A DNA stretch of 38,678 nt, taken from contig DASUBC010000137.1 in NCBI GenBank assembly GCA_035763465.1, positions 1 through 38,678 of the forward strand. The letters are read 5' to 3'. Made by a program: the position numbers and the translations under genes. Shown here piece after piece: positions 1 to 38,678 of the stretch. Source of the DNA: Thermomicrobiales bacterium (GTDB lineage: Bacteria; Chloroflexota; Chloroflexia; Thermomicrobiales; CADCWN01). The notes under the pieces were generated by a model. The model was not told the DNA's origin and ran no database searches. It saw only the letters and a list, made by a program, of their open reading frames with translations. Within the stretch, counting starts at the first letter, position 1; each line of letters opens with the position of its first letter.

Positions 1-8
1 TCATCACG

Positions 9-917
9 GTGACGGAAGGGCCGGGAGGCATTCGTGTCCCGGCGCTCAACCAGACGTTTGCAATTGCGCAGCATGGCGTCTACCCCGCCTTCCGGCAGAC
101 GTGTGTCCTGATCTATCATCAGGTCGTGCAAGGAGGCGGCACGTATGACGAGCCAGGGGACGTAACGCGTGCGCCGTGGGGCGGCCCGCCCGCCGCGCCC
201 CCGCGCTGGAATCAGGCGGTGAACGACCTCTTGCAGACCTGGGCTATGCAGCCGCCCACAGCCGTGATTCCGCTGACCACGTTCGATAACTACGCCGCCG
301 TGCAGCACGCTGTGCTCGCGCCCACCGCCTGGACCGACGTCGAACAGGTCAAAGCGGGCGTGGCCTCCGTCTGGGCCGCGCAGGTAGGGGAGGTGCGTGC
401 GCTGCTCCAGCCACCCACGCTCACCGCCGATACGTACTTCTTCCTCCTGCATGTGCTTGTCGGCCTGCTGACCGGCGACACCACGACCGCCACCCTGGTC
501 GAACAACTGGTCAGCGCCGTCGCGACCTCCCAGGAATATCCCAACGACACCTTCATCAACCAGCTCATCTACCTGGCGCTGATGTATCTCGGCGATCCGC
601 TCGGTCCCTACGGCTGGAACAACGCGCAGTTGCAGACGGCGCTGACCGACATTAGCAGCGTGGTCGCCAATGTGGGGCCTGCGGCGCCGCTGATCCTGAC
701 CAGTCTGGCCCAGCACCAAAAGTTGCTCTATGCCGCCGCGTCTTATCCGCTGGTGGACCCCTACAATCCGGGCATTGGCTTCACCCAGCGCAAGACCGAC
801 ACGTTGGCCGCTCTGGACAAAGCACGGGCGAGTCTGCACGCGGCCCTGCCAACCGGCGGGGAACCACCAGTCCGCATCGTCAGGCAGATGCCCGCTGCTT
901 CCCCGCCGGCACGCTGA
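9..917 (+). CDS. hypothetical protein, probably the 3' part of an ORF that continues upstream of the window
   Basis: The frame is open from nt 3 to TGA 915-917, so the listed GTG at 9 may be internal. Third codon positions are GC-rich. I cannot assign any motif. Confidence 0.45.
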   Translation: MTEGPGGIRVPALNQTFAIAQHGVYPAFRQTCVLIYHQVVQGGGTYDEPGDVTRAPWGGPPAAPPRWNQAVNDLLQTWAMQPPTAVIPLTTFDNYAAVQHAVLAPTAWTDVEQVKAGVASVWAAQVGEVRALLQPPTLTADTYFFLLHVLVGLLTGDTTTATLVEQLVSAVATSQEYPNDTFINQLIYLALMYLGDPLGPYGWNNAQLQTALTDISSVVANVGPAAPLILTSLAQHQKLLYAAASYPLVDPYNPGIGFTQRKTDTLAALDKARASLHAALPTGGEPPVRIVRQMPAASPPAR

Positions 918-1444
918 CGGCCGATGACCTGGCGGCTACTGCCCTCTGGCGCTCCAGGAGGTACTGGCGCGACGTCGCCGAGGGAAGCCGGGTTGCTCGC
1001 TCTCCTCGTTCTGGCCGGCCCCTTACGCCGCCATGGGCGACCGCACACGGATGAGTAAGGCTTTGGGCAACACCCCACGCCGTCTTCGATTCGTTGGCGG
1101 CTAACCCCTTACTTGCCCAGGCCGAGGCGCTGGCGACTACAGCCGTAGCGAAAACGGGGCGTGGATAATCGTAGCGTGGTCCTGGCAGGCGGGCGCCCGA
1201 TCAGCTCACGACCGGCGCCGCCTGCGCTGCTCTGTGCGCCCCGTCCGTCGCGCTGGCTGCGGCGCCCTTTGTATGCACATTCCGACCTGGTGCGCTAATG
1301 TAGGAACGAATACCGGCGGTGCGCTCTCAGTGCACAGCTGGCAATGAAATTGCGATAGCGCGGTAGGTGACAGCCAATCCCAGTCACGATCAGAATGTCT
1401 GCTCTCAGTCAGGAATATACCTGGGACGGAGGTCAGGAGCGGCG

Positions 1445-3205
1445 ATGGAAGACCAGAGGCTTCCGCGGGCCACGACCAACGTAGTCTCGCATCCCAGCAT
1501 ACTCGCGCTGGTATGGCTGCTGACAGCGGTCCTGGTGTGGCCGGGTGGTTGGGCTGCGCAGCCGGCGAGCGCAGCCACACTCCCACCTCCCCCGGCGCCG
1601 CTCATTAGCCGCAACGTGCCTGCCTTCGCCTCCTCCGAAGAGGGCGGCGCGGCCCGCAATGCCAACGACGGCGACTACGCCACCTTCTGGCGGTCCGTGG
1701 GTACACCGGCCTGGCTGGCGTACGACTTATCGAGCGTACCAGCGGCGCAGCGCGGCCAGGTCGTGGTTGCGTGGTACAACGACCCAATGACACCCGATTA
1801 TGACCCCGTACTCATCGGCAAGAACGCCTACAATCTGCCGACTGCCTACACGCTTGAGGCGAACGCCGCTGCTGGTGGCGCGCCACCAGCAGCGGGCTGG
1901 CAGGTGCTCGTCACGGTCACCGACAACATCTATCACTCGCGGCAGCATCTGGTAAACCTCAGCGGCTACAACTGGGTGCGTATCAATGTCAGCACTGTCC
2001 GCGGTGTTCCCGGCAACACCGACGTTGCGCTCAATCTCGACGTTCATGATGCCAGCCAGGGCGCACAGGACGACTGGATGTTCTACGGCGATTACATCTC
2101 GGCGGCGGGGTTCGATCATGCGCCGCGCGGCGTCGGCGCCTTCGCGCAGATCATCAATGCGAGCCAGCCTGGCCGGTTCCCGATTCAGGAGACGGGCGGG
2201 ACAGCGTATATGCAGAGTGGCGACGGCGCGCGCCTGATGAAAGCCTATCTCAACCTCTTCCCCGGTCAGTTCGTCGCACTCAGTTTCGGCACGACCGACG
2301 CTGACTTTTTCGCGGCTAACGACCCGAATCTACCCGCCAATTTCTACGGTAATTACGTAACGATGGTGCAGGCGGTGCTGGCGGACGGCAAGACGCCAGT
2401 CGTGCCGAAGATACCCTGGGGTCGGACACCAAACGCGCAGGCGAATATCCCGCGCCTTAACGCGAAGATTGCTGATCTCTACACCGCCTATCCGCAGATC
2501 ATCCACGGCCCCGACCTCTATGCGTACTTCGCTGGCCACCAGGATCAGATCGCTGCGGACGGCCTGAACCCGACCGACGCTGGCTTTGCGGCACTGCGTC
2601 AGCAGTGGGCGCAGCAAATGCTCCAGAACGTCTATGGCCCCGGCGGTGGGCCGCCCCCGCCGCCGCCGGGCAGCGGTAGTTGCAGCGACGGGCAGCTCTT
2701 TCCCGAGACCGGCAAGTGCGTGCGACAGCCGTTCCTGGCCTACTGGCAGGCGCATGGCGCGCTGGCGATCAATGGCTACCCGATCAGCGATGCATTTACC
2801 GAGACCCTCGAAGACGGCAAGCCATACACCGTCCAGTATTTTGAGCGCGTGCGGATGGAATACCACCCGGAGAACGCCGACCCACAATACCAGGTGCTCC
2901 TCGGCCAGTTCGGGCGGCGCATCCATCCCGCCGACCCTCCTGCGCCGCAACTGCCAGGCGCCGTCTATTTCCAGCAGACGGGCCATAATCTCACCGGGGG
3001 CTTCCTGGCCTACTGGCAGGCAAATGGCGGCCTGGCCCAGTTCGGCTTTCCGATCAGTGAGGTCTTCGGCGAGCAGCTTGAGGACGGCCACACCTACCAG
3101 GTGCAATATTTCGAACGCGCTCGCTTCGAATATCATCCAGAAAATCAACCACCCTACGATATCGAACTCGGCCAGTTCGGGCGCAGGATCCTCGGGAATC
3201 GCTAG
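1445..3205 (+). CDS. secreted discoidin (F5/8 type C, CBM32-like) + degenerate SGNH-fold protein with two C-terminal ~65-aa repeats
   Basis: ATG 1445 is preceded by GGAGG and AGGAG (1427-1439). The N-terminus has a signal-like h-region (ILALVWLLTAVLVW...ASA). NANDGDYATFWRS is a discoidin-type motif shared with the 3619 protein. SGNH blocks are recognisable but altered (GDY, GTTD, DGLNPT). A PPPPPP linker precedes two repeats ending QYFERVRMEYHPEN and QYFERARFEYHPEN. Confidence 0.85.
   Translation: MEDQRLPRATTNVVSHPSILALVWLLTAVLVWPGGWAAQPASAATLPPPPAPLISRNVPAFASSEEGGAARNANDGDYATFWRSVGTPAWLAYDLSSVPAAQRGQVVVAWYNDPMTPDYDPVLIGKNAYNLPTAYTLEANAAAGGAPPAAGWQVLVTVTDNIYHSRQHLVNLSGYNWVRINVSTVRGVPGNTDVALNLDVHDASQGAQDDWMFYGDYISAAGFDHAPRGVGAFAQIINASQPGRFPIQETGGTAYMQSGDGARLMKAYLNLFPGQFVALSFGTTDADFFAANDPNLPANFYGNYVTMVQAVLADGKTPVVPKIPWGRTPNAQANIPRLNAKIADLYTAYPQIIHGPDLYAYFAGHQDQIAADGLNPTDAGFAALRQQWAQQMLQNVYGPGGGPPPPPPGSGSCSDGQLFPETGKCVRQPFLAYWQAHGALAINGYPISDAFTETLEDGKPYTVQYFERVRMEYHPENADPQYQVLLGQFGRRIHPADPPAPQLPGAVYFQQTGHNLTGGFLAYWQANGGLAQFGFPISEVFGEQLEDGHTYQVQYFERARFEYHPENQPPYDIELGQFGRRILGNR
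2726..3187 (+). repeat. two in-frame tandem coding repeats (~190 nt each, 2726-2920 and 2998-3187)
   Basis: Repeat 1: FLAYWQAHGALAINGYPISDAFTETLEDGKPYTVQYFERVRMEYHPEN..LLGQFGRR. Repeat 2: FLAYWQANGGLAQFGFPISEVFGEQLEDGHTYQVQYFERARFEYHPEN..ELGQFGRR. Confidence 0.75.
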
Positions 3206-3230
3206 CGTCTGAACGTCCTGAAATACGACT

Positions 3231-3253
3231 GGGCCAGGCTGCTCGCCTGGCCC
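3231..3253 (+). terminator. GC hairpin after the 1445-3205 gene (possible terminator without a U-tract)
   Basis: GGGCCAGGC-tgctc-GCCTGGCCC is a 9-bp perfect stem starting 26 nt after the stop codon. No T-run follows it. Confidence 0.35.
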
Positions 3254-3430
3254 CTCGTCGTGTGCCTATGTCGCTACCTGGCCGGGTATGCCGCCAGTCC
3301 AGGCATACGTCAGGGCGGGCTGCCTGACCTTGTCTAGTACTTTCCACCTAGTCCATCTGGACACAAATGGTGATACCAGCGCCCCGGGTCGTTCGTTACA
3401 CTACCAGCGGACCAATCGGATAGAGATTGG

Positions 3431-3528
3431 ATACTCGTGCTCAGGGCAAAGTCGCCGAAAGGCGGCGGCGCAAAGCTACAGACCTACGGCCCAGTTGGGC
3501 TATGGTGGCTGGGTTGCCTCGGGTGTAT
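3431..3528 (+). promoter_or_regulatory. c-di-GMP-I (GEMM-I) riboswitch-like aptamer in the 5' leader of the GH5-CBM32-SGNH gene
   Basis: - nt 3444-3476 read GGGCAAA-GUCGCC-GAAA-GGCGGC-GGCGCAAAGC, i.e. the conserved GGCAAA and (A/G)CGCAAAGC strands around a GAAA-capped hairpin.
- Helix AGCUAC (3474-3479) / GUGGCU (3505-3510) encloses CCUAC (3483-3487) and UAUGG (3501-3505), resembling the GAAA tetraloop receptor.
- AUAC (3431-3434) / GUAU (3525-3528) can close P1. Confidence 0.7.
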
Positions 3529-3618
3529 TGTTGTGGCCGCTTGCGCTCGCCCAGGATTGGCGCGCCTATGTCGCTCGCGTGATCCCATCCGGCAACCAGC
3601 CCCGGAGAAGACTACCGG

Positions 3619-6432
3619 ATGCTCTTCCGCTCGACTGGCGCTCGCCGGCCGCGAGTGTTGCTGGTTTTCCCTCTTGTCCTCGCGCTCCTGTTTGCCTCGA
3701 CGATTACCGCCTGGCCTTTGCGCGCAGCGCCCGCCAGTACGGCGCCGATGGGGCTGCGCGTCACGGGCACGCAGTTGGTGGATGGGCAGGGGCGGCCGGT
3801 GCGCCTGCTGGGGGTCAACCGCTCGGGCACGGAGTATGCCTGCATCCAGGGATGGGGGATCTTCGATGGCCCCAGCGACGCCGCCTCGGTCCAGGCCATC
3901 GCCGCCTGGCACGCCACTGCGGTCCGCATTCCGCTCAATGAGGATTGCTGGCTAGCCATCAATGGCGCCCCCGCCGCCTACGCTGGCGCTGCCTACCAAC
4001 AGGCGATCCAGGACTATGTGGCGCTGCTGAACCAATATGGTCTGGCGGCGATTCTCGAACTCCACTGGAGCGCGGCGGGGAGTGCCCCGGCGACCGATCA
4101 GCAGCCGATGCCCAATCGCGACCATAGCCTCGTCTTCTGGCGCAGCGTCGCCACCGCCTTCAAGGATAATGGGGCCGTGCTCTTCGACCTCTTCAACGAG
4201 CCATATCCCGATAATAACCAGGATACGCCCGCGGCCTGGGACTGCTGGCAGCAGGGCACCACGGCGACGAACCGCGCAACCTGTCCGGGCAGCGGTTATA
4301 CCTACCAGGCGGCGGGGATGCAGGAGCTAGTCGCGGCGGTGCGGGACACCGGGGCACGCAACGTCATCCTGCTCGGGGGGGTGCAGTACGCCAATGCGCT
4401 CGCGGGCTGGCTGGCGCATCGGCCGGCCGACCCGGCCAATAACCTGGCGGCGGCCTGGCATGTCTATAACTTCAATGTCTGCAACAACGCGGCCTGTTAC
4501 GACAGCACCGCAGCGCCGGTCGCGGCGCAGGCACCGCTCGTGGCCAGTGAGATTGGTGAGAACGACTGTGGCCATAGCTTCATTGACCCACTGATGGCCT
4601 GGCTCGATACGCATGGGGCGGGATACCTGGCCTGGACCTGGGATACCTGGGGCGGCTGTGGGCCGGTGCTCATTTCGCGTTATGACGGCACGTCAACCGC
4701 GTATGGGCAGGGCTTCCGCGATCATCTCGCCGCTATCGCCGCAGCGCCGGCTGCGGCGCCGGGCGGCGCCAGCCCGGTCATCAGCCGCAATGTGCCCGCT
4801 TATGCCTCGGGCGGCTACCCGGCCGGCTATGCCAATGATGACGATTACGCGACGGCCTGGCGCTCGCTGACCACGCCGACGGTGGCTGCGCCACAATGGC
4901 TGGCCTACGACCTCTCAGCGATACCGGCAGCGCGGCGCGCCAGTGTACTCGCCGTCTGGTACAACGACGCGACGAGCGCCTACTGGCAGGGCAATGACGG
5001 CGCCTACTACGGCCAGCCGCGCGATTACACGATTGAGGCCAACGCTGCGGCCGGTGGCGCGCTGCCGGCAGACGGCTGGCAGACGCTGGTGTCCGTCACC
5101 GGCAACACCTACGCGAGCCGCGCCCAGACACTCACGCTGACCGGCTACAACTGGCTGCGACTGCGTGTCACGGCGACCAATGGTGGCGCGGGCAATGCGG
5201 ATGTTGCGGTGCAATTTGACCTTCAGGATCTTAGTGCCGGCGGGAACCGCTGGCTCTTTCTCGGTGATTCGATTACGGCGGAGGGCTTGCGCCATATTAG
5301 CGGTACCGGCGCGGGATGGGCGGGCGGTGACCTGGCCCAGCTCGCGAGCGCGGCCACCAATGGAGCGCGCTTCCCCACCATCGTCAACGGCGGCGTTGGC
5401 GGCACGACGATGGCCTGGGCAGCGCAACATGTGGACGACCTGCTGGCGCCCTTTGCCGGCGATTACGTCGCCATCAGCTATGGCACGAATGACGCGAACA
5501 CTGCCGGCCCACTTTCATCCAGCCAGGTCGTCTCCTACTACCAGCACTTGCTTGCCGTCGTAGACGCCGTTCAGGCGCGCGGCATGGTCGCGGTCGTCGG
5601 CACAATCCCGTGGGGCTGTGCTGGAGACGGCTGGCTTGGTATCAATGCGCGCACACTCAACGACTATGTCGCCGCCCATCTGTGGACCGACCGGCCGGAT
5701 GTCGTGAAGGGGCCAGACCTCTGGACCTTCTATCAGCAGCACCCTGACTTGCTGCGCGACTGCATCCATCCGACCTACGAGTTGGGCGCGGGGGCACTGA
5801 ACGGCTACGAGCAGTATCAGCGCCAATGGCTAAACACGATCGTTGCGGTGTCCGGCAGCGCGAACCCGGCCAGCGCCGCATCCCCGACCGCCGCGACCGC
5901 CCCGCCGCCGGTTGCTGCCAGCGGGGAGGCGCCCGCCGCCCGAGCGCCGCTCGCGCCAGCAGCCGGTACGCTTGTCATCTATGACAATGGTCTTCAGCAT
6001 GGCTTTACAGACGGTTCGTTCAGCGCCTCAGCGCGCAACGCCTGCGATACCAGCGACGCCGTCTCTGCGCCATGCTCCTATGCCATCAGTTATCTCGCCT
6101 GGGGCGGGCTGAATTTCGTGGCGCCAGCGGCCGGCCTTGACACTGGTCCGTACACCCGGCTCGAATGGGTCGTCAATACCCATGGGCAGCCAGTCACGAA
6201 TTTCTCGGTCCTCTTCACCGACAACACTGCTGCTCGCACCGTATTGCACGAGGTGATTCTGTCGCCCGCGAACGTGGTCGCCACGCTGCCGAACGGCTGG
6301 CTGCGCGTCTCGGTTCCGGTGGCTGACCTCAACCCGGCGCATGCTGTTGTCGGATCCGTGCAACTGAAGAACGCCACCGCTGGTCCACTGGCAAGCATCA
6401 ATGTGGACGACGTGCAACTGGTGACGCCCTAA
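3619..6432 (+). CDS. secreted multidomain enzyme: GH5 (cellulase-type) + discoidin/CBM32-like + SGNH esterase + C-terminal beta-sandwich-like domain
   Basis: - ATG 3619 with GGAGAAG upstream; signal peptide RRPRVLLVFPLVLALLFAS..LRAAPAS.
- GH5-type motifs GVNRSGTEYAC, FNEPY (acid/base Glu) and ASEIGE (nucleophile Glu).
- ISRNVPAYAS..YANDDDYATAWRS discoidin motif.
- Intact SGNH blocks GDSITAEG, GGVGGTT, YGTNDA, DCIHPT.
- Ala/Pro linker, then a ~165-aa C-terminal domain. Confidence 0.9.
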   Translation: MLFRSTGARRPRVLLVFPLVLALLFASTITAWPLRAAPASTAPMGLRVTGTQLVDGQGRPVRLLGVNRSGTEYACIQGWGIFDGPSDAASVQAIAAWHATAVRIPLNEDCWLAINGAPAAYAGAAYQQAIQDYVALLNQYGLAAILELHWSAAGSAPATDQQPMPNRDHSLVFWRSVATAFKDNGAVLFDLFNEPYPDNNQDTPAAWDCWQQGTTATNRATCPGSGYTYQAAGMQELVAAVRDTGARNVILLGGVQYANALAGWLAHRPADPANNLAAAWHVYNFNVCNNAACYDSTAAPVAAQAPLVASEIGENDCGHSFIDPLMAWLDTHGAGYLAWTWDTWGGCGPVLISRYDGTSTAYGQGFRDHLAAIAAAPAAAPGGASPVISRNVPAYASGGYPAGYANDDDYATAWRSLTTPTVAAPQWLAYDLSAIPAARRASVLAVWYNDATSAYWQGNDGAYYGQPRDYTIEANAAAGGALPADGWQTLVSVTGNTYASRAQTLTLTGYNWLRLRVTATNGGAGNADVAVQFDLQDLSAGGNRWLFLGDSITAEGLRHISGTGAGWAGGDLAQLASAATNGARFPTIVNGGVGGTTMAWAAQHVDDLLAPFAGDYVAISYGTNDANTAGPLSSSQVVSYYQHLLAVVDAVQARGMVAVVGTIPWGCAGDGWLGINARTLNDYVAAHLWTDRPDVVKGPDLWTFYQQHPDLLRDCIHPTYELGAGALNGYEQYQRQWLNTIVAVSGSANPASAASPTAATAPPPVAASGEAPAARAPLAPAAGTLVIYDNGLQHGFTDGSFSASARNACDTSDAVSAPCSYAISYLAWGGLNFVAPAAGLDTGPYTRLEWVVNTHGQPVTNFSVLFTDNTAARTVLHEVILSPANVVATLPNGWLRVSVPVADLNPAHAVVGSVQLKNATAGPLASINVDDVQLVTP

Positions 6433-6462
6433 CGACCGGGTGGGTGTGGCCGTAGCGGAGGC

Positions 6463-7719
6463 TCAGCGGCTCGCCCCGGCGGGTGGAATCGCGACTGCCG
6501 GGGCGTGGGCGTCGGCCCAGCCTCGCAGCATCGCCGGATCGGGCGTGCCCCAGGTGTCGCCGTCGCGGAAACTCCAGGCCCAGGCGCCGGCGTAGCCGCC
6601 TGCGTACCAGATGTCGAGGTACGTGTGCAGGTCGGCGACTTTGCTGTGAGCGGCGGGAAATTCCCCCACGACGAGCGGGCGATCAAGGTGCAGGGCTGCC
6701 GCGCGTGTCCCGAAGAGATTATCGGTACTGTAAGGCTGCATCCAGTCGTAATAATGCACCTGGTAGTAATCCAGCCCGAGGCCGGCCCAGTTCTGGAGCC
6801 ACTTCATATCGGCGCAGCCGATCGTTGCGTAGGCACGCGCCGACCGGTGGATGGCTTCGACGGTGCGGCCAGCGAAGGCGCGGAAGGTCGCCAGAGTAAC
6901 CGGCTGCCCTACCTCGTTCGCGACCCGCCCGGCGTCGCTGATCGCCCATTCCGGCTCATTCATTACCTCCCAGGAGAGAATCGCCGGGTGGCCGGCGTAG
7001 CGCTGGAAGAGCGGCTCGAAGACCTTGTTGATGAGCGCGTCCTGGCCGGCCGGCGTCGCGATGATGCTGGCGTGCCCGCCTAATTGTACGCCGTTGTCCG
7101 TCCGCGCGTTCCAGAGGAATCGGTAGTCCAGCAACACGAGATCGAGGCCGAGGTTATGCCGCGTCGCCAGCGCCAGCGCGGCGTCGAAGTCAGGGAAGAC
7201 CCACTGATCGAGACCAGTCGGTAATCCCGTTTCATCGTAGACGATGCCGGCCCGGCCATCGGCAAAGACGAACCAGCGGACCATATGCACGCCGAGCGCC
7301 GCCATCCGGGCGAAATCGGCGTCAACGGTCGCATAGGTCGCGGGATCATGGACGCCATACGCGCCCCAGGCGTTGCCGCCGAAATCGTTGCCGTAGTGAT
7401 AATATGGGTAGTTGAGGCCCAGCAGGAACCATGCTCCGCCGCGCCAGCTCACTGTCCCGGCTGGTCCCGGCGTGGCCGGAACGACGCTGGCGGGTGAGGC
7501 CGCTGTAGGCGCAACCGGCGGCTGTGCCGGGGGTATAGTCGCGGTGGCGGCGCTGGTCGCCGCCGGCGGGCTGGTTGCCGTCGCAGCCGGGGTGCTGGCG
7601 AGGTTGGGTGTAGCCGTTGGCGCTACCGGCGCCGGCGCGGCGCCACACGCCGCTTCGATAAGGACGAGCGCCACCAGCATGACGACCAGCGGCCAGCGGT
7701 GGTATACGGCGATGTTCAT
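6463..7719 (-). CDS. secreted or lipid-anchored clan GH-A (GH5-like) glycoside hydrolase
   Basis: ATG 7719 is preceded by GGGAG; an alternative start lies at 7749. The N-terminus is a hydrophobic leader ending in Cys (LVLIEAAC), followed by a Pro/Ala/Thr linker. WEVMNEPEW (acid/base) and VVGEFPA (nucleophile) are spaced as in (beta/alpha)8 retaining hydrolases. Confidence 0.85.
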   Translation of the reverse strand: MNIAVYHRWPLVVMLVALVLIEAACGAAPAPVAPTATPNLASTPAATATSPPAATSAATATIPPAQPPVAPTAASPASVVPATPGPAGTVSWRGGAWFLLGLNYPYYHYGNDFGGNAWGAYGVHDPATYATVDADFARMAALGVHMVRWFVFADGRAGIVYDETGLPTGLDQWVFPDFDAALALATRHNLGLDLVLLDYRFLWNARTDNGVQLGGHASIIATPAGQDALINKVFEPLFQRYAGHPAILSWEVMNEPEWAISDAGRVANEVGQPVTLATFRAFAGRTVEAIHRSARAYATIGCADMKWLQNWAGLGLDYYQVHYYDWMQPYSTDNLFGTRAAALHLDRPLVVGEFPAAHSKVADLHTYLDIWYAGGYAGAWAWSFRDGDTWGTPDPAMLRGWADAHAPAVAIPPAGASR

Positions 7720-7977
7720 GGCACTCCCGTTGCGACCTGGATGTCCCACGACGTCATTCCCGGTTCGCCGCGTGCGCTGGTATCGTGAGCACTGCGGTCG
7801 AATCTCGCAAGATCGTGACCGGCATCTCTTTTGCTGCCTGTGCCCGCACGGGTGAACCAGTTATGGTCGTCACCGACCCCTGGAGGCGTGCTAGCATGGG
7901 CAACCTGTGGTTGGCATGGCGCGGAGCCAACGTGCAGCAACTGGCCGCTCACGACCAGGAAAGGGTGCTGTCTCAAC

Positions 7978-9693
7978 GTGAGTTCTGTACGGAGCTGCAC
8001 ATGTATCGCTCGTGCCATACTGCTCGCGGGTGTGCTCGCCGGCCTGGCCGGATGTACTGCTGGCCGGGCCATCCCAACACCCACGGCATCCTCCCGGGCT
8101 ACGTCAACGCCCGTAGCGCCGCCGACGCCCACCGCCATTGTGGTGACACCGACCACTGTGCAGAGTCCGACACCCTCCCCGGTGGCTACTCCGAGTCCGC
8201 CGCCGCCCAATCCCTTGCTCTCGCGCGGGCAGCCGACTGCGCCGCCTGAGAGTGCGGTGGTAAGTGGGCACTACTGCGGCTACCCGGCCTGGCACGCGAC
8301 GACCTTCCCGACCACCGTTGCGATCCATGTCGGGTCTGGCTTTGAGCAACTCCTGCTCAGCTGGAACAGCGCCACGACGACCGATTACGTCGCTCTCGAC
8401 CATGCCCCTACCTACGGTATCCCCGCCGACTACACTATCGCCGTCTCCGCTGATTCGACCGATGGCAGCAATGGTACCTGGCGCGAGGTTGTTCGCGTGC
8501 AGGGGAACACCGCGCGCACCCGCGCCCACCGCTTTCCAGCGACCGATGCTGCCTGGGTACGCATGACAGTAACTGCGCTTGCGCCGGGTACCGCCGGTGG
8601 AGCACTGGCGATTGATGAAATAGACATCCACGATGCCTCACGCGGCGCTGCCGACACCGTCTTTTTCATGGGCGACTCTATTACCGCCGCCGCCTTCTCC
8701 CGTTGCGATACCCGGCAGCCGTCGTTCGCCGAACTGGTCCACCGCGCTGCTCCCGGCCGCTTCCCCGCCATGATTGACGGGGGAGTCGGGGGGACGAATA
8801 GCGCGTATGGCCTCCAGGTAGTCAATGACTGGCTGGCGCTGAACCCCGACTTCGCTATCTGGGCGATCGGCTTCGGCACCAACGATGCCTGGCAAGGGGT
8901 GGCGCCGGCTGTCTTCGAACAGCAGATTGAAGCACTGGTCGAGCGCATTAGCGCGGCAGGACGGCGACCGGTGCTGGCGCGCATCCCCTATGCCACTGGC
9001 GGGCCGCCGGACGCCAATGTGCAGGCCCTCAACGCGGTGATTGATCGCATCACCACCCGCGATCACCTCTTGCCCGGCCCGGACCTCTATGCCTGGTTCA
9101 AAGCCAATCCGGGCGAGCTCAGTCCTGACGGCGTCCACCCAACCGACGCTGGCGCGCGCTCGATCAATCGCCTGTGGTACGAGGCGCTACGCCCATTGTA
9201 CGGTGCGGCCTCGCGATCACCCCGTGAGCCGGATGGCCCGCGCCGCCTGACCGGCGACGACGGCGCGCGGTGGAACATCTTTCGTTACGATGGCCCCCGC
9301 ACCGATTATCGCGTCGTCACCAATCGTGACGCCCTTGAGCACGAGCGCACGGCAGCCAAGCCAGACCCGGTCGCCGATGTAGACCGGCTTTGCCACCGGC
9401 GCGGCGCCGGCGATCCCGTGCTGATCCGTATCCATGATCACGACGTCCCAGGCGATCTTGCAGTCGCGGCCGATACGTACCTCCTGCTGGGCGATTATCT
9501 CGGTGTTGCGGTTCAGGTAGGTACCATTGCCAATACTGATGTGCGCGCCGCGCCAGCATTCCAGGCGCACGCCCGGATAGAAGGTGCAATTGGCGGCTTC
9601 GATGTACCCGCCGTCATTCCGGATGACGAGCGGTGGCCACCCCGGTTCGCGCACCAGCAGCCCGGCCCGGGAGAACGATCGGCGCAGCAGTAG
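7978..9693 (+). CDS. lipoprotein with a beta-sandwich (discoidin-like) domain + intact SGNH esterase; the functional 3' end is uncertain
   Basis: GTG 7978 lies downstream of GGAAAGGG; the track start, TTG 7831, is less likely. The lipobox is LAGLAGC, followed by a Thr/Pro linker. SGNH blocks are GDSITAAA, GGVGGTNS, FGTNDA, DGVHPTDAG. The domain appears complete by about nt 9215, but the frame has no stop until 9693. Confidence 0.7.
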   Translation: MSSVRSCTCIARAILLAGVLAGLAGCTAGRAIPTPTASSRATSTPVAPPTPTAIVVTPTTVQSPTPSPVATPSPPPPNPLLSRGQPTAPPESAVVSGHYCGYPAWHATTFPTTVAIHVGSGFEQLLLSWNSATTTDYVALDHAPTYGIPADYTIAVSADSTDGSNGTWREVVRVQGNTARTRAHRFPATDAAWVRMTVTALAPGTAGGALAIDEIDIHDASRGAADTVFFMGDSITAAAFSRCDTRQPSFAELVHRAAPGRFPAMIDGGVGGTNSAYGLQVVNDWLALNPDFAIWAIGFGTNDAWQGVAPAVFEQQIEALVERISAAGRRPVLARIPYATGGPPDANVQALNAVIDRITTRDHLLPGPDLYAWFKANPGELSPDGVHPTDAGARSINRLWYEALRPLYGAASRSPREPDGPRRLTGDDGARWNIFRYDGPRTDYRVVTNRDALEHERTAAKPDPVADVDRLCHRRGAGDPVLIRIHDHDVPGDLAVAADTYLLLGDYLGVAVQVGTIANTDVRAAPAFQAHARIEGAIGGFDVPAVIPDDERWPPRFAHQQPGPGERSAQQ

Positions 9694-9834
9694 GCCCAGA
9701 AAGAGACTGAGGAGTGAATGCTGGTGAAGCCGGTGGCGGACGCGCGCTAGAAGCGTTGCACTATTGGCGCGGCGGCTGGCGATAGCTGTTTGCTGGTGTG
9801 TAGTCGCCGGGGAATACTGCTCCAAATGTTTCAT
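9217..9834 (-). CDS. left-handed beta-helix (hexapeptide repeat) sugar O-acyltransferase
   Basis: Hexapeptide repeats IGNGTYLNRNTEII..IGRDCKIAWDVVI..IGDRVWLGCRALVLKGVTIGDDAIIGAGAIV. ATG 9834 overlaps the upstream stop as ATGA (9831-9834). Confidence 0.85.
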   Translation of the reverse strand: MKHLEQYSPATTHQQTAIASRRANSATLLARVRHRLHQHSLLSLFLGLLLRRSFSRAGLLVREPGWPPLVIRNDGGYIEAANCTFYPGVRLECWRGAHISIGNGTYLNRNTEIIAQQEVRIGRDCKIAWDVVIMDTDQHGIAGAAPVAKPVYIGDRVWLGCRALVLKGVTIGDDAIIGAGAIVTKDVPPRAVVAGQAARAIRLTG

Positions 9835-11480
9835 CGCGTTGCCTCGATGCCAACCTGTGGACTATCGGCCGCCACGCGAGCGCCAGAGAACGCCTGGCGC
9901 AGCAAGAGAGCATGGCAGACCGCCTGCGCCAGGCCGAAACCGAGGACGAGGAGCGGACGCGACTCATGTGCGAAGGTCAGTGAGTAGGCGATGCCACCAC
10001 TCAACACAACGAGGGCGGCGAGCTGCGGCAGCAGCCACAGGGGATTGAGCTGGCCCCCGGCGACTTTTGGCGTCGGGCGGAAGGCGAGTGGCACGCGCAG
10101 GACCGCCAGCAGCCAGGCCAGCGCATAGACGGGCCAGGTGGCGTACACCAGCGCAGTCGCGCGCCAGAGCGGTGTCTGGGGCGTCGTGGGATGTCGCCAG
10201 AAGTTGAGCGCAACCTGCCGGATCACGACCATCATGATTCCCAGCGGTACAAGATGAATCAGGTACTGGTGGAAATTGACCTGAGCAACGCGGCTGCCGG
10301 CGAGCAGTAGCGCCGCGACAAAGAAAATGTGGACGGCGGCAACCGGGCCAATCCAGTAGTAGGTCATGCGGACGCCGTACACCACCCGTTGTCGCCACGT
10401 CAGGCGGAGAAAGAGGCGCGGGTAGGCGATGAGCAGGAGCTCGAAGACACCGCGCGCCCACTTCAGTTGCTGCGTGAACCAGGCGGCGAGGTCGGGCGGC
10501 GCAAGGCCAGGCGCCAGCGGTTCGGCGACATACACGGAACGCCATCCCGCCGCGTGCAGCGCCAGCGAGGTCATCAGGTCTTCGGCCAGGCCGGGCTGAT
10601 AACCGCCAATCGACTCCAGCGCCGTCCGCCGGATGAGCGCGTTGCTGCCAATTAGTGTGGCACAGCCCAGGCCATCCGCGCCCATCGAGGTGGGATTATA
10701 GAAGTCCAGCGTGCTCTCGGCTGCCGCTCGCGCGACCCAGCTCTGCGCGCTGTTGCAGAAGGTGAGCATCACCTGCACAAAGCCTACCGCCGGGTCGGCG
10801 AAATAGCCGATTGATCGTTCCAGGAACGCCGGGGCCGGCGCGTGATCAATGTCGAAGATGGCGACAACATCTCCGGTGGTGCGCGCCAGCGCGGCGTTCA
10901 GATTTCCCGCCTTGGCGTCTTTCCGGCCTGTGCGGACCAGATAACCCGCGCCGAGCTGCGCCGCCAGGCGCTCGCACGCCGGCTCAGCACCGTCGTCCAG
11001 CAGCCAGGTGCGATGCGCGCCGCGCATGACGACCGCTGCCGACAAGGCGCGCTCGATGAGCGGCAGCGGTTCGCCGCATGCGGTCACGAAGACATCAACT
11101 GTCAGGCCAGCTGGCCGAGACGGCGGCGCAGGACGGCGCCGGGCACACAGGTACAAGAGCCACTGGCCGATGACCTGGAACCAGTTGTAGAACGCGGCAC
11201 AGGCAAGGGCGAACGCAAGCCAGGGCGTCGCCAGCCGGCCGCCGTGTCGCCACCAGCTCAGGTAATAGCCCATGGCGGCGAGCCCGAGCAGCACCAGCCC
11301 GCCGAGTGTCCAGGTCCGCCAGCCGGCGGCGAACCAGGTGCTGCACCCGCGCCAGCCATGCGCCAGTGCGCCCAGCAGGCCCGGTGGACCGGCCACGTTC
11401 GCCGGTACTCCGGTCGCACCATGTGCTGCTGGCGATGGCGCGACATCGTCAAAATTGTCGCCGTGGTACGCTCTCACCAT
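9831..11480 (-). CDS. membrane-embedded processive GT2 beta-glycan synthase, BcsA/CelA-like, without a PilZ domain
   Basis: ATG 11480 directly follows AGGAGGGGAGG; the track start at 11519 is less likely. Motifs: LLDDG, DAKAGNLNAAL, FDIDHAP, GSNALIRR, AEDLMTS, QQLKWARG (the D,D,D,QxxRW set). Transmembrane helices flank the catalytic domain. The C-terminus is transmembrane-only. Confidence 0.9.
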   Translation of the reverse strand: MVRAYHGDNFDDVAPSPAAHGATGVPANVAGPPGLLGALAHGWRGCSTWFAAGWRTWTLGGLVLLGLAAMGYYLSWWRHGGRLATPWLAFALACAAFYNWFQVIGQWLLYLCARRRPAPPSRPAGLTVDVFVTACGEPLPLIERALSAAVVMRGAHRTWLLDDGAEPACERLAAQLGAGYLVRTGRKDAKAGNLNAALARTTGDVVAIFDIDHAPAPAFLERSIGYFADPAVGFVQVMLTFCNSAQSWVARAAAESTLDFYNPTSMGADGLGCATLIGSNALIRRTALESIGGYQPGLAEDLMTSLALHAAGWRSVYVAEPLAPGLAPPDLAAWFTQQLKWARGVFELLLIAYPRLFLRLTWRQRVVYGVRMTYYWIGPVAAVHIFFVAALLLAGSRVAQVNFHQYLIHLVPLGIMMVVIRQVALNFWRHPTTPQTPLWRATALVYATWPVYALAWLLAVLRVPLAFRPTPKVAGGQLNPLWLLPQLAALVVLSGGIAYSLTFAHESRPLLVLGFGLAQAVCHALLLRQAFSGARVAADSPQVGIEATR

Positions 11481-11519
11481 AGCCTCCCCTCCTGCCTTCG
11501 CGGAGCTGGAATGTCGCAC

Positions 11520-13082
11520 TCATGTCGAGGTGTGCCCGTGATAACGGATGTCTTCGCTCGCCAGCGCGAGGCGCGTCGCCGGCTCCCTGCGCCAGTGCAA
11601 CGTCCACCAGCTCAGGAGCGCTGCCAGGGGCATGATGGCGCCGACCAGCGTCGTGGCGACGGCACTGACCGGCCAGATGATGAAATGGTTCTCGTAGAGC
11701 ACATCGAGCGGCGCTACCAGGCGGGCGCCGAGCGCCAGTACGATGATCAGCGCGCTCGCGCTACCGCGTGGCGTCAGCGCGAGCAGTGCGATTGGCAGGG
11801 TGGCATACCAGGACCAGTACACAGGAGCCGCCGTAAGCAAGTAGAGTGTGACGATCAGGCCACAGGCGCGTAAGAACCCGTCTGCGTCGCGCGCCTGACG
11901 GCTGAGAAGCAGCATGCTGACGACGAAGAAACCGTCGAGCAGCAGGGTGACCGCCCATGCTGCCCTGGTGGGCGGCAATATATGCGCAAAACCCCAGACC
12001 AGGGCGCCGGAGAGCGAGGCCGTCACTGCCCGCTGCCCACCCTCTGGCACAGCCGCGAAGGTCGCGCCGCCGAGCCAGAAAACGCGGTAGAGCAGCACGG
12101 CCAGGCCGAGTCCGGCCAGGCCGAGGACGAGCAGCGCCGCCAGATTGCGACGGTCACGCCGCCCGTAGTGCAAGTAGACGACGAACGCCGGCAGCAGCAT
12201 AAGCGGCCAAAACTTCACCAGTGCGCCGAGAACCAGGCCGGCCAGTGCGCCGGTCGGTCGCAATTGCACCGCGGCCAGCAGCGCAGCCAGGGTGCAGGCG
12301 ATCAGCAGCGCGTCGTTGTGGCCGTCACCGGCAAATTCTAGAATGATCAGTGGATTCCATAGATATATCAGCGTCCCGAGCAGCTGGTCCTGCGGGCGGA
12401 CCAGCCCGAGGAGGCGCCAGATCAGCCAGGCTGAGGTCAGGCTGGCCGCAACGGCGAGCAGCTTCAAGAGCAGCACGGTGGGGCCGACCTGATGCGCCAG
12501 GCGCAGAGCGGCGATCTCGATGCCGGTCCAGACCGGACCGTATGGCGTAACGCCGTGCCAGGGCAGCCAGCCTGCCGCCAGCAGGCTCACCCCGAACGGT
12601 GTGGCGGCGACCTCGCTCGCCGGCTGGGCGTAGGGGTTGCCGCCGGTCAGACCGAGATAGCCGTGGGCAACGTAGGTGTAGAGATCGCGTGACAGCGTGG
12701 GGCGAGCGACGAGGAGACCGAGGTTGAACAGGATGGGCCACAGCAGCGCCAGCCACGCGGCGCGACCAGCCAGGCGACCGCGCTGGCAAAGGAACACCAG
12801 CCAGCCGTAGAGCGCAAAGAGGGTGAGCGTGCTCGCGTACAATGCGGCGGCTTGGAACACCAGCCGGCTACCATCAGCGGGAGTGCCCGGGCGCAGGCCG
12901 GTGCTTGTTACCGCGCCGCCCGCGTTGATCAGTCCATTGAGGAATAGCCCGCGCTGGGCCAAATAGTCCACGACATAGAGCGCCGCGCTGGCGCCGCCGA
13001 GCAGCAACACGACACGCGGGCGGGTGCCCGTACATTCGCCCACCTTGCTGGCGGTGCTCCAGCGCGTCACGCCGGTTACCAT
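11520..13082 (-). CDS. polytopic GT-C-fold membrane glycosyltransferase (DUF2029/GT87-like)
   Basis: The plausible start is ATG 13082 (MVTGV...), overlapping the GT4 stop by 7 nt. Many transmembrane segments. SRDLYTYVAHG..GGNPY sits in the first loop, and WNPLIILEFAGDGHNDALL is a family-typical motif. The track ORF's extra 217 N-terminal residues are an Arg-rich overlap with the GT4 gene. Confidence 0.8.
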   Translation of the reverse strand: MVTGVTRWSTASKVGECTGTRPRVVLLLGGASAALYVVDYLAQRGLFLNGLINAGGAVTSTGLRPGTPADGSRLVFQAAALYASTLTLFALYGWLVFLCQRGRLAGRAAWLALLWPILFNLGLLVARPTLSRDLYTYVAHGYLGLTGGNPYAQPASEVAATPFGVSLLAAGWLPWHGVTPYGPVWTGIEIAALRLAHQVGPTVLLLKLLAVAASLTSAWLIWRLLGLVRPQDQLLGTLIYLWNPLIILEFAGDGHNDALLIACTLAALLAAVQLRPTGALAGLVLGALVKFWPLMLLPAFVVYLHYGRRDRRNLAALLVLGLAGLGLAVLLYRVFWLGGATFAAVPEGGQRAVTASLSGALVWGFAHILPPTRAAWAVTLLLDGFFVVSMLLLSRQARDADGFLRACGLIVTLYLLTAAPVYWSWYATLPIALLALTPRGSASALIIVLALGARLVAPLDVLYENHFIIWPVSAVATTLVGAIMPLAALLSWWTLHWRREPATRLALASEDIRYHGHTST

Positions 13083-14323
13083 GCTGGCCCCGGCTTTCCG
13101 CCGCTGTCGCGTAACACTGGCGCGACCAGCGCGGGTAACGCGGCGTAGAAGCGCTCCAACCGGGTTACGGCGGCGTCCCAGCTGTAGCGAGCTTCGGCGG
13201 CCTGCCGCGCCGCAGCGCCGAGGCGGCGGGCGAGCGCGCCGTCGTCCAGCACGCGGCAGACCTGCCGGGCGAAATCCTGCGCGGTATCCGCCAGCAGCAA
13301 CTCTCGCTCGCCCGTGACAGCAAGTCCTTCCGCGCCAAGCGTTGTCGAGACGATCGCCTTCCCCATCGCCAGCGCCTCGACAATCTTCAAGCGCGTGCCA
13401 CCGCCGATTCGCAGCGGCGCGATGACCACGGAGGCCCGCGCGAGATACGGACGCACATCGTCCACCAGACCGGTGACGATGACGTCCGCGCTGGCCCGGC
13501 TGGTGATCACCTCCGGCGGCGACTGGCCGACAATCCACACGCGCACGCCGGGCTGGCGCTGCCGGATCAACGGCAGGATCTCGTCGAGGAAGTAGCGCAC
13601 TGCATCGGTGTTGGGATAGTAGTTGATTGCGCCAAAGAAGAGGATAGTGCCCGGCTCGGGCGCGGCCTCGGCCGGGCGAAACGCGCTGGTGTCCACCGCA
13701 TTCGGGATGACCGCCGTCGGCAGATCGGGACACTCTCGGCGCACGAACGCCTCGTCCCGCGCCGAGGTCGTCAGGCAGCCGGTGAATCGGCGCCAGGCCG
13801 CGTGTTCTTCACGGCGCAACTTGCGGTAATTGATCGCGTTGTAGACCTTCCGGTCGAGGCGCCGATCGGCCGTGGCGGTGCGCCGGAGCACGTCATACTC
13901 GATATTGTGCTCATCCAGGACAAGGCGCGGGCCGTGCGGCAGCCGGTAGGACGCGAGCTGCGCGAATTCGGCGGTGATCACGTCGAAGCGTTCGCGCGCG
14001 ACGAGCGCATCGAGCGCCGCCTGGAAGGCCGGACGATGATGGACCAGCCGTTCAAAACTCCACGGACTCGCCAGCGATACCAGTTGCAGCGCCCGCTTCT
14101 GCCGCGCTGTCAGCCCGTAGCGGTTGTTCGGCACGGTCAGCACCGTGCCGCAGTATTCGCGTGTGGCGCGCACCGCTGCCGTCTGATCCTTGGCTGGGTC
14201 TACCAGCGCCAGCACCGCGACGTCATGCGACTGTGCCAGGCCGGACATCAGCCCCTGCAGCCGTCGTGGCCCACCGGACTGCGGCGGACTGGGCAGGTAG
14301 GGTGTGAGAAAGAGCAGTCTCAT
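13076..14323 (-). CDS. GT4 (GT-B fold) glycosyltransferase
   Basis: MRLLFLTPYLPSPPQSGG N-terminus; C-terminal GGTRLKIVEALAMGKAIVST (EX7E-type) motif. Confidence 0.9.
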   Translation of the reverse strand: MRLLFLTPYLPSPPQSGGPRRLQGLMSGLAQSHDVAVLALVDPAKDQTAAVRATREYCGTVLTVPNNRYGLTARQKRALQLVSLASPWSFERLVHHRPAFQAALDALVARERFDVITAEFAQLASYRLPHGPRLVLDEHNIEYDVLRRTATADRRLDRKVYNAINYRKLRREEHAAWRRFTGCLTTSARDEAFVRRECPDLPTAVIPNAVDTSAFRPAEAAPEPGTILFFGAINYYPNTDAVRYFLDEILPLIRQRQPGVRVWIVGQSPPEVITSRASADVIVTGLVDDVRPYLARASVVIAPLRIGGGTRLKIVEALAMGKAIVSTTLGAEGLAVTGERELLLADTAQDFARQVCRVLDDGALARRLGAAARQAAEARYSWDAAVTRLERFYAALPALVAPVLRDSGGKPGPAW

Positions 14324-14338
14324 AGCAGGCTCAGTCGC

Positions 14339-14896
14339 TCATTCAAACAATGGCCGGTAGGCGCGGCGCCGGCTGCACGGTTGCTGAGATCGGGCGCCGA
14401 TCGGACGCGCCGGGACGCCACCGACGACGGTGTACGGGGGTACATCTCGCGTCACGACGGCGCCCGCAGCGACTACCGCGCCTTCACCGAGCGCCACCCC
14501 CGGTAAGATCAGCGCCCGGCTGCCGATCCAGACATAGTCGCCTACGGTGATCGGTGCGAGCACTTCGGGGAAGGCCGGGTCATGCAGGTCGTGACCATCG
14601 GTCAGCAGCCAGGCGCCCGGCGAGATATCTACATGGTCGCCAATGTGCAGCCCGCCCCGGCCGTCGAGGCAGCAGCCCTGGTTGATTACCGTGTTGCGCC
14701 CGATCACAATCCCGCGCTTACCTGGCTGGGACCGGCCGCGAATGTGGATATACTGGCCCAGCAGCAGGGCCGAGCCAGCGCCGATTTCGATCCCGACAAT
14801 GCGGCGATACCACGCGTGGCGGACGGTGTATGAGGGGACGTGGGCGATCACATGGTTGGTCAGATAGCGCGTCAGCGCCAGCACCAGGCCCTTCAT
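14339..14896 (-). CDS. hexapeptide-repeat acyltransferase (WcaF/WbbJ-like O-acetyltransferase)
   Basis: Motifs [60 protein letters not shown]. There is an ATGA overlap with the wzx stop (14893-14896). Confidence 0.85.
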
Positions 14897-16359
14897 GCGA
14901 CTGTCACCTCGGCCTCGGCAGCCGGGCGCCGGCGGGCCAGGAGGGCCTGGCGGAACAGTCGCACGTCTTCCGGCGGCGCCAGTCGTAGCGCAAAGCCCGC
15001 CGTACCATAGACCATGGCTCCGACCAGCACGAGCAGCGGCAAGCGCAGTTCGTGCAACGCGAATAACGCGACGGCCATTATGCCGGTCGCCAGTGCGGTC
15101 TTCGCGAGCACGACGAGGTTCCGGCGTGCGAGGAGATCGCGGGGCATGATAGCGAACAGGTAGCAGAGGATGAAGCCTTCGGTGCCGGCCGTGACCGCTG
15201 CCGCCGCGATATGCTGGTAGTGTGGAATCAACAGCCAGTTCAGGCCAAGGTTGAGGACAGTCGCCAGCCCCGCTACCAGCGTCAGCTTGCGTTCTTCATT
15301 GAGACTAACGAGGGTCACGCCCAGGAGTGAATTGATATAGAGAAGCACGAGGGCCACCGCCAGCCACCGGAGCGCCGGAACGGCGGGCAGAAACTCTGGC
15401 CGGCGATAGATGAAGCGGATGATCGGCCCGGCCAGGATGAAGAGACCGGTACAGAGCGGCACACCGATGATCAGGATGATGTCGAGACCTTTGCTCATCG
15501 CGCGCTGTAGCGCAGGCCGCGACTCGACCGACAGCCGCGCGAGGATGGGAAAGAGAATCGCCGACGAGACGATATTCGGCAGGAAGACCAGCGTATCAAA
15601 CAGTCGGTAGGCGGCGCCGTACCAGCCGACCACCGCCGGCGCCGCCAGTTTGGATAGCAGCACAGTATCAATGCGGAAGTAGATCGAACCGAGCACCCAG
15701 TAGAGGAAGAAGGGCAATGCGCCCACCGCCAGGGTGCGGACCAGATGGGCATCGAGCCGCGTGGTCCACGGCATCGTCTTGCCGAGGCAGGCGCCCTGCC
15801 AGATAGCGTTGGCGGCCGCGCCGGCGACAAAGACCGCCGCCATCGCGATGATCCCGTAGCCGCGCGCGAGGAGTACCAGGGCGACCAGACAGACCAGCAC
15901 TTTCTCGATAATCGTGCCGACCGCCGGGTAAAGGAGGCGCTGCGTAGCCTGATAGACCGCCGTAAAGGACGTAGCCAGGCTGTTCCAGAAGAGAATGAGG
16001 CAGTAAATCATCACGGTGAGCCGCAGCTGCGCTGGGTAGCCGAGCAGGATGACGAGCGCGAAAATCAGCCCATAAGACAGGACGGCGAACGCGACTTTAA
16101 TCACTAGCGAATTGAGCAGATACGGACCGGCGAGGCTTGGATCACGCGCGACGGCGCGGACGAGTTGCTGGTTCAGCCCGAACTCGACCAGCACACTGAA
16201 GATTGTCCCGAAGGCCATCGCCAGGTAGAGGTCGCCAAACGCGGCGTCGCCGAGCCGCCAGCCAAGCGCCGCGGTGAGCACAAGTGAGGCCGTCCAGGTA
16301 ATGACCTGCGAGGCCAGGAGGATGGCGCTGTTGCCGATGGTGCGTCGCAGCATCGTCAT
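14893..16359 (-). CDS. wzx: MOP-superfamily oligosaccharide/polysaccharide flippase
   Basis: 488 aa with roughly 12-14 transmembrane segments. The N-terminus [23 protein letters not shown] is typical of this family. There is an ATGA overlap with the upstream gene (16356-16359). Confidence 0.85.
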
Positions 16360-17927
16360 GCCGCCCTCCTCTCCACCAGAACGCGCGCACTGGCGACCGC
16401 TGGCTTGCCTGCTGCTGCGACTGGAGCAACGGCGCGATCGAGCGACGGCAGGCGGACGAGCACACCCAGCATCGCACCCAGGAAGATCATCGTCCGCGAA
16501 TATGTCAGCCCCAGGTCGCCGTAGGAAAAGAAGACCTGCATCACGACGAGACCGACCGCAGTGAGGGCGACAGCCTTCAGGTAGCCGTCGGTGAGCTGGC
16601 GTAAGGTCACCAGACCGAAGACGATCGCCGAGCCGATGAGGTACCAGAACGCGATGAAGCCGACAACGCCCATCTTCATCCAGACCCAGAAGATGGCGTT
16701 GTGCGCGATGTAGCGCCAGTAGACGAAGCCGGTAGCGTCCAGCGACGGCTCAGGCACCAGGAACGTATAGGGCCGGCCGAAGCCCAGCCCGGTCAGCGGA
16801 GCGTTGCGTATGTTGTAGGCGATGTTCTGCTTCTCCAGATCGCGCCAGGCATTCGAGAGGCGATCGCGCTCAATCGTGGGGGCGAAGACTGAGCGGATTG
16901 CCCGCACGGGCTCGGCTACTGCCCCGGTGTGATTCCAGAAAGCGGTGGTGTAGAGCGTTAGCAGGATGATCGCAATGGGGGCGAGTCGCCAGAAGAGCGC
17001 CGGCCGCGTGCGTAGCAGGTACACACCCAGGAGTAGAAAGCCTGCCGCGAGCACGACAAAGCCGATGCGGCGCTGCGTGACGAGCATGGTGACCAACACC
17101 GCCGGGGCGCACCAGCTCATGACGATCCGCTGCCGGCGACCACTCTGGAAGAGCAAGAACGCGCTCAGGAGCAAGAAGAAGGCGGCGAAGAAGACGACGT
17201 CCTCGTGGGCGACGATCGAATCCAGCCGCTGTCCAGCAGCGCGCATGACGACGTAGCGCTCGACTCCCTGGAGGCTCTTCAGCCCGACCGCCGCGACAAT
17301 GAGCCAGACGAAGGCCCGCAGGCGGGCGCGGTTGTGAATGAGCTGGGCGGCTAGCAGGTAGGCGGCGCCAAGATAGAAGAAGGAGCGCGACTCGGCCCAG
17401 GCCGCGTTCAACCAGAAGGTCGAGTAGGTGTTCGGTCCAACGATGCCCCAGACCAGCGAGGCGACGACCGTTAGGAGAAAGAAAACCACCGGCCAGTTGA
17501 GTACGCCGTGATACCAGCGGGCGCCAGTCCGGCCGGCCGCGAGCGCCGCCGCTAGCAGAGAGACCAGGATGAGCATCTCAATCGGGCTGGCTGAGATCGG
17601 AATGCCATAGGTTCCCGAAAGGGTCTCGTAGAAGTGCAAGCGCCAGGCGAGCGGATCGACGCCGACAATCCCCCATTGCTCGACGAAGAGGGCGGCGAAA
17701 ACGAGCAAGTAGAGTCCGGTGATTGGCCGCCGGATGATAATGGCGGCAATCAGCAGGCTCGCGCAGCCGGCCGCCATGAGGATGGGCAGGGTGACCACCT
17801 GACCAGTGGCGAGCAGCAGGCCATAGGCGAGCGCGGTGACTAGCAACAACGTCACCCCCAGGCCGCGCTCGACACGCAACTGGGCGCGCTGGCGCTCGAC
17901 AGACAGACTGGCGGCTGGCGCGAGCAT
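16356..17927 (-). CDS. O-antigen ligase/polymerase family membrane protein (Wzy-like)
   Basis: 523 aa and polytopic. Central VTQRRIGFVVLAAG segment, large loop and flanking helices as in Wzy_C-type proteins. ATG 17927 lies downstream of GGGAGGAGAAGGAAGGG. Confidence 0.75.
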   Translation of the reverse strand: MLAPAASLSVERQRAQLRVERGLGVTLLLVTALAYGLLLATGQVVTLPILMAAGCASLLIAAIIIRRPITGLYLLVFAALFVEQWGIVGVDPLAWRLHFYETLSGTYGIPISASPIEMLILVSLLAAALAAGRTGARWYHGVLNWPVVFFLLTVVASLVWGIVGPNTYSTFWLNAAWAESRSFFYLGAAYLLAAQLIHNRARLRAFVWLIVAAVGLKSLQGVERYVVMRAAGQRLDSIVAHEDVVFFAAFFLLLSAFLLFQSGRRQRIVMSWCAPAVLVTMLVTQRRIGFVVLAAGFLLLGVYLLRTRPALFWRLAPIAIILLTLYTTAFWNHTGAVAEPVRAIRSVFAPTIERDRLSNAWRDLEKQNIAYNIRNAPLTGLGFGRPYTFLVPEPSLDATGFVYWRYIAHNAIFWVWMKMGVVGFIAFWYLIGSAIVFGLVTLRQLTDGYLKAVALTAVGLVVMQVFFSYGDLGLTYSRTMIFLGAMLGVLVRLPSLDRAVAPVAAAGKPAVASARVLVERRAA

Positions 17928-17979
17928 GCCGAGTTCCCTTCCTTCTCCTCCCGTGCCCCGGGCACGGCGGTGCTTGCGC

Positions 17980-18120
17980 TCACAGAATGCCCGTCACGTA
18001 ATCCAGCGCGACGAGCCCCACCACGGCGACGAGAATCAGCCACTTCACTGCGGTGTCAAACCGCCGCACCGCCAGGCCGAGACAGCAGAAGATGACCACG
18101 AGTCCGGCCACGATGAGCAC
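17980..18120 (-). CDS. candidate 46-aa two-TM small membrane protein (below the ORF-track cutoff)
   Basis: GTG 18120 lies 7 nt after AGGAG. Translation: VLIVAGLVVIFCCLGLAVRRFDTAVKWLILVAVVGLVALDYVTGIL*. Third codon positions are GC-rich. It fills the 258-nt gap between the kinase-like gene and the Wzy-like gene. Confidence 0.35.
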   Translation of the reverse strand: MLIVAGLVVIFCCLGLAVRRFDTAVKWLILVAVVGLVALDYVTGIL

Positions 18121-18185
18121 GATCGTCTCCTCACCGGCGTAGCGTCCGGCCGGGCAGGTCGCCCTGGCGCCGGGCCTACGGCCGC

Positions 18186-18872
18186 TTATAGGCGCTGTTC
18201 CAGCCAGGCCGGGAGGTCCCGCCGGCTATCGTTGAGCACTGTGCCCAGGACGCGTGTTCCCGCCAGCTCGTCCAGCGCCTGGCGCACCAGTTTGGTCGGG
18301 GTGACACCCGCACGGACAACGAGCAGGAGCTGGTCGGTCAGGCCGGCGAGCACGCGCGTATCAGTGCTGGTGAGCACTGCCGGCAGATCGAGAATGCTCA
18401 GGGCAAACCTCCGCCGGATTTCGGCGAGGACCGGGCCGAGCGTGGCGCCACGAATCAGCAGGGGGAACGTGCTGGCTGGCTCGCCTAGCGGCAAGACCAG
18501 CAGATGGTTATAGCCGCTCGGCCGAATGGCGAAGTCAAGCGGGCAGTCGCCGCGCAGCACCTGGATCAGTCCAGGTCCCGGAGCGACGGCCAGTTCGGGC
18601 GTCACCGCCCGCTGGCCCTGGTTGCAGTCAACCAGCAGGACATCCCCCGGCCGCTGTTCCCCGCCGTGCAGTGTGCCTTCTCGGGCGAGGGTCGTCGCCA
18701 GGCCGGTTGCAATCGTTGTCTTGCCCTCACCTGTGATCGCGCTCGTCACCCCGAGCACGACATGCTCCTCACCCGGCCAGCTCAGAAGCACCCGCGTGTA
18801 GAGGTCACGGAAGACGTACTGGATATCGAGATTCCCTGGTGGGGCTGGCTTGCGCCGCGGTAAGGCGATCAC
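18186..18872 (-). CDS. CpsD/CapB-type (BY-kinase-like) P-loop ATPase
   Basis: GTG 18872 lies 7-8 nt after AGGAG; the track start at 19037 overlaps the upstream gene. Walker A is GVTSAITGEGKTT, the A'-like strand is VLLVDCNQG and Walker B is ILDLPAV. The protein ends ...DLPAWLEQRL with no tyrosine cluster. Confidence 0.8.
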   Translation of the reverse strand: MIALPRRKPAPPGNLDIQYVFRDLYTRVLLSWPGEEHVVLGVTSAITGEGKTTIATGLATTLAREGTLHGGEQRPGDVLLVDCNQGQRAVTPELAVAPGPGLIQVLRGDCPLDFAIRPSGYNHLLVLPLGEPASTFPLLIRGATLGPVLAEIRRRFALSILDLPAVLTSTDTRVLAGLTDQLLLVVRAGVTPTKLVRQALDELAGTRVLGTVLNDSRRDLPAWLEQRL

Positions 18873-18921
18873 ACACGTTCTCCTCTCGCGTCGGTGCCAT
18901 GACGTGGCGCCGGCATCCTCG

Positions 18922-19968
18922 TCAATCAGACCCAGTGGCCGGCTCGACCACCGGCAGACTTGCGCCGCGCTGCGTGGCCGGCTGGGCGCGACCGCGTTGC
19001 CACTTCCGGCGAGCAGGGCGCAGGTGTGGCACAACATCGAGCACGGGCACGTCGCTCAGCTGGCGGAGGTCATCCGGAGTACGCAGGGTCGTGTCCTGCC
19101 AGGTGGCGAGGGCAATCGCCGCGACGACCAGCGCGAGACTGGCCGCGATGCCGAAGCCGAGATACTTCACGATCTTGCCGAGCGTCGCCGAGGGATGGGC
19201 CGGCAGGGCCGGTGCATCGAGCACCTGGAACTGCGCCTGGCGGCTGCTATCGTCGAGCGATTGGGCGGCATTCGCCTGCTCGATCTTCGCCTGCGTCTCC
19301 GCATAGAGCGCCCGCGCCGAGTCGAGCGCGCGCTGGAGGCTCTGGAGTTGCAGGTACTGCGGCGAGGCGGGGTCGGGATACGGATGCTGCTGCTGAAACT
19401 CATCTACCTGCTTCGCCGCGTCGTTGACCTGGTTCTGGTAGATCTGTAGTTGCTTCTCGTAGAACTGCCGCTCGATGGTGTTCTGCTCGACGGTCGCCGT
19501 AAGATTCCAGGCGAGGAACGCATCGATCGTGCTTTTGACGGTCTGCTGGCAGAGGGCCGGATCGCCATCGCGGTAGCTGATCCGCACCGTGTTCGAGCCG
19601 AGCGCGGTCACGCCCAGGCGGCTCCGCACGTCGGCGATGGCGCGCCGATCTTCATCTGGATTGCCGGTGAGGCGGCCGGCTGCCGCAGTGTCCTTCATGA
19701 TCCCGGCGACGAACGAGTCAGTCTGGATCAGCTGCCCGAGCTTGTCGGCTTGCTGCTGCGCTGGTGGCGCGACGTAGCCGGGCGGCGCATTGGGTGTCAG
19801 CACGTTGTCGAGTACCGGCTTCTCCACCCAGATGCGCGCGGCCGCTTCGTACTGCGAGTGGGCCAGGTAGTAGGCGCCGACACCGGCCGCGCCGAGCAGC
19901 AGCGCCAGAATCGGGAGATACAGCCATTTGCCCCGGTAGAAGGTGGCGAGATAGCGTCTGATACTCAC
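18922..19968 (-). CDS. polysaccharide co-polymerase / chain-length determinant (Wzz/GumC-type)
   Basis: N-terminal transmembrane helix (WLYLPILALLLGAAGVGAYYL), a long coiled-coil-like periplasmic region, and a C-terminal transmembrane helix (LGFGIAASLALVVAAIALATW). GTG 19968 overlaps the upstream TGA (GTGA). Confidence 0.85.
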   Translation of the reverse strand: MSIRRYLATFYRGKWLYLPILALLLGAAGVGAYYLAHSQYEAAARIWVEKPVLDNVLTPNAPPGYVAPPAQQQADKLGQLIQTDSFVAGIMKDTAAAGRLTGNPDEDRRAIADVRSRLGVTALGSNTVRISYRDGDPALCQQTVKSTIDAFLAWNLTATVEQNTIERQFYEKQLQIYQNQVNDAAKQVDEFQQQHPYPDPASPQYLQLQSLQRALDSARALYAETQAKIEQANAAQSLDDSSRQAQFQVLDAPALPAHPSATLGKIVKYLGFGIAASLALVVAAIALATWQDTTLRTPDDLRQLSDVPVLDVVPHLRPARRKWQRGRAQPATQRGASLPVVEPATGSD

Positions 19969-21299
19969 TTCGTGCCTGTCTCCTCGCTCATCGTCTGCAT
20001 GACGGGTCGCTCGGTCGCGAAAAGGGGCGCTACACTATCGGTCAGGGTCGGACCGGAACTCATTCCTCGACCAAGCAGTACATCAGTACCGCGGTGTTCA
20101 CCGGCCACGGACACGCTGTCCGGCGCCGCCACGGCATCGCCGAGCACCGCGTGGCAATAGCAGTGCTGCTGGTGTTCCCAGCAATACTCCCGGTAGCGGC
20201 GGCTCGCGCTTGCCACCATCCACTGCGCCCGCTCGGGGTGGTGGTAGAGGGTGAGGATGCGCCGGGCCAAGTCGGCCGGGTCATCGGCAACGAAGAACCC
20301 GAAGCAGGCATCGTCGAAGTAATCCCGCACCGCGCGCGTTTCACCGATGATGACTGGCCGCCGCATTGCGACATACTCAAACATCTTCTGAGTATGGGCG
20401 AGTTCCCAGAAGGGGTCGCGCCGCGTGGCTACCAGGCCCACATGCGCCCGCGTGATGCCCGCCAGTAACTCCTCATGGGGCACGAAGCCTTTGAGCTGGA
20501 CCCGGTCTGCGACCCCGAGTTCGTGGATGAGGGCGGTCAGATCGGGCAAGTATTGTCCTCGTCCGTAGATCTGGAGCGTGAGGCCGGGAATCTCCTCCCG
20601 GAGGAGCGCGACCGCCCGAACCATGGTGTCGTGACCGTAGCGCTGCTCAATGAGACCGTGGGTAATCAGCCGGAACGGGGCGCCGGGGCGCCAGGGAGCC
20701 GGACCGGTATCACGCGGCCTGAAGAGTGCCGTATTGGCCGAATTCAGCACAATGGTGATTTTCTCCGCCCGTGCGCCTCGTGCCACATAGGTATCTCGCT
20801 GCTGCGGTGTGCAAACAATCGCCTGATCCGCGAATCTGATGCTCGCCTGCTCTGCCAGGCCGAGCAGCCGGACCATTGGGTGACTGGCCGCCACCTGATA
20901 CTTGGTCAGGAAGAGCTCGGGCATACTTTCGTGCATGTCGAGGACAATGCGTGCGCCGAGCAGTTTGGGCAGCGCCGCGACGAAGACCAGAAGATCGGGC
21001 ATAGTGTTGACCTGTACTACGGCATAACGACGCCGCAGGTGCCGCCAGGTCAACGTCAGGCAGGCCAGGACGAAAAAGGCGCCATACTCAAAGCAGTAGC
21101 GCGCGACTGAGCCGCGCCGGTGCTCGACCGGCAACCGGCGTACCCGCACGCCATTGACCTCGTCGTGCGGCGCCTCGCCGGCCTTGCGGAGGGCGAGCAC
21201 CTCGACGTCATGTCCCGCTGCGGCCAGCGCCTCGGCCTCGCGCCGGCCGCGTGGATCCTCGGGATAGTAATAATGCCTCACGATACAGATACGACTCAT
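19965..21299 (-). CDS. GT4 (GT-B fold) glycosyltransferase
   Basis: MSRICIVRHYYYPEDPRGRREAEALAAAGHDVEV N-terminus and a two-Rossmann layout. About 60 aa of low-complexity C-terminal tail. Confidence 0.85.
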   Translation of the reverse strand: MSRICIVRHYYYPEDPRGRREAEALAAAGHDVEVLALRKAGEAPHDEVNGVRVRRLPVEHRRGSVARYCFEYGAFFVLACLTLTWRHLRRRYAVVQVNTMPDLLVFVAALPKLLGARIVLDMHESMPELFLTKYQVAASHPMVRLLGLAEQASIRFADQAIVCTPQQRDTYVARGARAEKITIVLNSANTALFRPRDTGPAPWRPGAPFRLITHGLIEQRYGHDTMVRAVALLREEIPGLTLQIYGRGQYLPDLTALIHELGVADRVQLKGFVPHEELLAGITRAHVGLVATRRDPFWELAHTQKMFEYVAMRRPVIIGETRAVRDYFDDACFGFFVADDPADLARRILTLYHHPERAQWMVASASRRYREYCWEHQQHCYCHAVLGDAVAAPDSVSVAGEHRGTDVLLGRGMSSGPTLTDSVAPLFATERPVMQTMSEETGTK

Positions 21300-21381
21300 C
21301 AGCCCCCCAGTGTCGTCAACAATGTCTGACCAGCGGCGGCGAACCCTGGCCTGAATCCGCCACCACGGCCACGATTCACAA

Positions 21382-22875
21382 CTAGTACGCGCCCCGCCCG
21401 GTCAGGACGGCCGGAATGGTGCGCAGGATGATGGTGATGTCGAGCCAGAGCGACCAGTGCTCGGCGTAATAGAGGTCGAGATGAGTCTGCTCCGTGAAGG
21501 TCAGATGGCTGCGTCCGTTGACCTGCCAGAGACAGGTGATCCCCGGCGTCATGTCCAGCCGGCGGCGCTGCCAGGGCTCGTACTGGGCGACTTCGTCCGG
21601 CAGGTGGGGGCGCGGTCCGACGACGCTCATCTCACCGCGCAGGACATTCAGGAAGTTGGGGAATTCATCGAGGCTCGTCCGGCGCAACCAGCGTCCCACG
21701 CGCGTGCAGCGTGGGTCGTCCTTCCGCTTGAACATAATGCGGTCGCCGGTGTACTGGGGGTCCAGCGCGAGTTGCTCGCGCTCCTGGTCGGCGCCGACGC
21801 GCATCGTACGGAACTTGTAGCAGGTAAAGGGCATGCCATTGCGTCCGACACGGCGATGCCGGTAAAGGATCGGGCCGGGGGAATCGAGCCGGATGAACAG
21901 GGCGATGACGGTAAGCGGCAGAGCGCCAAGGAGCAGCATGGTGGCGGCGAAAGCAATGTCAAAGCCACGCTTGAGAACACGATTTCCGCCGTGGAGACTG
22001 CGGTCCGCCACACTCAGGAGCGGTAGCCCGTCCAGTTGATGGACCTGAAAGCGGTCGAGGCCGAGTTCGCAAAGGTCCGGCAGTAGCATGAAGGGCACGC
22101 GGGCGGCGCGACAATGCTCGATTACCTCGTGCAGTTGCTCGTGTGCAGTCGGGTGGAGCGCGACGATCACTTCATCAATGGCATGCTCTTCGAGCAGTGC
22201 GGGTAGACGATCGAGCTCACCCAGTGCACGAGGCCGCACGACTGCATGCTGGGTGGCAATGGCCCAGCTGGCGCCCCGAGTGAGATCGTCAACGAAGCCG
22301 ATCACATCGTATCCGAGTTCGGGCTGGCCGATCAGCGCACTCATGACCCGCTCTCCTGCCGGGCCGGCGCCGACGACCAGCACCCGGTCAACCCAGCGGC
22401 GACGGGCGCGCATCCAGGCCCGGAAGTTGTGCCAGGCGAGACGCGTGCTGGTGAGCAGCAGCATGGAGAAGATCAGCGCATAGAGGAGAACCAGTCGCGA
22501 GAAGAAGAAATGGCGTCCATAGAAAACGATGACGCTCAGGGAGCTGAAACTGATAATCACGCTCCCAATGACGAGCCGCGCCTCATCAAGGAAGCCGGTC
22601 CAGCGGGGCAGGCGATAGATGCCACGCCAGGCGAAGATCGTGAGCAGAATGCTCGCGAGCAAGACCACAATCGGCAGGAAACTGCTGAAAGGTCGCAAGT
22701 CATCGCTGCCAACCGGGCCGCCGATCCGCTCCTGGTAGCGCAGGAAGTGGGCGAGCCAGAAACTGATCGCAATCGCCGCGAGATCGGCGCCGACGCGCAC
22801 AGGCAGGGGCAGCCGTTGCCCACCACGCGACCGGACAGATTCGACTTGCGCTTGTTGCACGACTTGTACTGCCAT
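21382..22875 (-). CDS. large polyprenyl-phosphate glycosylphosphotransferase (WbaP/EpsB-type priming enzyme)
   Basis: N-terminal transmembrane block, a Rossmann-like VLVVGAGPAGERV domain, and a C-terminal bacterial sugar-transferase domain (DSPGPILYRHRRVGRNGMPFTCYKFRTM..DEFPNFLNVLRGEMSVVGPRPH). GGGAGA lies upstream of ATG 22875. Confidence 0.9.
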   Translation of the reverse strand: MAVQVVQQAQVESVRSRGGQRLPLPVRVGADLAAIAISFWLAHFLRYQERIGGPVGSDDLRPFSSFLPIVVLLASILLTIFAWRGIYRLPRWTGFLDEARLVIGSVIISFSSLSVIVFYGRHFFFSRLVLLYALIFSMLLLTSTRLAWHNFRAWMRARRRWVDRVLVVGAGPAGERVMSALIGQPELGYDVIGFVDDLTRGASWAIATQHAVVRPRALGELDRLPALLEEHAIDEVIVALHPTAHEQLHEVIEHCRAARVPFMLLPDLCELGLDRFQVHQLDGLPLLSVADRSLHGGNRVLKRGFDIAFAATMLLLGALPLTVIALFIRLDSPGPILYRHRRVGRNGMPFTCYKFRTMRVGADQEREQLALDPQYTGDRIMFKRKDDPRCTRVGRWLRRTSLDEFPNFLNVLRGEMSVVGPRPHLPDEVAQYEPWQRRRLDMTPGITCLWQVNGRSHLTFTEQTHLDLYYAEHWSLWLDITIILRTIPAVLTGRGAY

Positions 22876-22917
22876 ACCAGTCTCCCGCTTGTGCCTGTAT
22901 CGCTTGTGTCTATGGTC

Positions 22918-23550
22918 TTATGGCGCCCGGTGAGATGGGCTTTTGGTGTGCCCCGCACGCTTTTTCCTGCGCTGGCCCAGCCGGGTGGCGCCGGCAAGGT
23001 GATGTTCGAGCGCGATCAACAGCATCGGTACAATGCCGAGGACGAGAATGAGCACGGCAAGCACGACGTCTATAACTCGATCAACCTGATAGCGCGGCGC
23101 CTGCATCCAGGGCTCCAGCCAGATCCGCGCCAGTGGGCGGGCGGTCAGGAGAACCAGATCCAGCACAAAGGCATACACAAAGATCAGCCGCGAGAACGAG
23201 AACTCCTGCGAGTAGTAGACAAAGACAATCAACAGCGCGAAGGCGCTCAGGAGGCTGCTGGCGATCAAGCGGACTTCGTCACGCGGACGAGACCAGCCGG
23301 TGAGCCGGTAACCCCCCCGGACTGCAAAGAGACCGATAGCGAGCGCACTCAGCAGAAGCGCCACCGGTAGGAAGTCGCGAAAGTGGCGGAAATCCTCCTG
23401 ATCCACTGAACCACCCAGGCCAGCCTGGTAGCGCATGATGTAGGCAAGCCAGAAGCCTATGCCAATCAGGAGCAGATCAGTGCCGGTGCGCGCCGCCGCC
23501 CCGAACAGTCCTGCGGCCTGGCGCGGTCTATGCAGAAGATGCGCGTCCAT
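22918..23550 (-). CDS. truncated paralog of the adjacent PGT: N-terminal TM block + first PGT helix only, no catalytic core
   Basis: Residues ~20-150 align by eye with residues ~28-160 of the 21382-22875 protein, e.g. FWLAYIMRYQAGLGGSV../FWLAHFLRYQERIGGPV.. and FSFSRLIFVYAFVLDLVLLT/FFFSRLVLLYALIFSMLLLT. DRVIDVVLAVLILVLGIVPMLLIAL resembles KRGFDIAFAATMLLLGALPLTVIAL. A strong GGAGGAGGGAGA abuts ATG 23550. Confidence 0.6.
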   Translation of the reverse strand: MDAHLLHRPRQAAGLFGAAARTGTDLLLIGIGFWLAYIMRYQAGLGGSVDQEDFRHFRDFLPVALLLSALAIGLFAVRGGYRLTGWSRPRDEVRLIASSLLSAFALLIVFVYYSQEFSFSRLIFVYAFVLDLVLLTARPLARIWLEPWMQAPRYQVDRVIDVVLAVLILVLGIVPMLLIALEHHLAGATRLGQRRKKRAGHTKSPSHRAP

Positions 23551-23610
23551 TCTCCCTCCTCCGTGGTGGCCAGCGGTATCCAGCGGGTGGCACGCTCCTT
23601 CCGTGCCCGG

Positions 23611-24816
23611 TTACCGGGCTGTTCGCAACCAGGGCGTGCTGCCCCGGCGGAGGGCAGCCCCGAGGTATACCGGAAACTTCCAGACAATGAATACTGGGGC
23701 CCAGAGCAGCGATAGATAGAAGCGCGGCGAGCGTGCTGGCAGGAGTGTCAGCCCACGCAGGATATAGAGACCCTGGGCGAGCAGCGCGAGGCCGGCCGGC
23801 ACGATAACCGTGAGTGAACCGAGCAGTGCCCCTAGTGCGACAAGCCCAACGGCGCCCCCGCCCGCAATCGTGAAGGGTGGAATGAGCAGTTCTAGCGCCC
23901 CGTCAATAGGCGCCCACGACCGTTGCTGCAGCCCCTGGTGGAGGAGGTGTGGCGTGTAGCGGCGTAGCGCGTCCAGCCGCCCGCGTTCCCAGCGCTCGTT
24001 CTGGCTGCGCGCGGCCACCAGCGAGGCGGGCATCCAGGTTTGAACACGGGCGGTGGGGGCGAACGCGACGCGGTAGCCATCCGCCACTAGCCGGCTATGC
24101 AGTTCGTGATCCTCGGCCAGCGCGTCCGGTTCCCACCGATAATGGGCGGCGACCTCGCGCGCAAAGCACATCCCGTTGCCGCGCAGCCCAGCCGATAGGC
24201 CAAGCGTGCTACGGCCGAGGGGGCGGAGTGTCGCGACGCAGCAGTACGCAATGGCGCGCAAACCGCTGACCCAGGACTCGTCTGGGTTGGCGATATCAAC
24301 CCGAGCCTGGATGACCGCTTCCCCTCCTTGCACTGCTGCTGCCAGGACGGTCAACAGATCCGGGGCGACCGTGGAATCAGCGTCGAGAACCACAATGGCG
24401 TCGTAGGGGACCGCGTCGTTGCCGGCAGCATCAAGCTGGTCAAGGAGTGAGTTGAGTGAACGCGCCTTGCCCGGCGCGGCCGGATCGCTCCGTTCGTGGA
24501 CCCGTGCACCGAAGTCCCGCGCGATGGCGGCGGTCTCATCGCGGCAATGGTCTGCAACGACATGAGTCGCAAACAGCGCTGGCGGGTAGTCCAGCGCGGC
24601 AATACTCCTCAATAGCTGGCCAATCACGCGCTCCTCGTCGTGAGCGGGGATCAGGAGCGCGAATCGCGTCGCAGGGGCGGTCTTTGCACGCTGGTGGCGC
24701 GGCGCGAAGAGGCTGGCAGCAGCCAGCACCAGTGGATACAGTCCCAGCGCGACCAGCGCGATGCCCCCCGCCGCTAGTGGGGCGATAACCGCCGTCCGGC
24801 GAGCCTTTACGACCAT
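23611..24816 (-). CDS. membrane GT2 glycosyltransferase with a synthase-like signature (first gene of the operon)
   Basis: ATG 24816 follows AGAGGAA; an alternative start lies at 24888. Motifs: LLIPAHDEE, VVLDADS, LRGNGMCFAR, LAEDHELH, SQNERWERGR (QxxRW-like). One N-terminal and several C-terminal transmembrane helices. Confidence 0.85.
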   Translation of the reverse strand: MVVKARRTAVIAPLAAGGIALVALGLYPLVLAAASLFAPRHQRAKTAPATRFALLIPAHDEERVIGQLLRSIAALDYPPALFATHVVADHCRDETAAIARDFGARVHERSDPAAPGKARSLNSLLDQLDAAGNDAVPYDAIVVLDADSTVAPDLLTVLAAAVQGGEAVIQARVDIANPDESWVSGLRAIAYCCVATLRPLGRSTLGLSAGLRGNGMCFAREVAAHYRWEPDALAEDHELHSRLVADGYRVAFAPTARVQTWMPASLVAARSQNERWERGRLDALRRYTPHLLHQGLQQRSWAPIDGALELLIPPFTIAGGGAVGLVALGALLGSLTVIVPAGLALLAQGLYILRGLTLLPARSPRFYLSLLWAPVFIVWKFPVYLGAALRRGSTPWLRTAR

Positions 24817-25090
24817 GCCGCCATTCCTCTGCTTCAGAAGGCAGCCCTGCGGCGCAATGCGGTAGCTAGGCGAGGACAGCATCCTCACCGGCAGGGCACG
24901 GGTATTTCGTTATTGCGCGTTAGCCACTATTCGCGGGCCGACGGTGCCTTCCCGCTTGGTGGAGCAGCAGCCACAGTACGGTACAGAATGTCCCCGCTAG
25001 CGCAACGAATGACGGACACCGCATCCCAATGCCGCTAGCGCCGCCCATCCTTTACGCCACCGACCCTGTTGCCCTGTGCCTCATCAGCAC

Positions 25091-25130
25091 GGACAACAAA
25101 AACCGGCAGACGTCAATGCGTCGGCCGGTT
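25091..25130 (-). terminator. canonical intrinsic terminator on the minus strand
   Basis: The minus strand reads AACCGGCCGACG-cattg-CGTCTGCCGGTT (11 of 12 bp) followed by TTTTTGTTGT. It lies just upstream of the EPS operon promoter region. Confidence 0.55.
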
Positions 25131-25679
25131 GCACCACTGGCTCAGCGCGGACATAGGTGCCCAAATACTGCCCGCGCGTCGTCGCCGCCGTCGTCACGAG
25201 TTGTCCGAGTGGTCGAACCCTTGGCCGCTCCCTGCCGGCCCGTTAGCTGTTCGCGACGGCGGACTTGATCGCCGCGCTTCCTAATTGCAAGTTCCATGCC
25301 ATTGCCGCTCCCCGTGCGGGAAACCGGCAGTTGGTCAGGCGCTCACGTGGATAGAGACGCTCGCTGCTCGATATTGTCACTGGCGAGTAGCAAGTGAGTG
25401 GGGGAGCCTGCATCGCCTCGAGGCGGAGTGGGCGGCCGCAACGGCTGAATGAGCGTCGCTGCCCGCACCACGAGCGCGCTGCTCGCACATGGTATTCCAT
25501 GTCGGGTACTGTCAGGTACGGCTTTCTGGCACGAACAACGGCGAGGGGTTGCCATATTGCAGCGAACCCCCCATTGTTCCTCGCTACAAGGTGTGTGAAC
25601 AGGCTACCTCCTCGACTGCGCCGCTTCGTCGTATACTCACGGGAGACCCGAGGCTGGCATACAAGGGCGAGGCACGGCG

Positions 25680-28600
25680 ATGTCCCCAGCATTGCAGCAG
25701 CCGACAGTCTGCCCGGTCGTCATTGGGCGGGGCGCGCAGCTAGCCGCGCTTGACACCGTGCTGGATACCGTCGCCGCAGGACACGGACAAACGCTCGCGC
25801 TCACTGGCGAGGCAGGCATCGGCAAGTCGCGGCTCGTCGCCGAGCTACGCACGCGCGCCGCTGCCCGGGACATGCTGGTCTGCGAGGGCCGCTGCTTCGA
25901 GCCCGATCGCGTGGTTCCCTATGCGCCGCTGCGCGATCTCGTGCGCGCCGACCTGGCCCAACAAACGCCTGAGGCGATCACCGCCGCCCTCACCCCCAAC
26001 GCCGCGCAGCTCGCACGACTGCTCCCCGAACTCGCCCGGTTTCTGTCTCCCACCGTTCTCGCCGCTCCGAGCGCACCCGAGCAGGACCGACACCTGCTCG
26101 CCCAGGCTCTCGTCCAGTACATCACGCGGCGCAGCCACGGGCGTCCGGCGCTCGTCATTATCGAAGACCTGCACTGGAGCGACGACGCCAGCCTCGACGC
26201 GCTGCCAGCCTTCGCGCGCGGACTGGCCGCCCAGCCGATCGTCCTCCTGCTCACCTACCGCAGTGACGAGATCACCCCGAACCTGCGCCACGCGCTCGCG
26301 CTCCTCGACCGGGAGCGCCGGCTCGCCGAGATGACGCTGCCGTGCCTCGCGCCCGCCGAAGTTGATGCGCTGCTCCGGGCGATCTTCGAGCAGCCACAGC
26401 CGATCCGCGCCGGCTTCCTGCAAGCAATCTGCGACCTCACCGATGGCAATCCCTTCTTCATCGAGGAGGTCATTCGCTCGCTGATCGCCGGGGGAGACAT
26501 CTTCCGCAGCGGCCAGCGCTGGGAACGGCGCGACCTGGCGCAGCTGCAAATCCCGCGCAGCGTCCAGGATGCGGTGCTGCGGCGCATCGCTCGCCTCAGC
26601 GCGGAAGAGACACACCTGCTGCATCTGGCCGCAGTCGCGGGGCGGCGTTTCGATTTCGCGGTGCTGCAAGCGCTCACGGGCGCCGAGGAAGCGCGCCTGA
26701 TTGCGCTCGTGCAACCCCTGATCGCCGCGCAGCTCGTCGTCGAGGAGTCTGCGGACCACTTCGCCTTCCGCCATGCGCTCACGCGACAGGCGATCTACAC
26801 GGCGCTGCTCACCCGCGAACGCCGACTCCTCCACCGCGCCATCGGCGAGGCGCTGGAGCAGCTCCACGCGACCAGGGCTGAGGAGGTGCTCGCCGATCTC
26901 TCCGACCATTTCGCGGCGGGCGAGGACTGGGTCAAAGCGCTGGAGTATGGGGGGCGTGCGGGCGAGCAGGCGCTGGCGCTCTCCGCGCCCCGCGCCGCCA
27001 CCGAGCACTTCACCAGGGCGCTCGACGCGGCGCGCCACCTGGCGATCGCCCCGCCCTGGCGCCTGCACCGCCAGCGCGGCCAGGCGCTCGGTCTGCTGGG
27101 CGAATTCGCGGCTGCCCTGGCAGATCACCAGGCCGCGCTGGCGGCGGCGCGGTCCAACGACGAGCGCCGCGCCGAATGGCAGTCGCTCCTCGATCTCGGC
27201 GGACTCTGGGCAGGGTACGATTACGCGCGCGCGGGCGAATACCTCCAGCAAGCCCTGGCGCTGGCGCGCGAGATCGACGACCCGAAGTTGCTCGCCGAGA
27301 GCCTGGCCGAGGTAGGCGGTTGGCGCCTCAACACCGAGCAGGTCGATCAGGCCGAACGCTCCCTCCAGGACGCGCTCACGATCTTCGAGCGCAGCGGCGA
27401 TCGTTCTGGTGTCGCGCGGGCGACCGATCTTCTCGGCACGGTCAGCGACATCGCGGGCGACATTCCTCAGATGCGGCGGCGGTATGAGCGCGCCGCCGCG
27501 CTGTATCGCGACCTTGGCGATCAGCAGGGGCTTTCCTCGACCCTGGCCACGATGCTGCTCCAGGGCGGCGGCTTTGTTTTCGACACCGTCGTCGTTGCGC
27601 CCGGTGTCGCCCCGGACGCGGTCGTGGCGGAAGCAACCGAGGCGCTCGCGCTGGCGCGCGACATCGGCTGGCGCGCGGGCGAGGCGTATGCCCTGCTCGA
27701 ACTGGCCGTCTGGTACACCCATCGCGGCCAGTACGGCAGCGCGCTCGACCACGCCCGCGAAGGCTTAGCAATTGCCACGGAGATCGAACATGGTGAGTGG
27801 ATGACCGCTGGCGAAAGCACCCACGGTGTCATCTTCGCCGGACTCCTCGCTCAGGCTGCGGCAGACGATCACCTCAGCCAGGCACACGCGCTGGCGCGTG
27901 CGAGTGGCTCGCAGCACTTCGTCGCGCTCGCCGCCGCCCTCTGGGCCGAACTTCGTGCAGAGCAGGGCAACCACGCCGGGGCGGGGGCGCTGCTGGCGTC
28001 ATTCGCGTCCGACTTGCCGATGCGCACGCTCGGGCAGCGGCGCGTCTGGGCTGCGCGGGCCGCGCTCGCGCTCGCGCAAGGTGATTCCGACAGCGCACTC
28101 GCCATCCTCGACCAGTTGTTCTCGCGGGCCATCAACCTGACGAGCGAGGGGGATATCCCGCTGCTGGCACTCTTGCGCGGCCGGGCGCTCGCCGCGCTCG
28201 ACCGGCACGACGAAGCGGAGGCGGCCTTGCGCGCGGCGATCCGGGGGGCCGATGCGCGCGGACATCGGCCCCTGGTATGGCGCAGCCACGCAGCGCTAGG
28301 CCGCTGCTACGCCGCGTGGGCGAGGCAGGAGGCGGCGCGGAAGGAATATCGTCTGGCGTGGGAGATCGTGGAGGAGCTTGCGGCCACGCTTCCAGATGGA
28401 CCGCTGCGCGCGGGATTCCTGGCGCAGGTTGCTCAAGGCGTGCCTCGCGAAGCGTCCCGCGCAAACCGGCGGCACGCCGCCACGCTGACCGCGCGCGAAC
28501 AGGACGTCGCCGCGCTCGTGGCGCGCGGCCACTCCAACCGTGAGATCGCCGCCACCCTCTCGATCGGCGAGCGCACAGTTGAGACGCATGTCAGCAATAT

Positions 28601-28682
28601 CCTCGGCAAACTGGCCGTCACGTCGCGCACGCAGGTTGCCGACTGGGTGCAGAAGGCCACACCGGGCCACCGGGAGGTCTGA
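25680..28682 (+). CDS. large ATP-binding LuxR-family regulator (LAL/MalT-like: AAA ATPase + TPR-like repeats + C-terminal LuxR HTH)
   Basis: P-loop LTGEAGIGKSRLV and Walker B LVIIEDLHWSD. A long helical-repeat region follows. The C-terminal LTAREQDVAALVARGHSNREIAATLSIGERTVETHVSNILGKL is a LuxR-type HTH. Confidence 0.9.
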   Translation: MSPALQQPTVCPVVIGRGAQLAALDTVLDTVAAGHGQTLALTGEAGIGKSRLVAELRTRAAARDMLVCEGRCFEPDRVVPYAPLRDLVRADLAQQTPEAITAALTPNAAQLARLLPELARFLSPTVLAAPSAPEQDRHLLAQALVQYITRRSHGRPALVIIEDLHWSDDASLDALPAFARGLAAQPIVLLLTYRSDEITPNLRHALALLDRERRLAEMTLPCLAPAEVDALLRAIFEQPQPIRAGFLQAICDLTDGNPFFIEEVIRSLIAGGDIFRSGQRWERRDLAQLQIPRSVQDAVLRRIARLSAEETHLLHLAAVAGRRFDFAVLQALTGAEEARLIALVQPLIAAQLVVEESADHFAFRHALTRQAIYTALLTRERRLLHRAIGEALEQLHATRAEEVLADLSDHFAAGEDWVKALEYGGRAGEQALALSAPRAATEHFTRALDAARHLAIAPPWRLHRQRGQALGLLGEFAAALADHQAALAAARSNDERRAEWQSLLDLGGLWAGYDYARAGEYLQQALALAREIDDPKLLAESLAEVGGWRLNTEQVDQAERSLQDALTIFERSGDRSGVARATDLLGTVSDIAGDIPQMRRRYERAAALYRDLGDQQGLSSTLATMLLQGGGFVFDTVVVAPGVAPDAVVAEATEALALARDIGWRAGEAYALLELAVWYTHRGQYGSALDHAREGLAIATEIEHGEWMTAGESTHGVIFAGLLAQAAADDHLSQAHALARASGSQHFVALAAALWAELRAEQGNHAGAGALLASFASDLPMRTLGQRRVWAARAALALAQGDSDSALAILDQLFSRAINLTSEGDIPLLALLRGRALAALDRHDEAEAALRAAIRGADARGHRPLVWRSHAALGRCYAAWARQEAARKEYRLAWEIVEELAATLPDGPLRAGFLAQVAQGVPREASRANRRHAATLTAREQDVAALVARGHSNREIAATLSIGERTVETHVSNILGKLAVTSRTQVADWVQKATPGHREV

Positions 28683-28723
28683 GTGCGGATCGCTCGCGAC
28701 GAGCGGTCCGTATCGTCCCGCCA

Positions 28724-28759
28724 CAATTTCCGTACACGTTCCCCGCAAATTCCGTACAC
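28724..28759 (+). promoter_or_regulatory. 14-nt direct repeat pair with 22-nt phasing upstream of the oxidase operon (candidate operator)
   Basis: CAATTTCCGTACAC (28724-28737) and CAAATTCCGTACAC (28746-28759) are 13/14 identical. GAGGAT (28766-28771) lies 6 nt downstream and ATG 28851 lies 92 nt downstream. Confidence 0.4.
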
Positions 28760-28850
28760 ATCCACGAGGATCGCACGCGTGCTGACCGCTAGGATTGTGA
28801 GGTCGGCAGGTTTGCACTCACCTGAGCGAAGTAGCGGAAGGAGCGTGACG

Positions 28851-30266
28851 ATGCCTCTTGATGGCAATGGCAACAACGAGCTGCCCGTACCGGGCGAAGA
28901 GGTAATCGCCGGATTTGCGGCGAGTTTGCGCGGGACGCTGATCCGGCCCGGCGATGCGGAGTACGACACCGAACGTGCGATTCAGAACGGGATGATCGAC
29001 CGCCGCCCGGCATTGGTCGCTCGCTGCTGCGGGGCGGCCGATGTCATCGCAGCGGTCAACTTCGCGCGCGAGCACAAGCTCGTCCTCTCGGTGAAGGCCG
29101 GCGGGCACAACGTTGCCGGCAATGCGGTGAACGACGGCGGGCTTGTGATCGACCTCTCCCAGCTGCGCGGCATCCACATTGACCCGCAAGCGCGCATCGC
29201 CCGTGTACAGGGCGGCGCGACCTGGGCCGACTTCGACCGCGAAGCCCAGGTCTTCGGGCTTGCCACCCCAGGCGGGGTCGTCTCGACGACCGGCGTGGCC
29301 GGGCTGACCCTGCACGGCGGTATGGGCCACCTACGCAGCAAGCACGGCCTGAGCCTCGACAACCTCCTGGCGGTTGACATCGTCACCGCCGACGGCCAGC
29401 TTCGCCACGCCAGCGCCGAGGAGCACCCCGACCTCTTCTGGGCGGTGCGCGGCGCGGGCAGCAACTTTGGTGTCGTCACCTCGTTCACCTTCCGGCTGCA
29501 CCCCGTCGGCCCGACCGTGATGCTCTGCGCCGCTATGTACAACCTGGCGGATGCCCCCACCGTACTCCCGCAATGGCGCGACTTCATCGCCACCGCCCCC
29601 GACGAGTTCTCGCCGCTGGCCGTCTTCTGGAGCGTCCCCGAAGGCTTCCCGCCAGAACTGGTCGGCAAGCCGATCGTCATCATCGCCGGGGTCTACGCCG
29701 GCCCGGTCGAGGAAGGCGAGCGGCTGGTCCGCCCGTTGCGTGAACTGGCCACGCCCCTGCTCGATCTGAGCGGACCGATGCCCTTCACGGCGGTCCAGAG
29801 CGCGTTCGATCCCTTTTTCCCGAAGGGACTGCGGCAATACTGGAAGTCGACCTACGTCAACACGCTCAGCGACGATCTGATCCTGGCGCTCTGCACGCTC
29901 GCCGCCGAGCGCCCCTCGCCGCGCACGACGATGGATATCTGGCCGCAATTGGGCGCGGTGACCCGCGTGGGCGCGACCGAGACCGCGTTCGGCCGCCGGC
30001 CGCCACTCATGGTCGCCTTCGAGTCAACCTGGACTGATCCCGCCGAGGACGAGGCGAACATCGCCTGGGCACGCCGGGCCTGGGCCTCGATGCGGCGCTT
30101 CGCCTCTGAGGGCATCTACCTAAATTTCCCCGGCTTCGGCGAGGAAAAGGAGGAGCTGGTCCGCGCGGCCTACGGCCCGAACTTCGCGCGACTCCAGGCG
30201 GTGAAGGCGGAGTACGACCCGACCAACCTCTTCCGGATGAATTTCAACATCCCGCCTTCCGCCTGA
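28851..30266 (+). CDS. FAD-linked oxidase of the VAO/BBE-like family
   Basis: ATG 28851 follows GGAAGGAG. FAD_binding_4-type region: PALVARCCGAADVIAAVNFAREHKLVLSVKAGGHNVAG..GLVIDLS. C-terminal BBE-type motif: YDPTNLFRMNFNIPP. The track start at 28683 is an unsupported extension. Confidence 0.9.
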   Translation: MPLDGNGNNELPVPGEEVIAGFAASLRGTLIRPGDAEYDTERAIQNGMIDRRPALVARCCGAADVIAAVNFAREHKLVLSVKAGGHNVAGNAVNDGGLVIDLSQLRGIHIDPQARIARVQGGATWADFDREAQVFGLATPGGVVSTTGVAGLTLHGGMGHLRSKHGLSLDNLLAVDIVTADGQLRHASAEEHPDLFWAVRGAGSNFGVVTSFTFRLHPVGPTVMLCAAMYNLADAPTVLPQWRDFIATAPDEFSPLAVFWSVPEGFPPELVGKPIVIIAGVYAGPVEEGERLVRPLRELATPLLDLSGPMPFTAVQSAFDPFFPKGLRQYWKSTYVNTLSDDLILALCTLAAERPSPRTTMDIWPQLGAVTRVGATETAFGRRPPLMVAFESTWTDPAEDEANIAWARRAWASMRRFASEGIYLNFPGFGEEKEELVRAAYGPNFARLQAVKAEYDPTNLFRMNFNIPPSA

Positions 30267-30304
30267 GCGTTCGTCACCCTGGCGTGCAACGAAGGAGGCA
30301 GAGT

Positions 30305-30613
30305 ATGTTCGGCACAGTGGCACGGATGACCGTACAGCCCGGCAAGGAGACCGAGTTCCTGTCGGTCGGCGAGGAGTGGACGCGGGTGCGAGGCGAAGGC
30401 ACGGGCCAGGTCGCGGAGTACGTCTTCCGCATTGAGGGGCAGGAGCGCCAATATCTGGTGATCGGTATCTTCCGCGACCAGGAGACCTACCGTCAGAATG
30501 CGCGCGATCCCGAGACCGATCGCTGGTACCGCAAACTACGGGCCACCCTCACCACCGACCCGGAATGGAACGATGGCGAAATCGTGCAATCGATGCTCCT
30601 GATGGGCATCTGA
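30305..30613 (+). CDS. small ABM-like (dimeric alpha/beta barrel) protein
   Basis: ATG 30305 follows GAAGGAGG. It is 102 aa with the pattern ARMTVQPGKETEFL...YLVIGIFRDQETY.. typical of ABM-fold monooxygenase-like proteins. The assignment is by eye only. Confidence 0.55.
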   Translation: MFGTVARMTVQPGKETEFLSVGEEWTRVRGEGTGQVAEYVFRIEGQERQYLVIGIFRDQETYRQNARDPETDRWYRKLRATLTTDPEWNDGEIVQSMLLMGI

Positions 30614-30716
30614 CCCGCACCATGCTGCCCTGTGCATGGCGTCGCCCGATCGCTATAGGCAGGGCAGCGCGAATAGCGCCACAGTATGCACGCGGCGGAG
30701 CTATGGAGGAGGAGAG

Positions 30717-31715
30717 ATGGCTATCCCCTGGACACCCGCGCCCTGGGTTGTAGCGCACCGCGACCGTGTCGGCTTCGCGCTCCAGGTCTTCCCACTGGAG
30801 ACACGGGAGCAGCCGGGGCCACAGCTGGTGGCCGCTGGCCGCCTGGCCGAGACGCTCGGCTTCGATGCTTTCTTCGTAGGCGATCACCCGGCCTGGGGTC
30901 CGGACCCCTGGATCCACCTGGCGGCGCTGGCGACGGCGACGACGCGCATCCGCCTCGGCACCAACGTCCTCGGCATCCACTATCGCCACCCGCTCCTGAC
31001 TGCGCGGCTGGCGGCCGACCTGGACAATCTCAGTGGCGGTCGGCTCATCCTCGGGGTCGGCTGTGGCTGGGATGCCGGCGAATACGCCGCCTTCGGTCTC
31101 CCCTTCTCGCCGACACCGGAGCGCCAGGCGGCGCTAGAGGAGGCGCTCGTCATTATCCGGGGCGCATGGGGCGACGCGCCGTTCTCCTTCTGCGGGCAGC
31201 ATTTCAGTGTCGCGGACGCGCGCATCAGTCCACTGCCAATCCAGCGCCCAGGGCCGCCACTGCTGATCGGCGGCGGGGGCGAGCGCGTGACCCTGCGGCA
31301 GGTGGCGCAGTACGCCGACGCGTGTAGTGTGAGCAGTTTCGGCCTGGTGAGCGGCGCGGCGACCGCCGACGGTATCCAGCGGAAGCTTGCCGCCTTGCGC
31401 CGCCGTTGTCAGGAGCAAGGGCGGGACGAAGCCGCAGTCCTCCGGACACACTTCACCGGCTGGCTACTGCTGGCGGAGGACGAGGCGCAGCTGGCCACCA
31501 AGGTGGCCCGTTATTTCCCGGAGGGAATCGCGCGGCGTTTCGCCGGACCCTGGACTGGCTTCGCGCTCGCCGCCACACCGGAGCGCGCGGTCGCCCACTA
31601 TCGCGCGCTCGTGGATGCCGGGGTACAGTATTTCATTGTCGAGACGCTTGATGCCAACGACGAGGAGACGATGCGCCTGCTGGCCGAGCGGGTCATGCCG
31701 CACGTCCAAGCATAA
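30717..31715 (+). CDS. luciferase-like (LLM) flavin/F420-dependent oxidoreductase
   Basis: ATG 30717 follows GGAGGAGGAGAG. Family-typical motifs: LAETLGFDAFFVGDH, TTRIRLGTNVLGIHYRHPLLTARLAADLDNLSGGRLILGVGCGW. Confidence 0.85.
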   Translation: MAIPWTPAPWVVAHRDRVGFALQVFPLETREQPGPQLVAAGRLAETLGFDAFFVGDHPAWGPDPWIHLAALATATTRIRLGTNVLGIHYRHPLLTARLAADLDNLSGGRLILGVGCGWDAGEYAAFGLPFSPTPERQAALEEALVIIRGAWGDAPFSFCGQHFSVADARISPLPIQRPGPPLLIGGGGERVTLRQVAQYADACSVSSFGLVSGAATADGIQRKLAALRRRCQEQGRDEAAVLRTHFTGWLLLAEDEAQLATKVARYFPEGIARRFAGPWTGFALAATPERAVAHYRALVDAGVQYFIVETLDANDEETMRLLAERVMPHVQA

Positions 31716-31829
31716 CAGCCAACGCTCCTGTCACCTGCCTTCGTCCTACCTGCCTGCACTGCGGCTACGCCACCGCCACGCGCAAAGCCCGGCGGGTGTC
31801 TCGCCGGGCGCTCCAGGCTGCCAAAATCC

Positions 31830-31856
31830 GGGGGCGGGGCCACCGGCCCCGCCCCC
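31830..31856 (-). terminator. GC hairpin terminator candidate for the PKD-protein gene
   Basis: GGGGGCGGGGCC-acc-GGCCCCGCCCCC is a 12-bp perfect stem 22 nt after the minus-strand stop, followed on the minus strand by GGATTTTGG. It sits between convergent genes. Confidence 0.5.
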
Positions 31857-31877
31857 AAGAGTATCTCGGCCTATTGG

Positions 31878-34421
31878 CTACTTGTGGATGACGATGCTGC
31901 CCCCGCCGAGGGCTTGCGGGTTTGCAGTGTCAATGTCGTCTGATCCGCCGTAGTTGTTGTCGTAGACCACGGTGTTGCTGGCGGTGTCCCAGATCTTGAT
32001 GCGGAACTTGTCTACCCCGCCACCACCCTGCTGGTCGCCGTCGGTGGCCGTCAGCAGGAAGCCGTAGCCACTCACGCCGTTGACGGAGCCGGTGCCCTTG
32101 TACTGCGCCTTCGCACCCGAGATGACGAGCCACTGGTAGGCGTCGGAGTGGAAGGCGAAGGTACCCGCCTGGAACTGGAACTCGGTCTGGCCGGTTGGGA
32201 CGGTCGCCCCCTTCTGGTACTTCGAAACGAAGCCGAAGGTCGCCTTGCCGGTCAGGGTGGGATCGGCCTGGTAGGCTCCGGCCGGCGAGTTGATCCAGCC
32301 GCCGCCGGTCACGAAGCCGGCGCTCGGGTCATAGACGATGATCATCACCGACTGCGTATCCGACCCGGTGTCATCGTCGGTCGCCGTCACCTGGATCGTG
32401 TAGACGCCGGCGGTGGTGAAGGTGTGGCTTGTGGGGCATGACGCCGGAGTCGTCTCGGGCAGCGACCCGTCATCCCACACGACCCGGCAGGTCTCTGTGT
32501 CCTCGACCCCCGCGTCGGTAATCGTGGTCGCCAGGGAGACAGTGGTATTCACCGGGTAGAGCGTCCCTGCGGCCGGGCCGGTGATCGTCAGCGACGGAGG
32601 CAGGTTGTTCACGGTCACGGTGGTGTCCCCCATCCCTGAGCCACCATCCTTATCCGTGATGGTCACCACGATCGTGTTGGCATCCGCCGGGGTATTCGTC
32701 GGGTTGTCGTCGCGGTACTGGTGGCCCAGGGTGAAGCTCGTCGCCCCGGCTGCCAGCGGCACGCTGTCAGGGGTGGTCCCATCGCCCCAGCTGACGGTGA
32801 GGGTGAAGGAATCCGCCGTGCCGGGGTCGCTGAAGGTCCCCATCAGGGTGATGCTGTCACCCTCATTGATCGTCGCCGCGCTCGCCTGCACGCTGGTCAC
32901 GACGGGATCGACGTTGTTGACGTGAACCACGGTGGCATACTCAGTGAAGCCGCCGTCCTTGTCAATGATGCGGGCCGCGACGGTGTGGTCGCTCGGTCCG
33001 TCCGGATAGCCGCAGGTCGTCGTTGCGGCGTTGCCCGCCGTACTCGCGTAGGTCGCCCCGCCAAGGTAGGTTCCGTCGCCGAGCAGGGTCGCCTCGCAGG
33101 TGAAGGCGTAGTGCAGGCCGGCCGCCACGTCGTCGGGCGAGGGGTCCGAGGCGTTCGCGAGCGCGAGCTGGCTCGTGCTGCCCTCCGCGACCGGAGAGGA
33201 GGCGCTGAAGGTAGCGGTCGGCGCGACATTCAGGACCGACACGGTCAGCAGGTACTCGGTGAAGCCGCCGTCCTTGTCAATGATGCGCGCACGCAGCGTG
33301 TGCCCGCTCGGGCCGTCAGGGTAGGTGCAGGTCGTCGCGGCGGTGGCGCCGCTTCCGGCGTAGGTCGCGCCGTCGAGCGTGCCGTCGCAGGCGAAGGCGT
33401 AGTGGAACCCGGCCGCCGCGTCGGCGGGCGAGGGGTCGGTAGGATTGCTCAGGCTGAAGGCGAGCGTCTGGGCCTCATCAATAGAGACCGGCCCATTATT
33501 GGAGACGCTGGCCTGCGGCGCGACGTTGTCGATGAACACGGTCGCGCTCACCGGCGCCCCGCAGGCGCCGTAGCCGTCGCACACTTGCAAGCGGACGATC
33601 TGGCTGCTCGGACCATCCAGGCCGACGGCCGAGAACGTCGGCGTCTGGCCCGGCGTCTCGAAGGTGCCGTTGTTGTCGAGATCCCAGGCGTAGCTCAGCC
33701 CGGTGCCCGGTTCAGGGTCGGTCGCTGTGCCCTGGAGTACCAGAGTGGCGCCCTCGTTGACGTGGTAAGGGCCGTGCGCGTCGGCGACGGGCGCGTCGTT
33801 GGCCCGCACGCTGACGGCGTCGAGATACGTGCCAAGCGAATTCGAAATCCCGCGGTCACGGAAATCGAGGCGCGTCGTGGCGCCGGTTGCGACGAGCGCA
33901 AAGTTGTAGGTTTTCCACGCGGTCTGCGCCCCGCCAGCCCCGCCCTCGATGATCCCCAGGCTGGTCCCGCCCCAGAGAACTTCGAGCCGGTTGTCGGTCG
34001 CCGCCGTCCCCGGCCGGGGGGAAAAGGCGAATTGCAGGAAATAGGTGGCGCCTGCCACGGTCGCCAGGTTTTGGTAGATGCCGCTCGAAGCGTTTGAGTC
34101 CAGTTCCACGAACTGATTGCCCTCGAACGGGGCGCCGGCGGCGTGGTTCTGCACTTCAATTGCGGTGCCCGCAGACAAGGCCCAGCCAGGGATCGTGGTG
34201 AGTTGCTGGAAGTTGCCATTGCGTATCGCCGGCTGTTCAAAGCCGCCATTGACGACGATATCAGGGCCGGCGGCAGCGATAGTGGTGGGGTGGGTGAGGC
34301 CAATCAGGGAGAGGATCAACGCTATGAGGAGCAGGCCACGGAGTGCCCTGCCCGGCTGTGCCGCACGTCCTCGCACAATATCCTTCGCCGTGTGAACCGA
34401 CGCTACCAGATGTTTGTCCAC
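31878..34421 (-). CDS. secreted 847-aa PKD-repeat surface protein with an N-terminal jelly-roll (DUF642-like) domain and a conserved C-terminal beta-rich domain
   Basis: - GTG 34421 lies 7 nt after AAGGAG; signal/anchor LLLIALILSLIGL.
- N-terminal domain: IVVNGGFEQP..IPGW..IEV..FVELD..GATYFLQFAFSPRPG.
- PKD-type units: YAWDLDNNGTFE, WGDGT, ITDKDGG.
- C-terminal GGGWINSP..ATFGFVSKY..DKFRIKIWD module. Confidence 0.9.
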   Translation of the reverse strand: MDKHLVASVHTAKDIVRGRAAQPGRALRGLLLIALILSLIGLTHPTTIAAAGPDIVVNGGFEQPAIRNGNFQQLTTIPGWALSAGTAIEVQNHAAGAPFEGNQFVELDSNASSGIYQNLATVAGATYFLQFAFSPRPGTAATDNRLEVLWGGTSLGIIEGGAGGAQTAWKTYNFALVATGATTRLDFRDRGISNSLGTYLDAVSVRANDAPVADAHGPYHVNEGATLVLQGTATDPEPGTGLSYAWDLDNNGTFETPGQTPTFSAVGLDGPSSQIVRLQVCDGYGACGAPVSATVFIDNVAPQASVSNNGPVSIDEAQTLAFSLSNPTDPSPADAAAGFHYAFACDGTLDGATYAGSGATAATTCTYPDGPSGHTLRARIIDKDGGFTEYLLTVSVLNVAPTATFSASSPVAEGSTSQLALANASDPSPDDVAAGLHYAFTCEATLLGDGTYLGGATYASTAGNAATTTCGYPDGPSDHTVAARIIDKDGGFTEYATVVHVNNVDPVVTSVQASAATINEGDSITLMGTFSDPGTADSFTLTVSWGDGTTPDSVPLAAGATSFTLGHQYRDDNPTNTPADANTIVVTITDKDGGSGMGDTTVTVNNLPPSLTITGPAAGTLYPVNTTVSLATTITDAGVEDTETCRVVWDDGSLPETTPASCPTSHTFTTAGVYTIQVTATDDDTGSDTQSVMIIVYDPSAGFVTGGGWINSPAGAYQADPTLTGKATFGFVSKYQKGATVPTGQTEFQFQAGTFAFHSDAYQWLVISGAKAQYKGTGSVNGVSGYGFLLTATDGDQQGGGGVDKFRIKIWDTASNTVVYDNNYGGSDDIDTANPQALGGGSIVIHK
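32916..33528 (-). repeat. two tandem ~300-315-nt coding repeats inside the PKD-protein gene
   Basis: Protein units NVAPQASVS...YPDGPSGHTLRARIIDKDGGFTEYLLTVSVL and NVAPTATFS...YPDGPSDHTVAARIIDKDGGFTEYATVVHVN. The DNA similarity is visible, for example ccgtccttgtcaatgatgcg at ~32950 and ~33268. Confidence 0.75.
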
Positions 34422-34698
34422 GCGTCACTCCTTTAGTCGCCCCCGCTGAGGGCCGATGGCGTCACAATATGGGCGTGACAGCTGACAGTCGCTCTCCTGT
34501 CATCGTGTGGCTATGCCATCCCGAGCCAGCTCCCGGCACTCGTATGGCTAGAGCGCGCGAAAATCTGGCCGCGCGAGGTCTGCACACCCTACAGGTTTCC
34601 AGGTTTCGCCCAGGGAGGCGCGCGCGTCGCCATGCCGGTGATCCTTTCGCTCGTCGTGGCGCCGCGCGGCGCCCACCGTGCCACCAGTGCGTGGCGTG

Positions 34699-34938
34699 TT
34701 AGGAAGTGTCGTCCGGGGAGGCGCGCGCGTCGGACCCGGCGGGGTCGGGCGTGCCCGGCGCGGTGAGCTGCAACAGATAGGCGGCCAGATACTCGATCGT
34801 CGCGAATCCCTGGCGCTCCGTACTACCGGCCGGCTGGAGCGCCGCCCGCCACTGCCCATCTGTGTGCTCCTGCCACAGCGTGAGCAAGAAGACGTGGCGA
34901 CGGGGTTGCTCGCAGTCCTGGCCCTCCCGATGCGTCAC
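34699..34938 (-). CDS. small hypothetical protein (79 aa), divergent from the SARP gene and upstream of the PKD-protein gene
   Basis: GTG 34938 lies 6 nt after GGAGGG. Third codon positions are GC-rich. Sequence: VTHREGQDCEQPRRHVFLLTLWQEHTDGQWRAALQPAGSTERQGFATIEYLAAYLLQL.., followed by a Pro/Asp-rich tail. Confidence 0.55.
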   Translation of the reverse strand: MTHREGQDCEQPRRHVFLLTLWQEHTDGQWRAALQPAGSTERQGFATIEYLAAYLLQLTAPGTPDPAGSDARASPDDTS

Positions 34939-34962
34939 CGCTTCCCTCCGTTGGTTGGCTCG

Positions 34963-35015
34963 ATCCTAGGGTGCGACTGCGAGCGCACTGCGACCGCTGT
35001 GCGACCGCACTGCGA
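34963..35015 (-). promoter_or_regulatory. four tandem 11-bp repeats (SARP-box-like) abutting a TAGGAT -10-like hexamer
   Basis: The TGCGA core occurs at 34978, 34989, 35000 and 35011, exactly 11-nt phased (unit caCTGCGAccg), plus an out-of-phase copy at 34972. On the minus strand these read TCGCAGT. The proximal repeat ends 7 nt upstream of TAGGAT (34968-34963). Confidence 0.5.
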
Positions 35016-35135
35016 TCACAGCCCGCGCGTTCAGCCCATGCGATCGCCAGCCCTTGCGCCAGCGGCGATCCTGGCCGACAATGGGGCGACTCCGATCAGG
35101 TTCGCTACCCATCCGCCGTGGTAAAGGTTGGGGAG

Positions 35136-37955
35136 ATGGGGTACACAGTGACGCTCCTGGGCGCCTTCCAGGTCAGCTACGCTGCCGCGCCAGTCACCGG
35201 CTTTCAGCGCGCCAAAGTCCAGGCATTCCTCGCCTACCTGGCGATCGAGTGCGGCCGTCCGCATCGCCGCAGCAAGCTCGCCGGCCTGCTCTGGCCGGAT
35301 CTGCCGGAGGCCGACGCGCTGCGCAACCTGACGCAGGCCCTCGTTCGGCTGCGTGCCGCGCTCGCACACGGCGACGATCCGGTACGGGCGAGCCGCGCCA
35401 CGGTGCAGTGGCGTGCCGAGGCCGCTGCGGTCGATGTAGTAGAGTTCGTGCGGCTCGCCGGCAGCGCCGAGCCGGCCGATCTCGAACAGGCCGCCACCCT
35501 CTATCAGGGTGAGTTGCTGGCGGGCTTCGCTCTGCCGGGCTGTGAGGCGTTCGAGGAATGGTTGCTGCTCAAGCGCGAGGAGCTGCGGGAGCAAGCGCTC
35601 AGGGTTCTCCAGACGCTGTCCGAGTGGTATCGCGCCGCCGGCCGTGCGGCCGAGGCGGCGGTGGCGGCCTCGCGGCAGTTGGCGCTCGATCCCTGGCGCG
35701 AGGCCGCCCACCGCCAACTCATGCACGCGCTGGCCGCCGGCGGGGACCAGGCCGCCGCGCTGGCCGCCTACGCTCGTTGCGTCGCGGTCCTGCGCGATGA
35801 CCTGGGCGTCACACCGGGTGACGAGACGGCCCGCCTGGCCGAGCGCATCCGGGCCGGCGATCCGGCGCTGCGGAGCGCCCCGCCAACGCGCTTGACCCTG
35901 CCGCCCCGCTTGCACAATCTCCCGGCCGCCCTCACCCCCCTGCTGGGCCGCGAGGTGGAACTGGCGGATCTGGTCGCGCTGCCGGACGCCGCCGCGCGCC
36001 TGGTGACGATCGTCGGGGCGGGCGGGGTCGGCAAAACACGCCTGGCGCTCGACATCGCCTGGGCGTTGCGGTCGCGCTTCAGCGACGGCGTCTGGTGGGT
36101 GCCGCTGGCTGGTGTCCAGGCAAGCGAGGATCCGGCGCTCCAGGCCACGACGGTTGTAGGGGTAATTGCCGCAGCGCTCGATCTGACGATGGATCGCCAG
36201 GTCGCTCCGCTGGACGCGCTGGCCGAGCACCTGCGCGAGCGCACCATGCTGGTAGTGCTCGACAACTGCGAGCACCTGCCGGAACTCGGGGGAGTCACGC
36301 GTATGTTACTGGAGACTGCCCCCGCGCTGCGTGTGCTGGCCACGTCGCGCGAGCCACTCGGCATCGGCGGAGAGGCGCTGCGACGCCTGGGCGGGCTCGC
36401 CGTCCCGGCCGGCGATGTCCCCGACCCGGCGGGCCATGCCGGGGTGCGCCTGTTTCTCGACCATGCACGCCGTCGATCGCCCGGCTGGGGTCAGGACCCG
36501 CGTGAGCTGGCGGGCGCGGTGCGGCTCTGCCGGCTGCTCGACGGCCTGCCACTCGGCATCGAGCTGGCCGCGCCCTGGGTCGAGCATTATGCGCCAGACG
36601 AAATCGGCGATGCGCTCCAGACCGACCTCGACTTCCTGGCGGCGCGCACGCGTGACCTGCCCGACCGGCACCGTAGCTTGCGCGCAGCCTTCGAGTACAC
36701 CTGGCACTTATTGACCGCTGGTGAGCAACGCGCACTGGCGCGCCTGGCGGTCTTCCAGGGCAGCTTCGACCGTGCTGCGGCCCACGAGGTAGCCGGCACG
36801 CAGGCCACCACCCTGGTCCGGCTGGTAGACAAGTCGCTGCTGAGCCTGGGCGGGACGGGTCGTTACGCCCTCCACGAACTCCTGCGCCAGTTCGCCGCCG
36901 AACGGCTGGCCGGCGATCCGGAGGCGGCGGTACTGCCTGGCCGGCACGCGGCGTACTACCTGGCGCTTGCCGAGCAGGCCACGCCCGAGCTGACCGGGCC
37001 TGGGCGCGCGACCTGGTTCCCACGACTCGAAGCCGAGCACGACAACCTGCGAGCGGCGCTGGCCTGGGCGCGCACGCAGCCACAGGCGGACACAGAGATG
37101 CGTCTCGCTGGCGCCCTCGGTCGCTTCTGGCTGTTACGGGGCTACGTCGGCGAAGGACGGGAGTGGGTGGAACATGCGCTGACCCGCCGCGGCGTAAGCG
37201 CCGCGCCGTGCCGCGTCCGCGCCCGCCTCTGCGAGGCGGGCGGCATGTTGCTCTGTGGGCAGGGCGATCGCGCGCGTGGAGAACAGCTGTTTGAACAGAG
37301 CATCGCCCTCTACCGCGCGGCGGGCGACACAGCGGGAGAGGTGAACGTCCGCATCCTGCTAGCCGGTGTGGCCTACGATTATGCGGAGTTCTCGCGCGCC
37401 GTCGCGATCTGGGAATCGTGCGTCCAGCTGGCCCGCGCGATTGACCACCCGGAGGCGCTCTTGCGCTCGCTGAGCAATCTCGGCGCGGCCTGGTACTATA
37501 TGGGCGATCTTGAACGCGCCGCCGCATCGCTGGAGGAATCGCTGGTCCTCTCCAGGCGGGCGGGTCGCGCCGATTCGGTCGCGGTTCAGCTCTCCAACCT
37601 GGGCAACGTGGCCCGCCGCAAGGGCGATCTGCAACGTGCTGACGCATACTTGAAAGAAGCGCTCGCACTGAGCAGCAGCCTGAACGATCCGCGCCGGATC
37701 GCCGCCGTGCTGGAGCGGCTGGCTGCTGCCGCAGCGACCGGGGGACGCATGGAGCGCGCGGCGCATCTGCTGGGCGCTGCACACCAGATACAAGCCCGTC
37801 TCGGGCTTGTCCGCGCGGCCGCCGAGAGCGCCGAGATCGACCAGACGGCCGCCGTCGCGCGCCGCGCGCTCGGTGAGGCGACCTGGTCCGCACAGTTCGC
37901 AGCTGGCAGCGCGCTCACGATCGCCGACGCTATCGCCTACGCGCTACAGGCATAG
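35136..37955 (+). CDS. SARP/AfsR-type regulator: OmpR-like wHTH + BTAD + NB-ARC P-loop NTPase + C-terminal TPR
   Basis: ATG 35136 follows GGTTGGGGAG. N-terminal MGYTVTLLGAFQVSY..KVQAFLAYLAIE..LAGLLWPD (wHTH), then LYQGELLAGFALPGCEAFEEWLL...REAAHRQLMHALAAGGDQAAALAAY (BTAD). P-loop IVGAGGVGKTRLAL, hhhhD LVVLDNCEH, and TPR-like repeats to the end. The track start at 34971 includes the promoter repeats. Confidence 0.9.
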   Translation: MGYTVTLLGAFQVSYAAAPVTGFQRAKVQAFLAYLAIECGRPHRRSKLAGLLWPDLPEADALRNLTQALVRLRAALAHGDDPVRASRATVQWRAEAAAVDVVEFVRLAGSAEPADLEQAATLYQGELLAGFALPGCEAFEEWLLLKREELREQALRVLQTLSEWYRAAGRAAEAAVAASRQLALDPWREAAHRQLMHALAAGGDQAAALAAYARCVAVLRDDLGVTPGDETARLAERIRAGDPALRSAPPTRLTLPPRLHNLPAALTPLLGREVELADLVALPDAAARLVTIVGAGGVGKTRLALDIAWALRSRFSDGVWWVPLAGVQASEDPALQATTVVGVIAAALDLTMDRQVAPLDALAEHLRERTMLVVLDNCEHLPELGGVTRMLLETAPALRVLATSREPLGIGGEALRRLGGLAVPAGDVPDPAGHAGVRLFLDHARRRSPGWGQDPRELAGAVRLCRLLDGLPLGIELAAPWVEHYAPDEIGDALQTDLDFLAARTRDLPDRHRSLRAAFEYTWHLLTAGEQRALARLAVFQGSFDRAAAHEVAGTQATTLVRLVDKSLLSLGGTGRYALHELLRQFAAERLAGDPEAAVLPGRHAAYYLALAEQATPELTGPGRATWFPRLEAEHDNLRAALAWARTQPQADTEMRLAGALGRFWLLRGYVGEGREWVEHALTRRGVSAAPCRVRARLCEAGGMLLCGQGDRARGEQLFEQSIALYRAAGDTAGEVNVRILLAGVAYDYAEFSRAVAIWESCVQLARAIDHPEALLRSLSNLGAAWYYMGDLERAAASLEESLVLSRRAGRADSVAVQLSNLGNVARRKGDLQRADAYLKEALALSSSLNDPRRIAAVLERLAAAAATGGRMERAAHLLGAAHQIQARLGLVRAAAESAEIDQTAAVARRALGEATWSAQFAAGSALTIADAIAYALQA

Positions 37956-38161
37956 CGCGCCGCGAGCTGCTGTGCCGGCGGTAACGTGGCTGCCCCTGCT
38001 GAAACCGGGGTATCAGGACGCCAGCGCGTGCCCCGAATGCCACTGCCCTGGCGGAGGGGCGGGTCGCCCCCTCCGCCAGCAGTGTACGGCATCCTCGATC
38101 AGTGGCAACTGTCCTTCGTCCTCAAGCAGTGGTATTGGCTGAAAAACCCATCCGCTCCGGC

Positions 38162-38186
38162 TCGGCGCGCCCGCCGAGTTTATATG
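38162..38186 (+). terminator. weak intrinsic-terminator-like hairpin with no assigned upstream gene
   Basis: CTCGGCG-cgcc-CGCCGAG followed by TTTATATG. Confidence 0.25.
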
Positions 38187-38447
38187 TAGACCTCCTGCTG
38201 GGTCGGCAAGTAGCTACACTGCGGTCTGTTGTGATGTGGCGCCCGCCGAGAAAGGAGTCATGCGATTGATGCACAACGCCAGTACGCGGTCGTTCACCGC
38301 GCGGCCAGAACCCTCCGTTGCCCTGTGGCGCGCTGGCGCGAGGTGGCAGCAGCGCACACCGCAGAGGTTGGCTACATCCAGCCATGACGAGGGCCACCCC
38401 GCGCGGGGTGGCCCTGCAAAAAATCGTTGCCCTGCTTACGAAACGAG

Positions 38448-38521
38448 TGGCTGGGCTGCAGGGATTCGAACCCCAACTTTCTGATCCAGAGTCAGACGTC
38501 CTACCGTTAGACGACAGCCCA
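38448..38521 (-). tRNA. tRNA-Gln (anticodon CUG), CCA encoded
   Basis: The minus strand reads TGGGCTG-TC-GTCT-AACGGTA-GGAC-G-TCTGA-CTCTGGA-TCAGA-AAGT-TGGGG-TTCGAAT-CCCTG-CAGCCCA-G-CCA. This folds as a cloverleaf with the U1-A72 pair and G73 discriminator typical of bacterial tRNA-Gln. Confidence 0.9.
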
Positions 38522-38533
38522 TCGTCGGACAGA

Positions 38534-38562
38534 AGTATACCTACGCGGTAGGCCGGATGCAA
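38534..38562 (-). promoter_or_regulatory. sigma-70-like promoter for tRNA-Gln
   Basis: The minus strand reads TTGCAT (38562-38557), a 17-nt spacer, then TATACT (38539-38534). The -10 hexamer ends 12 nt before tRNA position 1. Confidence 0.45.
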
Positions 38563-38678
38563 GCACCGGCAAACCACGCGATACCGGTGCAGTGGGCCTG
38601 CGCGGGAACGATCGCCTGCACCGGAACGTCCTGATTCGTAAGGGCGCCGCCAGGAGCCAGGATGGAGGATTGCCGATG

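Follow-up and report, generated by a model that had tools for sequence, protein, structure and literature searches.

A c-di-GMP-I riboswitch aptamer in the 5' UTR of a gene for a secreted GH5/CBM32-like/SGNH enzyme, beside a Thermomicrobiales exopolysaccharide operon with a predicted c-di-GMP-II riboswitch

The stretch of DNA analysed here (the window) comprises 38,678 nucleotides from a Thermomicrobiales bacterium (GCA_035763465.1, DASUBC010000137.1:1-38678). It carries the gene of a secreted multidomain enzyme next to an exopolysaccharide (EPS) operon, each with a c-di-GMP aptamer in its leader:

3434-3523, plus strand: c-di-GMP-I (GEMM-I, type 1) aptamer, including P1
3619-6432, plus strand: GH5/CBM32-like/SGNH gene, 937 codons for amino acids
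9217-24888, minus strand: Wzx/Wzy-type EPS operon
25093-25129, minus strand: intrinsic terminator of the operon leader
25114-25198, minus strand: c-di-GMP-II aptamer of the operon leader

The 937-aa protein starts with a signal peptide, followed by a GH5 domain with cellulase relatives in the PDB (residues 54-342; PF00150, E 1.5e-24, 87.4 bits against a cut-off of 23.5), a middle module (around residues 383-545) and an SGNH/GDSL domain (residues 547-719; PF00657, Lipase_GDSL, 34.2 bits against 23.6). An Ala/Pro linker and a C-terminal beta domain of unknown family complete it. Orthologues also match PF13472, and a 99% identical protein is found in a Thermomicrobiales MAG. A first-pass annotation of the sequence had described a secreted GH5-CBM32-SGNH enzyme, and Pfam agrees for the GH5 and SGNH domains. 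The middle module is sub-threshold by sequence (PF00754, F5/8-type-C, 19.6 bits, below the cut-off of 28.2 and over 40 residues only) but CBM32-like by fold: the best Foldseek matches of its model (pLDDT 80.5) were the CBM32 chitosan-binding structures 4zy9, 4zxe and 4zz5 (E 2e-6, TM 0.59-0.74), with more CBM32 and factor V/VIII C2 domains behind them. According to this model, the module has a discoidin/CBM32 fold.

As previously described, this gene adjoins the EPS operon, and the order GH5-SGNH, hypothetical, GDSL, GT2 and so on is common to the related loci L001 and L003. By Pfam content, the operon encodes a GT2 with a cellulose-synthase-like core that lacks PilZ, a further GT2, two CoA_binding_3/Bac_transf priming transferases, GT4s, a Wzz-like protein, P-loop proteins, a Wzy_C polymerase, a Wzx flippase, a PIG-U/GT87-like membrane protein and two hexapeptide acyltransferases. 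The latter fit an acylated polymer, a possible substrate of the SGNH esterase.

The GEMM-I identity proposed for the leader of the enzyme gene held up in an Rfam covariance-model search, in which RF01051 (c-di-GMP-I/GEMM-I) matched positions 3435-3521 on the plus strand significantly (74.7 bits, gathering score 35, E 4.8e-13) and over its full length (model positions 1-87 of 87). Our own covariance model R1, built from 39 independent metagenomic aptamers, scored the window at 88.9 bits, and the GGCAAA-N12-26-CGCAAA core pattern had an expectation of 0.03 in shuffles of the window; with these values the match lies far beyond chance. All segments of the two GEMM-I strands first noticed at 3444-3476 are present, namely GGGCAAA (3444-3450), GUCGCC (3451-3456), GAAA (3457-3460), GGCGGC (3461-3466) and GGCGCAAAGC (3467-3476). 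The 3' end of the aptamer (3521-3523) is located 96-98 nt upstream of the ATG at 3619, close to the earlier estimate of about 90 nt, and the element lies in the 5' UTR, in cis and in the orientation of the gene that follows. It is thus an ordinary further member of a well-known RNA family. We assign a probability of roughly 0.8 to 3434-3523 being a genuine type 1 c-di-GMP-I aptamer in the 5' UTR of the secreted-enzyme mRNA, with a putative translational mechanism for which OFF is favoured; from the sequence, we infer that c-di-GMP gates the GH5 gene. The helices and ligand-contacting nucleotides, the latter mapped with the RF01051 alignment and the residue list of the Vc2 structure 3IRW, are as follows:

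3434-3439 with 3518-3523, plus strand: P1, with one U.U mismatch, assigned by inspection of the sequence and because L002 and L098 conserve it
3446-3471, plus strand: P2, a 2-bp stem (3446-3447/3470-3471) and a 6-bp stem (3451-3456/3461-3466), from the Rfam alignment
3474-3515, plus strand: P3 in the Rfam register, with the 11-nt GAAA-tetraloop receptor (CCUACG 3483-3488, UAUGG 3501-3505) and a distal stem (3489-3492/3497-3500)
3445, plus strand: G equivalent to ligand contact G20 of Vc2 (model position 11)
3472, plus strand: A equivalent to A47 of Vc2, which intercalates between the two ligand guanines, and the first residue of the AAA linker
3517, plus strand: C equivalent to C92 of Vc2, a Watson-Crick ligand contact

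In the published description of GEMM-I RNAs (Weinberg 2007, PMC1950547), the first hairpin consists of a 2-bp and a 6-bp stem with a 3-nt internal loop between them and is capped by a GNRA loop, and AAA serves as the linker. All these elements are found at 3446-3471 and in the AAA at 3472-3474, which joins the first hairpin to the second: the two stems are separated by 3-nt internal loops, and the tetraloop is GAAA (3457-3460). Among the 39 relatives, the 6-bp stem of P2 shows compensatory changes at 6 of 6 pairs and is 99.1% paired, and P3 in the Rfam register (A3474-U3515 to C3484-G3504) is 99% paired with compensatory changes, one pair covarying as GC, AU and CG. Slid-register controls reached 30-48%, against 99% for P2 and P3. 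The bases described earlier as receptor-like, CCUACG and UAUGG, are found at their assigned places, and their reading as an 11-nt receptor stands, in an AC-platform form (CCUACG, not CCUAAG). The helix in which they had been placed, AGCUAC/GUGGCU, was rejected as the P3 register, with 70.5% of cells supporting it across the 39 family members versus 99% for the Rfam register. The AC platform is a natural receptor variant that is thermodynamically equivalent and neutral for GAAA binding (PMC2275092); the GAAA loop with its AC-platform receptor matches the AA form in function.

The interhelical pair C44-G83 of Vc2 corresponds to C3469 and G3508, and columns C35 and G74 are invariant in our alignment A1. 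An A at the position of G20 marks cGAMP specificity; since 3445 carries G, we rejected a GEMM-Ib assignment. The c-di-GMP-I-GGC variant (RF03167) was likewise rejected, because position 47 (3472) is A and not G, and RF01051 is the best match within the clan.

Conservation of the element among orthologues, which the first-pass annotation had suggested as a check, turned out to be partial. Class I aptamers precede GH5 genes 61-62% identical to that of the window in L002 (74.7 bits), L098 (73.8 bits), L100 (66.2 bits, with U at the C92 position) and L004 (a type-2 form, 72 bits); the type-2 relatives in L004 and L005 scored best against RF03167. The copy in L017 is decayed and falls below the Rfam gathering score, and we did not find the aptamer in the syntenic locus L001, even at E<=10, nor in L046 or L003. 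R1 matched in only 3 of the 80 GH5 loci of the genome collection, the decayed L017 copy among them. We therefore rejected the notion that the element is universal among orthologues. Such patchiness, with absence from L001 and L046 and visible decay in L017, is what one would expect if the element were a relic without ligand binding or gene control, and the U at the C92 position in L100 and the U.U mismatch in P1 of the window point the same way. However, the window copy, at 74.7 bits, has lost none of the conserved core nucleotides or helices, in contrast to the decayed one of L017, which drops below the gathering score; the P1 mismatch is also kept in L002, and the anti-aptamer helix described below is conserved. 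Both a relic and a sensor of another dinucleotide, such as 3'3'-cGAMP, are hence very improbable, the G at position 20 arguing against cGAMP and the A at position 47 against the GGC variant. The leaders with intact, C92U, decayed and absent aptamers instead form a small natural series for riboswitch gain and loss.

The EPS operon leader was found to contain an aptamer of a second class. RF01786 (c-di-GMP-II) matched 25198-25114 on the minus strand over its full length (70.2 bits, gathering score 53.5, E 5.9e-14), and an intrinsic terminator overlaps its 3' end, with a stem of ACCGGCCGACG and CGUCUGCCGGU (25129-25102) and then UUUUGUUGU. Its 5' arm (25129-25119) lies inside the aptamer, and it appears in the MFE and centroid folds alike; a simple scan for terminators overlooked it on account of a single internal mismatch. 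Riboswitches of the c-di-GMP-II class are ON switches with a terminator, and the copy on the EPS operon is predicted to be an ON switch too. In L139-L142, where the homologues of the first EPS gene share 51-57% identity and the loci may be non-orthologous, no class II riboswitch was found ahead of these homologues. The earlier statement that no other leader of the window has a similar motif is thus right for class I, for which R1 has a single match, and wrong for class II. A related proposal, that second-messenger input may have been transferred to RNA on the degradative side, started from a BcsA-like synthase without PilZ. The domain is indeed missing: we found no PilZ (PF07238) in the GT2 at 9831-11519 at E<=0.001, and its last 131 residues gave none at E<=1 either. 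This absence carries little weight as an argument, because the cluster is of the Wzx/Wzy type (flippase, Wzy_C, Wzz-like and priming Bac_transf proteins), where the GT2 does not have to be a processive synthase of the BcsA type. The class I element does sit on the degradative side, but a c-di-GMP-II riboswitch and terminator precede the biosynthetic operon as well, so that RNA-level c-di-GMP input would be present on both sides. A scan for sigma-70 promoters found none in the class I or class II leader.

Between the class I aptamer and the coding region, MFE folds, duplex energies and RNAalifold outline three further elements:

3526-3585, plus strand: spacer between the aptamer and the switching strand, an imperfect hairpin in MFE folds
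3586-3603, plus strand: switching strand
3604-3621, plus strand: ribosome-binding region, with the Shine-Dalgarno (SD) sequence GGAG (3604-3607) and AUG (3619-3621), the first start codon of the ORF

The spacer has a similar length in L002, L098 and L017. The switching strand has two predicted pairings, one with the 3' side of the aptamer (3507-3518/3591-3601 and 3521-3525/3586-3590) and one in which CAUCCGG (3586-3592) binds CCGGAUG (3615-3621), with duplex energies of -24.8 kcal/mol for the anti-aptamer helix versus -12.7 kcal/mol for the strand with the AUG region. The anti-aptamer helix is part of the unconstrained MFE of the window and of L002, and RNAalifold predicted the long-range helix in 4 of 4 leaders (window, L002, L098 and L017), ending directly 5' of the SD; in the window it ends at C3603 and abuts GGAG. 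An intrinsic terminator for this leader was rejected: the three weak scan matches fall in the upstream gene on the other strand, inside the aptamer and inside the coding region, and none is conserved in L002, L098 or L017. Both the lack of an intrinsic terminator in the platform and the conserved helix joining the aptamer 3' strand to the stretch just 5' of the SD suggest that class I control is probably translational.

In the mechanism that we propose, control would be exerted at translation initiation or, secondarily, via Rho or mRNA decay. Without ligand, strand 3586-3601 would capture the aptamer 3' side (3507-3525) in a 16-bp long-range helix at the expense of P3 and P1, and the start region would stay relatively open. 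If c-di-GMP binds co-transcriptionally, the aptamer would retain its own 3' side, and the released C-rich strand (CAUCCGG 3586-3592 and CC 3602-3603) could pair with CCGGAUG 3615-3621 and the SD region, so that translation falls. Nearest-neighbour energies put the modelled aptamer-locked fold 8-16 kcal/mol behind the alternative in stability, and switching must therefore rely on ligand and tertiary energy and on co-transcriptional kinetics. On balance we lean towards this OFF polarity.

The opposite polarity, with a genuine c-di-GMP-I riboswitch acting as an ON switch, is possible but doubtful. Here the free-state 16-bp helix, stacked on a small SD hairpin, would block 30S loading, and ligand would dissolve the helix to give a single-stranded standby site, so that the enzyme is made together with EPS for BcsZ- or PslG-like processing. 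GEMM-I switches are known both as ON (Vc1, Bc2) and as OFF (Cd1), and the geometry allows either, since the helix end at C3603 adjoins GGAG in 4 of 4 leaders and the predictions for either state, the free one included, contain the SD hairpin (CCGGAG/CU.CCGG). Opening the ribosome-binding site nevertheless costs less, not more, in the free state: the aptamer-locked and alternative values are 9.2 and 6.0 kcal/mol for the window, and the four leaders give 9.2/6.0, 13.7/5.5, 9.8/3.6 and 12.2/7.3 kcal/mol. This difference is no better than that of shuffles, as 17-44 of 100 shuffles of the released strand reached the bound-state opening cost; the shuffle control makes it a composition effect, not a sequence-specific one, and the modelled opening energies support OFF weakly. 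Accessibility changes were small in local folds, and whole-leader constrained folds and unpaired probabilities were ambiguous on ON versus OFF. Also against ON are the choice of CAUCCGG between GGGUG of P1 and CCGGAUG at the start, a three-strand arrangement usual for OFF switches, and the L100 orthologue, where the short P1 3' strand runs straight into an SD (GGAGG) that overlaps it. The biology of the locus leans the other way. The GH5 gene is a conserved member of a biosynthetic locus. A co-expressed glycanase is a requirement of many EPS operons, and the glycanases of EPS loci, BcsZ and PslG for instance, are often expressed along with synthesis, a pattern that would favour an ON switch.

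A third reading keeps the aptamer but makes its output transcriptional or post-transcriptional, through a Rho-utilisation or RNase site that is exposed or hidden in the 97-nt C-rich spacer. The lack of an intrinsic terminator in this leader, the G+C content of the organism (64-66%), the C-rich and, with the aptamer bound, unstructured released strand, and the modest modelled changes in ribosome-binding-site accessibility are all compatible with it. We consider it unlikely, as the class II riboswitch of the same genome uses a classical terminator of hairpin and U tract, and the switching strand abuts the SD in four orthologues, the geometry expected of translational control.

If class II is ON and class I is OFF, high c-di-GMP would lead to more polymer synthesis and less of the secreted glycanase/esterase. 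Tentatively, the two unrelated classes may therefore form an RNA-only reciprocal circuit, in which a class II antiterminator turns EPS on and a class I translational switch turns the glycanase/deacetylase off. If true, a single messenger would control the assembly as well as the trimming of one polymer, without any protein receptor of the PilZ type. To our knowledge, c-di-GMP signalling is essentially unstudied in Chloroflexota and Thermomicrobiales, and a search of the papers available to us turned up nothing relevant about Chloroflexi GEMM RNAs or nested aptamers. The riboswitch class itself has been known since 2007-2008, and the general picture of riboswitches is unchanged. What the locus adds is a candidate regulator for an otherwise anonymous secreted GH5/CBM32-like/SGNH enzyme; in an uncultured Thermomicrobiales lineage, it also probably links both this enzyme and the neighbouring EPS operon to c-di-GMP. 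With the class II element 19 kb away, it offers a compact natural test bed for the division of labour over one polysaccharide.

The aptamer shares with Vc2 of Vibrio cholerae (RF01051, PDB 3IRW) the three-helix junction and the P2 GAAA tetraloop docked on the 11-nt receptor of P3, here known from sequence, as well as the GGCAAA...CGCAAAG core strands, the contacts G20, A47 and C92 and the interhelical pair C44-G83. It differs in its AC (not AA) platform, the U.U mismatch in P1, a G+C content of 64%, a 97-nt platform without terminator and the regulated gene, a secreted GH5/CBM32-like/SGNH enzyme at a Chloroflexota EPS locus. The 3'3'-cGAMP sensors of Geobacter (GEMM-Ib) and the c-di-GMP-I-GGC and -UAU variants have the same fold and belong to the same Rfam clan (CL00126), but with G at 20, A at 47 and its best score for RF01051, the window carries the canonical c-di-GMP signature.

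In terminator-based GEMM-I switches (Cd1 of C. difficile, Bc1 and Bc2 of B. thuringiensis), as in the window, a competing helix takes the 3' part of the last aptamer hairpin, a platform design described for GEMM-I (Weinberg 2007, PMC1950547). In the window, by contrast, this helix has no U tract after it and abuts the SD, which again makes control probably translational. The c-di-GMP-II copy (RF01786) in the same window shares its ligand with class I, but it has an unrelated fold, is overlapped by a terminator at the aptamer 3' end and sits on the biosynthetic operon, not on the glycanase. Finally, the combination of a secreted glycoside hydrolase and SGNH esterase beside an acyltransferase-containing polysaccharide operon recalls enzymes of the BcsZ, PslG, PelA and AlgL/AlgX type. 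These are usually encoded inside the operon, and c-di-GMP acts there through proteins (PilZ, PelD, FleQ), whereas the GH5 gene of the window is a separate unit with a riboswitch of its own.

A scan of the entire window against Rfam at gathering thresholds gave three matches: RF01051 (c-di-GMP-I, GEMM-I), RF01786 (c-di-GMP-II) and one tRNA at 38451–38521 (−), a tRNA-Gln(CUG) whose full extent is 38448–38521. The first of these confirmed the class I riboswitch that the first-pass annotation had read in front of ATG 3619, as nucleotides 3435–3521 (+) matched positions 1–87 of the 87-position model with 74.7 bits (gathering score, 35; E = 4.8e-13). The bases quoted in that annotation were all found in place, including GGCGCAAAGC at 3467–3476. 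The core pattern GGCAAA-N12–26-CGCAAA had 0.03 expected occurrences in window shuffles, and chance is ruled out.

Features of the class I leader. The first eight lines are from the window sequence, the next six from covariance-model alignment and the last four from Vc2-numbering mapping.
3444–3450 (+), GGGCAAA
3451–3456 (+), GUCGCC
3457–3460 (+), GAAA
3461–3466 (+), GGCGGC
3467–3476 (+), GGCGCAAAGC
3483–3488 (+), CCUACG
3501–3505 (+), UAUGG
3619 (+), start codon ATG
3434–3439/3518–3523 (+), P1, with a U.U mismatch also present in L002
3446–3447/3470–3471 (+), P2 2-bp stem
3451–3456/3461–3466 (+), P2 6-bp stem with GAAA cap
3472–3474 (+), AAA linker
3474–3484/3504–3515 (+), P3
3489–3492/3497–3500 (+), P3 distal stem
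G3445 (+), Vc2 G20 equivalent
A3472 (+), Vc2 A47 equivalent
C3517 (+), Vc2 C92 equivalent
C3469–G3508 (+), Vc2 C44–G83 equivalent

This architecture is that of the GEMM element described by Weinberg et al, 2007 (PMC1950547). Vc2 numbering was anchored by the 3IRW contact list (G14, C15, A16, C17, A18, G19, G21, C46, A47, A48, A49 and G50; PMC7288161) together with the statement that the ligand contacts are G20, A47 and C92 and that the C-G interhelical pair is universal (PMC4744006). All four equivalents are present. Since G20A changes ligand specificity between c-di-GMP and cGAMP (PMC7288161), the G found at position 20 favours c-di-GMP over cGAMP. In CCUACG/UAUGG, the 11-nt GAAA receptor takes its AC-platform form; according to Geary et al, AC occurs naturally and leaves Kd and specificity unaffected when it replaces AA (PMC2275092). 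The element carries all of the defining features of RF01051 that are open to an in silico test. Assignments to the cGAMP and GGC variants were rejected, because the aptamer fails at the defining positions of both.

A pattern scan of metagenome contigs yielded 55 loci with AC-platform-receptor aptamers, from which 39 distinct aptamers with a regular P3 were aligned. The Rfam structure was 96.8% paired on these sequences, against 30–48% for slid controls. Compensatory changes were found at 6/6 pairs of the P2 6-bp stem and at three of the four distal P3 pairs, and GC/AU/CG covariation at one proximal P3 pair; the search pattern fixed many core columns and left these covarying stem positions free. 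In contrast, the P3 register first proposed, AGCUAC/GUGGCU, was just 70.5% paired across the family, with three pairs failing in 19–25 of the 39 aptamers, and is a coincidental alternative in the window sequence alone. The covariance model built from this alignment (R1) scored the window aptamer at 88.9 bits and found no second class I element in the window. The earlier statement that no similar motif occurs in other leaders thus holds for class I, but not for class II, which has an element at 25198–25114 (−). In four metagenome contigs (L085, L086 at 1521–1685, L099 and L103), we also observed a type-1 GEMM-I with a complete type-2 GEMM-I inside its P3 distal loop, nested rather than in tandem. 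The inner aptamers scored 63–67 bits with R1, the outer halves being read from sequence, and a literature search found no description of this arrangement.

The downstream gene, ORF 3619–6432 (+), for which 3619 is the earliest possible start following a stop, encodes a protein with a signal-peptide-like N-terminus, a GH5 domain (residues 54–342) and a GDSL/SGNH domain (residues 547–719); the closest protein, at 99% identity, is from a Thermomicrobiales MAG. In the stretch between the two domains, an F5/8-type-C match was sub-threshold by sequence (19.6 vs 28.2 bits). However, the AlphaFold2 model of residues 383–545 (pLDDT 80.5) matched best, among PDB entries, 4zy9, 4zxe and 4zz5, which are chitosan-binding CBM32 modules (E ~2e-6, TM 0.59–0.74), and then further CBM32 and discoidin domains. 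The CBM32 label given earlier therefore probably holds at the fold level.

Aptamers in the orthologous leaders.
L002: protein 61% identical; aptamer intact, 74.7 bits
L098: gene start only; aptamer intact, 73.8 bits
L100, 3816–3902 (−): GH5 62% identical; 66.2 bits despite U in place of the C92 equivalent and a C.C mismatch within P2; SD GGAGG directly after P1
L004: GH5 61% identical; type 2, 72 bits; best match RF03167, yet A at position 47
L017, 5592–5681: Thermomicrobiales, 55% identical; aptamer decayed (GGCAAU, loop CCAGAA, CGCAAG)

The element is thus kept in four orthologues but not in all. The L017 copy, which has lost tetraloop, receptor and two core As together, scored 44.5 bits with R1 and fell under the Rfam gathering score. 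No aptamer was found in the syntenic L001 (63% identical), even at E ≤ 10, in the full-length orthologue L046, or within the 205 nt upstream sequence of the syntenic L003. R1 matched 3/80 GH5 loci of the genome collection, the decayed copy among them. The association between aptamer and gene is recurrent but patchy.

Features of the EPS locus.
25093–25198 (−), class II element, aptamer plus terminator (RF01786 match; hairpin then U tract)
24888 down to 9217 (−), Wzx/Wzy-type EPS cluster (gene content)

The class II aptamer (70.2 bits; gathering score, 53.5) lies within the 790 nt that precede the first EPS gene, which starts at GTG 24888 or ATG 24882 (−) and heads an operon of 13–16 genes. A terminator hairpin, ACCGGCCGACG-CAUUGA-CGUCUGCCGGU (25129–25102, −), takes its 5' arm and the beginning of its loop from the final 16 nt of the aptamer; it is followed by UUUUGUUGU and appears in MFE and centroid folds alike. 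As aptamer and terminator are mutually exclusive, ligand should give read-through, and this anatomy predicts an ON switch. In four other contigs, homologues of the operon's first gene lack a class II element. The proposal that c-di-GMP input may have moved to the RNA level on the degradative side needs widening, since the class II element places such input on the synthetic side of this genome too. Divergent from the class II leader is one of two large STAND-type regulators, AAA_16-TPR-LuxR at 25680–28682 (+); the other is BTAD-NB-ARC-TPR at 34971–37955 (+).

The EPS cluster encodes a GT2, a priming Bac_transf, GT4s, Wzz-like and P-loop proteins, a Wzy_C polymerase, a Wzx flippase, two hexapeptide acyltransferases and a GT2 with a cellulose-synthase-like core. 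As had been noted, the latter has no PilZ domain, even at E ≤ 1 on the C-terminus, which is unremarkable in a Wzy-dependent cluster. L001 and L003 share the gene order GH5-SGNH / hypothetical / GDSL / GT2 and onwards, indicating that the GH5-SGNH enzyme is a conserved member of the locus. Two other conserved genes, 1367–3205 (+) and 6463–7749 (−), have no Pfam family; the former gave a weak F5/8-type-C hint and the latter weak GH2/GH42 TIM-barrel hints, and their products may be further glycan-acting proteins. L001 has same-position counterparts of both, and L003 of 6463–7749. The GDSL ORF 7831–9693 (+) overlaps by 476 nt the hexapeptide-acyltransferase ORF 9217–9834 (−), which is start/stop-coupled to the GT2 at 9831. 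Because both have Pfam matches, it is doubtful where the GDSL gene really ends; its ORF may contain a frameshift or have a long tail that is spurious.

Around the class I aptamer, promoter-like boxes GATACC-N19-TACACT were read by eye at 3372–3402 (+) and, with identical spacing, at L002 560–590, in both cases 43–44 nt before GGCAAA; a sigma-70 scan did not flag them. If these candidate boxes are a promoter, the transcript would begin some 25 nt upstream of P1. The aptamer is flanked by two perfect copies of a 12-nt direct repeat, GCCTATGTCGCT, at 3264–3275 and 3564–3575 (+), exactly 300 nt apart (0.22 expected in the entire window at ≤1 mismatch). This repeat is absent from L002, and is possibly a protein site, an insertion remnant or chance.

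No conserved intrinsic terminator was found 3' of the class I aptamer. Folded without constraints, the window leader has an MFE structure that lacks P3 and P1 and pairs 3507–3518 with 3591–3601 and 3521–3525 with 3586–3590. This long-range anti-aptamer helix (16 bp; duplex energy, −24.8 kcal/mol) also appears in the L002 MFE, and RNAalifold on the aligned window, L002, L098 and L017 leaders predicted it in 4/4, stopping one nucleotide 5' of the SD. With the aptamer forced, CAUCCGG 3586–3592 can pair with CCGGAUG 3615–3621 (−12.7 kcal/mol). The P1 strand GGGUG resembles GGAUG of the start region, and such look-alike P1 and start strands are the usual three-strand OFF design.

Cost of opening the RBS (−15 to +6; kcal/mol).
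Window leader: aptamer locked 9.2, alternative fold 6.0
L002 leader: aptamer locked 13.7, alternative fold 5.5
L098 leader: aptamer locked 9.8, alternative fold 3.6
L017 leader: aptamer locked 12.2, alternative fold 7.3

In these models opening costs more with the aptamer locked in all four leaders, which speaks against an ON switch, in which c-di-GMP would raise expression. However, shuffling the released strand reached the real opening cost in 17–44 of 100 trials, an SD hairpin was predicted in both states and shifts in local accessibility were small. These points count against the OFF evidence and keep ON a live rival, and because of them we favour an OFF switch, with c-di-GMP lowering expression, at about 60%. 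Biological precedent goes either way: the GH5-SGNH enzyme could serve in dispersal or act as a co-expressed glycanase in processing.

By its sequence, the class I element is assigned to an already known riboswitch family, RF01051. Three things are of mild interest: both c-di-GMP riboswitch classes occur together at a single EPS locus in a Thermomicrobiales, the orthologues offer a natural series that runs from intact through mutated and decayed copies to absence, and the class I platform has no terminator. As in known GEMM platforms, the competing helix recruits the 3' portion of the aptamer's final hairpin (PMC1950547); whereas in those platforms the helix precedes a U tract, here it abuts the SD, and class I control is for this reason most likely translational.

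Follow-up and report, generated by a model that had tools for sequence, protein, structure and literature searches.

An EPS Operon Behind a c-di-GMP Riboswitch in a Thermomicrobiales Bacterium Is Probably a Mosaic of a Wzx/Wzy Core and an Inserted GT-C/BcsA-Like Cassette

Closest Described Systems

The EPS pathway of Myxococcus xanthus (EpsZ, EpsU, EpsH/E/D/A, Wzx, Wzy, EpsV, and EpsC; PMC7484181) is the nearest known system to the core of the locus described here. EpsU is one of five glycosyltransferases (GTs) in this Wzx/Wzy pathway. Shared features are a PHPT-type phosphoglycosyl transferase (PGT), an EpsU-like membrane GT2, GT4s, Wzx, Wzy, a polysaccharide co-polymerase (PCP), and an acetyltransferase, and the best NCBIfam matches of genes G13, G6, and G7 are EpsU, Wzx_EPS, and Wzy_EPS. 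The scores, however, are far under the equivalog cut-offs (224 vs. 700, 85 vs. 800, and 65 vs. 670, respectively). The present locus also differs in lacking an OPX protein, in having its ATPase as a separate gene without a Tyr cluster, and in adding a GT-C/BcsA-like cassette and riboswitch control.

BcsA of the BcsA-BcsB system (PDB 4hg6/4p00, 9b8v) is the best match of gene G2 by both sequence and fold. The two have in common their GT2 catalytic core, interface helices, transmembrane (TM) helices, and a gating-loop-like motif. In contrast to that system, no PilZ, BcsB, BcsC, or BcsZ (GH8) is present, the conserved partner of G2 is a GT-C enzyme, and G2 carries QxxKW rather than QxxRW and scores 198 bits against TIGR03030, where the cut-off is 699 bits. 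Control by c-di-GMP would act here through an RNA leader and not through a protein.

GtrB/GtrC-type, ArnC/ArnT, and Ppm1/Pmt systems pair the gene for a membrane GT2 with that for a GT-C enzyme, which takes a polyprenyl-phosphate sugar as its donor outside the membrane. G2 and the GT-C gene G3 are coupled in the same way. The GT2 of those systems is a small non-processive polyprenyl-phosphate-sugar synthase, whereas G2 is built with the complete BcsA-type channel.

A BcsA-type synthase in a monoderm envelope is also found in the Streptomyces cellulose system and in a clostridial acetylated-cellulose operon, both of which resemble this locus in that their accessory genes are non-canonical and a glycoside hydrolase is linked, as described in excerpts of a review (PMC8892547). 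The clostridial system has a BcsB homologue and membrane acyltransferases for acetylation, both of which are missing here. The excerpts name no GT-C partner.

Operon Layout and Gene Starts

The window is the whole 38,678-nucleotide stretch analyzed, from a soil Thermomicrobiales (Chloroflexota) bacterium. Its ORF map places 14 genes, all on the minus strand, at 9217-24888; numbering runs from G13 (first) down to G1 (last). Read on the minus strand, neighboring genes share ATGA overlaps at 9831-9834, 14893-14896, and 16356-16359, a GTGA overlap at 19965-19968, and an ATGGTAA overlap at 13076-13082. The remaining junctions are 82 nucleotides or less, with the sole exception of the 258 nucleotides between G8 and G7, which contain the fourteenth gene, a 46-aa ORF with two TM segments. 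All of these overlaps had been listed in a first-pass annotation of the window and were confirmed. Its proposal of one translationally coupled unit is also supported, the 14 genes being tightly packed and probably co-translated.

A single transcript would carry all of the genes. The opposite case is that the genes for the BcsA-like enzyme, the GT-C, and the last acetyltransferase are mere neighbors of the others, transcribed apart under different control and with an unrelated product. This is very unlikely given the 7-nucleotide coding overlap of G4 and G3, the 39-nucleotide gap between G3 and G2, and the 4-nucleotide overlap of G2 and G1. Scanning with simple consensus sequences detected no minus-strand promoter-like site, and the scan's terminator-like sites are all intragenic, with a count not above chance expectation. 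In addition, the core gene G1 is located downstream of G3 and G2, so core transcription must run through them. What speaks for separate transcription is that G3 and G2 are mobile or variable (see below) and that the RNA-derived contigs are short and sparse, with none joining all 14 genes.

Revised starts for three genes are likely the true ones. ATG 11480 is favored for G2 and has an RBS-like sequence upstream. GTG 18872 is favored for G8; it is preceded by an RBS-like GAGGAG and gives a 228-aa protein, in agreement with the homologue in the related locus L090. The G13 start at ATG 24816 is backed by an NCBI protein (P0162) of 401 aa that is 99% identical at full coverage.

The 7-nucleotide G4/G3 overlap is present in the window and in L090, and similar overlaps occur in the related loci L001 and L091. 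Translational coupling of G4 and G3 would also fit functional integration of the cassette with the core.

The Wzx/Wzy Core

Profile matches were obtained for each member of the complete Wzx/Wzy set proposed earlier (PGT, Wzx, Wzy, PCP, ATPase, and two GT4s). The pathway roles below are drawn from family knowledge. All core genes are on the minus strand.

G13 (23611..24816) is the first core gene and encodes an EpsU-like membrane GT2 with a QNERW motif. It matches NF041865 EpsU with 224 bits (cut-off 700) and Glyco_tranf_2_3 with 99 bits. Its topology is NodC/HAS-like, which, together with QxxRW, may be compatible with a processive role. G13 had been counted as a second synthase-type GT2. This reading is not supported: G13 is EpsU-like, and its homologues stand first in the same core in L087, L088, and L089.

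G11 (21382..22875) is a WbaP-type PGT, the initiating enzyme (Bac_transf 221 bits, CoA_binding_3 79 bits). G12 (22918..23550) is a truncated PGT paralogue that retains the N-terminal 4-TM region and a TM5 remnant but no catalytic domain. It is 45% identical to G11 residues 27-147, and its CoA_binding_3 match is only partial. Apart from G12, which covers no more than the N-terminal membrane portion of a PGT, the domains initially assigned to the 14 genes are correct. G11 and G12 separate G13 from G10, whose homologues are adjoining or joined in relatives: in L087 and L088 they have no PGT homologue between them, and in L001 they are fused.

G10 (19965..21299; Glyco_trans_4_4 74 bits, Glyco_trans_1_4 57 bits) and G4 (13076..14323; TIGR03087 240 bits, Glyco_trans_1_4 100 bits) are GT4 glycosyltransferases, the latter TIGR03087-like. 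G11 would start the repeat unit on undecaprenyl phosphate, and G13, G10, and G4 would extend it. The Wzx flippase G6 (14893..16359; Polysacc_synt 82 bits, NF041871 Wzx_EPS E 3e-24) would flip the unit, and the Wzy-type polymerase G7 (16356..17927; Wzy_C 43 bits, NF041870 Wzy_EPS E 6e-18) would polymerize it.

Polymerization would be assisted by G9, G8, and perhaps the 46-aa microprotein. G9 (18922..19968) is a PCP, or chain-length determinant (Wzz 26 bits, TIGR03007 E 1e-33). G8 (18186..18872) is a BY-kinase-like P-loop ATPase (TIGR03018 E 1e-25) with a Walker A GEGKTT and, as read from its sequence, a Tyr-free tail that lacks the C-terminal tyrosine cluster. The two-TM microprotein (17980..18120), between the ATPase and Wzy genes, is 49% identical to a 47-aa gene at the matching position in L001. 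A microprotein gene is also at this position in L087 and L089.

Two hexapeptide (LbH) O-acetyltransferases were identified, as first reported: the WcaF-like G5 (14339..14896; Hexapep 44 bits, NF007797 E 3e-22) and the WbbJ-like G1 (9217..9834; Hexapep 48 bits), the last gene. The G1 homologues of L087 and L088 are 72-78% identical and lie 3' of the G4 homologue with no G3 or G2 homologue between. G4 and G1 homologues are direct neighbors in L088 and are separated by one 187-aa gene in L087. By this comparison, G1 belongs to the ancestral core. LbH enzymes that use acetyl-CoA are cytoplasmic, and G5 and G1 would O-acetylate the repeat unit. The O-acetylated, possibly cellulose-like polymer argued for earlier does not follow from enzymes of this kind. 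Known cellulose O-acetylation is attributed to envelope-embedded MBOAT-type acyltransferases in the excerpted review (PMC8892547).

The GT-C/BcsA-Like Cassette

G3 (11520..13082, minus strand) is the first cassette gene and encodes a GT-C transferase of the MptA/MptB family. PF26314 is precomputed for an identical protein (P0121). The AF2 model has a pLDDT of 88, and all Foldseek matches with E <0.4 are of the GT-C fold (PIG-U, GPI-MT-I, ALG6, PimE, and ALG3). Residue D133 is invariant. The earlier GT-C assignment is thus supported by both family and predicted fold.

G2 (9831..11480, minus strand) is the second cassette gene and encodes a BcsA-like membrane GT2 synthase without PilZ, assigned from TIGR03030 and BcsA matches (PDB BcsA E 3e-37). 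The DDG, KAGN, DxDH, ED, and Q..KW motifs align with BcsA, and a conserved FRPTPK aligns at the gating-loop position. The last catalytic motif is QQLKW, invariant across the G2 family; QxxRW, first ascribed to both membrane GT2s, is found in G13 but not in G2. The AF2 model has a pLDDT of 81 and matches 4p00 with E 2e-22 and a TMq of 0.70. BcsA structures fill the first eight places among the Foldseek matches (TMq 0.59-0.70), ahead of CesA and hyaluronan synthases. The proposal that one GT2 is BcsA-like is borne out, and from motifs and model G2 is judged genuinely so.

At least 27 other genomes carry such a pair by itself. The closer homologues of G2 (46-67% identical) were collected from 57 distinct loci, mostly labeled Chloroflexota, and in 27 of them a 7-11 TM protein lies directly upstream on the same strand. 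GT-C candidates were scanned as a set of 28 (26 upstream neighbors, G3, and the L001 G3 homologue); 20 match PMT_2, and a few others match PMT, STT3, GT87, or PIG-U. Homologues of the Wzx/Wzy core of the window were detected in almost none of these flanks. A soluble GT2 is usually 3' of the synthase in the stand-alone cassettes. In one protein (P0015), an MptA_B GT-C is fused to a BcsA-like GT2.

This adjacency and fusion resemble polyprenyl-phosphate-sugar synthase plus GT-C systems, and the window shows no other polyprenyl-phosphate-sugar synthase that might supply the GT-C. The cassette could then be a two-component glycosylation system and not a polymer synthase. Following the GtrB/ArnC-plus-GT-C logic, the product of G2 would be a polyprenyl-phosphate-linked sugar or short oligosaccharide, which G2 might also flip, and G3 would transfer it to an extracellular acceptor (such as the Wzy polymer, a protein, or a wall glycan). 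This is decidedly unlikely, as G2 retains the hallmarks of a processive synthase, namely a multi-helix membrane domain of the BcsA type, the ED and Q..KW motifs, and the gating-loop-like FRPTPK. The Dol-P-Man-synthase-like PcManGT ranks only 19th among its structural matches, behind BcsA, CesA, and hyaluronan synthases, and the soluble GT2 of stand-alone cassettes could be the donor synthase. As a polymer synthase, G2 would polymerize a UDP-sugar into a beta-linked glycan exported through its own membrane channel. G3 would use a polyprenyl-phosphate sugar on the outer side of the membrane and may branch, prime, or anchor the G2 chain.

Related Loci With and Without the Cassette

The core recurs in related Chloroflexota as the EpsU-like GT2, both GT4s, PCP, ATPase, microprotein, Wzy, Wzx, and both acetyltransferases, and GH5/SGNH genes are linked to it. 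L088 has the order G13-G10-G9-G8-G7-G6-G5-G4-G1, then a convergent F5 homologue, with F4-like GH5 and GH113 genes close by (F2 to F5 are described in the next section). No G2 or G3 match was found within 20 kb in L088. The core of L087 is the same; an F3-like GH5 gene adjoins G13 there, and G4 and G1 have no GT-C gene between them. This locus ends in or just after the G1 homologue, and a downstream G2 is therefore possible. The Chloroflexus locus (L089) contains G13-like, Wzy, 47-aa, ATPase, PCP, and Hexapep genes.

Among the window and its relatives, the operon 3' end takes four forms, three of them with the cassette: G4-G3-G2-G1 (window), G4-G3-G1-G2 (L001), G4-G3-G2 without G1 (L091), and G4-G1 without the cassette (L088). 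In L090, the closest relative, G4-G3 is followed by the start of another ORF and then the contig end. Mutual identity for core genes G4-G7 is 68-81% among L001, L091, L087, and L088, and 54-69% between these and the window. Cassette-bearing and cassette-less loci are placed in the same clade by these identities. G3-G2 is a separable cassette, variably present or arranged in this operon type. By the comparison with relatives, the second GT2 belongs with the Wzx/Wzy core, as do the acetyltransferases and the hydrolases.

The operon had been read as a hybrid of Wzy and synthase pathways, and a synteny search for the combined gene set had been suggested. Both gene sets are indeed in one unit, and the combination is also found in L001 and L091, but the cassette is separable, the L088 core lacks it, and pairs stand alone elsewhere. 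In a true hybrid, the Wzx/Wzy machinery and the BcsA-like synthase would work together on a single composite O-acetylated polymer. G3 might, for instance, attach lipid-linked Wzy-type units to the synthase-extruded glycan by joining or grafting, and GH5/SGNH enzymes would remodel the composite. In favor of this reading, the donors of GT-C enzymes are lipid-linked and are used outside the membrane. The genes are on a single strand and overlap, with the G4/G3 overlap conserved in four loci, and the combination is kept in two clades diverged to 54-69% core-gene identity. The composite product is nevertheless unlikely. Each module is found on its own elsewhere, and the acetyltransferases and hydrolases follow the core and not the cassette. 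The PimE/ALG/PIG-M-like fold class of G3 takes polyprenyl-monophosphate monosaccharide donors, not Und-PP-oligosaccharides. An obligate partnership is also hard to reconcile with three different gene orders and with cassette loss or absence inside a single clade.

Since each module occurs alone and the cassette is variable, two autonomous modules in one operon are favored over an obligate hybrid. The locus is probably a c-di-GMP-controlled EPS operon of mosaic composition, a Wzx/Wzy core with a cassette inserted between G4 and G1 that most likely makes its own product. Because the transcript is shared, two polymers would be co-produced. The locus would then be an ordinary Wzx/Wzy operon with an acquired two-gene cassette, behind a c-di-GMP riboswitch.

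Flanking Hydrolases and Esterases

Two GH5 and three SGNH-module proteins are encoded next to the operon, as first described, but past its 3' end, mostly convergent with it, and not transcriptionally upstream. F5 (7831..9693, plus strand), convergent with the operon, encodes a lipoprotein that combines a CBM-like region with an SGNH esterase (Lipase_GDSL_2 72 bits). Its GDS, GTND, and DGVH motifs suggest an active esterase, and it has an LAGC lipobox. Homology stops near 9216, and the ORF continues 477 nucleotides antisense into G1; the L001 homologue ends approximately 5 codons past the aligned end.

F4 (6463..7749, minus strand) is a secreted GH5-type hydrolase nearest beta-1,4-mannanases (PDB 2c0h E 8e-23). 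It is conserved in L001 (64%). The L091 counterpart, recognized by size and position only, is a 423-aa gene between SGNH and GH5 genes and has no Pfam match. F3 (3619..6432, plus strand) is secreted and contains GH5, CBM-like, SGNH, and C-terminal domains (Cellulase 87 bits, Lipase_GDSL 34 bits). It is conserved in L001 (63%), L087 (68%), and L091.

F2 (1367..3205, plus strand) is secreted, is paralogous to F3 and F5, and contains a CBM-like region (AlyQ 7d29, E 3e-4), an SGNH-like module, and two C-terminal repeats. Its SGNH module has GDY, GTTD, and DGLNPT in place of GDS, GTND, and DGVHPT, and the catalytic Ser (GDY) and His (DGLNPT) are lost.

These enzymes had been taken as the logical counterparts of a beta-glycan synthase plus O-acetyltransferases. 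Both acetyltransferases and GH5/SGNH genes accompany the L088 core, which has no BcsA-like or GT-C gene, and they are therefore not counterparts of such a synthase. That the locus carries its own remodeling enzymes holds insofar as secreted GH5/SGNH proteins are conserved beside the operon, but they are tied to the core and not to the synthase. F2-F5 would trim or deacetylate the Wzy polymer.

Riboswitches and Probable c-di-GMP Control

Two c-di-GMP riboswitches, absent from the first-pass annotation, were identified in the window. The operon 5' leader contains a c-di-GMP-II aptamer (25114..25198, minus strand; Rfam RF01786) with 70.2 bits (gathering score 53.5), E 6e-14, and full model coverage (1-84). 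A terminator-like hairpin, CCGGCCGACG / CGUCUGCCGG, with a U-run (25093..25128, minus strand) overlaps the 3' end of the aptamer. It is present in both the MFE and centroid folds and is a putative expression platform. Binding of c-di-GMP would probably allow read-through past the hairpin; the ON direction is the one we infer. The leader riboswitch would replace the PilZ domain missing from G2.

The leader of F3 contains a c-di-GMP-I aptamer (3435..3521, plus strand; Rfam RF01051) that matches the full model with 74.7 bits (gathering score 35) and E 5e-13. It would subject this GH5-SGNH gene to the same c-di-GMP signal. The related loci examined yielded no such riboswitch, and c-di-GMP control would therefore be lineage-specific. 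Compared with known members of RF01051 and RF01786, the two aptamers themselves have no unusual features; both are full-model matches well above the gathering scores in correct-strand 5' leaders. Worth noting is that two c-di-GMP riboswitch classes occur in one locus, one on the EPS operon and one on a linked hydrolase gene.

Gene Organization of the Operon

Every real gene between positions 9217 and 24888 lies on the minus strand. In the direction of transcription these are G13 (23611–24816), a membrane GT2; G12 (22918–23550), a phosphoglycosyl transferase (PGT) fragment; G11 (21382–22875), a WbaP-type PGT; G10 (19965–21299), a GT4; G9 (18922–19968), the PCP; G8 (18186–18872), a BY-kinase-like ATPase; a micro-ORF (17980–18120) for a 46-aa two-TM protein; G7 (16356–17927), Wzy; G6 (14893–16359), Wzx; G5 (14339–14896), a hexapeptide acetyltransferase; G4 (13076–14323), a GT4; G3 (11520–13082), a GT-C; G2 (9831–11480), a BcsA-like GT2; and G1 (9217–9834), a second hexapeptide acetyltransferase. 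Pfam and NCBIfam profile searches returned the same domain assignments as the first-pass annotation, and the coding overlaps it had read (ATGA three times, GTGA once, and ATGGTAA) are all exact. The other gaps in the operon are 0–82 nt, with the exception of one of 258 nt that is occupied by the conserved micro-ORF.

A less likely rival reading is that the cassette (G3 and G2) and the last gene, G1, are transcribed separately from the Wzx/Wzy genes. The start of G3 overlaps the end of G4, and a promoter and terminator scan of 8800–25800 gave a site count not above chance, with none in the intergenic gaps. The RNA-type runs (n = 4) contained scattered low-depth contigs only, 150–300 nt long, and some of these libraries may contain DNA. 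In the X30 root metatranscriptome, short low-depth contigs fall within G2, G11, and the leader (25137–25296).

The BcsA-like Synthase

The best solved relatives of G2 are the BcsA proteins of E. coli (E 3e-37) and Rhodobacter (E 7e-35). Against the curated BcsA profiles it scores 198 bits with a cut-off of 699 (TIGR03030) and 156 bits with a cut-off of 992 (PRK11498), and is thus below both. The GT2 motifs DDG, DxDH, and ED align with those of BcsA. The last motif had been reported as QxxRW; it reads QQLKW, with R replaced by K, and this QxxKW form is invariant in 20 G2 homologues. FRPTPK is conserved where BcsA has the gating loop FxVTxK, and the C-terminus follows about 80 residues past this loop. 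The annotated start of G2 is 13 codons downstream of the start of a 562-aa ORF.

The AlphaFold (AF2) model of G2 has a pLDDT of 81 and a pTM of 0.82. Its best Foldseek match is BcsA (4p00, E 2e-22, TMq 0.70, 579 columns), followed by plant CesA and hyaluronan synthases; G2 therefore folds like a processive synthase that forms a channel. A GtrB-like glycosylation role for G2 together with G3 is a rival reading of the pair, to be weighed against this fold. Unlike BcsA, G2 has no PilZ domain and no nearby BcsB (neither was matched in the window), and its score is far below the BcsA family cut-off. The processive synthase predicted from sequence and model is best described as BcsA-like but not a BcsA.

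GAF domains occur in some G2-family members among database proteins P0034, P0035, P0043, P0068, P0087, P0116, and P0117, and P0059, P0074, P0085, and others; a small-molecule input replacing PilZ is possible in these. Other members of the same protein list are about 900–970 aa long and carry a second, fused GT2 domain.

LbH-family proteins are soluble acetyl-CoA enzymes acting in the cytoplasm, and two of them (G5 and G1) are the only acetyltransferase-family matches in the operon. In acetylated-cellulose systems of the Wss or clostridial type, a membrane-bound MBOAT/AlgI-type acyltransferase adjoins the synthase, according to the review PMC8892547. No such acyltransferase was matched in the operon, which sets it apart from these systems.

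The GT-C Transferase

The family PF26314 (MptA/MptB, GT-C_B fold) is precomputed for P0121, a database protein identical to G3, and for all 41 homologues. G3 matches TIGR03459 (MptA) with an E value of 2.5e-11, and the local Pfam search gave a weak PIG-U match only. The AF2 model (pLDDT 88, pTM 0.89) is a polytopic GT-C fold. All Foldseek matches with E below 0.4 are GT-C proteins (PIG-U, GPI-MT-I 9wno, ALG6 6snh, PimE 9dm5, and ALG3 9s6r), with TMq of about 0.5 and TMt of 0.54–0.67. Residue D133 falls in a short helix that follows an early TM helix and does not vary among 30 homologues. It is the putative counterpart of the catalytic Asp, an acidic residue of the first extracytoplasmic loop in GT-C enzymes; its invariance suggests that G3 is an active enzyme. 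No candidate synthase for a polyprenyl-phosphate-sugar donor was found in the window.

The closest non-operon homologues of G3 (48–51% identical), at loci L084 and L085, adjoin an NAD-dependent epimerase gene and have no BcsA-like GT2 nearby. Enzymes of the MptA/B type therefore work in other contexts as well.

The Wzx/Wzy Core Proteins

An initiating PGT (G11, Bac_transf 221 bits plus CoA_binding_3), a flippase (G6, Polysacc_synt 82 bits), and a polymerase (G7, Wzy_C 43 bits) are present, the latter two above the Pfam cut-offs. The PCP G9 matches Wzz with 26 bits and TIGR03007 with E 1e-33. The ATPase G8 matches TIGR03018 (E 1e-25) and has the Walker A sequence GEGKTT. The tail (…LNDSRRDLPAWLEQRL) lacks Tyr, and hence a C-terminal Tyr cluster, which makes kinase autophosphorylation doubtful; G8 may be a BY-kinase-like ATPase without this activity. 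A tyrosine pseudokinase, EcpK, reportedly acts in EPS synthesis of M. xanthus. None of the scanned ORFs of the window matched an OPX outer-membrane exporter family, and the Chloroflexota envelope probably needs none.

Of the fourteen genes, G12 is a truncated paralogue of G11. It consists of four TM segments from the N-terminal region, 45% identical to G11, joined to a TM5 remnant, and lacks the catalytic domain. G12 may be a pseudogene, or a remnant with a regulatory role.

The best curated match of G13 is EpsU (NF041865), at 224 bits with a cut-off of 700, below the equivalog level; the alignment spans 20–390 of 394 model positions. EpsU is one of five glycosyltransferases in the M. xanthus Wzx/Wzy EPS pathway (PMC7484181), so a QxxRW membrane GT2 in a Wzy cluster has precedent. 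No informative solved-structure relative of G13 was found.

In several Chloroflexota EPS clusters the micro-ORF recurs at the same place, with the BY-kinase-like ATPase gene on one side and the Wzy gene on the other. It encodes a two-TM microprotein of 46–47 aa, at 17980–18120 (minus strand) in the window, 2685–2828 in L001, 6258–6401 in L087, and 13573–13716 in L089. The microprotein has no family match.

The Cassette in Other Genomes

A set of 80 loci with a G2 homologue was fetched from species-representative genomes, and further contigs were looked up through homologues of G2, G3, and G13. A protein with 7–11 TM segments lies directly upstream on the same strand in 27 of the 57 distinct loci with closer G2 homologues (46–67% identical, labelled Chloroflexota for the most part), and close by in further loci among the 57. 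The 28 GT-C candidates (26 upstream neighbours, G3, and the G3 homologue of L001) match PMT_2 in 20 cases; a few others match PMT, STT3, GT87, or PIG-U. In P0015 an MptA_B GT-C and a BcsA-like GT2 form a single protein. The pair is adjacent or fused in dozens of Chloroflexota.

In these stand-alone cassettes the gene after the synthase usually encodes a soluble GT2, or the two are fused, and homologues of the window's Wzx/Wzy core genes were detected in almost none of the flanks. The GT-C-type partner is mostly missing beside distant G2 homologues of Acidobacteriota, Bacteroidota, and Ignavibacteria. A literature search returned no description of a GT-C paired with a cellulose-synthase-like protein, nor of a Wzy/synthase hybrid in Chloroflexota.

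Comparison with Related Operons

Locus L088 has the order G13-G10-G9-G8-G7-G6-G5-G4-G1, followed by a convergent SGNH gene corresponding to F5 of the window's left flank. A GH5 gene resembling F4 of the same flank and a GH113 gene lie nearby, and there is no G2 or G3. Many EPS-cluster genes (GT4, PCP, Wzy, and Wzx) are in fragments on this long-read contig; these are likely assembly frameshift errors and not real pseudogenes. L087 has the same core, adjoins a GH5 gene resembling F3, and has no GT-C between G4 and G1. On a Chloroflexus contig, genes for a G13-like GT2, Wzy, the ATPase, the PCP, and a hexapeptide protein are retained together with the 47-aa gene.

The 3’ end of the operon varies. 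It is G4-G3-G2-G1 in the window, G4-G3-G1-G2 in L001, and G4-G3-G2 without G1 in L091. In L090, the closest relative, G4-G3 is followed by the first 36 codons of another ORF, where the contig ends. By core-protein identity matrices, L001 and L091, which have the cassette, share a clade with L087 and L088, which lack it, while the window and L090 fall outside. Since loci with and without the cassette share a clade, the cassette was lost or moved within it.

The PGT pair G12 and G11 separates G13 from G10; these two genes are direct neighbours in L087 and L088 and form a fusion in L001. Gain of the pair in the window's lineage is a simpler reading than loss elsewhere.

The comparative loci place the EpsU-like GT2, both acetyltransferases, and the GH5/SGNH genes with the Wzx/Wzy core, and leave only G3 and G2 as a second, separable route. 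The proposal that the locus is a hybrid of Wzx/Wzy and synthase pathways thus holds in part: a second route does lie inside the operon, but G13, the acetyltransferases, and the GH5/SGNH genes, which had been included with it, belong to the core by the gene content of relatives. The idea that the hexapeptide acetyltransferases modify the synthase product was rejected, as they follow the Wzx/Wzy core in relatives and belong to a family that acts in the cytoplasm.

Flanking Hydrolases and Esterases

The flank was said to carry two GH5 hydrolases and three SGNH-module proteins, and this was borne out. F3 combines GH5 and SGNH modules, F4 is a mannanase-like GH5 (2c0h, E 8e-23), and F2, F3, and F5 have in common a CBM-like region and an SGNH module. 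Their position had been given as upstream; the genes lie past the 3’ end of the operon and are mostly convergent to it. The esterase assignment does not extend to F2 (1367–3205, plus strand). This paralogue of the SGNH esterases F3 and F5 lacks the catalytic Ser (Tyr in GDY) and His (Asn in DGLNPT), ends in two repeats of about 50 aa (…YFERxRxEYHPEN), and probably serves in binding without catalysis.

Homologues of F5 end at about 9216, but F5 itself lacks a stop codon there, and its ORF continues for about 158 codons antisense to G1 (9217–9693). Codon 463 of F5 is the reverse complement of the G1 stop codon. The junction looks like a rearrangement scar from which the intergenic region was removed. 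F1 (9–917) has no family or PDB match.

Riboswitches

The first-pass annotation included neither of two c-di-GMP riboswitches predicted here. A c-di-GMP-II riboswitch (RF01786) was found with the Rfam covariance model at 25114–25198 (minus strand), with 70.2 bits and a gathering score of 53.5. It is on the sense strand in the operon 5’ leader, and 297 nt separate it from the ATG of G13. A hairpin, CCGGCCGACG...CGUCUGCCGG followed by UUUUUGUUGU, at 25093–25128 (minus strand), overlaps the 3’ end of the aptamer. The predicted layout of aptamer and terminator-like hairpin is that of the usual transcription-termination platform. Ligand binding would compete with the terminator, and the switch would be ON with c-di-GMP.

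A c-di-GMP-I riboswitch (RF01051) lies at 3435–3521 (plus strand), with 74.7 bits and a gathering score of 35. It is in the sense-strand 5’ leader of F3 and ends 97 nt before the F3 start. An alternative pairing of the aptamer 3’ end with the stretch that directly precedes the RBS can be drawn, but the leader fold is no better than that of shuffled sequence (z −0.18). A 217-aa ORF (3288–3941) overlying this aptamer is probably spurious.

Since each leader has a predicted c-di-GMP riboswitch, the operon and the largest hydrolase/esterase gene would answer the same messenger, and a functional link between the operon and F3 is supported. Searches of the related loci with Rfam, at gathering score and at E ≤ 0.1, and with a core-motif pattern gave no match to either riboswitch. 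Matches to ‘mir-5918’ in L088, at one site on both strands and below gathering score, were taken as spurious.

Proposed Function

At high c-di-GMP the leader would let operon transcription go on. By standard Wzx/Wzy logic applied to the protein families, the core would build an O-acetylated heteropolysaccharide on undecaprenyl phosphate, flip it, and polymerise it. The co-transcribed cassette would give a second product, probably a beta-linked glycan; at the outer face the GT-C would modify it, prime it, or anchor it. The secreted GH5 and SGNH proteins would trim and deacetylate. A single composite polymer made by core and cassette is a less likely rival to this two-product scheme; the overlapping genes on one strand fit it, and the separability of G3 and G2 in other genomes favours two products.

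A bolder reading, which we put forward as rather unlikely, is that the GT-C and the PilZ-less BcsA-like protein form an undescribed synthase-dependent secretion system of monoderms. As an enzyme with lipid donors, the GT-C would stand in for BcsB; outside the membrane it would prime or anchor the nascent glycan, or add branches to it. Here the pair would be wired, physically and by the c-di-GMP riboswitch, into a Wzx/Wzy pathway, and the resulting matrix would be composite or co-assembled.

Wzx/Wzy operons, BcsA-like synthases, GT-C enzymes, and c-di-GMP riboswitches are already known. What is new is the arrangement, a GT-C/BcsA-like cassette, widespread in Chloroflexota and with no earlier description found, that is embedded here in a riboswitch-led Wzx/Wzy operon. 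It illustrates how ‘hybrid’ polysaccharide clusters can originate, by entry of a self-contained synthase cassette into a conserved operon, and cautions against taking mixed clusters as single pathways. Chloroflexota are abundant in soil and sludge, and their matrix and sheath polymers are poorly understood. The pair is widespread in the phylum and apparently unstudied. Found side by side in 27 genomes and fused in one protein, it offers a clearly delimited subject for expression and structural studies. The class II switch on the EPS operon and the class I switch on the GH5-SGNH gene suggest control at the RNA level where the synthase has no PilZ domain.

Genomic Setting

The window has a GC content of about 66%. 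G2 and G13 are 99–100% identical to NCBI MAG proteins labelled Thermomicrobiales (Chloroflexota; uncultured soil bacterium), and many metagenomes from soil and rhizosphere contain the window DNA.

A large LuxR-family ATPase regulator (25680–28682) is on the opposite strand past the 5’ end of the operon, with the leader and a 149-aa ORF between them. The right flank features at 25680–28682 (plus strand), 34971–37955 (plus strand), 31878–34421 (minus strand), and 38451–38521 (minus strand) include this LuxR-family AAA/TPR regulator, a BTAD/NB-ARC/TPR regulator, and others. The flank also contains a secreted DUF642+PKD protein, a FAD/BBE oxidase, a luciferase-like monooxygenase, and a tRNA gene.
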